Positions 1-64,000 of a stretch of 64,000 nt of DNA are shown here, one piece after another. Made by a program: the position numbers and the translations under genes. The notes below the pieces were generated by a model, which was not told where the DNA came from, ran no database searches, and saw only the letters and a list, made by a program, of their open reading frames with translations. How positions within the stretch are numbered: the stretch's first letter is position 1; each line of letters begins with the position of its first letter. The stretch is from Octopus sinensis (Eukaryota): contig NC_043009.1 in the NCBI RefSeq assembly GCF_006345805.1, forward strand, positions 12,400,001 through 12,464,000, read 5' to 3'.

Positions 1-600
1 CGGTCTCGCACCATTTCCCCTCTACCGGTCAATCATTACAACACCCGCTTGTGTTCAGATTTTCTTTGCATTGGGGCCATCCGCACTCCCGCCTTCGTCA
101 TCAAATAATCTTCTCTCTTCGCTCTTTTGCTCTGCATGGGCTCAACTCTCCTCCCATCTTCATCTGACTCCTCTCCTCTCTTCATCTGACACCTACTTCC
201 TCTCTTCACTCCCACCCAACTTCTCTCTTCATTGATACCCCCTCCATCCACACTCCACCCCCAACATCCCACTCCCATATACCCAAACCATCGCCCCACA
301 CTACATCCTCATCTCCACGTCTTCACACCGCACCCAGATATTACAGACGCACACACACACACACACGTACACATTCATACACCAAAGTTACCAGCGCCTA
401 TCCACACACTCACTTACACATTCTCACACACACACACACGCACGCGCACATCCGTTTTGGGATCGCCAGTACTTTTTTATCTCCTCTTCTTCCTAGCTCT
501 CCTGTCAAATTATTTTTCCCAACCAGTTGCCATGATTGATCGCTAAATCCACAATTATTTATTTTTTTGTTATTCTCTTTCTGTTTATTTCCTCATATTC

Positions 601-636
601 CTTTCTGCTGAAGAGCATAGGCTCGAAACGTAAAAG
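601..636 (+). ncRNA. Minimal type-I hammerhead-like motif (core variant CUGCUGA) in a Penelope-like terminal repeat
   Basis: CTTT-CTGCTGA-A-GAGC(ATAG)GCTC-GAAAC-GTA-AAAG: stem I 4 bp, stem II 4 bp, A6 position replaced by C. Confidence 0.5.
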
Positions 637-937
637 ACTTTCTCACTTTCTTGAGTGTCAAACTAATACAAATAAAGTAAATTGTAAAAGAGTCAAATGG
701 AAGAGTAAGTACAGTTAGGCAGCTTTTTAATCGCTACAAACGTTTCGATACGTACAGATCCTCGTATATATAGGATTTAAAGTTAAGTTTGAATTACGTT
801 ATTTAACGATTTGCCTGTATAAGAAGATCTAGATGTGTCTCCTCAGTCGATAATCAGTTGCTGTCTCCGTAAGCAAAATTTAGATTTCCCTGCTACAACA
901 TCCATAAGAATACTACCGGCTATTTGGGAATTCTAAG

Positions 938-1187
938 GATGTTGGGGGGACAAACACACACACACACACATGCACACACACACACACACACGCATATATA
1001 TATATATATATACATACATATATACGACGAGCTTCAATCAGTTTCCGTCTACCAAGTCCACTCACAAAGCTTTGGTCGGCCCGAGGCTATAGTAGAAATC
1101 ACTTGCCCAAGGTGCCACGCAGTGGGACTGAGCCCGGAGCCATGTGGTTGGTAAGCTAGCTACTGACCACACAGCCACTCCTGCACC
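938..1187 (-). mobile_element. tRNA-derived CORE-like SINE, family A (3'-truncated)
   Basis: Reverse complement of head GGTGCAGGAGTGGCTGTGTGG...GGCACCTTGGGCAAGTG...GACGGAAACTGA plus internal (TA)/(TG) tract; same family recurs about 12 times in the window. Confidence 0.85.
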
Positions 1188-1252
1188 GATATATATATAT
1201 ATGTGTGTGTATGTGTGTGTTTGTGTGTGTGTGTTTGTGTGTGTGTGTGTTT

Positions 1253-1290
<38 letters not shown>

Positions 1291-1329
1291 ATATGATGGC
1301 TCTCCACTTGTGACCGAGAGAGACCATTG

Positions 1330-1545
1330 CCGACTTTCAGGAACATTCTACGCTCTAGGAGTTACTTATATTTTGCATTTGCGGCTCTGTTGGTGGCTAA
1401 TGAGCCCTGCTCTTGACAACCATACACAACTGCAAATATTACAGATCAAGCTTTCCCCATTCACTATACGACCCGTGCGCTTTCGCGCAGCTCGCTTAAG
1501 AAGTGTCTCTCTCAAAAGTGTCGATCCCTTCCTTAACCTGCTTCC
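1330..1545 (-). mobile_element. RTE-clade LINE 3' end fragment with one C2H2-like finger
   Basis: ORF 1366-1704 segment ...KRAARKR...CNICSCVWLSRAGLISHQQS, typical of an RTE C-terminus. Confidence 0.6.
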
Positions 1546-1899
1546 TCCATATATATATACATACATATATACATACATATATATATATACATATATAATA
1601 CAAAAATGGGATGAGAACGCAAAACATCCAGATAGGTAGGTGATACTAAAAAGGGACAACAAAACATCCAGATAGACGATAGAAAGTAAATAAGGACGCT
1701 TCATTCGGAGTTTTCTATCCTCAGTCGAGTTCCAGATTATCTTTGCAATTTCGGCAGGTTATACTCGAGATTATCCAATGTGGCCAGCCCCAAGGAAAAA
1801 CTAAGCTAAGAGCTCTAGATTCCTTGGAGGAAAGCAGCGAATGTATACGAAAACAACGACAGAAACGGTGAAATGGTACACAAATACAAACAATAGGAC

Positions 1900-2097
1900 T
1901 GCGTGTATGTGTGTCACTTGACAACACTAGTGTTTGTGTGTTTGCATTCCCGTAACATAGCGGTTCTGCCTGAGTGACCGATAGAATCATTACAAGGCTA
2001 AAAAGAATGTCCAAGGTGGGTTTGTTCGATTAAAAACCCTCCAAGATGGTGCTCCAGCATAGCCACAAATGACCGAAAGAAGTAAAAGATAAAAAGT
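1900..2097 (+). mobile_element. SINE family A, diverged 3' half
   Basis: cttgacaac...tagcggttc...gaccgatagaat...ggtgctccagcat...aagtaaaaga matches the family A tail. Confidence 0.65.
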
Positions 2098-2174
2098 ACA
2101 CATACCTACCTACCTACCTACCTACATACATACATACATACATACATACATACATACATACATACATTCATACA

Positions 2175-2815
2175 TGATGATGGCTTTTCCTCGTTATCGA
2201 GTATGGCCATTGCACGAAGCTTAACTGTTATTGGTGCTGTGATCGAATGTGACTTTTTAGCCCAGCTAAAGATCTACAATGTCTTGTACAGAAATGGCAG
2301 CTAAAACCTTTACCGGCAATGACCGGCTGTAGTTGTAACTGGGTTTCATATACCTTTGCATGTCGTTTAAGTCTTCCTGCCGAATTACACTCTCTTCCAC
2401 ATGCCCGATAGATATGATTAGTATGATGTGTTACACCACCACCGGTGGCCAGGTTGTCAATCATCTGTCTCATTTTATGACTACGAAGATGACTCTTGAG
2501 TCCAGCTTTACTGAGGCAGGATCTTGCACAGACATTGCATGTCAGAATCATAGGAAGACCGTTCCCTTCTGGAAGTGTAACAGCGATGCCCTTCCTGACA
2601 TCCCTCCTTACTTTCTCATGCGCAACTCGAGATTTCTCAAAAGTAGCTGTCCCCTCGTGCACAATCATTTCCCACCTGCTACGATCAATAGCTATGCCCT
2701 CCCATGTGTCAGGAGAGATGCAAGCATTTCTTAAGAAAGCCTTCAGCAAGTCCTTCTACCTCTTTTTTGGTTTATGCGGAGGTCCTTTTCCTTTAGCTAA
2801 ATCACCATAAAAGAG
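2175..2815 (-). mobile_element. RTE-clade LINE 3' end (5'-truncated) with three C2H2-like fingers
   Basis: GDLAKGKGPPHKPKKR..KDLLKAFL...TWEGIAIDRSRW...CNVCARSCLSKAGLKSHLRSH; ends in a (CAT)n tail next to (TACA)n. Confidence 0.8.
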
Positions 2816-2826
2816 TTGTTTTGGCA

Positions 2827-2860
<34 letters not shown>

Positions 2861-2950
2861 CATGCATGCATACATACATACATATATACTTACATAGATG
2901 CATACACACGTGAGCTTTCATTCATACATGTATATATCTATTTGTTTCAG

Positions 2951-3170
2951 GTTAGATTTTCAAGTTGGTGTTTGGGAGCAGGCTTCGACTGAGGAAATAG
3001 AAAGAAGTGACACGGAAGAGGAATCACAAAGAAGTGACACGGAAGAGGTAACACAAAGAAGTGACACGGAAGAGGAATCACAGAGAAGTGATACGGAAGA
3101 GGTAACACAAAGAAGTGACACGGAAGAGGAATCACAAAGAAGTGGCACGGAAGAGTTGTATCAAAAATAA
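2951..3170 (+). CDS. Terminal coding exon of paralog 1 (PAN-EGF-sushi secreted family): LDFQVGVW followed by acidic RSDTEE(ES/VT)Q repeats, then stop
   Basis: Acceptor tttgtttcag|g; first 25 nt nearly identical to exon 43857; same upstream intron module; TAA at 3168-3170 overlaps AATAAA. Confidence 0.75.
3003..3164 (+). repeat. Coding minisatellite, 6 x 27 bp (alternating 54-bp higher-order unit)
   Basis: agaagtgacacggaagaggaatcacaa alternates with agaagtgacacggaagaggtaacacaa. Confidence 0.95.
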
Positions 3171-3329
3171 AGTAGGACTGAAATTCATAACTCCTATCAA
3201 TAAATGGAACTGTGAATTGACTTCGTATAGGATAGTGAATTGAACATTTTGAGCAGTAAAGAAGAAACAAAAAACCTTTTAATTTCTTTTCAGTGTTAAA
3301 GTTGCCAGATCGCAATTTCAAAAAGTTTG

Positions 3330-4112
3330 GTCTCATATATTTATTTATTCTGTTATCTACGTTAAATATTTGCTCGGGAAGAAACCCGTTTTCTTCGACG
3401 ATCTTCTTCAATGTCGCAGGAAGTTCCGCTGCCGCGTGTTCGTCGCCTGATGCGCTTTTGCCTTGCTTTTTAAGGAAGTGATAAGTTGTCCGGTTTTTAA
3501 ATGTCATAAACCATCCTTGGCTCACCTTGAACTCTACATCTTACTCATCTGGATATTTTTTTTATTCGGGTCCTCGAACAAAGACAACGCTTTCTCCTGA
3601 ACAATTTCTTGACTAAGAGTAGCATTCTGACGATTCTGCCTATCAATACAATTAGATAAAAAAAACTTCCCATTTCTTCAAAGATTTTGCCTCTTTTATC
3701 GTTGATGACAGTAAGCTTCATCCCTAGAGCTTCAGCATCTTTTAGTATCTTTTCCCTAATGCTCAGTCGTCCATACAGTTGTCCGACGCATCTCCAACAG
3801 ATCGTGCGATCGCTGTTTTATCATCGCCAACTTATCGCGTTGCAGCGTGACGCTTAGCACTTTCACCTGGACTTTTCTTAGGAGGCAAGGAGGTAAGAAT
3901 TAAGCTACAAATCTGTGTAAATGAGAGAATCTAAACGATAAACAAACGTAGACAAATCTGAATTCAAAACAATCGCGGTAAATCACGACGACGCCTAACG
4001 GTAAATATTGGAACTACCAGTGCAATATAAGCCCCGAAAGACAACGCAGCTATTTCGTGCTTTAGTGAACTACGCTTCTCTCTTTATAGAGCGTATTTTA
4101 GCATTTACTGTA
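3330..4112 (-). mobile_element. pogo/Tigger transposase remnant
   Basis: SQGWFMTFKNRT...GKSASGDEHAAAELPATLKKIVEENGFLPEQIFNVD matches the Tigger CENP-B HTH/DDE start; boundaries approximate. Confidence 0.75.
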
Positions 4113-4280
4113 TTTTAATATGATTGTATACGCTTTTAATCTTATGTAATGTAACATGATTTAAGGTGCTTTTAATGTCTTTAAGTGTTTCATGATTCCA
4201 ATATCATTGGCATATCACCGTAAAGTCGAGTAAAACGGCTTGATTTTTACTTTCTTTTCTCTTTTTTATTTCTCTTTTAT

Positions 4281-4466
4281 CTCTTTTACTTGATTCAGTC
4301 ATTTGACTGCGGCCATGCTGAAGCACCGCCTTTAGTCGAGCAAATCGACACCAGGACTTATTGTTTGGAAGCTTAGTACTTATTCTATTGGTCTCTTTTG
4401 CCTAACCGCTAAGTTACGGGGACGTAACACACCACCATCGATTGTCAAGCGATGTTGTGGGGACAA

Positions 4467-4522
<56 letters not shown>

Positions 4523-4848
4523 ATATAATATATATATGTATATATATGTATATATATATGTATGTATATACATACAAAGACATATATATATACATATGTG
4601 TATACGTACATATACACACACAGATACATATGAATACTCACATACACACACACACACACACACCGCGCGCATATATATATACAGGGATACTTCAGCTTAA
4701 GACGCTTCGATTTAAGTTGTTCACGAAGATACGTCAGTTTTCAAAAATATATATTGTATAGGCGCAAGAGTGGCTATAGCCTCGAACCGACCAAAGCCTT
4801 GGGAGTGGATTTGTTAGACGGAAACTGAAGAAGCCCGTCGTATGTGTG

Positions 4849-4898
<50 letters not shown>

Positions 4899-5038
4899 AC
4901 ATATATATATACGACGGTCTTCTTTCAGTTTCCGTCTACTAAATCCACTCACAAGACTTTTGTCGGCCATGCAGTGGGAATGAACCCGGAACCATGTGGC
5001 TGGTAAGCACCTACTTACCACACAGCCACCCCTGCGCC
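4281..5038 (-). mobile_element. SINE family A copy disrupted by a local inverted duplication
   Basis: Tail at 4281-4470, head at 4912-5038, inverted partial head at 4760-4845. Confidence 0.75.
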
Positions 5039-5252
5039 TATAAAATATATTATTTTTGAAAACTGACATATCTTCGTGAATGACTTAAATCGAAACGACT
5101 TAAGCTGAAGTATCCCTGTATATATATGTTTATATATGCGTGTGTGTGCATATGTGTGTCTTCGTGTGAGTGTGTGTATGTATATGTATATATATGTCTT
5201 TGTGTGTACATATACATACATATATATATATATACATATATATATACATATA

Positions 5253-5303
<51 letters not shown>

Positions 5304-5505
5304 TATATATACATCTGTGTCTGTGTACCCCTGTATGTCCGTCTGTATATATATGCACGAACATAAGACTACTTGTCTAAGTACTAATCTTCCTCTGACT
5401 TTTTGCGTCTTTATAATATTATTTGTTTTTATTCGTTTCCTAAACTGATGCTTATATAACAAGCTAGCCGACACTAAAAATCTCTAGTGAGACATCTTTA
5501 TCAAT

Positions 5506-5550
5506 GTACTTGAAGAGACCCACATTGATGGGTCGAAATATATGTTGCAC
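5506..5550 (+). ncRNA. Degenerate type-I hammerhead-like motif
   Basis: GTAC-TTGAAGA-GACCC(ACATTGAT)GGGTC-GAAAT(ATAT)GTT-GCAC; C3U change and a mismatch in stem I. Confidence 0.4.
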
Positions 5551-6142
5551 CTAATAAAAGTCTAATACAAAATCCATCTACTCTTAATTAATTAATATTA
5601 TTACATATGAGTGTGTGTGCGTGCGTGTGTGTGCGCGTATACACTGTATAAATGCGAGTGTATGTGGTTATGTATGTATGTTTAGTCCCGAAAGAGGCCG
5701 GAGCGGTGTGCCCACGCGAGAAGTGAATTTCAGTTTCGAAATTTGCGTTCCAAACAAAATGTCGTCCGTAAATAACAATCATAATTTCCTACAAGAAATA
5801 ACTCAACTTTTACATCTACAAATCTCCCTTCTTTCTATCATCATCAATCTATATTATTTACCAGACTCTTTATCTTCCTTTATCTCTCTTTATTTCTCTC
5901 TCTTTCTCTCAGCCCTTTCTCGGTGCATATGTGTTGTGTCACGCATTGCTTTCATTTTGTTTAAAACTTCGTTTTCTAATGTTTTGCTTTCATTTTATCA
6001 CAGCTGTCACTAAAACTCCTGTTTTCTGATTGGGTAAAAATGACCAAAATTTAAACTACTCTAACAATCTTCTAAGATTCTTCAGGAATAAATAAATTAT
6101 AAACTCGTATTCAGTGTGAGAAAGTACGTCGTTAAGCCAAGT

Positions 6143-6362
6143 TTACTCTTTTACTTGTTTCAGTCATTTGACTGCGGTCATGCTGTAGCACCGATTTTAG
6201 TCGAGCAAATAACCCCAGGACTTATTTTTTAGAAACCTAGTACTTATTCTATCGGTCTCTTTTGCCGAATCGCTAAGCTACGGGGACGTAAACACACCAG
6301 CATCGGTTGTCAATCGATGTTGGGAGAAAACAAAGACACACAAACATATACATACACACACA

Positions 6363-6434
<72 letters not shown>

Positions 6435-6810
6435 TATATATATTTCAACAATTGAGGGCAAAATTAATTAATTATTAATCAATTTCACCAAGTGTTCAGT
6501 ATGCAAAGGGACCATTCAAGGCGAATTCAAATTATTACATTATATAAAAGGGCTTAGTAAAATAAATTACTTTGCCGCATAGTATGCGGCAAAGTAATTT
6601 ATTTTACTAAGCCCTTTTATATAATATATATATATATATATATACATATATATACGACGGGCTTCTTTCAGTTTCCGTCTACTAAATCCACTCACAAGGC
6701 TTTGGTCGTCCCGAGGCTATAGTAGAAGACACTTGCGCAAGGTGCCACACAGTGGGAATGAACCCGGAACCATGTGGCTGGTAAGCAAGCTACTTACCAC
6801 ACAGCCACTA
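6143..6810 (-). mobile_element. SINE family A with a palindromic insert in its central microsatellite
   Basis: Tail 6143-6345, head 6655-6810. Confidence 0.8.
6539..6625. repeat. Perfect palindrome, 43-bp arms, 1-nt spacer
   Basis: attatataaaagggcttagtaaaataaattactttgccgcata-g-tatgcggcaaagtaatttattttactaagcccttttatataat. Confidence 0.95.
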
Positions 6811-6968
6811 AACTTTGATTTAATTTTAAAATTTCAAAATCAGTGACAGCAACAGAAATAAACTCTCTGTTTGTCAATCTGTTTCATTTTTCGATTTTCT
6901 CATAGTAAACTTTTCTCCTTTCTATATTCATTTACCTCATTCTCTATATCAAAGTATATTACTCACGC

Positions 6969-7024
6969 TGAGTATGTATTGGGGCGTTTGTCAATGTGAG
7001 TATGTATTGGGGCGTTTGTCAATG
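6969..7024 (+). repeat. Tandem duplication 2 x 28 bp
   Basis: tgagtatgtattggggcgtttgtcaatg twice. Confidence 0.95.
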
Positions 7025-7479
7025 TAAGTGTGTAAAGAATTTCATTAAGGTGACAGTGTGACTAAAAACAATATGTAAAAGATGATTTGTCTTAATATTA
7101 TACTTTTCTGTTAGTAAATGTTTTTCTTACACACACACACACACAGATTCGCTTGATACGTGGTAAGGGATTAAAAATTTAAATTACATTTTGTTTTACT
7201 TGCTTAAATACCAGCAACTGACCATCGCATCATCATTCTAGAAAATGTGTTCATAGGAAGAAAAAATATTGAAAAACATCAATACACGGCACAGTGACAA
7301 AGAAACGAGTATGGTAGCAGATGGTCGTGGGATGAGCTAGAAATAATAGTTAAATCTCCCTTAAAACACACACCTATTCTCTTGAAAGTTATTTTGAAAT
7401 TATAATGAGAAACAAATTGCACATTCGATCTATCCATATTTTAAAACTGTGATTTTACAAAAATGGGAAAAAAACTGAA

Positions 7480-8030
7480 ATTTTAGGATTTATGAAGGGG
7501 TGGCGTTAATGAAAACTTTAAAAAATTTCACTATTGCTTTTAAATATGTTCATTTTCTCTTTCAAAATAGAGGAAATGAGGATTGTATTGGCGTGCGCCT
7601 TTTTCTTTCTCTTTCTAAAAACAACTCCAAGGCTTCTCTCATCGTTTTTAAGTGTGCAGTGTAAGAAAAGCGAAAAGTTATCCAAAATCGTACTGTGTTG
7701 GGGAGGGATGTTTGAAAACTTCAGAGATTTTCAAAATCTCCAATTGTTTTTTTTTTTTTTCTTTTTTTTCTTTTTTAAGTGTGAAGAGCAAAAAAAAAAC
7801 CAAAAAACTAAAGTTGGTCCGGAAGGAAGAGACGTGGGATTCAGAAAGTTTCAAAATTTCTAATCATAAAAAGATTTCCTTTATCATTTACAAGGGTGTA
7901 GTAAAAAAAACCCCTGAGAAATCCCCGTCAAACGGAGAAAATTCAACTTACGTGTGTGTGCTATTCTGAAAGTCTACCAAGGCATTCTATTGTGAAAATT
8001 ACCTGGCAACGACGGGATACTCAGCTACTG
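7480..8030 (+). mobile_element. Probable non-autonomous Helitron-like element
   Basis: 3' hairpin-like cctggcaacgacggg followed by ...cagctact; shares cccctga(g)aaatccccgt with the 39470 region; 5' boundary uncertain. Confidence 0.35.
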
Positions 8031-8035
8031 TGTGT

Positions 8036-8065
8036 ATAGATAGGTAGAAAGATAGATAGATAGAG

Positions 8066-8124
<59 letters not shown>

Positions 8125-8139
8125 AAGATAGATAGATAG

Positions 8140-8189
<50 letters not shown>

Positions 8190-8195
8190 CATACA

Positions 8196-8225
<30 letters not shown>
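8036..8225. repeat. Compound (GATA)n(CATA)n microsatellite
   Basis: Direct reading. Confidence 0.95.
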
Positions 8226-8226
<1 letters not shown>

Positions 8227-9639
8227 TTGTGTGTATATATATATATGTATGTGTGCGCGTACGAATGTACTTGTTTCACAGGGTTGTTAGTATGCAGGAG
8301 AAAGGTTTACATCTTAGACTGAGATTTGCAGAAAGTGAATATGGTTAGTACCAGTGGTTAATCGTCATCGATTCGTGGAATCATCTCCCCTTTAGATTAT
8401 TCGGTTTATACGTCAAACAATATCTTTATTAATGCCAAGTCGGCGTGTCGTCAGGATTAACATGGTAATGGATTAAATATATCTACTTATGGCCTCTTAC
8501 TTTTCGAGTTCAAATACCACTGATGTCAAACTTTAGATTTTCTTCTTTTCGGAATTGAAAACAAATTATCCATCATATCATATACTGTGAATGATTTGAC
8601 TAGCAATATCTTTGAAAGGATTCAAACTCCAACACAAAATAATGAGTTCTCGATAATGAATATCCTATTATATCATTCAACTACAGTAGTAGTTGAATAA
8701 TATTAAGGCCGCAATTTACTCACGCTCAGCATCTTTCCGAGCTTGTCGCTAATCTTGTTATCAACTAAATTGAACACCGTTAACATTTTTTAAGTGGACT
8801 GGTCCTTATCTACATTTTGGCGTAATAAAATTAAGATTTGATCCAGTCGAAAAAAGTTTACCTCAAAATTCGCAGCAACGTTATAGGAGAGTAATTACCG
8901 TGACCAATCATGTGTATATCTAAATATCTTTTTTATTTTAAAAACAAAATATATTTATTTTAGCTTCAATGATAGAAGAAAACATGAAGAATTTCATAGT
9001 TTTGTTCCTATGCAAAAAAAAATTGTATAAAAAAGTTGTGAGGTAAAATATCATAAAAAATATAAGGCCAAAAAATTAGATTTAAGTATAATTAACTTTT
9101 TTCTTTTAAAAACTAACTATATTTTAATTAAGCTTAAATGATAGAGCACAATTCCAGGAATTTTATGGTATCAATCTCATACAATGAAGTTTTAAAAGAA
9201 AAAAGTTATGGGAGTTTGTTTCTTAAATTTGAGAGTGATAATATAGGTCTATATTTTTTTTAATGAATATAGTTCTATAAGGGGCCTTTTAATATATGTC
9301 ACCGGTGTCATTGAGGTAAGGAAAAAATTATCAACGACACCGTTAATTGACACATTTGACACATTATTAATTAGCATAAAAGCATAGCCTGGAAAAAACA
9401 TGGAAAAATGCAAGCAAGAGAAATAATATTCTTAAGATTCTGGAAAATTACAGGACGAGTCATTACACTTGGAAAAGTTCAGGACAAGTTATTACATCTG
9501 GTAAAGTACAGAACAAGAAAATTTTCACTTAAAATATTGCAGCTAAGAATAAAAGTTGAATATTAAAGATTATTTCATCTTAATTAACAAAGCAACATTC
9601 TTGCTACATGGCCCGCCCATCACAGACAATATTTCAGGA

Positions 9640-12068
9640 CGGTCACCTCGGCGCTGCTGCGTTTCATTCTCTCCAAAATGGAGACATCGGTCACATAGTT
9701 ATTCTATTTGATATTCATCGGAGCTTCTGTTAGCGAAATCGCTCCAGTTTTTTACGTCACTTTGGTAAAGAGTCTCGGTTTCACAAGATTCGAGATCACG
9801 ACTGCTTGGTAGACACTCAATTTTGTTTTGTGGTTTAGATCTTTTTTATTAAAGACCCTTTTCGCAAGTCCACAAAACGCGGTGTGAGCCACTCTTAATC
9901 GGTTCTCCACGTCCTTTTTCGACGTGCATTTATTCGAAAGCAAACTTCCTAAGTATGAAAAGTGGTTGACTTTCTCCAGTGGCGTCTCCAAGATGGTAAT
10001 TTTGAGGTCTGGCGTTTCCTGACTTAGAACGGGTTGTGTCTGGATTTTTTACCTTTTGTTGTCTACTTTTGGACCAAACCGAGTGTAAGTATTGGTGTAG
10101 TTATTCACCGATTGTTGAAACTGTTCACTTGAGTGGCAGACCACTGCGTTGTCATCAACATACTGAAGTTCGGTGATCTTTTGCTTCCTGGTCTGTCTTC
10201 GTGACTTCAATCTGGCAAGGTTGAAATATCCTTCTGTACCTGATGTTAACTCCTAGATTGTCCGAAGGCTGTTCATGAAACATTGTTGCAAGGTACAGGG
10301 AGGAGAGAACAGGAGCCAAAACGCATCCTTGTTTTAATCCTCCAGTGATCGGGAAGTCTTCATACTGTTAGTTTTGATGGAAGAAGATTCCAGTCACACC
10401 GTCATGTAATCCCCGTATTAGGGAAATGAACTGATCGGGGCATCTGAAGTGTAGGAGGACCTTCCACATTGCAGGCCCTGGGACGGTATCAAAAGCCTTT
10501 TCGAGATCGTAGAAAAGAAAATAGAAAGGTTTTTATTGTTCTCTACTCTTTTCTTGTATTTGCCGAGTACGAAAGATCATGTCAGCAGTACCTCTGGATA
10601 GTCGAAATTCAGATAGTGATTCGAGTAGGACTTCCTCTGCGATGACTTGGAGACGATCCAGAAGGAGCCTTGAAAAGATTATCCCTGTGGTGGAGAGGGG
10701 TGAGATGCTACGATAGTTCCCACAAATATTTCCATTTCCTTTTTTGAAAATAGTGATGTTAAGAGCATCTTTGAGGTCTTTGGGAACAAGGTGGTTCTTC
10801 CACATTCGGAGAATCAATGTGAACAGACTGGTGTTTAATAGAAGTGCACCATGTTTTAGAAGTTTCCCAGGTATGTTGTCTGGTCCAGGAGACCTCCGCT
10901 GCTTCATGCAGTTGAGATTAATCTGGTAATCTTCTTTGGATAGTGACGAGTTCATCAAGTGTCGAGTTGGATGCATGGGTACGTTCTTCAAGAAATCTTC
11001 TGCCACTTTGGCGTCTTGGTTCAGAAGACTCGAGATGTGCTCTCTCCAGCGTTGATGGATATCTTGTGGGTCAGTCAGGATGGTATCGGAGTCTGCTGAT
11101 TGAAGAGACCCTGTTGATGATCTCACAGGCTCAAAAAGTTCCTTCGTTCCTCTGTAGAAGCGTCTGAGGTCACGAGCGTCAGCATAGCCTTGGAGTTCGA
11201 CGGCTTTTTGTTGCCGCCAGTTGTTCTGAATCTCTCTCAATTTTGTTTGCCATTGTCTTTTGCGGTCTTGATATCTCATCTTCTTGTACCGCGAACTTGG
11301 ACCTCGCTCATAAGAGAGGCTGGCTTGTCGTTTTGCATCAATCACCTGGCTGATTTCTTGATCATTGTCATCAAACTAGTCCTGATGTCTCCTTTTGCTG
11401 TACCCGAGGGTGTTTTCAGCCACTTCAGTGATAGTTTTTCGAAATATGCTCCATTCCTTATCCGTGTCCTGGTTGTCAGATGGGATGGATTGAAGGTGTT
11501 TGAGAACGGAAGATGCATAAAGGGAGCTGATCTCTGGGTTGTTAAGCTTCGATATATTAAAAGTTGTTTTTTTTCTAACTGGTTCTGTTCCTCCAGTCTT
11601 TGGTATGTTGTTAACCATTATTCGAAGGCGGATGATGACTGGACGATGCTTGCCCAGCAAACGTCAGCGCGCTGTTTGCCGTTCGCGTGATGAGGACGTT
11701 CTTTTTGTCTCCTTGCCGGATGATAGAGTAGTCCAGGAGCCGCCAATGTTCCGACCTGGGGTGCTTCCAGATGGGCTTGAAAAATATTTGGGAGTCGAAA
11801 TTGGGCGTTCGTAATGAAGAGTGTTTAGCGCACATCCCAAGGAGCAAGAGTCCATTTTCGTTACGGTTTTTGACTCCTTCTTTGTTAATAACATTCTCCC
11901 ATGGTCTGCTGTCTCTTCCCACACTTGCATTGAAGTCCCCGAGGAGGAGGAGCTTGTCATTTGGTGGTACATTAAGGATCAGGTTACTCAGCTGTTGGTA
12001 GCAGGTGTTTTCACATTGTCATTGTCATCAGGTGTAGGTGCGTAAGCAGAGATCAGTGTCATAAAGGT
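9640..12068 (-). mobile_element. RTE-clade LINE (APE endonuclease plus reverse transcriptase), degenerate and truncated
   Basis: TLISAYAPT and LGDFNASVG-type APE motifs; SPGPDNIP, NYRSISPLS, FRLSRGTADMIF, YDLEKAFD-type, QYVDDN-type and FSYLGS RT motifs; multiple frameshifts and stops. Confidence 0.92.
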
Positions 12069-13904
12069 GATGGCAGAGATCTTTTTCAAAACTCTTATAT
12101 TTTTTAAAGGCGTTTTTTGATCATTTGAATTAGAGAGTGAACTTTGAAACCATTATCAGTTTTATTTTCCTCCCAGTTCTCATTATTTCGGAAATGACTT
12201 ATGCTTTTCAGATTCTGAAAACGATTCCTTATCATAGGTTTTTTCTTATCAGAGACCAGTATTGTCCAGTGGATAGCAACTTGTGGTAACTGGACAACAT
12301 GAGAATGCCAATAAATGCCTTGAGTTCGTCTACTGATAGTGTGTCAATATTATTTTTACTTATTGCAGAATACCACACACTTTCCTTTATGATGTGGTCA
12401 TATATTTCTGGAGTGATTATTGTTTCAAATATTTCAAGTGGACCATAATATTGCAAAGCGTCTCTCATTTTTCTGAAGCTCTTATCATACGTATCAATTC
12501 TATTTGAATAATTCGTATACTCAGGATGCTTTTTTTCTCCAAACCCGTTCTGAACTTCACAATTTCCTCTTTTTATAGCCTTTTTATAAGCCCTTTCTTG
12601 AGAAAGACTAATCTCCCTCAATTTTTCATTTTCAATTTGTTCTTTTGCAAGATGCAATTCGAGTGGTCCTGGAACATCATTGATCAAAACCTCACCAGTT
12701 TCATCATTAGCTTCATCTTCATCTGTGACATAATGCACATCAGGGAAATAGTGGAGGCACATAGCCTAGTGGTTAGAACAGCGAACTCGCGGTCGAGGGA
12801 TCGCGGGTTCGAATCTCAGGCTGGACAATGTGGGTGTTTATGAACGAAACACTTAAGCTCCATGCGGCTCCGGCAGAGGTTAATGGCGAACTTCTGCTGA
12901 CTCTTTCGCCACAACTTTCTCTCACTCTTTCTTCCTGCAGCTCACCTGCGACGGACCGGTGTCCCGTCCAGGTGGGGAACCGATACGCCAAGGAAACCGG
13001 GAAACCGGCCCTTATGAGCCAGGCACGGCTCGAGAAGGAACAAACAACATCAGGACAATAATGACTACAGCTGCCGATTCAAATTCAGTTTCTTCGTCTG
13101 ACTGTTCATCTAGCAAATTCCTAACTTCATCCATGGTCAAGTCTTTTTCCCGTTTTTTCGACGTCTGGGGATAAAAAAAATTAAGTGTTCAATAATTATA
13201 AGAATCATTACAATATTTAAAATGACTCAGTAGATTTAATCGGTAAAGAATAATAAATTTCATGAGAACACCTAACATACTTCATTCACTCTATCAGTAA
13301 ATATAAAATGCACAACACTCCCCTAAAGCGTGACTAATTACCTTGATAAGATATTTATCTGCTCTGTCTTTAGTTTTTACCTTGTGACACTTGAAACACT
13401 ACTAAAAGTATAGTCACCTCTGTATGAGCCGTCAATATTTTCCAGTCACGTCGCAACGCGTCAAAGCAACGTGTTGATACTTGTCTCAAACATGAAACAG
13501 ATGCACAGTCTAGTTCAATTACGTATACATTGACCCAGCATCATATATATAGGACAGTAAAATTCAAAGTTATATTATATGCATAAAATGTTATTTGTGA
13601 ACAAACTTATATCCTAAGTATTGTAAAATAGCTCTTTATAAACAGCGTTTTTGTGTTAAATATAACATAACGATTCAACTTAACGCTGCGAGTTAATATT
13701 CGCAGGTCACCGAGCAGGCATTATTTCTGCCATTTTTCCAGTAGATTTTCTCATATTTCTCAATGCGTTACAAATATATCTGATACACTTATAAAAAAAA
13801 TTTAGAATTTCTTTTTTGTTGTATTTATATTCAAAATACATTTTTTGTCATATCATAATTAAATTATTTACTGTCCTATATATAGGACAGTGGGGCATAA
13901 TGGG
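12069..13904 (-). mobile_element. piggyBac transposon remnant (5' end plus N-terminal transposase), interrupted by a SINE and cut by the RTE
   Basis: TTAA|CCCATTATG terminus at 13904-13908; PLEIFETIITPEIYDHIIKES...ELKAFIGILMLSSYHKL...YWS then SHFRNNE...FKVHSLI in another frame, typical of PGBD. Confidence 0.8.
12745..13046 (+). mobile_element. tRNA-derived SINE family B with 8-bp TSD ACATCAGG
   Basis: A/B-box head GGAGGCACATAGCCTAGTGGTTAG...GGTTCGAATC; TSD at 12737-12744 and 13047-13054. Confidence 0.88.
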
Positions 13905-14160
13905 TTAACACACTAGCTGAACGAAATAAATTTATATCTTATGATTATGTTATTTTACCACCGGAAACGTATCTACCCGTTACCGGCATGTCATTGCCTA
14001 CCGTAATATGGTGCATATATTTGATACCTACTCGGCTTGTTTTACATCATAACTTTTCAATAAGATTGCCCTATTTTCATATTCATCTTTAAAGTCTCAC
14101 TCATCACAAGTGTATTATGGCACAGTATATTAGTGGTGCATTTGTATTTCTAATCAATGA

Positions 14161-14665
14161 CCGTAAATCCTCGAGTATAATCCGCATTTTTTCCCCAAAA
14201 ATTTAAAGGTCAAAATCCCTAGTGCGTACCATATGCGAGGTTAAGATGAAAAATATTTTCTAAGCAATGTCCGTGTCTCTATTTGCTGTCCGGCAATGTT
14301 TATTCAGACGCATTTTGTGATGTCGAGCGCGAAAATACCTTAAGCTAAGCCTGAAAGCAATGAAGTCATAAAAGAATCATCCATAACTTGCAGTAAGCAA
14401 CATTTATTAAAATAAAAGTATTCAGAACACAGAATAACATGTAACAAAACAAAATGAAAACATATTTACATTCCCATATAACAGTTAAGAACATCACCAT
14501 TATTGTATTATGCATGCGCGGATTGCGTTTGTTCGACTAGATGCTACTGGCTTAATTACGCACGACTCAAGTTAGAGAAGGGGTGCGTATTATACACAAG
14601 GTTTAGGTTTTTTGGAGGTACAGCCCCCTAAAAATCCCCTGCGTATTATACTCAAAGATTTACGG
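14161..14665. mobile_element. pogo/Tc1-like MITE
   Basis: TIRs ccgtaaatcctcgagtataat ... attatactcaaagatttacgg, TA at the right flank. Confidence 0.7.
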
Positions 14666-15180
14666 TAATATCTCAAATACCAAAACTGATAAAAGAAGTA
14701 GAAGCACAACACCACTTTCCACCACCGACAGTCTTCACCGAAAACGTTTTCTTCTTCGTGGCTGGATTGGAGACCTCCGTACCAATATCTTTGTTGCATT
14801 TTTATTTTTTATAAGGCCCAAAATATATAAATAAATATCAAAATAATTAATAATGTCAATAAAAGCCAATAAATTATCAAATTTTTGTTGATGCAGACAA
14901 AAGGTGAAATCGAAATGGACGTGTTGATTGGAATGTCCCACCAACTTCCTTATGCTGGAATCTAGGAATATACAGAACATCAGAAATACATTGTTTTGTA
15001 TTTCTCAGGAAAGTATTCTCTATGCATGGAGCCATATATTATCTTAAGAACGTCATATTGCCCAGAAAGTTCATAAATATCGTGAAGGTATTTTTACACT
15101 TCTAATTACATGTAACACTGTTCACAGTTGAATGCCACAAATGATGTTGTCAGCTACACATTGGGATTTTAAGAATTTTA

Positions 15181-16194
15181 TTGGATTGGCAACTAAGTTC
15201 CCGCTGTTTTTATAAATTTTGGAATTTATAGCGTTTTTAAATTTAGGAATCTATTCTTTTCCAGAATTCTATTTTTGAATCATTTTGGAATCTATATTAT
15301 TTTTCGATGAAGAGCGATTAAACCAACTTTTGCACGAAAATTCTCGTCAAACGACATGGGAACTAACAAAGAAAATGGAATGCTCCCACACTGCTATAGA
15401 GAAGCATCTTCACTCGATGGGAAAGGTTCAGAAGTATGGAGAATGGGTTCCACATGCTTTAAGTGACAACAGCAAAACTCAACGAGCTACAATCTCCGCT
15501 GGTTTATTTGCTCATCACCGCTCAACTCATGGACACAAGCAATGATTTCTTTACCAAATCGTTACTGGCGACGGAAAATGGTGCCTGTACATCAATATGA
15601 AGCAGTGTAAGGAGTGGCTTAGCCCCGATAAACAAGCGACACCGCGCGTAAAACAAGATCTTCATCCACGTAAAGCGATGTTGTGCGTATGGTGAAACTG
15701 GGAGGGGATTATCCATTACGAATTGCTTGAACGGAACCAAACGGTCAACGCGGAACTCTATGTTCAACAGATGGAACGACTCAACACGGCTATTCAAGAG
15801 AAAAGAACTAATCGTCAGCATGGAGTTCTTCTGCTGCACGACAATGCCCGCCCTCATATCGCCAATATGGCCAAGGAAGCCATTCAAACGCATGGCTTGG
15901 AAGTGCTGCCAAGCTGACTGTACTCTCCTGATTTGGCACCTCTTTCGATCTCTTTCAAATGCTATGCGCGGAGTTTCGTTCAATACTGATGCAGAATTGA
16001 GAGCTTGGTTGGGTCAATTTTTCGAGTCGAAATCAGATGATTTCTACCAACGAGGTATTGAAAATCTTGTTGGACGTTAGGAAGTTGTAAACAACAAGGG
16101 TAAATATATTATTGATTAATTAGTTGCTATTTTTCATTAAACTTTTTTAAAATTTTAATTTTAAAAAACGGCGGTAACTTAGTTGCCAACGTAA
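15181..16194 (+). mobile_element. mariner (DD34D) element, internally deleted and degenerate
   Basis: TA-flanked TIRs ttggattggcaactaagtt / aacttagttgccaacgtaa; WVPHAL, TGDGKW, LLHDNARPH and YSPDLAP-like motifs. Confidence 0.92.
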
Positions 16195-16481
16195 TATAAA
16201 AATTTCACTGTCTTCTTTCTTCAAGTGGTACCTAGCTGATATCGCTTGCTCTTTCAAATCGAAAACATTATATTCAATGTGATGTAAAGATTAAGAATCC
16301 AAAGTATATTAGATTCTTGTCAAAGGTGCAGTCATTCTCAAGATTTTGGGAAACATACACAGTACTTTAGTTGGCATACTGGAAATTTGTCCTCCATTTT
16401 TTTTCCTTGAGGTACATTTGACAAGCGGTTTTATGGTTGTATGACACACCATTGGCAATTATATATACGCACACACGCACG

Positions 16482-16513
<32 letters not shown>

Positions 16514-16538
16514 CACACACACATATATATATAAAGTC

Positions 16539-16818
16539 GAGGCGTAATGGCCCAGTGGTTAGGGCAGCGGACTCGCAGTCGTTGGATCGCAGTTTCGATT
16601 CGCAGATCGGGCGTTGTGAGTGTTTATTGAGCGAAAACACCTAAAGCTCCACGAGGCTCCAGCAGGGGATGATGATCCCTGCTGTACTCTTTCGCCACAA
16701 CTTTCTCTCACTCTTTCTTCTGTTGGCCTGCTCGCTTAGCCAGCGGGATGGCGTCATTTGAAGGCTAAAACAATGCGATGTGTAGCAACATTTGATAGCC
16801 TGGTCGGCCACGGTGATA
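16539..16818 (+). mobile_element. SINE family B (tail variant 2)
   Basis: Shared head and core, unique 3' tail ending ggtcggccacggtga. Confidence 0.85.
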
Positions 16819-16964
16819 TATATATATCTTTTGAGGTTTTTACTCCCCACTCGAAATATATTGCACTTCCGCATTTTGAATATTTGGTTGATAAATTTTG
16901 AATTCATATTATACTGGTGTTGGTTAGAAGATTCATTCCAAATAATTCTTTCAAAATTTTGGCA

Positions 16965-17380
16965 CAAGGCCTGTTATTTTAGCGTAAGGAGGCAAATTAA
17001 ATCGATTTGCTTATAATATTGAGCCCAAAAGGATAAAAAGCAAAGTCGACCTTGATAGCATTTGAACTCAGAACGTAAAGAACCGGAAGGGATACCGCTA
17101 AGCATTTTGTTCGGTCCGCTAATTATTCTGCCAGCTCGCCTCCTTAATCAATTGAAATAATTTTTTCTACTTCTATCACAAGGCCTGAAATGTAGGGAAA
17201 AGTGGGCTAGTTGATTACATCGACCCCAGTGTTCAACTGGTACTTATTTTATCAACCCCGAAAGGATGAAATGCAATGTTGATCATTTGAACTTAAAATG
17301 TAAAGTAGTAAAGTACTAGTCGAATTGCCGTTAAATATTTTATTCGACGCACAAACGATTTTACGAACTCGCCGTCTTGG
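16965..17380 (-). mobile_element. Two tandem SINE family C copies
   Basis: Reverse complement of GGCGAGCTGGCAGAA..GTTAG...GTTCTGAGTTCAAAT...GTCGACTTTGC repeated twice. Confidence 0.75.
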
Positions 17381-17881
17381 TCAATTGAAATGATACAGAC
17401 GTCACTCGGAAGCCGTCCGGGCAGATCTTAAGCATCCGCCTACATTCTCTCGCCTGTCAAGTGGAAATAGTAATCATTTCCACTTGACAGAATTTGGTGT
17501 GCATTAATCGATTTGCCTATAAAGATATAACTTTTTTTTAAACTATTCTAATTGAAGTCAGGTTATTCGTCCAAATATTTTTAATATAAGGTAACTGGTA
17601 AACACAGACACAAGGTCATATCCATCCACACCGAAATACAGCATAAACGAACACTGAGACACTTTGGTATACGCAGATTTGCGTTTCAATAAAACAGTTT
17701 TATTTCTGCTTTCGTACTTACAAAAACAATACCGCAGTAAAAATTTTCAACACATAAATAATAAATATTTATGCAAACATATACGTATGCACTAGTGTGC
17801 AGATCGATTCCCTACTTTATTCGTCTGCCATTTTATGCACATCTTTTTCAATTGTTAATCGTAATGTTTACATATATATAT

Positions 17882-17923
<42 letters not shown>

Positions 17924-18030
17924 GTAAGCGTGTATGCTTTTGAATGCATATGTAACGACATGCACATACACACACGCACACACATATGTATGTGCACAAA
18001 TATATATAAATGCATATACATATACAGCAT

Positions 18031-18079
<49 letters not shown>

Positions 18080-18120
18080 CATATATATATATACACATAT
18101 ATATATATACATATACATAC

Positions 18121-18193
<73 letters not shown>

Positions 18194-18209
18194 ATTTATA
18201 CATATACAT

Positions 18210-18271
<62 letters not shown>

Positions 18272-18377
18272 GCTGTTCCTTCTCCTCATACGAATAGCGT
18301 CTTGTTTTCACCAACAAATGAACATAGAATAGATATCCATCAACCATAACGCTGCTTTCTTGTTTTCTCCGATCATC

Positions 18378-18677
18378 ATGAATACAGCACTTTTGATGTT
18401 TCTACTCTTACTGTTATATTATAACGGCTTATTAGTTTACTCAAAAGATGACACCAAATGTGACGGGATTTATCGTAAAGGGCGTGTAGGATATGGTAGA
18501 TTTGCGACTTTACATAGCTCCAACATTACAGAATGTGCCAAGCTTTGTTTTTATAGACAACAATGTAAAGGATTCAGTTTCTGTTTCGAGAAAAGTGAGT
18601 GTAATCTTCACAAACGTTGCGAAAATTTTAAAGAGGACACCAACTATGTATCTAGCTTAATCGAAAATTGGAATCCG
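18378..18677 (+). CDS. Paralog 2 exon 1: signal peptide plus PAN/apple domain (100 aa)
   Basis: [22 protein letters not shown] hydrophobic leader; [17 protein letters not shown]...CNL matches the PAN C-x3-C-x5-C-x2-F-x-F..C pattern; donor CCG|GTCAGT, phase 0. Confidence 0.85.
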
Positions 18678-18780
18678 GTCAGTGTCAAAAATTATTTTAT
18701 TTGGTGTTTTTTTTGTCTTTACGTTTCCTTTCAATTTTGGTGATGATACATTCAAAATCCGTATATAATTTTATAGCATT

Positions 18781-18838
18781 CTTCTTCTTCTTCTTCTTCT
18801 TCTTCTTCTTCTTCTTCTTCTTCTTCTTCTTCTTCTTC

Positions 18839-18904
<66 letters not shown>

Positions 18905-18920
18905 CATTATTATTATTATT
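18781..18920. repeat. (CTT)n(ATT)n microsatellite
   Basis: Direct reading. Confidence 0.95.
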
Positions 18921-19180
18921 ATTCAGTAGTTTTATTTTTATAGCGTGCTTTCACTTCACTACCGAGCGCAGCTCTGTGTGCCTTGGGTATGTGCTCTGAT
19001 TTGTTGTGCTGGTCTGATGGTTACTGTATTGAAAGTGTTTTGCGTAGGATGTGTGCAGTGCCCAGTAGTGCAATTTTCTGCATGTTATATATATTTGTAA
19101 GTCCTGGTGTTTTTGTTATGTATTTGTCTGAATATTTTTTTTATCATACCTAATGCGCCTACTATGATAGGAATTGTTTC

Positions 19181-19185
<5 letters not shown>
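18921..19185 (-). mobile_element. R4/Dong-clade non-LTR element 3' end inserted in (TAA)n
   Basis: TETIPIIVGALGMIKK then IQKIALLGTAHILRK-type restriction-like-endonuclease C-terminus across frames; 3' UTR runs into the TAA array. Confidence 0.7.
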
Positions 19186-19229
<44 letters not shown>

Positions 19230-19269
19230 TTATTATTATTATTATTAAGGCGGTGAGATGACACATGCA

Positions 19270-20310
19270 TCACCAGGCACATGCATCACAACTATATGTG
19301 TGCGACATGGTGATCTCATATCAAGATAAACAGCGCATGACCTTACAAGTGGGGCCCAGTAGGGAATTTTCTTCTGGTTGAGTAGCTCATCCCGCTCAAA
19401 AGGTCCCTGAATAAGGGTTGTTTAAGGATGTTAAATGGAATACTCATTTTGCCAGAGGTTAATTATCCAAGCCCCAAAGAATTCCTCTCAACACATGGCT
19501 ATGATGCTCCCCCACTACTTCTGCTCGTGATCAGAGATACACATATCGTCAGCCACTAAGGGACATGCTCAACTGGTTAAAGTCAAACAACTGACAATCA
19601 AATCTTTGATATTGAGCAGAATATTTGCTGTAGCCCATCTTTTATACCAAGACAAAACAATGTACATGATAACACTGTCAATCAGTTAAGATCAGAAGCC
19701 ATGAGAGCTACTGCCTGGTACTGCATCAGGGCATTTACTACTACTATTATTATTATTATTATTATTATTATTGAGTGAGCGAGCAGAGCATGCCATCAAA
19801 GTGACACTGGGGTAAAATATACGAAGCTCAGTATACCCATCATGACTACCCGTCTGATAAGGGTACACCAGGCACATGCATCACAACCATATGTGCGCGA
19901 CATGGTGATCTCATATCAAGATAAACAGCACATGACCTTGCAGGTGGAGCCCAGTTAGAATTTTCTTCAGATCGAGTAACCCATCCTGCTCAAAAGGTCC
20001 CTGAATAAGGGTTGTTTAAGGACGTTCAACGAAACACCCATGTTTCCCGAGGTGAATTATTCAAACCCCAAAGAATCCTTCTCAACACATGGCTATGATG
20101 CTCCCCCACTACTTCTGCTCGTGATCAGAGATGCACATATTGTCAGCCACTAAGGGACATGCTCAACTGGTTAAGGTCAAACAACTGACAAGCAAATCTG
20201 TGGTATTGAGCAGAATATTTGCTGTAGCCCATCTTTTATACCAAGACAAAACAATGTACATGATAACACTTCCAATCAGTTAAGATCAGATTATTATTAT
20301 ATTATTATTA
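19270..20310. mobile_element. Two tandem copies (about 470 and 540 bp) of an (ATT)n-flanked non-coding repeat
   Basis: caccaggcacatgcatcacaa...cagttaagatcaga present at about 19270-19735 and 19772-20290; class not determined. Confidence 0.7.
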
Positions 20311-20658
20311 TTATTATTATTATTATATTATTATTATTATTATGGCGGCGGCGAGCTGGCAGCCTCGTGTTCGGAAGTCTGTTAATTTTTCTTCAAACTT
20401 GTTTACTGATTGTTTTTAGATATTTGTTGAACTGTAATTTTTATAACCCGGCTCGCCACAAGCAGGGCCAGCTGGGTTGGCAAAAATAATCGGCATTTAA
20501 GGGCGAATTTTGACAATTCAAAATTCCATATTTTGAAAAAAATTTGCAACATGGTATCTCAAATCGATGGTGCTTACGCTTTTTGTAACAGCCTCTGTGA
20601 GATACCATTCCCTTCGCTACCTAATGTGGTTGAGGAGAGGAAGGGCGGCAGCAGCAGA

Positions 20659-21062
20659 GGAGGTACAATGGCCCAGTGGTTAGGGCAGCGGACTCACGGT
20701 CGGAGGATCGTGGTTTCGATTCCCAAACCGGGCGTTGTGTGTGTTTACTGAGCGAAAACACCTAAAAGCTCCACGAGGCTCCGGCAGGGGGTGGTGGCGA
20801 CCCCTGTTGTATTCTTTCGCCCCAACTTTCTCTCACTGTTTCTTCCTGTTTCTTGTCTCCGACTTCCTACGCAACCGCTGAGCCTGGATGCGCCTTCATC
20901 CATCCGTCGATGCTCTCGGTGTCGAGGGTTGACCTGCTTTCTCTTCTATGGGTCTTACGAATAGCAAAGGACCACGTTTCGAACTTCTCCCATCTTGCGA
21001 GCTAGGGGACGAAGAACGTTCTCTCAACAGCAACAGCAGCAACAGCAGCAGTAGCAACAATA
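20659..21062 (+). mobile_element. SINE family B (tail variant 3, ending in (CAG/CAA)n)
   Basis: Shared head and core, different tail. Confidence 0.82.
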
Positions 21063-21180
21063 ACAGTATCATCCCCACCATCAGCATCGATGGGGACGTG
21101 AAGGAGGGGAGTGGAGGAGAACAGCAACACTGCTACCACCACTGCTATCACAAGGACTTGCTAGAACAACAACAGCAGCT

Positions 21181-21366
21181 GTGGAGGCGCAATGGCCCTA
21201 TGGTTAAGGTAGCGGACTCGCGGTCGTAAGAACGCGGTTTCGATTCCCAGACCGAACATTGTGAGTGTTTATTTAACAAAAACACCTAAGCTCCACGAGG
21301 CTCCGGCGGGATGGGGGTGAACCCCGCTGTACTCTTTCACCACAACTTTCACTCTTTCTTCCTACT
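21181..21366 (+). mobile_element. SINE family B, 3'-truncated
   Basis: gtggaggcgcaatggccctatggttaagg...ctccacgaggctccgg. Confidence 0.82.
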
Positions 21367-21379
21367 TCTGCCACAAAAC

Positions 21380-22102
21380 AGAGGAACCATGGTGTAACCC
21401 ACTATGGTGTGGTTAAAACAAAGAGCCAGCGTAAAATTTTGAGTTACATACACTGAGCATGCTTCGGCAAGAAATGCTTCGGTGACGAGACAATGGGTTG
21501 TTCGCAATGTTCCGAGTGGCATGGGCGCTTCAAAATGCAGAACCACCGCTTAATCGAGAGTATGCTCATCGTCTTCTTCGACATACGCGGTATTGTACAT
21601 CGAAAATTCGTCCCCCAGCGCTCAGACTCTCAATCGAGAGTTCCGCTGCGACGTTTTCAAGTGTCTGAGGGAGGATATTTGCCTAAAGCGACCTGATCTG
21701 TGGAGCGCAAAGTATTGGATTCTTTAGGACGACAATACACCTGGTCAGCGTGCTCTGCTCGCTCGTAAGTCTCTCGCCAAAAACAACATAGTATCGCTTC
21801 CACACACGCCCTATTCGTCAGATTTAGCACTTGCGGACCGCTGTCTCTTCTCCAAGATGAAAATGCAGCTCAAAGGGCATTGTTTTAACACCGTTGTTGA
21901 GATAAAGAACGAATTATTGAAGGTCCTCAACTTGCTTACGGAAAGCAACATCCCGGCCGGATTCCAAAAGTGGCAGGAACGTTGTGAGCGGAGTTTTGCT
22001 GCGCAAGGTAATTATTTCGAAGGAGATGATGTTAAAACTCAGGTAAATAAGTTATGTTTTATTAAACGTAACTAGTCTGGGAACTTTTTGTTACCACCTC
22101 GT
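21380..22102 (+). mobile_element. mariner remnant
   Basis: MLIVFFDIRGIVH, HTPYSSDLA-like and KWQERCER...GNYFEG motifs; terminal ...accacctcgta. Confidence 0.8.
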
Positions 22103-22554
22103 AGACCTTGCGTTATCGGACATCCTTGACGGGCCGAGTGTGTGGTTCAAAATTCCCTTTTGCTTGTTTGGTAGCACTCCAGCATTTGTCTCAATCATGT
22201 TTTAAATTCGTTTCTTCAGAATGTGTGCAGAGGAGAGGAACTATATTCCACGCGCCAAGCGAAAAATATGAATATAGAGATCTATTATGAATCTCTTTTA
22301 TATTTTATTTAAAATGCTGCATTCGTTTCGTCGACTGGGTCTCACGTAACTCTTTGGTTAGTTATGAATTATTTCTATAAATCATTTACAGAAAGCTTCG
22401 CAGTTGTTTTCCTTCCTTGGTGCATTTATTATTGCAAGGCTTTGAAGAAAGCTTTTAATAGGTGATATTCTAATCATTGTCTATCAAATTAGAAGTTGCC
22501 GTATACTTTATCCTTCTTGTAAAACAAAACTGTCATTCTTGTGTCCATTATTAG

Positions 22555-22642
22555 CGTATAGCTGGAAGCTGCTTCAATCATTCGTGTAAGGATTGGGAAA
22601 TGTGTTTACCTGGAATCAATACCTACTACTGCTTAGAATTGG
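22555..22642 (+). CDS. Paralog 2 exon 2: 4-Cys EGF-like module RIAGSCFNHSCKDWEMCLPGINTYYCLEL
   Basis: ttattag| acceptor, |gtaagt donor, phase 0 to 1 bridges exons 1 and 3 exactly. Confidence 0.82.
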
Positions 22643-24180
22643 GTAAGTTACATTTTGTATGTCAATGTTGATGTAAAAATATTTCGTCTTATATTCTCGT
22701 TATGTAGAAAATCCCTTTTGCTTAACCCTTTAGCTTTCACAGTACTCTGTCCAAAGTAACATTGTCTTGAATTAATCCTGCATTATCTTGTGGCTTTAAG
22801 ATCTCGGTCATGTGATAATTTATTTTTACTATAACATTGTAAAGTAAATGTGAGATTTTGGATCTAGTCACTTTGATAACAAAAGAGGCAGAATATTTTG
22901 GCCGCATGTAGCCTTTTTAAATGCTGAAGGGCGAAATCATTATTCTGTGAAGGAAGTAAAAGCCCTATCAGATTATTGGCGTGGAAGTTAGAGATTTCTA
23001 GGTAAAGATAATATATTTAATGTGCAACTTTGCTTAATATTGTGTAGTTAATGCAAAACATTAAAATTTGCTAAAGCGTGTGTTCAGAATTCCAGGGAAT
23101 ACTCATTTGAGTAATGTGGATTTTACTAATTCGTTTAATATGAGATATATTTCATGCTGTATCTTAAAACATAGTCTGATAATCTTGTCTACTCATAGAT
23201 TTAAAGACAGGTTAAATAGTTGTGAGGGAATGAAGTTCAATTCAACCGTGTAGTTCTTGATACTATTGTACTGCTCACCATTATGTGCAAACATCATTTA
23301 CAATTGGTGTCGGTTCAGGGGCGTAGGTTTTATCCGCCCTGTTCAATAACCAAATTGACTGCCTTCTTTTTTAAATGTACAGTAGATTCAGACATATATA
23401 AAATGGCCACCCTATGAGGTTTTCACTATTCACAGGGAAAAGGACGGAAGAAAATATAACTTGACATTCTGACAGAACATCTGAACGGAGCTTAGAGTGA
23501 AATGTACAATATCCACTTGACAAAAAGCATATTCGAATTGTTCTGGAGATTTCTTTTTCCTAATTCTGAGATAAGCCTGTTTATCAATAGTATGTCGTTC
23601 TAATACGAAATAACTTTCAAGAATCGGTCGGTACTTAACAGCGAATATTAGACAAAAAAGAAATGTATTTTACGAGCGAGATCTTAAATATTCATTGGAT
23701 ATTTACATCGATTCGCGTGTTTCTTAAAAACAAAAGGTGCGATTTTTTACATTTTGTTGCCAAAGAAGCCTCTGTGTATTCGTTCAACCTGCAAGAAATA
23801 ACAACCAAATTGTTGTTTTCGAATCAAGTATCTGACCCCCTTGAGAAAGTGCTTTCCAAGTAGTCCTAGATATACAAAAATTCGAGATAGTTGTTGCAGG
23901 AACGGCTTTCATCATAAATCTACTTCGTCACGGCTTACTTGAATATTTAGCAACAACAAGAACAATAACAATTCCATCCGATTCTTCCATCTTTTCCTCA
24001 ATCAAGTAGTTATAATTTTCTTACGATCATTAAGGCAACAGAAACTAACAAGTGTTATTCACAGTAATGTTTGCAGGATTTGAACTCCCAACATTGTGGC
24101 CGAGACTTAATACTGAAAATTAGTTATATAGATCACTATTTTATTCTTCCCCGCTAACTCATGAAGTTTTCTCTTGCTTT

Positions 24181-24347
24181 GGCGCAGGAGTGGCTGTGTG
24201 GTAACTAACTTGCTAACCAACCACATGGTTCCGGGTTCAGTCCCACTGCGTGACATCTTGGGCAAGTGTCTTCTGCTATAGCCTCGGGCCGACCAAAGCC
24301 TTATGACTGGATTTGGTAGACGGAAACTGAAAGAAGCCCGTCATATA

Positions 24348-24412
<65 letters not shown>

Positions 24413-24620
24413 GTGTGTGTATATGTTTGTGTGATGTGTTTGTCCCTCTAGCATTGCTTGACAACCGATGCTGGTGTGTTTACGTCCCCGTCACTTAGCG
24501 GTTCGGCGAAAGAGACTGGGCTTACAAAGAATAAGTCCCGGGGTCGAATAACTCGACTAAAGGCGGTGCTCCAGCATGGCCGCAGTCAAATGACTGAAAC
24601 AAGTAAAAGAGTAAAAGAGT
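24181..24620 (+). mobile_element. SINE family A, full length
   Basis: GGCGCAGGAGTGG head through (AAGAGTA)n tail. Confidence 0.92.
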
Positions 24621-25074
24621 TATTCTTGTAGATTGGGTGAATTGTATTGGATTACACAAATTTGTTACAATAACATTCACGATGAGAAGATTTGAAATTA
24701 TAATTTTGACGGCAAAGACTACTGCAAGCTGTTGGATTAGTCTGAAGCAGCTTTCCGAAACAGAGACATTATACTCACTGTCATAATACGGTGGTTATTT
24801 AGTCAACGACCGAACTATAAGTTTTAAAACTAACTCTGTCAACTTAATATTCGTTCACTGCAGTTATTTAGCAGGAATATTGATTGTTTTTGATTCAATC
24901 GACTAATCCTTTCCTTGGATATACGACCTTGTACTCACAAATATGAGTTAGACGAACTTGTTTGAACGAATATGTTACAGTATATATTATTTGTACTTGC
25001 ATTATCGACCCTAGAGGGATAACAAGTAAATTCAGCTTCAATGACGTCTGAGCTCAAGGCTAACTACAGAGCGT

Positions 25075-26330
25075 TCGAGCAGGTACTGAAAAGCTTTTGG
25101 CTTTGGGTAAAAGAAAATACAGGAGGGTCAGTTGATTATGCTTTTATTCATCATATGTCCCTCTAAGATTCACACATTCATCACAGCGGTCCTTCGGGTT
25201 TTTAAGCACAGGTTTCTTTTATTGCAGGGATCCTTCGGCTTTTTTTAAGCAGGTTTTTTAACTCGGAAGTTTGGGCTTCTAATCGTACCTTTCGCGATAC
25301 CCTTAAAGTCAGGAACTTTTCAATTCCCCCTCGTACAATTAGTCACATTCTAGAATTATTCTACCTATCCTGTTCTACAAGTCTTTTATTAACAAGCAAA
25401 AAACTCATTAAGTAAATATAGTAGAATAGGAAGAGTGCTCAACTTGTTCAAAGCCACAGTCGCACACAACAGCCATTGAAACCAAGGACTGGTGTGCTGG
25501 AGCATTGCTCTGATGAAAAGATCTCTTCGTCAATTTTCTTTCGTGTATGGTTTTGAGAGCCTTTCGCAACTGCCTCAGCAAATTGGGATAACATTCTTCA
25601 TTGATGGTGTGGCACTTTTGAAGATAGTCAATAAACACAATGCTTTTGCATCCCCAAAAAGTGAGGTCATCATCACTTTCCCTGCAGATGAAATGACCTT
25701 GGCTTTCTTTGGAGCAGGTGAGGAAGAGTGTTTCCATTGCATAGATTGTCTCTTTGTCTCTGGCTCAAAGCGATAACCCCAACACTCATCCAAACATTCA
25801 ACGAAGCCGGCTGGATATAATTCAAACAATGTCAGATTTCCCCGTGCTATAATCGGACCAGTGTGTTTTTGATTAAGTGTCATAAGACGTGGCGGCCACC
25901 GAGCATAAACCTTCATCACGCCAGGTTCATTGTGCAAAATAGTCTGAACTCTCTCACGAGATATGCTAAGAGCATCTGGTATTTAATTTATAGACAACTG
26001 TTTGTCCTCTATCTCAATGTGGTGAACATGATCAATGTTTTGCTCGGTGGAAGCAGTTGCAGGACGTCCACACCTTGAGGCATCTTCAAGACTCTCCCAT
26101 AGCAACCATGTCAGCATGAATATCCGTGAGAGCTTAAACCCCTTTTCTGCAGGTAATTGAGATCACCACTATGCCGAATATTGCCCGCTTTCAAGACATG
26201 TCGCTACTATAATTACATTTAAGTTTTCTTTGAACAGTGAGATTGTGTTGAAATTAATGCTTGCAAGATTTCACAACTCTAGTATCACCCCTTCACAGTG
26301 AGCCTATGAAATTTTCAGTCTAACCTCGTA
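25075..26330 (-). mobile_element. mariner element, degenerate
   Basis: tacgaggttagactgaaaa terminus at 26330; KVYARWPPRL, ETKRQSMQW and HQSNAPAH motifs; left boundary approximate. Confidence 0.8.
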
Positions 26331-26836
26331 CAAGCCTCACTGAAGTCAACTTCTCTTTCCATTCGGTATCAAAAAATAAGTTCATGTAATATTCTGCATA
26401 TTGATCCATTCGACTCCACCCGACCCTGTATAAGAGGTGGTCTTGTGTAGAGTAAAAAGAATTAGTTGGTATAAAAGCGTTAGAGATACCTGAAGAATAA
26501 GAGTAGCAGTTAGGCCTACAAGTAGGTCAGAAGGAATGAATACCAGTAATATATTGAGGGGAATTTTTCTTGATATATACCTCTTATTCAAAAATTACCC
26601 TTCTAATCAGAGAAATCAATAACGACTGACATAGTACAGTATTGTATTATAAGGTGAGACGTTAAACTAGCCACTTAAATCCACAATCCCGTTTCGCTCC
26701 TAGTTTGTGAATTATAGAACCAAATCGTTATAGTTTCATTGTTTGTTTGTTTTTTTCCTATCTTGCACACTTTTAAAGTGCCATGTTATTAATATTTGAC
26801 AAATGCGTTTCTTTTTTGTTTTTCTACATCTAATAG

Positions 26837-27004
26837 ATTACATTGACAGAGACTGTGGTCTACCACTCCAGACGAACTCCTCGGTGATCATTTGGGGAAA
26901 TGAGCGGTTTGTGGGATATAAGTGTTTGGTGAATATGATTGGAGAAGACACTAGAACATCAAGGTGCAAGGACAGCTCAGTTTGGTCGAAACCAGAAGCA
27001 TGTC
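26837..27004 (+). CDS. Paralog 2 exon 3: sushi/CCP domain
   Basis: DCGLP...YKC...SRCKDSSVWSKPEAC has 4 Cys and the conserved Trp; ctaatag| and |gtaagt; phase 1-1. Confidence 0.85.
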
Positions 27005-28678
27005 GTAAGTTTTTAAGTAAATTATATTCTTCTTCGTGTGGGTTGAATAAAGGAAATGAATTCACAGATTTGAAATGGCACACGTATGCACTTAATATCG
27101 TTTATTTAATTACTATTTTATACCAAGTCAACATTGATCAGGCAGAAATATGATTAAAAGTGTTCCAATGATTCTGATCCCTTATCTCTTTCAGGCAATA
27201 TGGATTTAGGAATACATTTTTCAATGTCACCTTCAAATAACACCTACCTTTATTATCTCACTTAGATCTCCCTCAAATGACGGCCTCTTTTCCTAAAAAG
27301 GGGGAAGTGTAATTGTGAATTAAGAAAGACTTGGCTGTTATAACCAGCAGGTCGAACAATTGAATCAAGAACTTTGGTTTTTAATCTAAAATTTATGTTC
27401 AGCTGCTCATAATTAATAACTATTTCCTTTCCCTTTCTTCTTTATATAAATTTGAAGCTTAATTATTTCATGACAGTGATATAAGGTACAATAGCTTTTT
27501 CGTTCACACGATCCTTAATATATCGTTAACTGACATTACATGTAAGTAAGATGGCTGGAGCAGAACCAGAGCAACAAATACCATAGCAACAGATCAATGA
27601 GATGCAATTCCAGCAGGTCGAGAAGTAGGCTCACTGAAATTCAAAGTCAACAGACGTTAATAATCTTAGCACATGATCTTTTACAAATGAAATTAATATT
27701 TGTTATTATCATTATAATTAATATGAATAGTACGGTTAGTTTCAACGTAAAGATTATCTCATATTATTATTTGGTTAGAGAATATTATAAAGGTGAAAGG
27801 ATTTTGTCTTTTTATTTATTTCGATTGTCTACCTGCGATGGTGATTAAATTGACTAGGGACAATATACGCGATGAATATCCAATACCAAACAATCTTAAC
27901 CGCCATATTTAAACTACATGAAACATTGGCAAGCTTACCTTTACCTATTCTGAGTTACTTGAAAGGTGATGTTCCATTCCCTCTCTTCTATTTGTTGATA
28001 CCTTTGTTTACCTACCAATGCGTTGTTTCACTTTGAAGATGCTTATTTATCCATCCATTATGATGTTTCGATCGCGACATCTTTTCGCTACGAACTGCTA
28101 AAGATTCAAAGCAGTATTTGTGAACTGAAGTCAAACTCTTCATGTCTTGATGTTTCGTTACCTGAAGTCAATTTCAGAGCGGTCGTACACTGTAAGCAAG
28201 CAGCAAATACATTCCTTTAACTCTGCTTTTTCAAATAGGTATTATATCGCCATTTTTTAACGTACCAATCATACTTCTCTCCGAAGAAATACTCCCCTTT
28301 GCAGATGGATAAGATAAACTCGCAGAGGAGAAGTTTCTACGTCTTCCTTCAGTTTCCTTACACCATTTATGTGGCTGTTTCGGACAAGAAATTTCGCTTT
28401 CATGTAAAACAGCTATACTATACTGTGTAGTCATTATCCGTAATCTACTTCCAAAACACTTCAGTAGCTCTACTTTGCATCGCTTGCAAAGTTATATGTT
28501 CCATGAACATTAAAGTGCAACGACCTTCACGATAACCAGCCTTTGGTTTTCAGTTCCGAAGTTAATTAAAAACGTAGATTGCCGTGCTACTCATAAACCT
28601 TCTCGGTAGTTCAATTACTTGGTGAAAAAATTACCACCAAAGCAACTTAAACCGTCCAAAGGATTAGTGTGTTTGCTA

Positions 28679-28718
<40 letters not shown>

Positions 28719-29309
28719 GCATACATACATACATACACATACATACATACATACATACATTCATACATACATACATACATACACACAATCATATATGAGT
28801 GTGTGTATGTGTGTGTGTGAGTGTGTGTATAAAATTATCATGGTGGCTATAAGCAATTCAAAACCAAAAAGCAAATAATTCACCGTCGTTAAAAAGTGAC
28901 CAGCATTACTAGAAATAAAAGTTGAAGAATCTCTAGCCACAGAAACACATGTTTTATTTACTGACAAGGAAAATAACATCCCCAATGCAAGCGAGTGGCA
29001 TTAGCCACTTCAATTATTTCATAATTTTCACATTACCATTTTGCGGAATCAGCCACTGATTCCTGTGGTAAATTCTGTATATGCTGACAAGATAAATTTA
29101 ACTTCGCTTCCCACAATAGAGTAAGCATTATTGATGAGCATTAATTTCCATGCGAGATTGTCATGCCATTATAATGTCACTCGTTTGTGGGGAGGTTACC
29201 TCTCTTGTCAATCACTAGAACATGTGCTTTCGTAACTAAAGAGCCTTTGACTCTTATTTCTAGCAATACTGCTGCTCCCTGCACCCTTAGTCACTTTTTA
29301 GTGACTGTG

Positions 29310-29352
<43 letters not shown>

Positions 29353-29451
29353 TAATCCAAACATGAAAACACAAAGAGAAAACACAACAACGCGAGGACG
29401 TGGAACAAGTATAGTGTTATTGGACGCTCAGGAAAGAAGGAAAGAAGGAGG

Positions 29452-29486
29452 GTTTAAGGTTTCGAGCGGAGCTCTTCGTCAGAAAC
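29452..29486 (-). ncRNA. Hammerhead-like motif with intact CUGACGA core but mutated cleavage triplet
   Basis: GTTT-CTGACGA-A-GAGC(TCC)GCTC-GAAAC-CTT-AAAC (CUU where sister copies have GUU or GUA). Confidence 0.45.
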
Positions 29487-29560
29487 ATAGGAAAAGGAAA
29501 GATCCAGAGAAGGGAAGACGGAGGAAAAAAATCGCCAACGGTACACACGCGGTCATATAT

Positions 29561-29591
<31 letters not shown>

Positions 29592-29699
29592 TATATATAT
29601 ATACATACATATATATATATTATACATGTGCCCACGTTGTTGTAATAATATATTTAAGTAAACAAATACTAAAGTACTGTGTGCTACAACAGGTAATTA

Positions 29700-29730
<31 letters not shown>

Positions 29731-30539
29731 TAACAGGTTATTCGTGTAAACTGCCATATATTGTATCCTTCAATATGACAAACAGTACTTACAGCGAAAG
29801 TTCCTGGAAGTATGAATGCCAGGAAACCAATACAAGTTGCCGTATGAAAACAATTTGGAATAACGGATCAAACCATTATCTCGGTACGGCTTTAATCATT
29901 TTTAGTTATTATTCTTTAAAATCAAAGTAAAACATGGAAATATCTACTCAAAATTACGTATCTAAAACCTTTCTTTATTACTAATACTATCATTATATTC
30001 GTTATTATTGTTGTTGTTTTGTTGTTGCTGTGAGCTGGCAAAATCGTTTGCAAGCGGGGTAAAATGCTTAGCGGCATTTCGTTCGTCTTTACGTACATAA
30101 CCCTCTACTGATCAGGCAATGCGGTCGGTGGAAGTTCTGTAGGGGATTAGTGACGGGCAAGGGCGACGAAATTTTTGAGGAAACTCTGGGCATAGGGAGG
30201 GATCAACTATTTCGTCTTTTTTGGAGGATTTCCGGGTCAGGGCTAATAGATAATTTCTAGAAATCCCTAACCTCAAGTGCTACTGGAGAGCTCTGTCGGT
30301 TCGGAAGTGCCGTCAGAATGACCTGTCCGAGATGTGTGCAAGGCAATGAAACGGTTCTGCATGTACTTGTCCAGTGTTCAAGTATTGCTGACTTGTGGAG
30401 CGTTGCCGAACAGCTGTCGACGTATTTAGGACGGTTATCCGAGTCCATCGTGAAGATTGCCCCGCTACCTTCTTTTTGCTGAGAAGAGAAGTCCGTTTTC
30501 GTCTGGCTGGTAGCTATAGCGAAAGAGACAGTGTGGTGA

Positions 30540-31960
30540 ATGATATTGAAAAGACAGCTTTGGTCTTGTGCCGCTAATATAAAACCTTCAGTCTCTGCTT
30601 TCAGTCCTGAACCTCTCAGCCACTGATGAGTTGTTGATTGATCTACATCAGCATTTCGATTTCGAAGTATATAATGTCCATGCAGAGGCTTCTGGCTCCA
30701 CCGCTCCTCAATTTGTTTCTGCTCCTTCTTTTCTGAAGTCTTTTGTTTGTTTTGTGGCAGTGCTTTCAGGTTCTTCAACTATTTGAGGGTTAATGCCAAG
30801 TCCCATTGCGAATTTGCAAGCTTGCCTGATAATAGAATGTGATTTTTTGCTGCTTTCATGTTTGCACACAAATCGCAGCGTCCAGTCCTCTGTACTAGAC
30901 AAGTCCCTGTTCATTGCTATTGTGGTGGTCTTATGACACAGTTCTGCATGCATCATTCCTCTTCCCCCATTACTTCTAGATAGGTATAGACGATCAACAT
31001 CTGCTGTTGGGTGGTGCATGTTCTTAGAAGTTAGTATTTTTCTTGACTTCCTGCCCAGGCGTTGGAATTCTGTAAGATTCCTATTTAATGATATTAAAAC
31101 CATATTGGACCACAGGAAGTGCCAGGGTGTTAATGGCGTCGATGCGATTTTTAGAATTAAGTCAGTTTTTAGAGCCGAGTCTTATTCCCCTGCAATATTC
31201 TTTTCTTATTTGTTCCTTCATAGTAGCATGTTGTATACCATCTCCTTCGTTTATCCCCTGATATTTGTAATCTTCTTGTGGGTCACGCTCCTTGATGGTA
31301 GTGTCGGCATCCAAATTAATGGAAGCTGTTTGCCTGAGCTTGCTTCTTACAAAAGTTGCTTTAGGATACTTATCAAGGCCAAAGTCCATCCCGAAGTTAT
31401 TAGTGAATTCTTTAACATTTGTTAGCAGCCCCACTAGCTCATCGTCATTTCTAACAAACAGCTTCAGATCGTCTATATAAAACAGAAGGTTTATTGTCGT
31501 ATTGTAAACTTTGAACCCATACCTGGTGTTATTTAGTTCGTTTGAGAGTGGGATCAGTGCCATGCAAAAGAGTAATGGGGAGAGGGAGTCACCTTGAAAG
31601 ATGCCTCGTTTGACGTTGTTGTTGTTAGTTTGGCTCATCCCATTACTATGGTTTAGAAGGAGACGTGTAATCCCACTTGACCATGCTACCTTGTAAGAAT
31701 TTGGAGATGACAGCAGAGATCTTATATATCTCAAAGGCCTTGAGTATCCAATTGTGGGACACTACCAAACGCTTTCCTGCAGTCTATTCACGACATACTC
31801 GGGGTCTTCTTTTTGCTCCGGCAATTCGCTACAATCATTTTACTTATGAGTAATTGATTTTTGCATCCATAAGAATTCCTTTTAAAGCCTTTTTTAGCAT
31901 GTGGAAGGATAGATCCTTCAGTGCAGATCAGTAGACAGAGACTCGCTATATGGAGCATGG
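30540..31960 (-). mobile_element. R4/Dong-clade reverse transcriptase fragment
   Basis: GIFQGDSLSPLLFC, FYIDDLKLF, FGMDFGLDK, DVDRLYLSRSNGGRG, LHGHY...WL...LKAETEGFILAAQDQ. Confidence 0.88.
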
Positions 31961-32677
31961 AATAGTCAGGATATTAAAACAGTCGAACAATGCTACGAAC
32001 GACTTTGCATAAAATATTTCCAAGAGCTGGGCCCTTTCTTGGCTGTTCCAACCTCAAAATTGCACAAAGATACTTTTTGTACAAGTAAGTACGTGGAATG
32101 CAAAAGCAGAAAAGAAATATTAAACATGGATGATCAAAGTTGTGGCAATCCTAATTTGACTCAACTGGGTGTTTTTATGGGTGAATTTCTATATTTTCAT
32201 TAAATTATTTATCATAATTATATTTCTTTTACATATTTACTTAAATATCTTGTACAATAATTGCGTCAAAGTTAAAAGATTTTTTTATTTTTAGCATGTC
32301 CTGATATACTGGATTTGAAATGCCTTTTACTTCTTTCTTCGTTCACCTTCTTTTTTTCTTTTCTTTATATCAATCATATATTTATTCAATAATCTATCCT
32401 ATATCATTGCTACGAGCGTGCCGCAGCAAGTATTGCCTGTAATTTAGTACTGAAGTCGGCATTCATTTCTTTGCAGATACTGATTTCATCCACACCCTGG
32501 ATGGACTCAAATATGGCCACTCCTGTTAATTTGTCAAAATTAATATTTAAATATAATGCAGAATGCCTCGGCAATTCAGTGTGTTATGCGACTGAGTCCG
32601 ATTACATGAAATAATGTTTCTCTAAAATTACGCAATAAAACATTCTTTAATTCAATGAATTGGAATCTTTTAAACAG

Positions 32678-32812
32678 ATATTTCCTGTACAACGAAGAAT
32701 AATGTAAGCAGTCAGTTAACAAATTTCAGTTATTTTTGTGCCAAAAGTGAAATCGTCGATAATTTTGATAAAATACGATCCTGTTCATCACTGAAATCTA
32801 TACACCCTTGTC
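32678..32812 (+). CDS. Paralog 2 exon 4: degenerate sushi-like 4-Cys module ISCTTK...SYFC...RSC...HPC
   Basis: taaacag| and |gtaagt; phase 1-1; homologous exon on the minus strand at 61508-61654. Confidence 0.85.
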
Positions 32813-32979
32813 GTAAGTCTAATAAAATGTTCTTAATTCTTTTATTATTTTATTATTTTACTAACTGTAGCAAGTTAGAGTAACTTCAAATGCTTTAGTC
32901 GGTTATATCGTGCCCGTCTGTTTGTCAACTCACCAGAGATATGTAATATATAAAGTGTTTATTATTACTGGTAACAAAA

Positions 32980-33190
32980 CTTCCTATTTGGACCATTGCA
33001 AGAAGACTGAAAGAAGTTGGTTTTGTTTCTAAAATGTTTTGCACTGGAAAACCTCTTTTCATCAAAAACCTTTCGAACAAAATGCCTCATTTAGTCAAGT
33101 GTGGTAAATTGGCCAAAATCCTATTTAGATTTGTTTCAGAAAGATTTCCAAGGTAACTATCAAGATTTCAGCTTTATAGTGGGGCCCCAG
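32980..33190 (+). mobile_element. Possible Tc1 transposase remnant
   Basis: TIARRLKEVGF, KPL and SRFQLYSG fragments in shifting frames. Confidence 0.35.
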
Positions 33191-33398
33191 AAATATAAGG
33201 CATGCAGGAATCTTAATACCGAGTACGCTTTTATCTGTAGATTTTTCTGAATTTATAAGATGAAAATAGTCAATTCCTCCTCTGAAATCGCTAAAATCTG
33301 TTTAAGAAACAGATTATTTCCCAACCAGTAAAAAATTTATTACCTGAAGAAGAAAAACAAAGCTGTTGTATATTTAAGAGATGAGGAATTATGTATAT

Positions 33399-33561
33399 TA
33401 TTTACAATTGACGGATATTTATCCTTATCTTGTTTGTTGTTAACACAACGTTTCGGCTGATATACCCTCCAAGACACCTGATGAAGGCTGGAGGGTATAT
33501 CAGCCGAAACGTTGTGTTAACAACAAACAAGATAAGGACAAATATCCGTCAATTGTAAATA
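33399..33561. repeat. Penelope-type inverted repeat, 73-bp arms (1 mismatch), 17-nt spacer
   Basis: 33399-33471 versus 33489-33561. Confidence 0.92.
33473..33518 (+). ncRNA. Minimal type-I hammerhead ribozyme
   Basis: GACAC-CTGATGA-A-GGCTG(GAGGGTATAT)CAGCC-GAAAC-GTT-GTGTT; palindromic AACGTT stem III; predicted cut after 33513. Confidence 0.68.
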
Positions 33562-34454
33562 GCGTGAATGATATAAACAAAGCTATTTTTCAACAACTGC
33601 TCAATGACAAAATAGATCAAGAAACAAGTCCAGTAAAATTATGCTCTGGCTGTGTCAGTCTATATTTCAATCGCAAACCGAATATTTGGACATGTATAAG
33701 GCACGCACTAGTTGGAGTAAAATTTTCAAAGTTTTACCAACTTCAGAAAGCCATAAGATTTAAAGAGGACAAAATTAACATTTCTTGTTTCAAAGAAGCT
33801 ACCTTCTAGCTTATCTAAAGTACTAAGTAATTCAAAGAAACACAAGCATCAGGCTACTCGATTATAATTTGCAGAGGTATTTCTGCTTGTTCTTATATTT
33901 TTTATTGAATGCATAACATATAAAATTATAATTTTCCTTGACTATTAAACTAATTTTTATAGTGTATACTTACAAAATTAACAGATACACAACTATTTAC
34001 CCGGTTTGGTTTCCAGTCATCATCAGGTATTTTATTGCTGGGTGCGTGAACTTTCCTAAGACTGTATTTACAAGTTCTCCTGGGGATAATATTACTATCA
34101 GCTTTAATTTAAAAATAAAGGCTCCTAACTCGAATCTAATCAAGGGAAAGTGTACACACCCAGGAATAGAATATCAAATGGCGATCTGATGGCAAACAAA
34201 TGCAAACTCAACATAAATTTTAGATTTCCACCTTCTTTCTTACTGAATTCACAAAGAGATAGTTGAAGGAATGGCAGGAACGTGGTGTGAAAGACAGAAA
34301 GATCAATCGATCGATAAATACATACATACATATACACATACATATATGTGCATATATATATGTATATGTATATGTATATATAGATATGCACGTTATATAA
34401 TGTCGATCGAATGAGAAATGAGCGCATAATATATATTGCAGAGAATATAAAGAT

Positions 34455-35659
34455 CACAGTAATGTAACTTGTCGCCATTTTTAATTAATTTCGCGCATGT
34501 GCAATGTTTGAGAACCGACTGTGAAAAAAGCAGTGCAATGATGCAATTTGCTCTGTCAGAAATTTGGAAACGACATGCTGTACTGCTTGATATTCGCACC
34601 GGAAGCTCCAACACTAATATTTCAGAGTGTTTGGGTGTCGATCCGAGGACAGTACAAAGGATTCGGAAAAAGTTGAATGAGTCTGGTGGTGATTACGAAT
34701 GTACGGCAGCTTGGAGAACTAGCTCTGATCGTTCTGATAAGAAAAGAACTCCTGAATGTGTTGGTGAAATCCAGGCCACGTTTGACAACGATCTCTCCAA
34801 GTTAATCAGGTACATCGCCATGGACATGGTAGTGTCTGAGTTTCTTATCAAGTAGGTAGTGCATAAAGACATTTGGTATTCCTCATACAAGATGAAAAAG
34901 GAACAATTTTTATTCCAAGCTATCAAGAACAAGAGGAAAGACCACGCCTCGATGCTTTTAAACAAACTCAAGCATCCCTTCCCACCGAACATGCTTTGGT
35001 TTTTCTCAGACGAGAAAAATTTCTGCCAGAATCAGATTGTGAACACACGGAACAACTGTTGGTTTGGTGTGTCCCAAAACATGTACCGAGAGTGATAAAA
35101 ATCAAACATCCAGTCAACATCATGGTGTTTGGAATGATCATTAGTGATGGCAACGTTATGCCTCCATTCATCTTCCACACGGCATCAGACTACATCAGGA
35201 GGGTGACAGCTGGAAAACCCTGTCTGGCAACAGGACTCTGTACCATGCCACACAATCAGGGGAACCCAGTCATAGCTGTGAGATAATTTCTGCGACCACA
35301 TCACCCCTATCATCTGGACACCTAATTTCCCAGACTGCAAAGCCTTTAATTATTGTGTGGGGCGCAGTTGAACGAGAGACCAACAAAACTCCTTGTAACA
35401 CCAAAGATAAACTGAAAGCAAGGATTATGGCAGGATTCACCAACGTAAAGAAGGACACAGTCCAGAAGAGTTGCAGGAGATTCGGAAGTCGTCTGGATGC
35501 CGTAGTCGAAGCTAATGGCGATTTTATTGAATGAATTTACTCTTTAGTGTTTCAAGTTATTTTTATGTAATTCTGGACAGTGTAATTTTGTATAATTTTA
35601 GACAGTTTTACTTTCATTTTAGCGTAATTTAGACGACAATTTATTCGCTGCACCGTGTA
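34455..35659 (+). mobile_element. maT/DD37D-type Tc1-mariner element, degenerate
   Basis: WFFSDEKNFCQ, IMVFGMIISDG and WTPNFPDC/WGAVE motifs; 3' terminus ...ttattcgctgcaccgtgta. Confidence 0.82.
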
Positions 35660-35787
35660 TGTATGTATGTATGTATCTATGTATGTATGTATGTATGTAT
35701 GTATGTATGTATGTATGTATGTATGTATGTATGTATGTATGTATGTATGTATGTATGTATGTATGTATGTATGTATGTATGTATGTA
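35657..35787. repeat. (TATG)n microsatellite
   Basis: Direct reading. Confidence 0.95.
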
Positions 35788-36118
35788 TAAACCCCGTCCA
35801 TATTTCCGGTTTCGTTGCACCTGTAAAAGCGTTGGACAGTGTCGCTTCCTACAGACAAACCAAATTTTTTTTTTAAATGTGGAAATGAATATTATGTATG
35901 TTGATTAGCGCTGTGGGATGGTTTTCTTTGCTATTTGAAGCTACCCACATTATTAAACCTTTGCCTCTACTTCATCAGATATATTCGATCTAATATGTAA
36001 GAAATGTTTAAACGATTACATTAATGTTCTCTCGGTCTCCCTCCCTCTCTCTTTCTCTTTTCCACTCTCTCTCTCCCTCTTGAAGTCTCTTAATCTTTCT
36101 TCAAATTCGGTTGAATAG

Positions 36119-36277
36119 ATATAAAATGCAACAAACCAAGTAATAAACCGAGAGTAGATGATTGGCAAAAAAACTGCACCCGAACTATTCTCTGCAACTG
36201 GATGAGGTTTCCTAAACTTCAGACAATAAAATTTTGCGCACCTCGTAAACGAATGGAAAATGGTACGATAAGTTTTG
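36119..36277 (+). CDS. Paralog 2 exon 5: 4-Cys module IKCNKP...NCTRTILC...FCAP...MENGTISF
   Basis: tgaatag| and |gtaagt; phase 1-1; homolog at 59771-59932 (-) shares Cys spacing and MENGTISF. Confidence 0.85.
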
Positions 36278-36445
36278 GTAAGTTTAAGAATTAAAGTTCT
36301 TCAATTTATTTATTTTCCTCAGATGATCGATTGGTTTATTTATTTAGCACATTAACGAATTGACCACTCAATCAATGAAACAATCAATTCTGTGTATTCC
36401 ATATGTATACGTGAATGTGTGCGTGTGTTCAGCCCAGGAACCGAT

Positions 36446-36707
36446 ATTGTCGTGTTTCGGGACGATCAATGTTTTTATTTTTTTTTTGCCAAATAAACCT
36501 ACGTACTATGTATTTTTTCCTTCACTCGTTTATTACTGTTCTTATTTTCTTATTTTCTTATTTTATCTTTCGTCACACATCTGTGACCTCTTCAGCGACA
36601 CATTTTTCTTTTCGCGTGGGTTCTTGCTCCACTTACTCCATTCTGTTCTTCTAAGGTGTGTATCCTTATATGCGTATGCGTTTATGTCCTTCTTTGTGTG
36701 TGTGTGT

Positions 36708-36756
<49 letters not shown>

Positions 36757-37190
36757 ATGCTTGTGTGTATGTCATATTTTTTACAGCAGTGTGGCCGTCC
36801 CCTCAGCAGCCCCATCTAATCACCCCCATTGTACTTCTGCTGATGGGAAGGTCACACTGCTGCTAAAAACTATGATACACACACAAGCATACACACACAC
36901 ACACACGCGCGCACGCACACACACACACACATTCACAAACAAGGACACAAGCACGTGCGCACATAAAGTTACACACCTGAGAAGAACAGAATGGAGTAAG
37001 TGGAGCAAGAACACGAACGAAAAGGAAAATGTGTTGCTGAAAAGGTCACAGGTGTGTGTCGAAAGATTTCCGGACAATGGAGATGAGTTAAAATAATAAA
37101 ATAAGAACAGTGATAAACGAGAGTAGAAGAAATATTTAGTTGGTGTGTGTTTATTTGGCAAAAAAAATGACCGTCCCGAAATACAACAAT
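36446..37190. repeat. Long imperfect inverted repeat (about 360-bp arms, 27-nt loop)
   Basis: 36446-36809 versus 36837-37190, including mirrored (TG)n/(CA)n tracts. Confidence 0.9.
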
Positions 37191-37429
37191 ACTAAATATA
37201 ATATCTGTAAACAAACCAGAAAAGGTTTGATATATATATATGCATACATATATGTGTGCATATACATATACGTTCATTTCTAAATTACAGTGAAATAACC
37301 TTGTACCTGTACAAGGAAACAATTCTCCATTGGTGAGAAATTCAAAAAATAAATCCGAAATGCATACACTTGTATGCACAATAAATAAATAGACCCAAGT
37401 CAGTATATACAGACACACATATACATATC

Positions 37430-37481
<52 letters not shown>

Positions 37482-37497
37482 GTATATACATATATAT

Positions 37498-37588
<91 letters not shown>

Positions 37589-37594
<6 letters not shown>

Positions 37595-38359
37595 GGCAGT
37601 CAAAGACTGTTTTTTCCATTTTCTGTAAGTGGAGATTCCAAAAACGAAGGCCCGTGCGGCTCACCTGCTGCTAGCCCTCTTATTTACTTTACTATATACT
37701 GAACCTTACAAAGTTCCTGACGATAAATTTGTCGTATTTACATACCGAAATTTACCGGTAAATAATTGTTGGTTACATGAAAAACCACAGAAAAATTATT
37801 TATCATTTTTATTGCATTACCATGTGGATTCCTCATTCCATTACGATTACCCAGAAGGCGCGCATGGCAGAATTTTGGAGGGAAAATTTACGTTCCCAGT
37901 CGTTACTTAGTTTTAACATCTGCACACTTCCCCCCACTATCTGATGTCGCTGGGTCAGAAGTGAGGGCCTGTGGCATTTGGTAAAGTTATCGAATATAGC
38001 GCCGATGACGGAAATCAAACTACTTTTCTATGTTTGTGATCCAGAAACATGTTCGTTATTAACGGTAAGTGATTGTTTGCGTCTATTTGCTACTCCGGTT
38101 TTGTGTATGTGAGCCGCACGGGCCTTCGTTTTTGGAATCTCCACTTACAGAAAATGGAAAAAACAGTCTTTGACTGCCATTTCTAATTCCTTCGGTATGA
38201 GGCGAAACAGCCTGCTGCTAGCTCTCTTATTTACTTTACTATATACTGAACCTTACAAAGTTCCTGACGATAAATTTGTCGTATTTACATACCGAAATTT
38301 ACCGGTAAATAATTGTTGGTTACATGAAAAACCACAGAAAAATTATTTACCATTTTTAT

Positions 38360-38361
<2 letters not shown>
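37589..38361. repeat. Compound inverted (76 bp) plus direct (150 bp) duplication
   Basis: 37589-37664 inverted at 38109-38184; 37665-37814 direct at 38212-38361. Confidence 0.92.
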
Positions 38362-38392
<31 letters not shown>

Positions 38393-38397
38393 GTATG

Positions 38398-38439
<42 letters not shown>

Positions 38440-38469
38440 ATACACATATATATATATACATATATATAT

Positions 38470-38512
<43 letters not shown>

Positions 38513-38563
38513 CATATATATATACATATATATAATATATATATACACATATATTATATATAC

Positions 38564-38600
<37 letters not shown>

Positions 38601-38682
38601 ATATATAATATATATATATTATACATATATATATACATATATATATATAATATATATATATATATATTATATATATATATTA

Positions 38683-38715
<33 letters not shown>

Positions 38716-38924
38716 AATTTATATATGAGGATAATATCGATATTTAAGTATCAATATTATCAAGTGGCCAGCATGGAAAAATACTGTACAAAGGTAATAA
38801 TTTTTAACAATTAAAAATGAGAGTGTCTAAGAGACACCAACATGCCGAAATAGCAGTCGAAATTCTGACTATAAAAACCACGTTAAGTGTTCATATCGTA
38901 CCATGAGATAAGACAGAGGGACAA

Positions 38925-38973
<49 letters not shown>

Positions 38974-38974
<1 letters not shown>

Positions 38975-39351
38975 TGGCAGTATCACCCGGTGTGTTACTT
39001 GGGTTTGTTTCAACCCTTTAGTAAAGTAAAAAATTTGCATTATGCGACTTGTTATTCTCTTCAAGTGAACATTTTGCCAGTTGAAATACACCGAAAAATG
39101 GTGACACAGCAGTCAAAAATCGTAAAAATTAGGGATTTACATAGAAAAAAAAGCACCTTTTTGATGTAAATAATTTTTCGTGTTAACATGGTCCGATTTG
39201 AATTTTATCTTCTACAGAATGAAGACCAAGCCTTCTTCTATCATACTCTCAATTTTGGTCAACTTGCGCTGCAGGGTCTTGAAGGAGATAGTGTTAGTTG
39301 AAGGCTACCAAACCTGGCACACACAGACAACTTCAGCTTTATATATATAGA
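38974..39351 (-). mobile_element. Non-autonomous Helitron-like element
   Basis: Minus-strand 5' TC(TATATA), 3' hairpin followed by CCAG(T); sister copy at 52178. Confidence 0.7.
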
Positions 39352-39404
39352 TTTGCTACACACTACTTTCCATCCTTAATAATGAAACTTGGTAGATCCA
39401 AAAG

Positions 39405-39997
39405 TTAAACACACAGACACACACACAGATACACACACAGGCACACAAGTTGAGTTTTATATATAGAGATTTCTCAACGGGGATTTCAGGGGAGAGTTTC
39501 AGGGAGTCGCTGGCGATGTATCGTGATAATCACATATCCGTCCTGCTAAAAGTTGATTAAAGTGATTCAAACTGCAGACTCAACGCAAAATGGTCACATT
39601 TAATTCAAAGCGTTAAAAATGTTATGAAAACAACTGGTATGTTACAATGTTTACGGTGATTCGTTTTTATATCTTGATTTTTTATTTTTCATGCAATTTA
39701 CGCATGCTTGCATGCGTGGTGAACACAGTTCACGTCAAACAGCTGACTGAGTAAAGTTCACTATTCAATGCATGGGATAAGGCCTAAACAAACACATTAT
39801 CGATTTTTGCACTTGCGAGATGAATTTCGGAACAGAAATAGCGCAGTTCAATTTTCATTCGCCTAAACTTTAAGTGACCCATTTTTGGTGGTTCTACGAT
39901 TTGTTGGCTAGGAAGAGATGTGCCGGGAAGTTAAACACACGGACACACACACAGACACACACACAGACACACAAGTTTAGTTTTATATATATAGAGA
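39405..39997 (-). mobile_element. Fragments of a second Helitron-like family (two ATCTCTATATATAAAACT...TGTGTG 5' ends)
   Basis: Repeated ...cacacaagttt(a/g)gttttatatatagagat at about 39468 and 39997. Confidence 0.45.
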
Positions 39998-40513
39998 TAT
40001 CAGCTATAAGCTGGTGTAAAGAGAATCTTCTCCGTATTTATTGTTAAATGCATGTTCCAGAATGCCTCAAATAAGTTGACATATTTATGAAGGTACGCCA
40101 GTTTCCAGTCATAGTCAAACATCTGATCAGATAAACGTAATACAGGTACATCAGGGGAAGCTTAAGAATCCAGAAGATCGCTTAACCAGAAAACTTAAAC
40201 CGAAGCTCAATTTTCGATGTCAACGTGCTTTATGGAAACATCTAAGAAACATCAAATGCTACATTTATATACTATGGGTTTTATATCCTGCTCAAAATCA
40301 TTCTCCATCTTAAGTCACGTATATCTGACGGAGGGATTTCACCTAAAAGCTATTCTCTAAGAAATTCAAACGGCGACAGGGGAAAACTAAATGCTATTTT
40401 CGTCATTCAGCAAACGTTCACCCATCTGCAGATATTTGTTTTTTCTCGATATCTGACCATTATTTACTGTGATACCAAGTTACATTGTAGTGTTTTACAT
40501 AATTTATTTACAG

Positions 40514-40592
40514 AAGGCGTGATGAAAATGGTGTGTGAAGTTTTTGATCGATTTTCGCTTGAAGCTAATAAAAGAAAACTCGCAGCTAGGTT
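40514..40592 (+). CDS. Paralog 2 exon 6: GVMKMVCEVFDRFSLEANKRKLAAR
   Basis: tttacag| and |gtaagt; phase 1 to 2; 79-nt homolog at 57170-57248 (-) with first 26 nt identical. Confidence 0.88.
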
Positions 40593-40644
40593 GTAAGTAT
40601 TGAAGCAGTCTAACAAATATCGTTGTATATTCACAATTATTTTT

Positions 40645-40765
40645 ATCTTTTACTTGTTTCAGTTGTTAGACTGCGGCCATGCTGAGGCACCACTTTCAAG
40701 AATTTTTAGTCGAATAAATCGACCCAGTATTTGTATTTTTTAAACCTGGTATTTGTTCTATCGGT
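40645..40765 (-). mobile_element. SINE family A 3' fragment
   Basis: tcttttacttgtttcag...ctgcggccatgctg...ttctatcggt. Confidence 0.7.
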
Positions 40766-41398
40766 TCATATAATATCAATACAGATTTGAAACAATGGCC
40801 ACCTTCCTTGCATGAGAAGTATAGCCCGCCTACACCGCCATTGATGTTGAACTTTCCTGTAACGCTAAGCAGCTTGCGAATTCAAACACCTGTCTCATTC
40901 AGTCCTTGTACTAACCGGTTCAGAAGGCCAAACGTAGGCGTGACTACAGGCACTACAAAGGTGTCGTGGGCAATCTATTTGTTGTAAGCTGAGAGTTCTG
41001 GTGACAATATTCTCTTTAATATTCATTTCTAGTTCACTCCTTATTTATTTGTAAGCGACAGCAGATACATAAGAAAAAGGAGGAAAGGTGCAGAAAGTCC
41101 AAGTCGTTTTTTCTCATGTAACTACTGCCGCTTACTTAGCAATGCTGTGACACCACATGACCTTTCTTGACCAATTGCAGCCCATCTTGCGGTAGCCATC
41201 TTGGATTTCCTGCACCTCTCCGTTTATTCGAATTTCCGCCAGCCTAAGGAAGAGGGCCTGTTAGGGGATTTGAAAGTTGAAGTAGCCCGGGATCGGAATC
41301 AAACAGTTTTGAACAGTCTATATACGCACATGAAATATAGTACAATATAAATACAAAACAGTATAAAATATTTTATATGTATACATACATATATGCTA

Positions 41399-41439
<41 letters not shown>

Positions 41440-41515
41440 TATATATATATATATATACATGCATATATATATATATATATATATATAGATATGTATATGT
41501 ATATACACACACATA

Positions 41516-41562
<47 letters not shown>

Positions 41563-42065
41563 GTATGTGTGTGTATGTATGTATGTGTGTATGTATGTAT
41601 GTATGCATGTATGTATGTGAATGTATATATGTGTATGCATGCATGCATGTATGTATGTATGTACATATGTATGTGGTATAAACAGAATATAAGACATTTT
41701 ACATGTATATGTATACTTATATATAATCATATCCTTAAATCCGTAAACCTTTAAAATGTTACACATTATATATACATACTTTGTGTGTATATATTCATTC
41801 ATATTCATCTACATGCGTTCATATGTGCATACATACATACACACACCCATACATACACACACATATATACGTACATATATACATACATATACACACATAC
41901 ACATACCTACTTAAATACATGCATACATATATACATACATACATATAGAAGTTTATCATTTAAGTATATATGAACATGTTTTGACATGCAACTTTACGCA
42001 TGAGAATACATACAAAAAAGAAAATATACAAATCTGCATATATATATATATATATATATATTTCT

Positions 42066-42281
42066 TAACTACCCACAAGGGGCTAAACACAGAGGGGACA
42101 AACAAGGACAGACAAAGGGATTAAGTCGATTACATCAACCCCAGTATGTAACTGGTACTTAATTTAACGACCCCGAAAGGATGAAAGGCAAAGTCGACCT
42201 CGGCGGAATTTGAACTCGGAACGTAACGACAGACGAAATACGGCTACGCATTTTGCCCGGCATGCTAACGTTTCTGCCAGC
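42066..42281 (-). mobile_element. SINE family C
   Basis: acccacaaggggctaaac...gtcgacctcggcggaatttgaactc...ctgccagctc. Confidence 0.8.
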
Positions 42282-42351
42282 TCTCATGCAAGGAAGGTGG
42301 CCATTGTTTCAAATCTGTATTGATATTATATGAACCGATAGAACAAATGCC

Positions 42352-42570
42352 GTTGATGTTGAAATTCTAATGAAGGAGCCTCTGATCTAGGTTAGAAACC
42401 GGCTCTTTCTCCATTAGCCAGAGATCTAAAAATAAAACTAAATAATGACATACATACATACAAACAAAACACCCGGTTGTTGATGTTGAAATTCCAGTGA
42501 AGCAGCCTTAGATCTAGGTTAGAAACCGGTTCTTTATTAGCAAGAAATCTTGAAATAAACTGAATAATGA
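42352..42570 (+). repeat. Two tandem copies of an approximately 100-bp (TACA)n-tailed repeat
   Basis: ttgatgttgaaatt...gatctaggttagaaaccgg...aataatgac twice. Confidence 0.75.
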
Positions 42571-42632
42571 CAAACATACATATATACATACATACATACA
42601 TACATGCATACATACATACATACATACATACA

Positions 42633-42666
<34 letters not shown>

Positions 42667-43043
42667 CATACATATATACATACATAAGTGTCTCATCTCA
42701 GAGGATACCCGAATCACATTCAGTCTGATTTACTTTAATCCTTACATGTGTGGAGATATGACTATTCATGTTGCCATATATTCATCGCCATAGATCTTGA
42801 TAAAATAAAAAACGGATCAGCAAATAAAAAACCATACTGAGACATCTCTACGTTTTCGGTTTTAAGTGATAAAAGTTTGTATGACACTTGCCTCTATCTT
42901 GGTCGCAATATCAGGTTCCAATGACAAGCATTTATTTCTTTATTACCCACAAGGGGCTAAACACAGGGAGGACAAACAAGGACAGACAAGTGGATTAAGT
43001 CGATTACATCGATATCTCTTAAGGCCTCAAAGTAAAACCATGG

Positions 43044-43245
43044 GCGTGGCTGTGTGGTAAGAAGCTTGCTTCCCAACCACATGGCTCATGGTTCAGTCCC
43101 ACTGGATGGCACCTTGGGTGAGTTTCTTCTACTATAGCCTCGGCCCGACCAAATCCTTGAGTGGATTTCGTAGGCAGAAACTGAAAGTCGTCGTCGTGTG
43201 TGTGTGTATGTGTGTGTGTGTGTGTGTGTTTGTGTGTGTGGTGTG

Positions 43246-43320
<75 letters not shown>

Positions 43321-43587
43321 GTTGTGTTTGTGTATGTGTGTGTATGTGTGTCTGTCTGTGTCTCTGTGTCTGTGTGTGTTTGCTCCCTCACTACCAACGC
43401 CTGACAACTGGTGTTGGTGTGTTTACGTTCGCTTAACTTACTGGTTCGGCAAAAGAGATTGCTTGGCTAAGTAATAGGCTGAGAATTAGTCCTGAGGTCG
43501 ATTTGTGCAATTAGAATAAAAAAACCCTTCCGGGCGGTGCTCCTAGGCGACCGCATTCAAATGTCTGAAACAAGTAAAAGGTTAAAG
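43044..43587 (+). mobile_element. SINE family A, diverged
   Basis: Head, (TG)n and tail all recognisable. Confidence 0.82.
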
Positions 43588-43856
43588 GCATACATACATA
43601 CATACATACATACATACATACATACATACATACATACATACATGCATGCATACATGTATACATACAAACATCCATCCATCTATATATACATACATACGTA
43701 CGTACATGCATGCATACAAACATCCATCCATACATACATATATACGTATGTACGTATATACATACATACCTGCCTGCATGCACACATAAATGCATGTATG
43801 TATGCATACAGACGTGTGCTTTCATGCATACATGTATATATATCTTTTCGTTTCAG

Positions 43857-43964
43857 GTTAGATTTTCAGGTTGGTGTTTGGAATAACATTTTCACTACAG
43901 AAAAAGAAACGACAACGATGGCATTAGACATCGAGACCCCCGTTCCGACCAACGAAACAAACAG
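43857..43964 (+). CDS. Paralog 2 exon 7: Thr/Glu-rich tail exon LDFQVGVWNNIFTTEKETTTMALDIETPVPTNETN
   Basis: gtttcag| and |gtaatt; 108 nt, phase 2-2. Confidence 0.82.
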
Positions 43965-44104
43965 GTAATTTTAACTGTAGTAACGTTAACCATAATGACA
44001 TACATACATACATACATACATACATACATACATACATACATACATACATGTATGCATGCACACGTGCGCTTTCATTCATACATGTATATATCTATTCGTT
44101 CCAG

Positions 44105-44212
44105 CAATGGTCCTCATGGTGGTGATTGGAATCAAACTTCCACTATGGAAATGGAAATGACAACGAAGGTATCAAACAACGACGACCCCGTTACGACCCA
44201 GGGAACAAACAG
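44105..44212 (+). CDS. Paralog 2 exon 8: duplicated tail exon NGPHGGDWNQTSTMEMEMTTKVSNNDDPVTTQGTN
   Basis: gttccag| and |gtaatt; 108 nt, phase 2-2; 248 bp from exon 7 with the same intron module. Confidence 0.78.
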
Positions 44213-44513
44213 GTAATTTAACCATAGTGACATTACGTTAATTTAATGAGACTAGGCTGTCATAATCTTGTTCAATAAAAATACAAGGGTGTGTCAGGTT
44301 TAAAGATCCATTTCAATGAAATCAGGCAATTTTTTTTCAAAATCTGACAGAATTGTGTGTCTTTTATTTAACTATGATACTAAAACTAATAGATTTATGA
44401 ATCTTCACTCAAAACTTTCAACATGTGCTCTGTCTGTATCAATGCAAATTACAATCTATCGATAGCGTTTCTTTATGTATATACGCACATGTAGATTATA
44501 AACAATATATGAC

Positions 44514-44557
<44 letters not shown>

Positions 44558-44660
44558 TAACGGAAGCTTTATGAAAATAAACAAAAGACGAAGGCAGGTG
44601 GTGGGAAAACAAACGAACAATTGTATTAGTATGGCGCTCAGGAAATATAAATAAAACAAG

Positions 44661-44698
44661 TCTTTAACGTTTCGAGCCTACGCTCTTCAACAGAAAGA
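44661..44698 (-). ncRNA. Minimal hammerhead-like motif (core variant CUGUUGA)
   Basis: TCTTT-CTGTTGA-A-GAGC(GTAG)GCTC-GAAAC-GTT-AAAGA; same family as 601-636. Confidence 0.5.
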
Positions 44699-44772
44699 TA
44701 CACAGAGAGAGAAAAAAAACAGAAAGAAGGAGAGAAAAAAAATGCGTGCAGTAGCTAACGAATCAACATGGC

Positions 44773-44872
44773 NNNNNNNNNNNNNNNNNNNNNNNNNNNN
44801 NNNNNNNNNNNNNNNNNNNNNNNNNNNNNNNNNNNNNNNNNNNNNNNNNNNNNNNNNNNNNNNNNNNNNNNN
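44773..44872. other. Assembly gap (100 N)
   Basis: Run of n. Confidence 1.
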
Positions 44873-45089
44873 GGTTAGCAAGCTACTTACCACACAGCCA
44901 CTCCTGCGCCTATTGATTCATTTTTTTTTTTTTTTTCCTTTCTTAAAAAGGAAAATTATTATTTTGTTTAAAATGAAATATTAATCTTTATCCTTTAAAC
45001 CAAAAGGCAGAAAAACAGACAAAGAGACTATCTCTTTATAGATGAAGATCCGTTGCAATGGGACGAGCTGAATCTCATAAGAATGGAAA

Positions 45090-45690
45090 AACAAACAACA
45101 AATGGGTTTTACCTTATAATGAAACTCTTTTAGGATCATTCAAATGCTACTGCAACGTCTGAAATTGTTGTCTCAGTGAGGTCAATTAAGTACGTCATCA
45201 AGTACACGCTGAAAGAAAATGACCACGCTGTTTTCATATAAACAATGATAAAGAAATTAGTCAATATCTAAATGGTTAGGCATATCGGACGACCCGAAGC
45301 GAAGCAGTTGCACCCGATTTAGGATTTCCAATTCATGAAAGAGTACCTGCAATCGTGAGATTGCAAGTTCATCTACCAGATGAACAAAGAATGTTGCTCA
45401 GAAATAATGAGGATAGATATGGCTGTCAATGAACGACATATGAGAACAACATTGACAAAATTTTTTTGATTGTGTATCAATGATGACTTTGCAAAATCAT
45501 TACTTTATGCTGAAGTATTTCACTCGGAACAATAGGAACAAAGAATGGCAAAGAAGGAAGCGAGGGAATAAAGTTGAAGGCCATTTGAACGTTTTCAAAG
45601 AAGAAAAACCTTTGTCGTATTTATGTTGTCAAACCAAAGGCAGAAGAACTGTATTATTTAAGAATTTTACTGCATGAAGTTCTAAATAGT
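45090..45690 (+). mobile_element. Helitron Rep/helicase coding remnant
   Basis: NKWVLPYN..LL, CNVEIVVSVRSIKYVIKY, ISQYLNGR.IG, GFPIHERVPAIVRLQVHLP, LYYLRILLHEV across frameshifts. Confidence 0.8.
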
Positions 45691-45802
45691 AGTTTTTCCT
45701 TTCCCGCTGCACATCGACTTTTTCAACTTGGAGTGGTTATGACCCATCGGGTCACGACGGGTGCATCTACTACATGTATGAATATATATGGATACATCTT
45801 TT

Positions 45803-45998
45803 ATCTTTTACTTGTTACAGTCATTAAACTACTGCCATGCTGGGGCACCATCTTCGAGTGCATTAATCGATTGTATGGAACCCAGTGCTTAGCTTTAAGT
45901 GCCTGGCATTTATTTTATCGGTCTCTTTTGCCGAACCGCTATGTTATGAATACATAAACAAAGCAACAGCGGTTGTCAAATGTAGTAGGGGACAAACA
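45803..45998 (-). mobile_element. SINE family A 3' half
   Basis: tcttttacttg...atcggtctcttttgccgaaccgct...gggacaaac. Confidence 0.75.
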
Positions 45999-46125
45999 CG
46001 AAAATAACACAAACGCACGCACATACACACACATACATATATATAAATACACATACACACATATATATATATACATATAGATATACATAATAACATATAT
46101 ATATACATACATACATATATATAAC

Positions 46126-46214
<89 letters not shown>

Positions 46215-47091
46215 AACAAGTCATATAATATATAAGTTCAGCAAAATTTAGATTCAAATGAATATGGTACTTAAGTCAGACGGACCAGAATTTGTATGGT
46301 ATTATCCATATAAATCCATGTGGTGATTATAATCAAAGTAAGCAACAAGAATATCTTCGGTAATTTGGTACGATTGTTTCATGCTACATCATTTTATTAA
46401 ACACTGGTGGGGTGTACATTATTCTGGAAAGTTATAGTGAGATTTGGGAGTAAAATAGTTTGGGAAACAGTTTTATGTGAAGAATCGTTCATAATAACAG
46501 ACGAAAAGTAGATGTGTTTAGTAAAGCTTAGTAAGTACTTGGACAATAGAAAAGAAAGTTCCTCTGACAATTTTATATAAACAACTAATGACAATTAATG
46601 TATAATAAAAGTATACAATGTAAAGTTTAATAGCCATCTCAATATGGCTAACCACAAAGGGTGGGTTTTACTGTAGCTTTTAGTCCTAGGAGATCATCGT
46701 CTCCAGCTGGCTTTAGGCACACATTCTGTGCACTTATGGTATTTGCAAAGGGAGGTCATCCCTCCCTCGTAAACCTAAGCGATACGCACGGACTGCAGTT
46801 TCGAGGTAATTTGCCTCTTGTCAACGTACGGTAATCAGTATACTAGTTCATGGGAAAAGACCGAGTGAGCAAAATCTTAGCTATAAGGTCAAAATTCCTT
46901 GTAGTACTTCTTCTTCGATTGAAAAGGAAAATAAATACCATTAAGTAATGGAGATGTTTTGGCTTAATCGACTAATACATCTACTATCTTTGTTACATGT
47001 ATGCTGCTAAATTAAATAGCAGCTACCTCTCTGCATTGTCTTAAAATCACACTGCATTGTCTTAAAAAGGACTGTTAGAATGTTGCTTCAG

Positions 47092-47136
47092 ATATGCAAA
47101 AGATGAGTTGGCGATAACTGAAGAAGTGCTAAGGTA
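47092..47136 (+). CDS. Candidate terminal exon of paralog 2 (RYAKDELAITEEVLR*)
   Basis: ttgcttcag| acceptor, phase-2 compatible, ELAITEEVLR resembles EQASTEEIER of paralog 1; short, and the true exon could lie in the N gap. Confidence 0.3.
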
Positions 47137-47494
47137 GCTAAGATGAAAACGGCAACACCTGCTAACTAAATTGAGCTTTCGAAAGTTAATTTCTTCGCCA
47201 CGATGAAGACGAAAAAGAAGAGGATAAATTCAAGGGAGATAACTTCTGTTTCCTTGTACCCTTATGTAATTATTTCCCTTGGATTGAATTGTTGAAATAA
47301 TCACGGGCAACAAATTGTGATATGGATTAGATTTTGCACGTTTCAATATTTATCAGGGTTTTTGGTTGGCCTTGTCATTTCAGCGTCGGATAAAATATTT
47401 TGCACCATTCTGAGTTTAGATACAGCCCAGGTCGGCCTTACATTTCTACTTTTCGGGATCGGTGAGATAAAGTAACCAATAAAGTACTGAAATA

Positions 47495-47674
47495 GGCGCA
47501 GGAGTGGCTGTGTGGTAAGTAACTTGCTTACCAACCACATGGTTCCGGGTTCAGTCCCACTGCGTGGCACCTTGGGCAAGTGTTTTCTACTATAGCCTCG
47601 GGCCGACCAAAGCCTTGTGAGTGGATTTGGTAGGCGGAAACTGGAAGAAGCCCGTCGTATATATATATATAAAT

Positions 47675-47722
<48 letters not shown>

Positions 47723-47915
47723 CTGTGCATTTGTGTGTCTGTGTTTGTCCCCCCAGCATCGCTTGACAACCGACGCTGGTGTCTTTACGTCCTCGTAACT
47801 AAGCGGTTCGGCAAAAGAGACCGATAGAATAAGTACTAGACTTACAAAGAATAAGTTAAGTCCTAGAGTCAATTTCCTCGACTAAAGGCGGTGCTCCAGT
47901 ATCGCCGCAGTCAAA
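47495..47915 (+). mobile_element. SINE family A, near full length
   Basis: Head-to-tail match. Confidence 0.9.
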
Positions 47916-48429
47916 TAAGTAAACGAGCAAGAAAAGAAAAAAAATACAAATAGTATCTGTGATGAATCAAAATAAACGGTGACATTTTTCGAATTAATGC
48001 TTATCAATATCATAATACGTCCAAATTATTGCTAGAAACGTGTAAATACATCACTGAAATTGATATCATTCTCCGTGAGAAGTCATTTGGAAAAATAGCT
48101 TATCATATCTTCTTTCTCATATTTTAGACTATAGCTAAAAGTTTGCTTCATGAGTATATTGTCCAAAGATTCATCCTACTGCATAGTAATTTTTTAAACA
48201 AGTATTTTCTAAGGTAACATGTGGCTAATCAGAACTGAAACTTCCATGCGTTAACATGTACCTTCTTGCAACAAATGTAAACTTTCATTTAATCAAGGTA
48301 TCCTTGGCCTGAAGAGTAACCTGCGATGTACACCTCGCTTGGATATTTACCACATTTGAGATTCCGCTCGCTATGAAACGTATGTAGCCCGAATCTTATG
48401 TACTCCATTCCTTAACCCTTATATATATA

Positions 48430-48850
48430 AGAGAGAACAATATCCCAAAATTTGGAAGCGGGCTCCTCAGGAAGCATGCTCCCTCTGACGACTTCCCATA
48501 CAACACCAAAGCAGCTTGATTAACATACCTTGAAGGAGATCTGGATCTGAAACGCTCAGCATACTAAAAGAAGGCTATGCATCGGTAAGTTTCCCGAACG
48601 CTTGAAGTAATATCGACATGTTGCGAAGCCTCTCTTGGACTCAGGCCCACTACATTACATCACAATTCGTAGCCTATGCATTTGCAACCCAAGAACAGGA
48701 TATTACTACGGAATACCTAATGAACAAAATGCAGCCGTAGATTATGTCATATTTCTGCGGAAGACATCTTCCGTGTGATTAGCAGCTCCCAAAAATGTCA
48801 AGGTCGTACCTCTATGCATCACGAAGGTGTAAATGCCGTTCGGAAAAAAA
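48430..48850 (+). mobile_element. Possible L1/Tx1-like LINE 3' remnant
   Basis: YYYGIPNEQNAAVDYVIFLRK resembles the post-zinc-knuckle region; weak. Confidence 0.3.
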
Positions 48851-49315
48851 GTCTGTCCTAGAATAAATATTGAAAATCTCCTTGTTATTGAATGCACACA
48901 CAAACACCATCAATGAACATGAATATATGAAAAGAGAAACTCACTGCGAGTGAGAAGTGTAATCAAACAAGCCTTACAATGACGCTCAGGGACAAAAGGT
49001 TTTTGTTTTTCATAAGTTTATAGTCGACGGTGCTTGTTTAAGATACTATGTAGTAAGATCTGAATCCGTAACATCAAGATTGCAACGGAAAACTTCTAAC
49101 CACTCAGTCGCAACTGCTTCCATGTATAATATAAACAAATTTACCAACACATATTTCACGGATAACTTGCCTTTGGATTGTTATGAAATAATTGTATTGA
49201 GGAAGTGGGTGAGAGAGAGAGTGGGGAAACCATGTCATAGCAACCGCATCTCATTAAATCCAGCAACCGACTTTTAGAATGAGAGGAAACATTCGTTAAC
49301 GTAATCACAGATATA

Positions 49316-49720
49316 GGCGCAGGAGTGGCTGTGAGGTAGGTAGCTTGCTAACCAACCACATGGTTGCAGGTTCAGTCCCACTGCGTGGCATCTTGGGCAA
49401 GTGTCTTCTGCTATAGCCCCGTGCCGACCAATGCCTTGTGAGTGGATTTGGTAGACGGAAACTGAAAGAAGCCTGTCGTATGTATGTATATATGTATGTG
49501 TGTGTATATGTTTGTGTGTGTGTGTTTGTCCCCACAACTTCACTTGACAACCGATGCTGGTGTCTTTACGTCCCCGTCACTTAGCGGTTCGGCAAAAGAG
49601 ACCGATAAAATAAGTACTGGGCTTACAAAGAATAAGTCCCGGGGTCGATTTGCTCGACTAAAGGCGGTGCTCCAGCATGGCCGCAGTCAAATGACTGAAG
49701 CAAGTAAAAGAGTAAAAGAG
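49316..49720 (+). mobile_element. SINE family A, full length
   Basis: Head-to-tail match. Confidence 0.92.
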
Positions 49721-50049
49721 AGAGATATACAGAAAGCTAGCGTAATCGCGCTCAGAACCCATTTAGTCTTAGGTTTTCCTAATCAAGGATGACCTGAAAC
49801 TAAAACAACAACAATAGATTTTATTTTTTATAATTTTTTATTCTTTAGACTTATAATTAATTTTAATATCAAAGAAATACTTTCTCTTGTTTCAAATAGA
49901 AACCTTAAAGCCAGAAATTTTGAGAATAGGGGAGAATCGATTACATCGATCCCTAAATACTTCGTTTTTTATTTTATTGACCTGGGGCAAAATGAGTCCT
50001 TTCTGATTTTTCCGCTAATTTCTCTTTACCTGTTTGGAACTATTACAAT

Positions 50050-50900
50050 GTGAATCATCATTTTCAACAGTTGTATTTTCGACTTGAGAATAAAAGTTGG
50101 TAAGCATAGTTGTTTTGAAGTTGAGATGGTTGATAAATATGTTTTTTTTTGTTTTTTTCAAGAAATTTTTCCTCAATTTTGGCCCGATTGTAATTGAGAT
50201 GGTTAATAAAATATCTGGATACTTTTTGGTGTTTAAAACTTAATAGTCTTTTCTCTGTTGGATTCCAAGTCAATTTTTTCCCAACACTAATGTCTAATTT
50301 GTTAATCTTCCAAATTTTCAAAATATGACGTCTAAAGTATGACAAAATGAGCAATAACTAATTTCAATAATCCTTTTCCTTTTAACTTCATGGTGTATAA
50401 ATATTGGGAAGCGAACTATTCCAGAAGATCCAGGAGAAATTATAGAGAATATTCTAAGTTGAGTTTTTAGATTTAGCCGAGTTTCGTTAATTTCACCCCA
50501 TGTGTTATTTTTACAAGATTCTTTTTCATTTGACCTGCATACTTTTTCCTTCCTGGTATATTTCTGATCAATCTGATGGCTATAGAAATGCATGAGTTTG
50601 CTTTTCAAAAGTAATTCTAGAGAATTGAAGAAGTACATTTACCTTATTTTGTTTTACCCTTTTTTACCACACCTAAATTTGTCTTTTGCATACTCAAAGA
50701 AAACGGAGATAATTTTCTGAAATACTGTTCTGAATATGTTGTAGTGATTGTAATGTATTCAGAGAAGGTCATTTGTTTAGCTGATATAGTTTTTCTAAGG
50801 CAGAGAACGTTTGTAATTTTTTTTCCTCAAAGACAAAAATGCAGCGAATATTACTCATCGTATTAACTGCCTTTCTTCAAAATTGCTTATCCGATTAACT
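50050..50900 (-). mobile_element. Probable Penelope-like RT/linker remnant
   Basis: NTW...LNLKT...RFP....RKRIIEISY resembles the PLE WFNPP...KT...FP...NTVKISYSC region; heavily decayed. Confidence 0.4.
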
Positions 50901-50927
50901 GGCCAGTTAGATTTGTGGTAATATTTG

Positions 50928-51051
50928 TTATGTTAAGTCGTTGAACGCTTGGTTGTCTGCGTAATCTTTGCTTCTTTCACCAGCAATATTTGTTGTCGAT
51001 TCTGTTACTGCAGTCGAAATGCTGTCCGAAAATCCAGCCGAGATGCCTGGC
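50928..51051 (-). CDS. Paralog 3 terminal exon PGISAGFSDSISTAVTESTTNIAGERSKDYADNQAFNDLT*
   Basis: gatttcag|g acceptor, phase 2; upstream 48 nt match the paralog 1 intron module at 33/48 ungapped; G, I, T, E, TT align with exon 7. Confidence 0.68.
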
Positions 51052-51175
51052 CTGAAATCAGTAAGTATATACATATACGTATAAAAGCCAATTCATGTAT
51101 ATATGCATGTATGTCTATATATCCATATATATATCTATGTATATATATATATATGAATAAATGAAAGAATGGAGT

Positions 51176-51236
51176 CTTTTTGATGACTGCCTACATGGTG
51201 TCCACTGTGGACACCATGTAGGCAGTCATCAAAAAG
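51176..51236. repeat. Perfect palindrome, 30-bp arms
   Basis: ctttttgatgactgcctacatggtgtccac-t-gtggacaccatgtaggcagtcatcaaaaag. Confidence 0.95.
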
Positions 51237-51272
51237 TTTTTGTTCGTCTTGAGGCTGATAGAGGTTCATTGT

Positions 51273-51355
51273 CTTTCCTGATGAGAAGACGGCATAATGC
51301 ACCCTTTATTCCTTCGGAATTAAGAGTATGCAGTCTTCGAAACATGTGTTGAGAG
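51273..51355 (+). ncRNA. Type-I hammerhead ribozyme with canonical core and extended stem II
   Basis: CTTTC-CTGATGA-GAAGAC(...)GTCTTC-GAAAC(ATGT)GTT-GAGAG; G10.1-C11.1 intact; predicted cut after 51350. Confidence 0.72.
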
Positions 51356-51770
51356 TAAAGGAATTTTGTTAAAATCTTCGTTCGACTCCATTCTTTCATT
51401 TATTCATATAAAAAAAAATCAAATTTCCACACAAGAACACGGGGTTTCTGCCCTTGGCATGTAGCTTCAACCATGTTTTCTGACGTGAATTTGCTACCCA
51501 GGTATCGATTAACCGAATTATCCATACTAGGATAATTCATTCACCTACTTATATATATATATATATATATATATAGTATGTATGTATATATATATATACA
51601 TATATCTTGATATAGATATATACATATATATTTATATATATAATAATATATATATATATATATAATATATATATATATATCTATATTAATATACATATAT
51701 ATGTATATATATATATATATACATATATCTTGATATAGATATAAACATATATATATATATACATATATAC

Positions 51771-51812
<42 letters not shown>

Positions 51813-52177
51813 CATATTATATATATATATACATATATCTGATATAGATATATACATTATATATGTATATATATATATATATATATATTCATAAATATAT
51901 AATTGTATGACTGAGGGTACACGAAGTACGAGCGCTGCTAAAAATGGGAGACAAGAAATATTCAAATAAGCCACCATTTCACTGATAACTCAACAGGCTG
52001 ACGAAAATCGAAGAACGAGTAAACTTGTACTTACTACTGGGACTGAAAGTCGCAAATGAGGATCACAGATGTACCTATATCATGTGATTTAGAACTTTGA
52101 GATATTTCTCTTAGTTCTCATCAGTCTTGCTGTTGCCATCGGTTAAATTTATACCAATATCGTATTATATTTATATA

Positions 52178-52550
52178 CAAGCAGTATCGCCCGGCGTTGC
52201 TCGGGTTTGTTTCGACCCTTTAGAATTAGAATTTTTGAAAAGTTAAAATTTTACATTATGTAACTTGTTATTCTCTTTAAGTGAACGTTTTTCTGGTTGA
52301 AATACACCGACAAATGGCGACACAGCAGTCAAAAACTAAGGTTTTTCATCGAAAAAAAGCGCCTTTTTCATGTAAATAATTGTTGGTCTTAACATGGTCC
52401 GATTTGAATTTTATCTTCTACGGAATGAAGAGCAAGTCTTCTTCTATCATACTCTCAATTTTGCTCCAACTTATGTCGCGGGGTCTCGGAGGAGATAGTG
52501 TTAGTTGAAGGCTACCAAACCTGCCACACACAGACAACTTCAGCTTTATA
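52178..52550 (-). mobile_element. Non-autonomous Helitron-like element (sister of 38974)
   Basis: gcagtatcgcccggcgttgctcggg hairpin end; acacagacaacttcagctttatata 5' end. Confidence 0.72.
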
Positions 52551-52839
52551 TATATATATATATATATATTATTTTTTACTAAATGCATTATATTGACAAT
52601 TATTTAATCATTTATTTATTTAATCAACTAATTAAAATAAGTAATACTCTTAGTAATTAAGCAGAAACATATGTGGGAAAATTATTTATTTATAAGGAGA
52701 AATAAATTAAGGATTATTATATCAGTTTCCATTGTCTACCTTATTACATTTTCTCGGGACCTACTACATTAAGTATTTTAACTGGATTTAATACTCTGTG
52801 TGGTAAGAACCAAATTTGGGACTGCATTTATATCTACAG

Positions 52840-53030
52840 CAATCTCGAGTATAACCAGCCGAAATTGCAAAGATAATCTGGAACTCTATCGAGGATAGAA
52901 AACTCCGAATGATCCGTACTTGTTTTCCGTGTATCGTCTGTCTGGATATTTTGTTGTCCCTTTTTTTGTTTCACATAACTTTCAGGATGTGTTGCGTTCT
53001 TGTCCCATTTTTGTATTTACACACACACAC
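52840..53030 (+). mobile_element. Penelope-like terminal repeat fragment (inverse of about 1585-1772)
   Basis: aatctcgagtataacc.gccgaaattgcaaagataatctggaactc shared in opposite orientation. Confidence 0.55.
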
Positions 53031-53044
53031 ACACATGTATATAT

Positions 53045-53089
<45 letters not shown>

Positions 53090-53169
53090 TATAAATATTA
53101 GGGAATAAATCCAAATTTACAGGGAAAAAATCAGATTTAGGATTAAATCCAATTTTATAGTAAAATATT

Positions 53170-53442
53170 ATATAATATTAATTCGAGACAAAACCACTAT
53201 TTTGCAAAACAAACAGGAAAGACTTAATCAATACATAAAATTTTTAATATAAAGAAATAAACCGCCACTACAATCGTTTCATGTCTTCAATGACATTCGT
53301 CAGGTGGATTTTCGATCTCCTAATCTGTTTTAATTGTAGACATGAAACGATTGTAGTGGCGGTTTATTTCTTTATATTAACATTTTTATGTATTGATTAA
53401 GTCTTTCCTTGTTTGTTTTGCAAAATAGTGGTTTGTCTCGAA

Positions 53443-53455
<13 letters not shown>
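53170..53455. repeat. Penelope-type inverted repeat, about 117-bp arms
   Basis: 53170-53286 versus 53338-53455. Confidence 0.9.
53265..53307 (-). ncRNA. Type-I hammerhead ribozyme
   Basis: CCAC-CTGACGA-ATGTC(ATTGAA)GACAT-GAAAC(GATT)GTA-GTGG; GUA cleavage triplet at 53269-53271. Confidence 0.7.
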
Positions 53456-53480
<25 letters not shown>

Positions 53481-54143
53481 TATATATATATTATATATAT
53501 ATTATATATATATATAATATATATAATGGGCAACTGAAGAAGGGGAATATTCCTTATGCTGTATGTCTTGTTTCTCTGTTCGAAAAAATGTTCGTTTTCT
53601 ATGTTTTTGTTTTTATGTTTTCGTTTCTCATTGTGTTCAACGTTTTTCTCTGCCCTGTACCATATATTCATGTAAATATACATATATATATAGATATATA
53701 CATACATGTATGTATATACGCATATATTTATATCATATATAAATATATATACATCTTTAAAGACATCTGTTCCAGTGTTTATGTAGAATAAAAAGTATGC
53801 GTATGAGAGTGTATGTGTATAATATGTATGTGTATGAGTGTCTACCCGTAAAGACGTATAAATGCTATTTTGGTTTTGATTTTTTTAATTTAAATTGTGT
53901 AAGAAGATACCAGTTTATATGTCTATATCCTTTTCCCTTAATAAAAACGTGTTTTATGAACATGTGTTCCCGAGGAAGAGCTTCTGTGATGTTTAATGCC
54001 TAGCGTTGTCGGACATTAGAAAGCCTGCAATAAACACAGACATCTCTCTCCGTAAATCTTCGCTCGCGAAGTCAAGCCGAAAGGTTTTTCCACGGAATTT
54101 CTTATCAGTTTGAACTCAGATACTCTTTTACAACACCGATGTT

Positions 54144-54570
54144 GGATCTTTTCGGTTTGAACGGCAGTTTTTAACATAATTTCTAGGGTAACTAAAAAAT
54201 TTTAAACTTCGTATACTGGTAAAATTGTGTTTATAAAACATCTTTTTCTCTTGGCTTTATTGAGAAAATTCTATAGTTTGTAAGATATTTGTTGGATTTT
54301 CTTTTTCTTCAATTTCTGCAATTTCAACCAATCACTGACGTCTATTGAGATAAAAAAAACATTCTGTGCCGTATGAATATGTCCCTCGTTTAAGAAACAG
54401 ATTGGGTTTATTTACAATTCTGAAGAAAAAACGATACCCACCCCTAACCCTAATTAACCCTAACCCTAAAACAGATTGAAATGCAATAGATCGATACTAG
54501 GGTCATTATTATGGGTGACAATTTCATATGACACCGCTAGAAAAAAACTGCCGTTCAACCGAAAAGATCC
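54144..54570. mobile_element. MITE with 8-bp TSD CCGATGTT and internal telomere-like (CCCTAA) repeats
   Basis: TIR ggatcttttcggtt(t)gaacggcagttttt; TSD at 54136-54143 and 54571-54578; CCCTAA x4 at 54442-54469. Confidence 0.88.
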
Positions 54571-54715
54571 CCGATGTTTTCTTAATCAATTTATTTTCAG
54601 CGTTTTCTTTTTATTGCCCCATACATTGTTGCTTTTTTAAAAAAAATTTGTTGAAGAGAAGTGTAGATATTCGTTTGTATGTTTGCATGTGATAATAAAC
54701 AATATCATATAATCT

Positions 54716-55098
54716 GAGTGGCTGTGTGGTAAGTAGCTTGCTTACCTACCACATGGTTCCGGGTTCAGTCCCACCGCGTGGCACCTTGGGCAAGTGTCTT
54801 CTACTATAGCCTCGGGCCAACCAAAGCCTTGTGAGTGGATTTGGTAGACGGAAACTGAAAGAAGTCCGTCGTATATATATATATGCGTGTGTGTTTGTGT
54901 CTCTGTGTTTGTCCCCCTAGTATTGCTTGACAACCGATGCTGGTGTGTTTATGTCCCCGTCACTTAGCGGTTCGGCAAAAAGAGACCGATAGAATAAGTA
55001 CTGGGCTTACAAAGAATAAGTCCCGGGGTCGAGTTGCTCGATTAAAGGTGGTGCTCCAGCATGGCCGCAGTCAAATGACTGAAACAAGTAAAAGAGAG
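54716..55098 (+). mobile_element. SINE family A
   Basis: Head-to-tail match. Confidence 0.9.
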
Positions 55099-55118
55099 CC
55101 TGAAATGCATCATCGATT

Positions 55119-55260
55119 TTATTTTATTTTTTTCTTTGTATTTCCAAATGCTTGGATAGTATTAAAAAAGACCGTTCTTTCGCCTTCCTTTATTTCTTTA
55201 GCATCATCAACGATGCCAAAATTAAAGGACAAAGATAGCGCTCTTGTAAATGTCTCCTCC
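55119..55260 (-). CDS. Candidate alternative terminal exon of paralog 3 (...LSFNFGIVDDAKEIKEGERTVFFNTIQAFGNTKKKIK*)
   Basis: FNFGIVDDA resembles FQVGVWEQA; GER-x6-QAF shared with the 50928 exon; acceptor weak and uncertain. Confidence 0.35.
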
Positions 55261-55388
55261 CTATATGTGTGTGTGTGTGCTCGAGTTTATATTTATGTGT
55301 GTATACTTCCAACTATATATGCGCGCCTGTATCTGTATAAGTATTCGGGTATAAATATAAGCAATTAGGTATGTGTTTATATATGTGA

Positions 55389-55764
55389 GGAGGGGCAATG
55401 GCCCAGTGGTTAGGGCAGCGGACTCGCGGTCATAGGATCGCGGTTTCGATTCCCAGACCGGGCGTTGTGAGTGTTTATTGAGCGAAAACACCTAAAAGCT
55501 CCACGAGGTTCCGGCAGAGGATGGTGGTGATCCCTGCTGTACTCTTTCACCACAACTTTCTCTCACTCTTACTTCCTGTTTCTGTTGTCCTGTATTTCAA
55601 AGGGCCGGCCTTGTCACTCTCTGTGTCACGCTGAATATCCCAGAGAACTACGTTAAGGGTGCACGTGTCTGTGGAGTGCTCAGTCACTTACACGTTAATT
55701 TCACGAGCAGGCTGTTCCATTGATTCGGATCAACCGGAACCCTCGTCGTCGTAACCGACGGAGT
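55389..55764 (+). mobile_element. SINE family B (tail variant 4)
   Basis: Near-identical to 57758-58135. Confidence 0.9.
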
Positions 55765-56011
55765 ACTTCCCATATATGTGAATAGGTGTTTTGTGCGTAT
55801 TTGTGTGTTCACTTTTATATTATCATCTTTCTATCTGCAACCAAATTTTATTTAAACATTCATTGCTAGTAAACATATTTCTCGACGTGGTAGAAATAAT
55901 AGCGAAATCTCATTCAAATGATACCTCGTTATTGTTTTTAAAAAAAACCGACGAACACTTGGTATACTATAATCGTAGATATTCTATGTTTCAATACAGA
56001 TGAGATTATAA

Positions 56012-56428
56012 CTCTTTACTCTCTTTTACTCTTTTACTTGTTTCAGTCATTTGACTGCGGCCATGCTGGAGCACCGCCTTTAATCGAGCAACTCGACCCC
56101 GGGACTTATTCTTTTCTGTAAGCCCAGTACTTATTCTATCGGTCTCTTTTGCCGAACCGCTAAGTGACGGGGATATAAACACACCAGCATCGGTTGTCAA
56201 GCAATGCTAGGGGGACAAACACAGATACACAAACACACACACAAATATATACATATACATATATACGACGGGCTTCTTTCAGTTTCCGTCTACCAAATCC
56301 ACTCACAAGGCTTTGGTCGGCCCGAGGCTATAGTAGCAGACACTTGCCCAAGGTGCCACGCAGTGGGACTGAACCCGGAACTATGTGGTTGGTAAACAAG
56401 CTACTTACCACACAGCCACTCCTGCGCC
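56012..56428 (-). mobile_element. SINE family A, full length
   Basis: Head-to-tail match. Confidence 0.92.
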
Positions 56429-56555
56429 TATAACAAGTGCAAATGTCTCAGTAATATACTGATTTCATCAGAGTTGATCGTTACTAAATAGTAAGAATAG
56501 CATTTATTTTTATTCGAATAATTCCTCCCTAAACTTCAATTTTAGGTTGAATATA

Positions 56556-56965
<410 letters not shown>

Positions 56966-57169
56966 TGCTCAATCGGTATTTATTTTGTCAATCCCCGGAA
57001 CAATGAAAGGCAAAGTCGACCCCGGTGGCATTTGAACTCAGAACGTAAAGACGAAGGCATTATCGCTAAGCATTTTTCCTGGTGCGACATCGATTTTGCG
57101 AGCTTGCCGACGAATATGTATTAATTGTGAATATGGAATGAGAGTTTGTTAGAATGCTTCAATACTTAC

Positions 57170-57248
57170 AACAAAGCTCCAGAATTGTTTCGAATAGTTT
57201 CCAGTGTAAGTTGATCTAAAATTTCACACACCATTTTCATCACGCCTT
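57170..57248 (-). CDS. Paralog 3 exon homologous to exon 6: GVMKMVCEILDQLTLETIRNNSGAL
   Basis: ttcacag| and |gtaagt; 79 nt, phase 1 to 2. Confidence 0.88.
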
Positions 57249-57757
57249 CTGTGAATAAATTATACAAAATACTCAGATATAACTTTATACTAAGGTAAAT
57301 AATGTCGACAGGTGAACGTTTGCTAAATAAAAAAATAGTTTTTGACTTGACACACTTCTCATATGAACTTCTTAGAAAAGGGTTTCGACGCTAGATCCCT
57401 TCCCCAGATATATGTGGGCCCAAAACATGAAATGATTATCGAAGGGTAATAGAACCATTGAATATATACATAGCGCTTGTGTATTTCAGAGATCTGATAT
57501 GCTCCAAAACAAGACAAGTTCACATCGAAAGTCGAGTTTCGGCTCAAGTTTTCTGATTGAATTACTCTCGCGATTCCAAGACTTACCTGGCTGTTCGTTC
57601 CCATCAACTCTTTGACTGCGGCCAGCCGTTGGCATATCTTCCTAAATATGCGAACTGGTATTTTAAGCGTCAAACAACATACATATTAGCAATAAACGAG
57701 GGATAGGCTTCTCTTTATACTAAATTATTATTAAAATATGCATATATGAGAATGTGT

Positions 57758-58135
57758 GGAGGCGCAATGGCCCAGTGGTTAGGGCAGCGGACTCGTGGTC
57801 ATAGGATCGCGGTTTCGATTCCCAGACCGGGCGTTGCGAGTGTTTATTGAGCGAAAACACCTAGAAGCTCCACGAGGCTCCGGCAGGGGATGGTGGTGAT
57901 CCCTGCTGTACTCTTTCACCACAACTTTCTCTCACTCTTACTTCCTGTTTCTGTTGTACCTGTATTTCAAAGGACCGGCCTTGTCACTCTCTGTGTCACG
58001 CTGAATATCCCCGAAAACTACGTTAAGGGTACACGTGTCTGTGGAGTGCTCAGCCACTTACACGTTAATTTCACGAGCAGGCTGTTTCGTTGATTCGGAT
58101 CAACCGGAACCCTCGTCGTCGTAACCGACGGAGTG
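57758..58135 (+). mobile_element. SINE family B (tail variant 4)
   Basis: Near-identical to 55389-55764. Confidence 0.9.
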
Positions 58136-58530
58136 AAAAGAAGAAGATATGTGTATGTATGTCTATATGTATTTTGGCAGTTGCGTTCTTGTGCGTATGT
58201 ATATTTGTATGTATCTGCGTGGGGGTATAATTGTATAAATAAAAAGCTGTTATTACATATGTTATTTTTATTGTATATATCTAGTGGGGTTTTAATTCCA
58301 GATTATGGTTATTAAATTCCATGTACTATGAGTAAAATTGGTATCTGTTATTCACAACATGTTGCCTAATTAGTTGTAAACTACTATATCTCTCTCTTCC
58401 TACCGATCAAAGTAAATATTCACACCTGATGAGCTGGCAATGACCAAGTGAAACCATTCCGCAGAGAGCGAGAGAGGTAGCGAGCTAGAGACAAGAGTGT
58501 ATGTTTGCAGAGCGAGATTAAATGTTTATA

Positions 58531-58813
58531 TTGGGTTGTCCGGAAAGTTCGTGCCGATTTTTAAAGGAAAGAAAAAGGTCAATAAATACTTGCCATTACA
58601 TTTTTAATTGACCAAATATGAAGTATTTTGTTGCACAATGCGTCTCCATCTTTCCTTTAACTTGAAAATACCTTCTTCCCAGAATTGAGGTAGTTTCATG
58701 GCAAAGAATTCATCAAGGTATCTTTTTACGTTATCCAAGGAATTGAAATTTTTACCATTAAGACTATTCTGCAGAGACCTGAATAATCGGCATGAACTTT
58801 CCGGACAACCCAA
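58531..58813 (-). mobile_element. mariner deletion derivative (283 bp, TA-flanked TIRs)
   Basis: TIR ttgggttgtccggaaagttcgtgccgatt; retains LFRSLQNSLNGK...WRRIVQQN. Confidence 0.9.
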
Positions 58814-59029
58814 TAAAACGCAGATAAACGTGAAAATGTGGTATTTTAGCAAAGAGGATTTCCGAACTGAGACCAAATTACAAAATAAATCTTACACCAT
58901 ATGGAATCTCGCGAGTACTATCGCGGCTGATATTGATAACAACACCAACAACACTACTAATACCAATACAAGCAGTACTATGACATATAAATAATAAAAT
59001 AAATGCGCCCTTTTTAAAGCCTAGCCAGG

Positions 59030-59230
59030 CCCATGGGCCCGGTTTCTATGGCGTATGTGTTCCCCAGCTGGACGGGACGTCAGTCCATCGCAGCGTTACT
59101 CATTTTTGCCAGCTGAGTGGAATGAAGTGTTTTGCTCAAGAACACAACGCATCGCCCGGTCCAGAAATCGAAACCACAATCTTACGATCATAATGCTGAC
59201 ACCTTAACCACGAAGCCACGCGCCTCCACA
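59030..59230 (-). mobile_element. tRNA-derived SINE related to family B (tail resembling 12745)
   Basis: Reverse complement tgtggaggcgcgtggcttcgtggttaagg...ggtttcgatttc. Confidence 0.7.
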
Positions 59231-59770
59231 CTACGACATAAATAGGTTATTTGTGACGACGCAGGTACTCTTCTCATTTCACTTGAATGCTGTAAAAGGT
59301 CAGCAACTGATCGAAGTATTTTTCTTGTTTTTTGTTGTTGGTTGTTTTTGGTTTTTTGGGGTTTTTTTTTGTAGGGGTGTATTTTATCATGAAGAGAAAC
59401 ATTGCTTGGCGCAATGTGGCATTCTTAATGCTATACGTGTAAAGTCGTCACAAAAGAGTGACACAGGCCGAAAAACTCAATGATAACACCGAATCATTAA
59501 TGTTTGACTAATTTCCAGGGCTCAGATTTGTTCCACAGGGAAGTTCACTCTCTTGTAATGAATATGTATATAGCACTAATCATTTTCTTATTTACTGTGA
59601 CTAATTAAGAAATATCCTGCAATATACCATGTTTATTATAACGATCTAATATTAATTATGATTTATTCATTTGTTAATTAGGTGGTTCATTGATACATAG
59701 TATAAATTAATCATATAATTAATTAGTCTTAGTAAAAATTAATAATGAAAGGATTAGTTCTTAAACTTAC

Positions 59771-59932
59771 CAAAACTTATAGTACCATTTTCCATTTCTA
59801 TATTAGGCTGGCAAAATACCAGTTTCCGAATTCTATAATTACTCTTAAGCTGGTGGCAAATATAGAATCTCTTGCATCTTCTTACTGTAGAATATTTTAA
59901 ATTCTTTCCATTTGGTATATTACAAATTACGT
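59771..59932 (-). CDS. Paralog 3 exon homologous to exon 5: VICNIP...RRCKRFYIC...FCQP..EMENGTISF
   Basis: ttaaacag| and |gtaagt; phase 1-1; 4 Cys aligned with 36119-36277. Confidence 0.85.
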
Positions 59933-60539
59933 CTGTTTAACCATGATTGCGAGAGGAGAAAAGACAAATGGGCAGTTTTAAGATTTCTTATATATAAAAA
60001 CACAAATATGTGGCGGGTAGCAGCGTTAAGCTGTGACGTATATAAGCATAAGGTTATAACCAGTTCAAATATGCTTGGGGCTTATTCGAACCTCAAGAAA
60101 GCCATTCACTGTATTTTGTCATGGAGAAAATTTCTCGCTGTTGACAAATAGTGTAAAATACACCTAAACTCAGGTCGCAGCACGACCTAGTCAGACTATG
60201 AGAGACAAGCAATTCGGAGTGCTTATCTCCTCTTCAGTTACAGACACCGAATAAGGTGGGTTGCGAACTGGTAAGAGAGATTGTGTCTCTTATAGTATTC
60301 TCTTCATCATTCAATGACTGGTAGCGCTAATCAGCGGCTCACCGAGAACAATTTACAGTGTGGCAACGCTAAGCAGCGATACCAACTTGCTTATATTCCA
60401 GACGGCAGGAGACGGCTGTAACAGCATTTTGAACACTGAACACTCCTCACCAAACACTGGTTCAAGAACAGTAGAGAGAAGTGGTGAGACAATGAGAGGC
60501 GAAAGACAATGAGAGATGTGGGAAGGTGAGAGATAGGAG

Positions 60540-61048
60540 AACATCAGAACTGGTTGAGAAAATTCACAATTGTTTGGATGAAGACAGTCGTATGTTTATA
60601 ATGAACATAAATATCAGTTTGGAGTTGGCAAGGCAACTGTACACAGGATAATTTATGTAGATCTGAACATGCACAAAATTTGTGCAGAGTCTGTTTCCAA
60701 GATGCTTAGAAGCAAATATCCTGGTAACCAACTACTTGACAGAGTTGGGTATCAAATTTGTCCCTCACCCACCCTGCAGCCCAGATCACGCTCCTTGTGA
60801 CTTTTGTTCTCCAAACTGAAGGAGAATCTCGGAGACAGTCGCTTTGAGGACATTGAGAAGATGAAGGAGGCTGTGACAAAGGTCCTGGACATTTTCAATA
60901 TGGAGAACTTCAATGAGACCTGCATGAAGTTGCTGGAGCACTAAAACAAAATGGGTCCTACTTTGAAGGAGATTAGACATTTGTACTTCTTTGAAATTAA
61001 TGGATGTCTCACTGAAACATCGGAAAACTTCTAGAATGCATCTTGTAC
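60540..61048 (+). mobile_element. mariner remnant
   Basis: HPPCSPDHAPCDF, KLKENLG..RFEDIEKMKEAVT motifs. Confidence 0.72.
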
Positions 61049-61301
61049 AACGCTAAAATATTCTTCGAATATAAGAATACATTCTTATATAGAATGATTG
61101 AATTAGTTTCATTTATGGCGCATTGAGTAATTTAGGTATAACAACAAGCTGGAATATGAAGCGACGAGAAGTAGCTTAGGAATCTAATCAATTTTGAAAC
61201 ACAGCTAAAAGATCATTGCTCTTGTTGTTATAGTTTTTGTCATTTCTTTCCTTTTCTTTTTCGTCTTGGAGTGTATGATCGAACAGAGATATCTTGCGTT
61301 A

Positions 61302-61343
<42 letters not shown>

Positions 61344-61507
61344 CTCTCTTTCTTTCTTTCTTACATACTAATCCAAGATTGATTAATCTAAGTACCTGAC
61401 AAAGTACTGAAGACACAATCAACGACTAATACAGGCGAAAGGTGTGATGAAGTCTATTGACTGAAACTAGTGAAATAGAAGAATGAAAATATTGTGCATT
61501 AACTTAC

Positions 61508-61654
61508 TACAATCCTTGATATATTCCGACCTTAGACACATTAATAGATTATCATAAACAGGAACGAGTCCGCTTCTAACCCGGGCGCATCGATAGCTGA
61601 CATTTGTTGTTTTGAAGCCTTGACCCGCGTCTTCCTTCGTTGTACAAGAAATAT
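61508..61654 (-). CDS. Paralog 3 exon homologous to exon 4: ISCTTKEDAG...TNVSYRCAR...LMC...KDC
   Basis: ttaaacag| and |gtaagt; phase 1-1; first 20 nt 19/20 identical to exon 4. Confidence 0.85.
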
Positions 61655-61807
61655 CTGTTTAAGAGATTCTAATTAATACAATAAGATAATATTGATTTTG
61701 CGCATTTATATTTAGAGCGACATTATTTTGTGGAGTGGAACCCAGCCATATACACACTGAATTACAGGAACATTCTGCATTATGTATGAATATTAGTTAG
61801 ATGAAAG

Positions 61808-62030
61808 CGACGAGCTGGCAGAACCGTTAGCACGCCCGGCAAAATACTTAGCTGCATTCTGTTCGGCTTCACGGTCTGAGTTCAAATTTCGCCGAGGTCG
61901 ACTTTTGAAATTTATCCTCTCGGGGTCGATGAAATAAATACCAGTTGAAAATATTGGGTTCGATGTAATCGACTTAGCCCCACCCCACCCTCGAAATTAC
62001 CGGCCTTGTGCGAAATTTTGAAACCAATAT
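61808..62030 (+). mobile_element. SINE family C
   Basis: gcgacgagctggcagaaccgttagcacg...gagttcaaatttcgccgaggtcgac. Confidence 0.8.
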
Positions 62031-62437
62031 TTTTTACATGCTTCCACAAAGACCGTCATATTTAATTTCCTCAAGTGTATAGACGAAATCAGCACCCGCA
62101 TGGAAATGAAAGCCGGTTCCAATAAATTGCTCACACATCTTGCCGTGGCACGAAATATGGAATTATGACTAAGGCAATTTTTTAACATGAAAAATTGCTT
62201 AATTTCAACCTTATTTTCATACATCTTTAACCTTACTTTTTGACTGTATCGACAGATTTTGACCTCATTTTAACTTAATTATTCTTAGCAAATCCATAAA
62301 CATTAAAGTTTCCTATAAATCCAATTCTTTGCAGATTGAGATTACTGATGGATATATTCATACACATACACACATACGTGTGTGTGTGTGTGTTTGTGTG
62401 TGTAATTTCTTTTTCTAATAAACGAATTCAATTTTTA

Positions 62438-63004
62438 TTGGGTTGTCCGGAAAGTTCGTGCCGATTTATAGTAGCTTAAATTTCGACTTATTTTAGAACA
62501 TGGTTGAGTCCATAAAATAGGATTTGACTACACCTCCATTTAGAGCACAGTTTAAGCTATCTTTTCGTGGAAGAAGGTTTATATTCCTTATAACCTGTGT
62601 TAATTCTGTAACCCTTTAAAATAGAAGATAAGAAAGTTAATTTTCTGCACTTGATGCTTTGGGAACCAGACAAAAATTGCTGCAGCTCGGCTGGGATGTG
62701 TTACCCCACACTCCATATTCACCAGATATTGCTCCTTCGGATTTCCACTTATTCAGGTCTCTGCAGAATAGTCATAATGGTAAAAATTTCAATTCCTTGC
62801 ATGATGTAAAAAGATACTTTGATGAATTCTTTGCCCTGAAACCACCTCAATTCAGGTAAGAGGGTATTTTCAAGTTAAAAGAAAGATGGAGACGCATTGT
62901 GCAACAAAATGCTTCATATTTGGTTGATTAAAAATGTAATGGCAAGTATTTATTGACCTTTTTCTTTCCTTTAAAAATCGGCACGAACTTTCCGGACCAC
63001 CCAA
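62438..63004 (+). mobile_element. mariner deletion derivative (567 bp), same family as 58531
   Basis: Same TA-flanked TIRs; HTPYSPDIAPSDFHLFRSLQ. Confidence 0.92.
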
Positions 63005-64000
63005 TAGAATGGTGAGTCACTGAAATACAGTGCAGTACTAATTACATGCATAGTATTGTTTATTCTTTTAGCAGAAACACCATCATCTGGTGCCTCTTTT
63101 TAAGGAACCACTTTAATTCCATTTAGCATTGATCACAGCTAGGGAGAAGATATTCTTCAATGACAAGCGTTTCAAATACAACAGGCAAGGGAGGGTTTAT
63201 ATTCTCTGGAAATTTAACATGCTGTCTGTCAGATATTTTTACTAATATTCCGTTCTGTTTGTGCTATGTGACATATAATCTTATTCCCTTCCTGATCCAA
63301 ATTTCGTCTGAAACCGCTAAGTGTTTCCCATGTGTCGTATTGGCTCTTTGTTGATCATACGAAGTGCTGCGAATTGCATTTCATGCAGTGGGGAGGCTGT
63401 TTTCACCTCAGAAAAGATGGGTTACTCTTTATATAAAATGAGTTCTTCCTCAACGAAGAGCATCACCTTTTCGTATGAGACACTCTCGTGATGTTTTATG
63501 GCCTTTTCGGTTTGTTCTTTCGTTCTTTTGCCATATATATTTTCTTTATTTGTACAAAAAAGTCTGCCTTTTCCCTTGGCTTCACTCTGCTCTCCATTCT
63601 GATCGGTCAATGGAAGTAATACTGTTACGAAGAGGTAATTCCTATCTGTTTAAGTCTTGCAGCTTTTGTTGCCGAGTGTGACTCAATGTCTCCGCTGGTT
63701 TGGGCTGACAGAGATGTTCGTGAGTTTTCTGATTAATTCATGATAATAAGGACAGACAGTTTTTTTTCATTTTTCTCTTTTTTTTTTGACGATTCCATAG
63801 ATGTATTCGGTACCGCCTTGGGATTAACAACCGATTTGTTGTCGTTGCTGCTTTTGATCAGTTAATCATTCTGAGCAGGAAACTCTTAGATGGCTTTTAC
63901 CTCCAGATGTATAGCAGCTGGGTTTTCTATCCTGGATACTGAGTTTCAAAGCCTACCTCTCATCAGCATTTACAGACACAATTCTGATATTGCATTGTGG

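What the first reader, a model, noticed from the sequence alone, without database searches (positions are those of the whole stretch)
18378..44212. Hidden 8-exon gene for a secreted PAN/apple-EGF-sushi-(4-Cys)2-mucin-like protein, one of three clustered paralogs
Only exons 1, 3, 7 and 8 are visible in the ORF track. Exons 2, 4, 5 and 6 were found from GT-AG sites, and all phases join (0,1,1,1,1,2,2) into 381 uninterrupted codons. The protein has a signal peptide, no transmembrane segment so far and 9 N-x-S/T sequons. Exons 4-6 are independently confirmed by homologs on the minus strand. PAN, EGF and CCP modules are established extracellular recognition domains (glycan/protein binding, complement control). 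I do not recognise this combination, or the exon 4-6 modules, as a named family. A lineage-specific recognition, immune, skin/mucus or gland-secretion role is inference.
Basis: partly seen in the sequence, partly recalled or inferred. Interest (0 to 1): 0.72.

Follow-up and report, generated by a model that had tools for sequence, protein, structure and literature searches.

The report
Unannotated octopus secreted apple-domain protein gene
The window holds a real, intact but apparently unannotated Octopus sinensis gene for a secreted cysteine-rich protein; it belongs to a small, fast-evolving, octopus-only family that databases already list as "uncharacterized", so it is a useful annotation fix rather than a new kind of system.

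Summary
The gene is real. The window is Octopus sinensis chromosome CM016871.1, positions 12,400,001-12,464,000. It is not the chain that homologues support. It skips a conserved exon at 29737-29883. Its "exon 8" is a tandem duplicate of the terminal exon that no homologue uses.

The homology-supported model has 8 exons and 395 aa, with a stop at 43966-43968. The order is signal peptide, PAN/apple, 4-Cys EGF-like module, CCP/sushi, three orphan Cys modules, an invariant ENGTISFEGVMKMVCE segment and a Thr-rich tail.

The closest relative is O. bimaculoides LOC106871881 (UniProt "Apple domain-containing protein"), at 66% identity with the same exon plan.

- **Paralogues:** gene A (LOC115218571) lies upstream and has no exon-1 homologue in the 9.9 kb available upstream. 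Gene C (LOC118765760) lies on the minus strand.
- **Annotation:** no database protein corresponds to this gene.
- **Distribution:** family members were found only in Octopus.
- **Evolution:** dN/dS is about 0.9 against O. bimaculoides, yet 26 of 27 cysteines are kept.

A role as a secreted binding or recognition glycoprotein is inferred, and expression is unverified. This is a new member of a known but uncharacterized family, of modest interest.

The parts
18378..18677 (+). Gene B exon 1: ATG, signal peptide (about 22 aa, ...LVYS|KDD) and PAN/apple domain; donor GTCAGT, phase 0
   Evidence: Pfam PAN_1 residues 43-84; aligned to P0010 and P0012
22555..22642 (+). Exon 2: 4-Cys EGF-like module (RIAGSCFNHSCKDWEMCLPGINTYYCLEL), phase 0 to 1
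   Evidence: the most conserved exon between paralogues, 85% nucleotide identity B-C
26837..27004 (+). Exon 3: CCP/sushi module, phase 1-1
   Evidence: hhalign versus CCP profile 95.5%, E = 1.4e-8; HMM scores; PDB profile hits to factor H and C2
29737..29883 (+).
   Evidence: present in P0001, P0003/P0010, P0004/P0011 and P0012
32678..32812 (+).
   Evidence: homologue in gene C at 61654-61508
36119..36277 (+).
   Evidence: included in the O. bimaculoides and gene C proteins, skipped in the annotated gene A protein P0001
40514..40592 (+). Exon 6: EGVMKMVCEVFDRFSLEANKRKLAAR(L), phase 1 to 2; 100% identical in nucleotides to its gene A counterpart
43857..43968 (+). Exon 7: LDFQVGVW plus Thr-rich tail. 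In-frame TAA at 43966-43968; the same bases also form a possible donor, CAG|GTAATT at 43964|43965
   Evidence: the equivalent exon is terminal in genes A and C and in O. bimaculoides
44105..44216 (+). Open in the same phase, with its own TAA at 44214-44216. Use is unverified.
   Evidence: AATAAA at about 44275 (sequence)
2951..3170 (+). Terminal exon of paralogue A (LOC115218571, P0001), with acidic SDTEE(E/V)xQR repeats. The rest of gene A lies upstream of the window.
61508..61654 (-). Paralogue C (LOC118765760, P0012) exon 5
59771..59932 (-). Paralogue C exon 6 (equivalent to exon 5b)
57170..57248 (-). Paralogue C exon 7 (equivalent to exon 6)
50928..51051 (-). Paralogue C terminal exon. Its exons 1-4 lie beyond the window end, at window-equivalent 65652-77192.

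Best explanation
Window 18378-43968 (possibly to 44216) is an intact protein-coding gene of Octopus sinensis, here called gene B. No database protein corresponds to it. It is the full-length co-orthologue of O. bimaculoides LOC106871881.

The homology-supported transcript has 8 exons (300, 88, 168, 147, 135, 159, 79 and 112 nt) and encodes 395 aa. The order of parts is:
- a cleavable signal peptide;
- a PAN/apple domain;
- a 4-Cys EGF-like module;
- one CCP/sushi module;
- three exon-sized, phase 1-1 cysteine modules with no detectable relatives;
- an invariant ENGTISFEGVMKMVCE segment;
- a short variable Thr/acid-rich tail.

There is no membrane anchor. The protein has 27 cysteines and 12 N-glycosylation sequons.

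Shown here: the gene structure, its homology, the domain calls for PAN and CCP, restriction of the family to Octopus among sampled sequences, and fast protein evolution on a fixed cysteine scaffold.

Inferred: the product is a secreted, disulfide-rich glycoprotein. Its N-terminal PAN domain binds a protein or glycan ligand, and the following modules act as a rigid stalk. This layout resembles a selectin ectodomain (binding head, EGF, CCP) without the anchor. The near-neutral dN/dS and local duplication suggest a role in fast-evolving extracellular recognition, such as immunity, reproduction or surface secretions.
For: - **Location:** searches place the window on the chromosome.
- **Gene structure:** every exon has AG/GT boundaries and compatible phases.
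- **Homology:** the full spliced protein hits P0003 (O. bimaculoides) at E = 1e-144, P0004 at 1e-87 and P0012 at 1.5e-81. Identity to P0010 is 66%.
- **Same exon plan:** unique splice solutions for O. bimaculoides and for gene C give the same 8-exon plan.
- **PAN:**
- **CCP:**, plus weak hits to multi-CCP proteins.
- **Cysteine scaffold:** 26 of 27 Cys are conserved versus O. bimaculoides. Versus gene C, 25 of 27 are conserved at 38% non-Cys identity (P about 6e-9).
- **Rate:** dN/dS is 0.90 for B versus O. bimaculoides, 0.83 for A versus B and 0.58 for B versus C.
- **Secretion:** the only hydrophobic stretch is the N-terminus.
- **Distribution:** only Octopus proteins were found, both in an exhaustive HMMER scan with P0001 and in profile and word-index searches.
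- **Not annotated:** no 100%-identical product is in the protein collection. No called gene overlaps window 40928-50927 in locus L002.
Against: - No transcript evidence could be consulted, so expression and every junction remain predictions.
- dN/dS near 1 is also what relaxed constraint would give. So is the excess of non-synonymous changes on the B lineage after the A/B split (23 non-synonymous to 4 synonymous).
- Gene B lacks the 3'UTR sequence that gene A and O. bimaculoides share. An assembly gap lies 560 bp downstream, at 44773-44872.
- RefSeq annotated the copy lacking an exon 1 (gene A) but not gene B.
- Pfam does not call Sushi or EGF in any family member.
- Structure prediction was uninformative, with mean pLDDT of 31 and 38. 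The fold and ligand of most of the protein are therefore unknown.
Confidence: 0.7

Rival explanations
1. Gene B is a young, still-open but non-functional or unexpressed duplicate (an incipient pseudogene). The working copies in O. sinensis are genes A and C.
For: - No protein from gene B is in the databases.
- The B lineage after the A/B split shows 23 non-synonymous to 4 synonymous changes, and A-B dN/dS is 0.83.
- Gene B has lost the conserved 3'UTR and has a rearranged, duplicated 3' end.
- With A-B dS of only 0.09, my rough estimate is that an ORF staying open by chance over this time is not improbable.
Against: - All 8 exons are open and all 14 splice sites are canonical.
- All 20 cysteines shared with gene A are retained.
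- Gene B is the only A/B-type copy with exon 1 (signal peptide plus PAN) in the sequence available. Gene A has no exon-1 homologue within 9.9 kb upstream.
- Gene A is just as fast-evolving (16 non-synonymous to 6 synonymous), and the family as a whole has a high dN/dS. The rate alone therefore does not single out gene B.
Confidence: 0.2
2. One reading: exon 4 (29737-29883) is skipped and exon 7 is spliced to the duplicated exon at 44105-44212.
For: - The chain is open for 381 codons, and exon 4 is phase-symmetric, so skipping it keeps the frame.
- Isoforms that skip or shorten modules exist in this family. P0001 skips exon 5b, P0003 shortens the sushi exon and P0002 skips exons 4-5b.
- CAG|GTAATT is a plausible donor, and exon 8 is open only in the matching frame.
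- Exon 7 versus exon 8 differ almost only by non-synonymous changes: sd 1.2, nd 28.8, dN/dS about 7.8.
Against: - Every annotated homologue includes the exon 4 equivalent.
- In every homologue the exon 7 equivalent is terminal.
- The exon 7/8 comparison rests on 30 differences in 36 codons. Their distribution over codon positions (7, 16, 7) is only marginally non-uniform, P = 0.07.
Confidence: 0.1
3. The gene continues past 44212 into further repeat exons or a membrane anchor that are hidden in, or lie beyond, the assembly gap at 44773-44872.
For: - Both duplicated units end in the identical ACAAACAG|GTAATTT. A longer array of such units collapsed by the assembler is therefore conceivable.
- An N-run lies 560 bp downstream.
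Against: - Only two units exist in the window.
- No exon-like homologue lies between 44217 and gene C.
- All family members end soon after the LDFxVGVW motif, with no transmembrane segment.
- An AATAAA follows the second stop (sequence).
Confidence: 0.05
4. Genes A and B are an assembly artefact: mis-joined haplotypes or pieces of a single gene. Gene A supplies exons 2-7 plus the 3'UTR, and gene B supplies exon 1.
For: - The two copies are complementary. Gene A lacks exon 1, and gene B lacks the conserved 3'UTR.
- An assembly gap is nearby.
Against: - The copies differ by 8-18% in introns, and exon dS is 0.09. From general knowledge, that is more than allelic divergence would normally give.
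- Each copy carries its own full set of exons 2-7.
- O. vulgaris has an A-type protein with the A-type acidic tail (P0002).
Confidence: 0.04

Closest known systems
Octopus bimaculoides LOC106871881 (XP_014774122.1, 412 aa; UniProt A0A0L8IDR0 'Apple domain-containing protein'; isoform X2 XP_014774128.1)
   Same: - 66% amino-acid identity over 391 aligned residues.
- Same 8 exons and phases.
- 26 of 27 cysteines conserved.
- Same domain order, from signal peptide to the LDFxVGVW tail.
   Different: - The sushi exon is 3 codons longer in gene B.
- The tail is shorter in gene B and its exon is tandemly duplicated.
- Gene B lacks the 3'UTR that O. bimaculoides shares with gene A.
- The O. bimaculoides gene is a computational prediction with no studied function.
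Octopus sinensis LOC115218571 (P0001, gene A), the upstream tandem duplicate
   Same: - 79% amino-acid identity.
- Introns are 82-92% identical and colinear from window position about 21450 onward.
- Exon 6 is 100% identical in nucleotides.
   Different: - Gene A has no PAN/signal-peptide exon within 9.9 kb upstream.
- Its annotated protein starts at an internal Met in the EGF-like exon and skips exon 5b.
- Its sushi acceptor has shifted by 9 nt.
- Its tail is an expanded acidic SDTEE repeat.
Octopus sinensis LOC118765760 (P0012, gene C) and its O. bimaculoides orthologue LOC106871895
   Same: - Same 8-exon architecture.
- 42% identity, with 25 of 27 cysteines conserved.
- Invariant ENGTISFEGVMKMVCE segment.
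- Gene C lies tail-to-tail with gene B in the same cluster.
   Different: - It is an older paralogue, with dS about 0.83.
- Its PAN domain lacks two of gene B's seven cysteines.
- Its tail is unrelated in sequence.
- In O. bimaculoides it has alternative 3' exons.
Selectins (C-type lectin, EGF, CCP repeats, transmembrane segment), as an architectural analogy only; recalled from general knowledge
   Same: An N-terminal binding head is followed by an EGF-like module and then CCP-type modules built from phase 1-1 exons.
   Different: - The head is PAN/apple, not a C-type lectin.
- Only one clear CCP is present.
- There is no transmembrane segment or cytoplasmic tail.
- No sequence homology beyond the CCP was detected.
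PAN/apple extracellular proteins such as C. elegans LET-653 and apicomplexan MIC4; recalled from general knowledge, with a paper listed but not read
   Same: A secreted protein with an N-terminal PAN domain and a Ser/Thr-rich region. PAN domains in these proteins mediate protein or carbohydrate binding.
   Different: - There is no ZP domain, and only one PAN domain rather than several.
- The partner modules differ.
- No orthology is implied.

Membership tests
Octopus LOC106871881 / LOC106871895 family (uncharacterized 'Apple domain-containing' proteins) | Significant full-length sequence similarity | tested here: met
   E = 1e-144 to P0003, 1e-87 to P0004 and 1.5e-81 to P0012; 66% identity to P0010
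Octopus LOC106871881 / LOC106871895 family (uncharacterized 'Apple domain-containing' proteins) | Same 8-exon plan and intron phases (0,1,1,1,1,1,2) | tested here: met
   Unique splice reconstructions for O. bimaculoides and gene C, compared with gene B
Octopus LOC106871881 / LOC106871895 family (uncharacterized 'Apple domain-containing' proteins) | Conserved cysteine scaffold and the invariant ENGTISFEGVMKMVCE segment | tested here: met
   26 of 27 and 25 of 27 Cys conserved; invariant columns in alignments A2 and A5
Octopus LOC106871881 / LOC106871895 family (uncharacterized 'Apple domain-containing' proteins) | Evidence of transcription or translation | not testable with these tools
   No RNA-seq or proteome mapping was available. 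No literature mentions the family.
PAN/apple domain (Pfam PF00024 PAN_1) | Score at or above Pfam's gathering cut-off of 21.4 bits | tested here: inconclusive
   Gene B scores 21.3 bits, E = 2.4e-4. Its orthologue P0010 and paralogue P0012 score 24.7 bits and pass.
PAN/apple domain (Pfam PF00024 PAN_1) | Core motif C-x3-C-x5-C-x2-F-x-F...C-x-L with paired cysteines | tested here: met
   [26 protein letters not shown], read directly from the sequence; matched to profile positions 17-58 of 76
CCP / sushi domain (Pfam PF00084) | Match to the curated Pfam model | tested here: not met
   No Sushi hit at E up to 10 in gene B, P0010, P0011 or P0012
CCP / sushi domain (Pfam PF00084) | About 55-60 aa with four Cys, C-x-x-P start, Y-x-C, invariant Trp before Cys4, and a phase 1-1 exon | tested here: met
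   Exon 3 only. hhalign versus a CCP profile built from P0007 and P0009 gives probability 95.5%, E = 1.4e-8 over 52 columns. HMM scores are 10-19 bits end-to-end. PDB profile hits to factor H and C2 CCPs have E about 0.07. Exons 4, 5 and 5b were tested and are not significant.
EGF domain | Six cysteines forming three disulfides; match to an EGF profile | tested here: not met
   Exon 2 has only four Cys (C-x4-C-x5-C-x8-C) and gives no Pfam EGF hit. 'EGF-like' rests on the pattern alone.
Mucin / mucin-like domain | Extended Pro/Thr/Ser-rich tandem repeats | tested here: not met
   The tail is 36 aa, or 72 aa if exon 8 is used, with Ser+Thr 25% and Asp+Glu 15%, and at most two repeat units
Selectins | N-terminal C-type lectin domain and C-terminal transmembrane anchor | tested here: not met
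   Pfam finds PAN, not Lectin_C. There is no hydrophobic segment outside the signal peptide.

The most novel reading that the evidence does not exclude
The three exon-sized cysteine modules (exons 4, 5 and 5b) and the invariant ENGTISFEGVMKMVCE segment are new extracellular domain types confined to Octopus. The family (genes A, B and C) evolves under diversifying selection on a fixed disulfide scaffold, as a species-specific recognition system such as gamete, pathogen or self/non-self surface recognition. The duplicated 3' exon of gene B would be a recent, positively selected extension.
Probability: 0.2. Interest if true: 0.55.

Novelty: new member of a known kind. Interest (0 to 1): 0.3.

Why it matters
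- **Annotation:** the O. sinensis gene set appears to lack the only A/B-type copy that keeps its signal peptide and PAN domain, while it lists the copy without them. Correcting this matters for orthology tables, proteomics search databases and expression studies in O. sinensis and O. vulgaris.
- **Biology:** this is a small, Octopus-restricted, tandemly duplicated family of secreted cysteine-rich proteins. Its dN/dS is near 1 but its cysteines are fixed. That profile is typical of immune, reproductive or secretion proteins, so the family is a reasonable candidate for lineage-specific extracellular recognition.
- **Domains:** three of its modules have no detectable relatives.
- **Limits:** none of this is surprising for a cephalopod genome, and no function has been shown.

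Tried and rejected
- **Self-tblastx of the window to find paralogous exons.** The output was swamped by microsatellite and SINE matches. I replaced it with tblastn using database homologues.
- **AlphaFold2.** P0001 alone gave pLDDT 31. P0012 with an 11-row alignment gave pLDDT 38, and only residues about 190-260 reached 61-69 as a beta-meander. Neither model is usable. Foldseek against the PDB gave no match with E <= 0.001, and I treat the hits as meaningless.
- **Pfam on full proteins and isolated modules.** Only PAN was found; there was no Sushi or EGF hit.
- **Profile comparisons of the other modules.** hhalign of exons 4, 5, 5b and 6-7 against the CCP profile and against each other was not significant. 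The only exception is the trivial overlap between the exon 5b and exon 6-7 alignments.
- **CCP-like reading of exon 4 and of exon 5b-end to exon 7.** Exon 4 reads C-x-x-P...Y-E-C...C...I-W. The later stretch reads C-x-P-x-I-x-x-E-N-G-T-I-S-F...V-C...G-V-W. This is my reading of the sequence and is not statistically supported.
- **PDB profile search with exons 4-7.** Only a spurious snRNP hit at E = 1.3.
- **Idea that exon 6 is an exonised transposon fragment.** Rejected: the only copies in the window are the paralogous exons, and the similarity running past the donor is intron-flank conservation between paralogues.
- **Search for a PAN exon upstream of gene A.** None was found within 9.9 kb.
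- **Search for gene A's 3'UTR near gene B.** None was found.
- **Look-up of the P0003 locus.** It failed because only the longest isoform is on record. P0010 worked. That locus had to be brought into the scripts through DNA alignment.
- **Literature searches.** Searches on LOC, XP and UniProt identifiers, and on apple-domain octopus proteins, found nothing. The supplements of an O. vulgaris skin-mucus proteome also gave nothing.
- **tRNA scan of the window.** None found.

Full report
**Where the window comes from**

The terminal exon of the RefSeq protein P0001 (O. sinensis LOC115218571) matches window 2952-3167 at 100%. The locus that encodes it overlaps the window base for base, with the window start at L001 position 28364. 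The window is therefore Octopus sinensis chromosome CM016871.1, positions 12,400,001-12,464,000. It is AT-rich, full of (TA)n, (CA)n and TACA-type microsatellites, and has one 100-N assembly gap at 44773-44872.

**Checking the observation**

By reading the splice sites I recovered the following exons, all with AG/GT boundaries and good polypyrimidine tracts:
- exon 1, 18378-18677 (ATG; donor GTCAGT; phase 0);
- exon 2, 22555-22642;
- exon 3, 26837-27004;
- 32678-32812;
- 36119-36277;
- 40514-40592;
- 43857-43964;
- 44105-44212.

Joining exactly these eight gives 1145 nt, which is 381 codons with no stop, phases 0,1,1,1,1,2,2 and 9 sequons.

**What the homologues say about the model**

Database searches found a small family:
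- P0001 and P0002, partial proteins of O. sinensis and O. vulgaris;
- P0003 and P0010, which are O. bimaculoides LOC106871881 isoforms X2 and X1. X1 is 412 aa and is UniProt A0A0L8IDR0, "Apple domain-containing protein";
- P0004 and P0011, which are O. bimaculoides LOC106871895;
- P0012, which is O. sinensis LOC118765760.

All of them contain a 49-codon segment (RYSCKLPYIVSFNMTNSTYSESSWKYEC...NHYL). It is encoded in the window at 29737-29883, has perfect splice sites and is phase 1-1.

I reconstructed the exact exon chains of the O. bimaculoides orthologue and of P0012. Each had a unique solution that translates to the database protein. Both have 8 exons:
- O. bimaculoides: 336/88/159/147/135/156/79/139 nt;
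- gene C: 312/88/159/147/147/162/79/124 nt;
- gene B: 300/88/168/147/135/159/79/112 nt.

In all of them the exon equivalent to 43857-43968 is terminal. The supported product of gene B is therefore 395 aa, ending ...TNETNR with TAA at 43966-43968.

**The 3' end**

The two copies are 77% identical over 214 nt, with a 248-bp offset between the exon starts, and both end in the identical ACAAACAG|GTAATTT. That sequence is at once a plausible donor and, read through, Arg-stop.

The second copy is open only in the frame that splicing would give. It differs from exon 7 almost only by non-synonymous changes (sd 1.2, nd 28.8, dN/dS about 7.8). This rests on only 30 differences, distributed over codon positions as 7, 16 and 7 (P = 0.07). 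Use of this exon is therefore possible but unsupported by any homologue.

Gene B also lacks the 3'UTR that gene A and O. bimaculoides share. An AATAAA lies about 60 nt after the second stop (sequence).

**The cluster**

- **Gene A** (LOC115218571) lies upstream on the same strand, and only its last exon is in the window (2951-3170). Genes A and B are segmental duplicates. Their introns are 82-92% identical and colinear from window position about 21450 onward, which is inside gene B's intron 1.
- No PAN exon exists within 9.9 kb upstream of gene A's exon 2. The annotated gene A protein starts at an internal Met. In the sequence available, gene A therefore lacks exon 1, and gene B is the only A/B-type copy with one.
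- **Gene C** (LOC118765760) is on the minus strand at window-equivalent 50928-77192. Its exons 5-8 are in the window.
- No protein identical to any gene B exon chain is in the 5.8-billion-protein collection. No called gene overlaps window 40928-50927. Gene B therefore appears unannotated as protein-coding.

**What the protein is**

- **Signal peptide.** The N-terminus [22 protein letters not shown]|KDD is the only hydrophobic segment.
- **PAN/apple.** PAN_1 scores 21.3 bits in gene B against a cut-off of 21.4, and 24.7 bits in P0010 and P0012. The [18 protein letters not shown]...C-x-L motif is a textbook PAN core.
- **CCP/sushi (exon 3).** Pfam's Sushi model does not fire. A CCP profile I built from the multi-CCP proteins P0007 and P0009 matches exon 3 end-to-end (10-19 bits). 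hhalign gives probability 95.5%, E = 1.4e-8 over 52 columns. The family profile's only PDB hits are factor H and C2 CCPs at E about 0.07, and the alignment runs through Cys4, the linker and the "SCKxP" start of exon 4.
- **EGF-like (exon 2).** It has four cysteines in an EGF-like spacing but no profile support.
- **Orphan modules (exons 4, 5 and 5b).** Each starts 2-3 residues before a Cys and is phase 1-1, as CCP exons are. None is significantly similar to CCPs, to each other, to Pfam or to PDB sequences.
- **Invariant segment.** ENGTISFEGVMKMVCE, spanning the exon 5b/exon 6 junction, is invariant in all five aligned sequences.
- **Tail.** It is short and Thr/acid-rich, with 25% Ser+Thr. It differs between paralogues and is an acidic SDTEE repeat in gene A.

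Structure prediction failed for lack of alignment depth.

**Evolution**

Nei-Gojobori estimates over exons 1-6:
- B versus O. bimaculoides: dS 0.21, dN 0.19, dN/dS 0.90;
- A versus B: dS 0.09, dN/dS 0.83;
- B versus C: dS 0.83, dN/dS 0.58.

The cysteines are nevertheless kept: 26 of 27 versus O. bimaculoides, and 25 of 27 versus gene C at 38% identity for other residues (P about 6e-9). The family as a whole is therefore constrained as a disulfide scaffold while its surface changes fast.

After the A/B split, the B lineage has 23 non-synonymous to 4 synonymous changes, and the A lineage has 16 to 6. The neutral expectation is about 4.2 to 1. Selection on gene B alone cannot be distinguished from drift.

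Exons 2 and 6 and their intron flanks are unusually conserved between genes B and C.

The family was found only in Octopus. An exhaustive HMMER scan of 1.84 billion representatives with P0001 returned only octopus proteins plus weak CCP and low-complexity hits. Profile and word-index searches returned the same four clusters.

**Interpretation**

Shown: a real, intact, 8-exon gene for a secreted, cysteine-rich, heavily sequon-bearing modular protein. It is orthologous to an annotated but unstudied O. bimaculoides gene and lies in a three-gene cluster.

Inferred: it acts as an extracellular binding or recognition glycoprotein, with the PAN domain as the ligand-binding head on an EGF-like/CCP/Cys-module stalk. 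The fast evolution and local duplication point to immunity, reproduction or surface secretion.

The main rival is that gene B is a young, unexpressed duplicate. My evidence cannot exclude this, and I give it about 0.2.

**Novelty and score**

No named, characterised family exists, but the orthologues are already in RefSeq and UniProt. Gene B is a new, unannotated member of that known but uncharacterized family. No paper mentions these genes. Interest is modest at 0.3. It would rise to about 0.55 if the orphan modules prove to be new folds in a positively selected recognition system.

Noticed in passing
window 43757-44223: Tandem duplication covering the end of intron 6 plus exon 7 of gene B (248-bp offset between the two exon starts). 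The exonic parts (108 nt, no indel) differ at 30 sites, almost all non-synonymous (dN/dS about 7.8). The flanking intron is more similar than the exon.
   Followed up: partly
L001 1-10043 and window 18678-21450: The annotated gene A (LOC115218571) has no signal-peptide/PAN exon within 9.9 kb upstream. Colinear homology with gene B starts only about 1.1 kb before exon 2. The annotated protein starts at an internal Met and skips an intact exon 5b (L001 22693-22851).
   Followed up: partly
window 22475-22722, 40434-40672, 36278-36357 versus gene C (L002): Exons 2 and 6 and their 80-nt intron flanks are much more similar between the old paralogues B and C (72-85%) than the other exons are (61-67%). 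The flank after exon 5b is also conserved (74%). This could reflect splicing-related constraint or patchy gene conversion.
   Followed up: partly
window 30257-31734 (-): Reverse-transcriptase remnant (Pfam RVT_1, E = 3e-10) of a non-LTR-type element inside intron 4 of gene B.
   Followed up: partly
window 25408-25937 (-) and 34469-35534 (+): Transposase-like ORF fragments in introns 2 and 5. The first has a weak Pfam Transposase_1 (mariner-type) hit, E = 5e-4. The second gave no Pfam hit and is only suggestive by eye.
   Followed up: partly
window 12232-12762 (-), 10533-11345 (-), 2228-2749 (-): Transposable-element remnants between genes A and B. There is a piggyBac-type transposase fragment (DDE_Tnp_1_7, E = 3e-9; called as a gene in the public annotation). 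There is also a 270-aa ORF that looks like part of a retroelement polyprotein but has no Pfam hit, and a C2H2 zinc-finger ORF.
   Followed up: partly
window about 1025-1202, 6655-6836, 24181-24630, 43043-43580, 47495-47950, 49301-49720, 54716-55107, 56022-56430, 56556-56720: At least nine copies, on both strands, of a SINE-like dispersed repeat of about 160-450 bp with an internal (CA)n/(TA)n tract. They are 70-90% identical to one another. ARAGORN finds no intact tRNA in the window.
   Followed up: no
window 33388-33574: A near-perfect inverted repeat (palindrome) of about 185 bp in intron 5 of gene B, seen as a tblastx self-hit on opposite strands. It is possibly a MITE-like element.
   Followed up: no
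window 36490-37142 and 37591-38377: Local inverted (36490-36696 versus 37142-36936) and direct (37591-37830 versus 38108-38377, 93-100% at protein level) duplications in intron 5b of gene B.
   Followed up: no
window 19270-20343: Two tandem copies of about 595 bp (about 80-87% identical in tblastx) of a repeat in intron 1 of gene B. Further copies lie in the gene A locus (L001 2405-3955 and 16501-16825).
   Followed up: no
window 44773-44872: A 100-N assembly gap 560 bp downstream of the last candidate stop of gene B. Anything about the 3' end of the gene carries this caveat.
   Followed up: no
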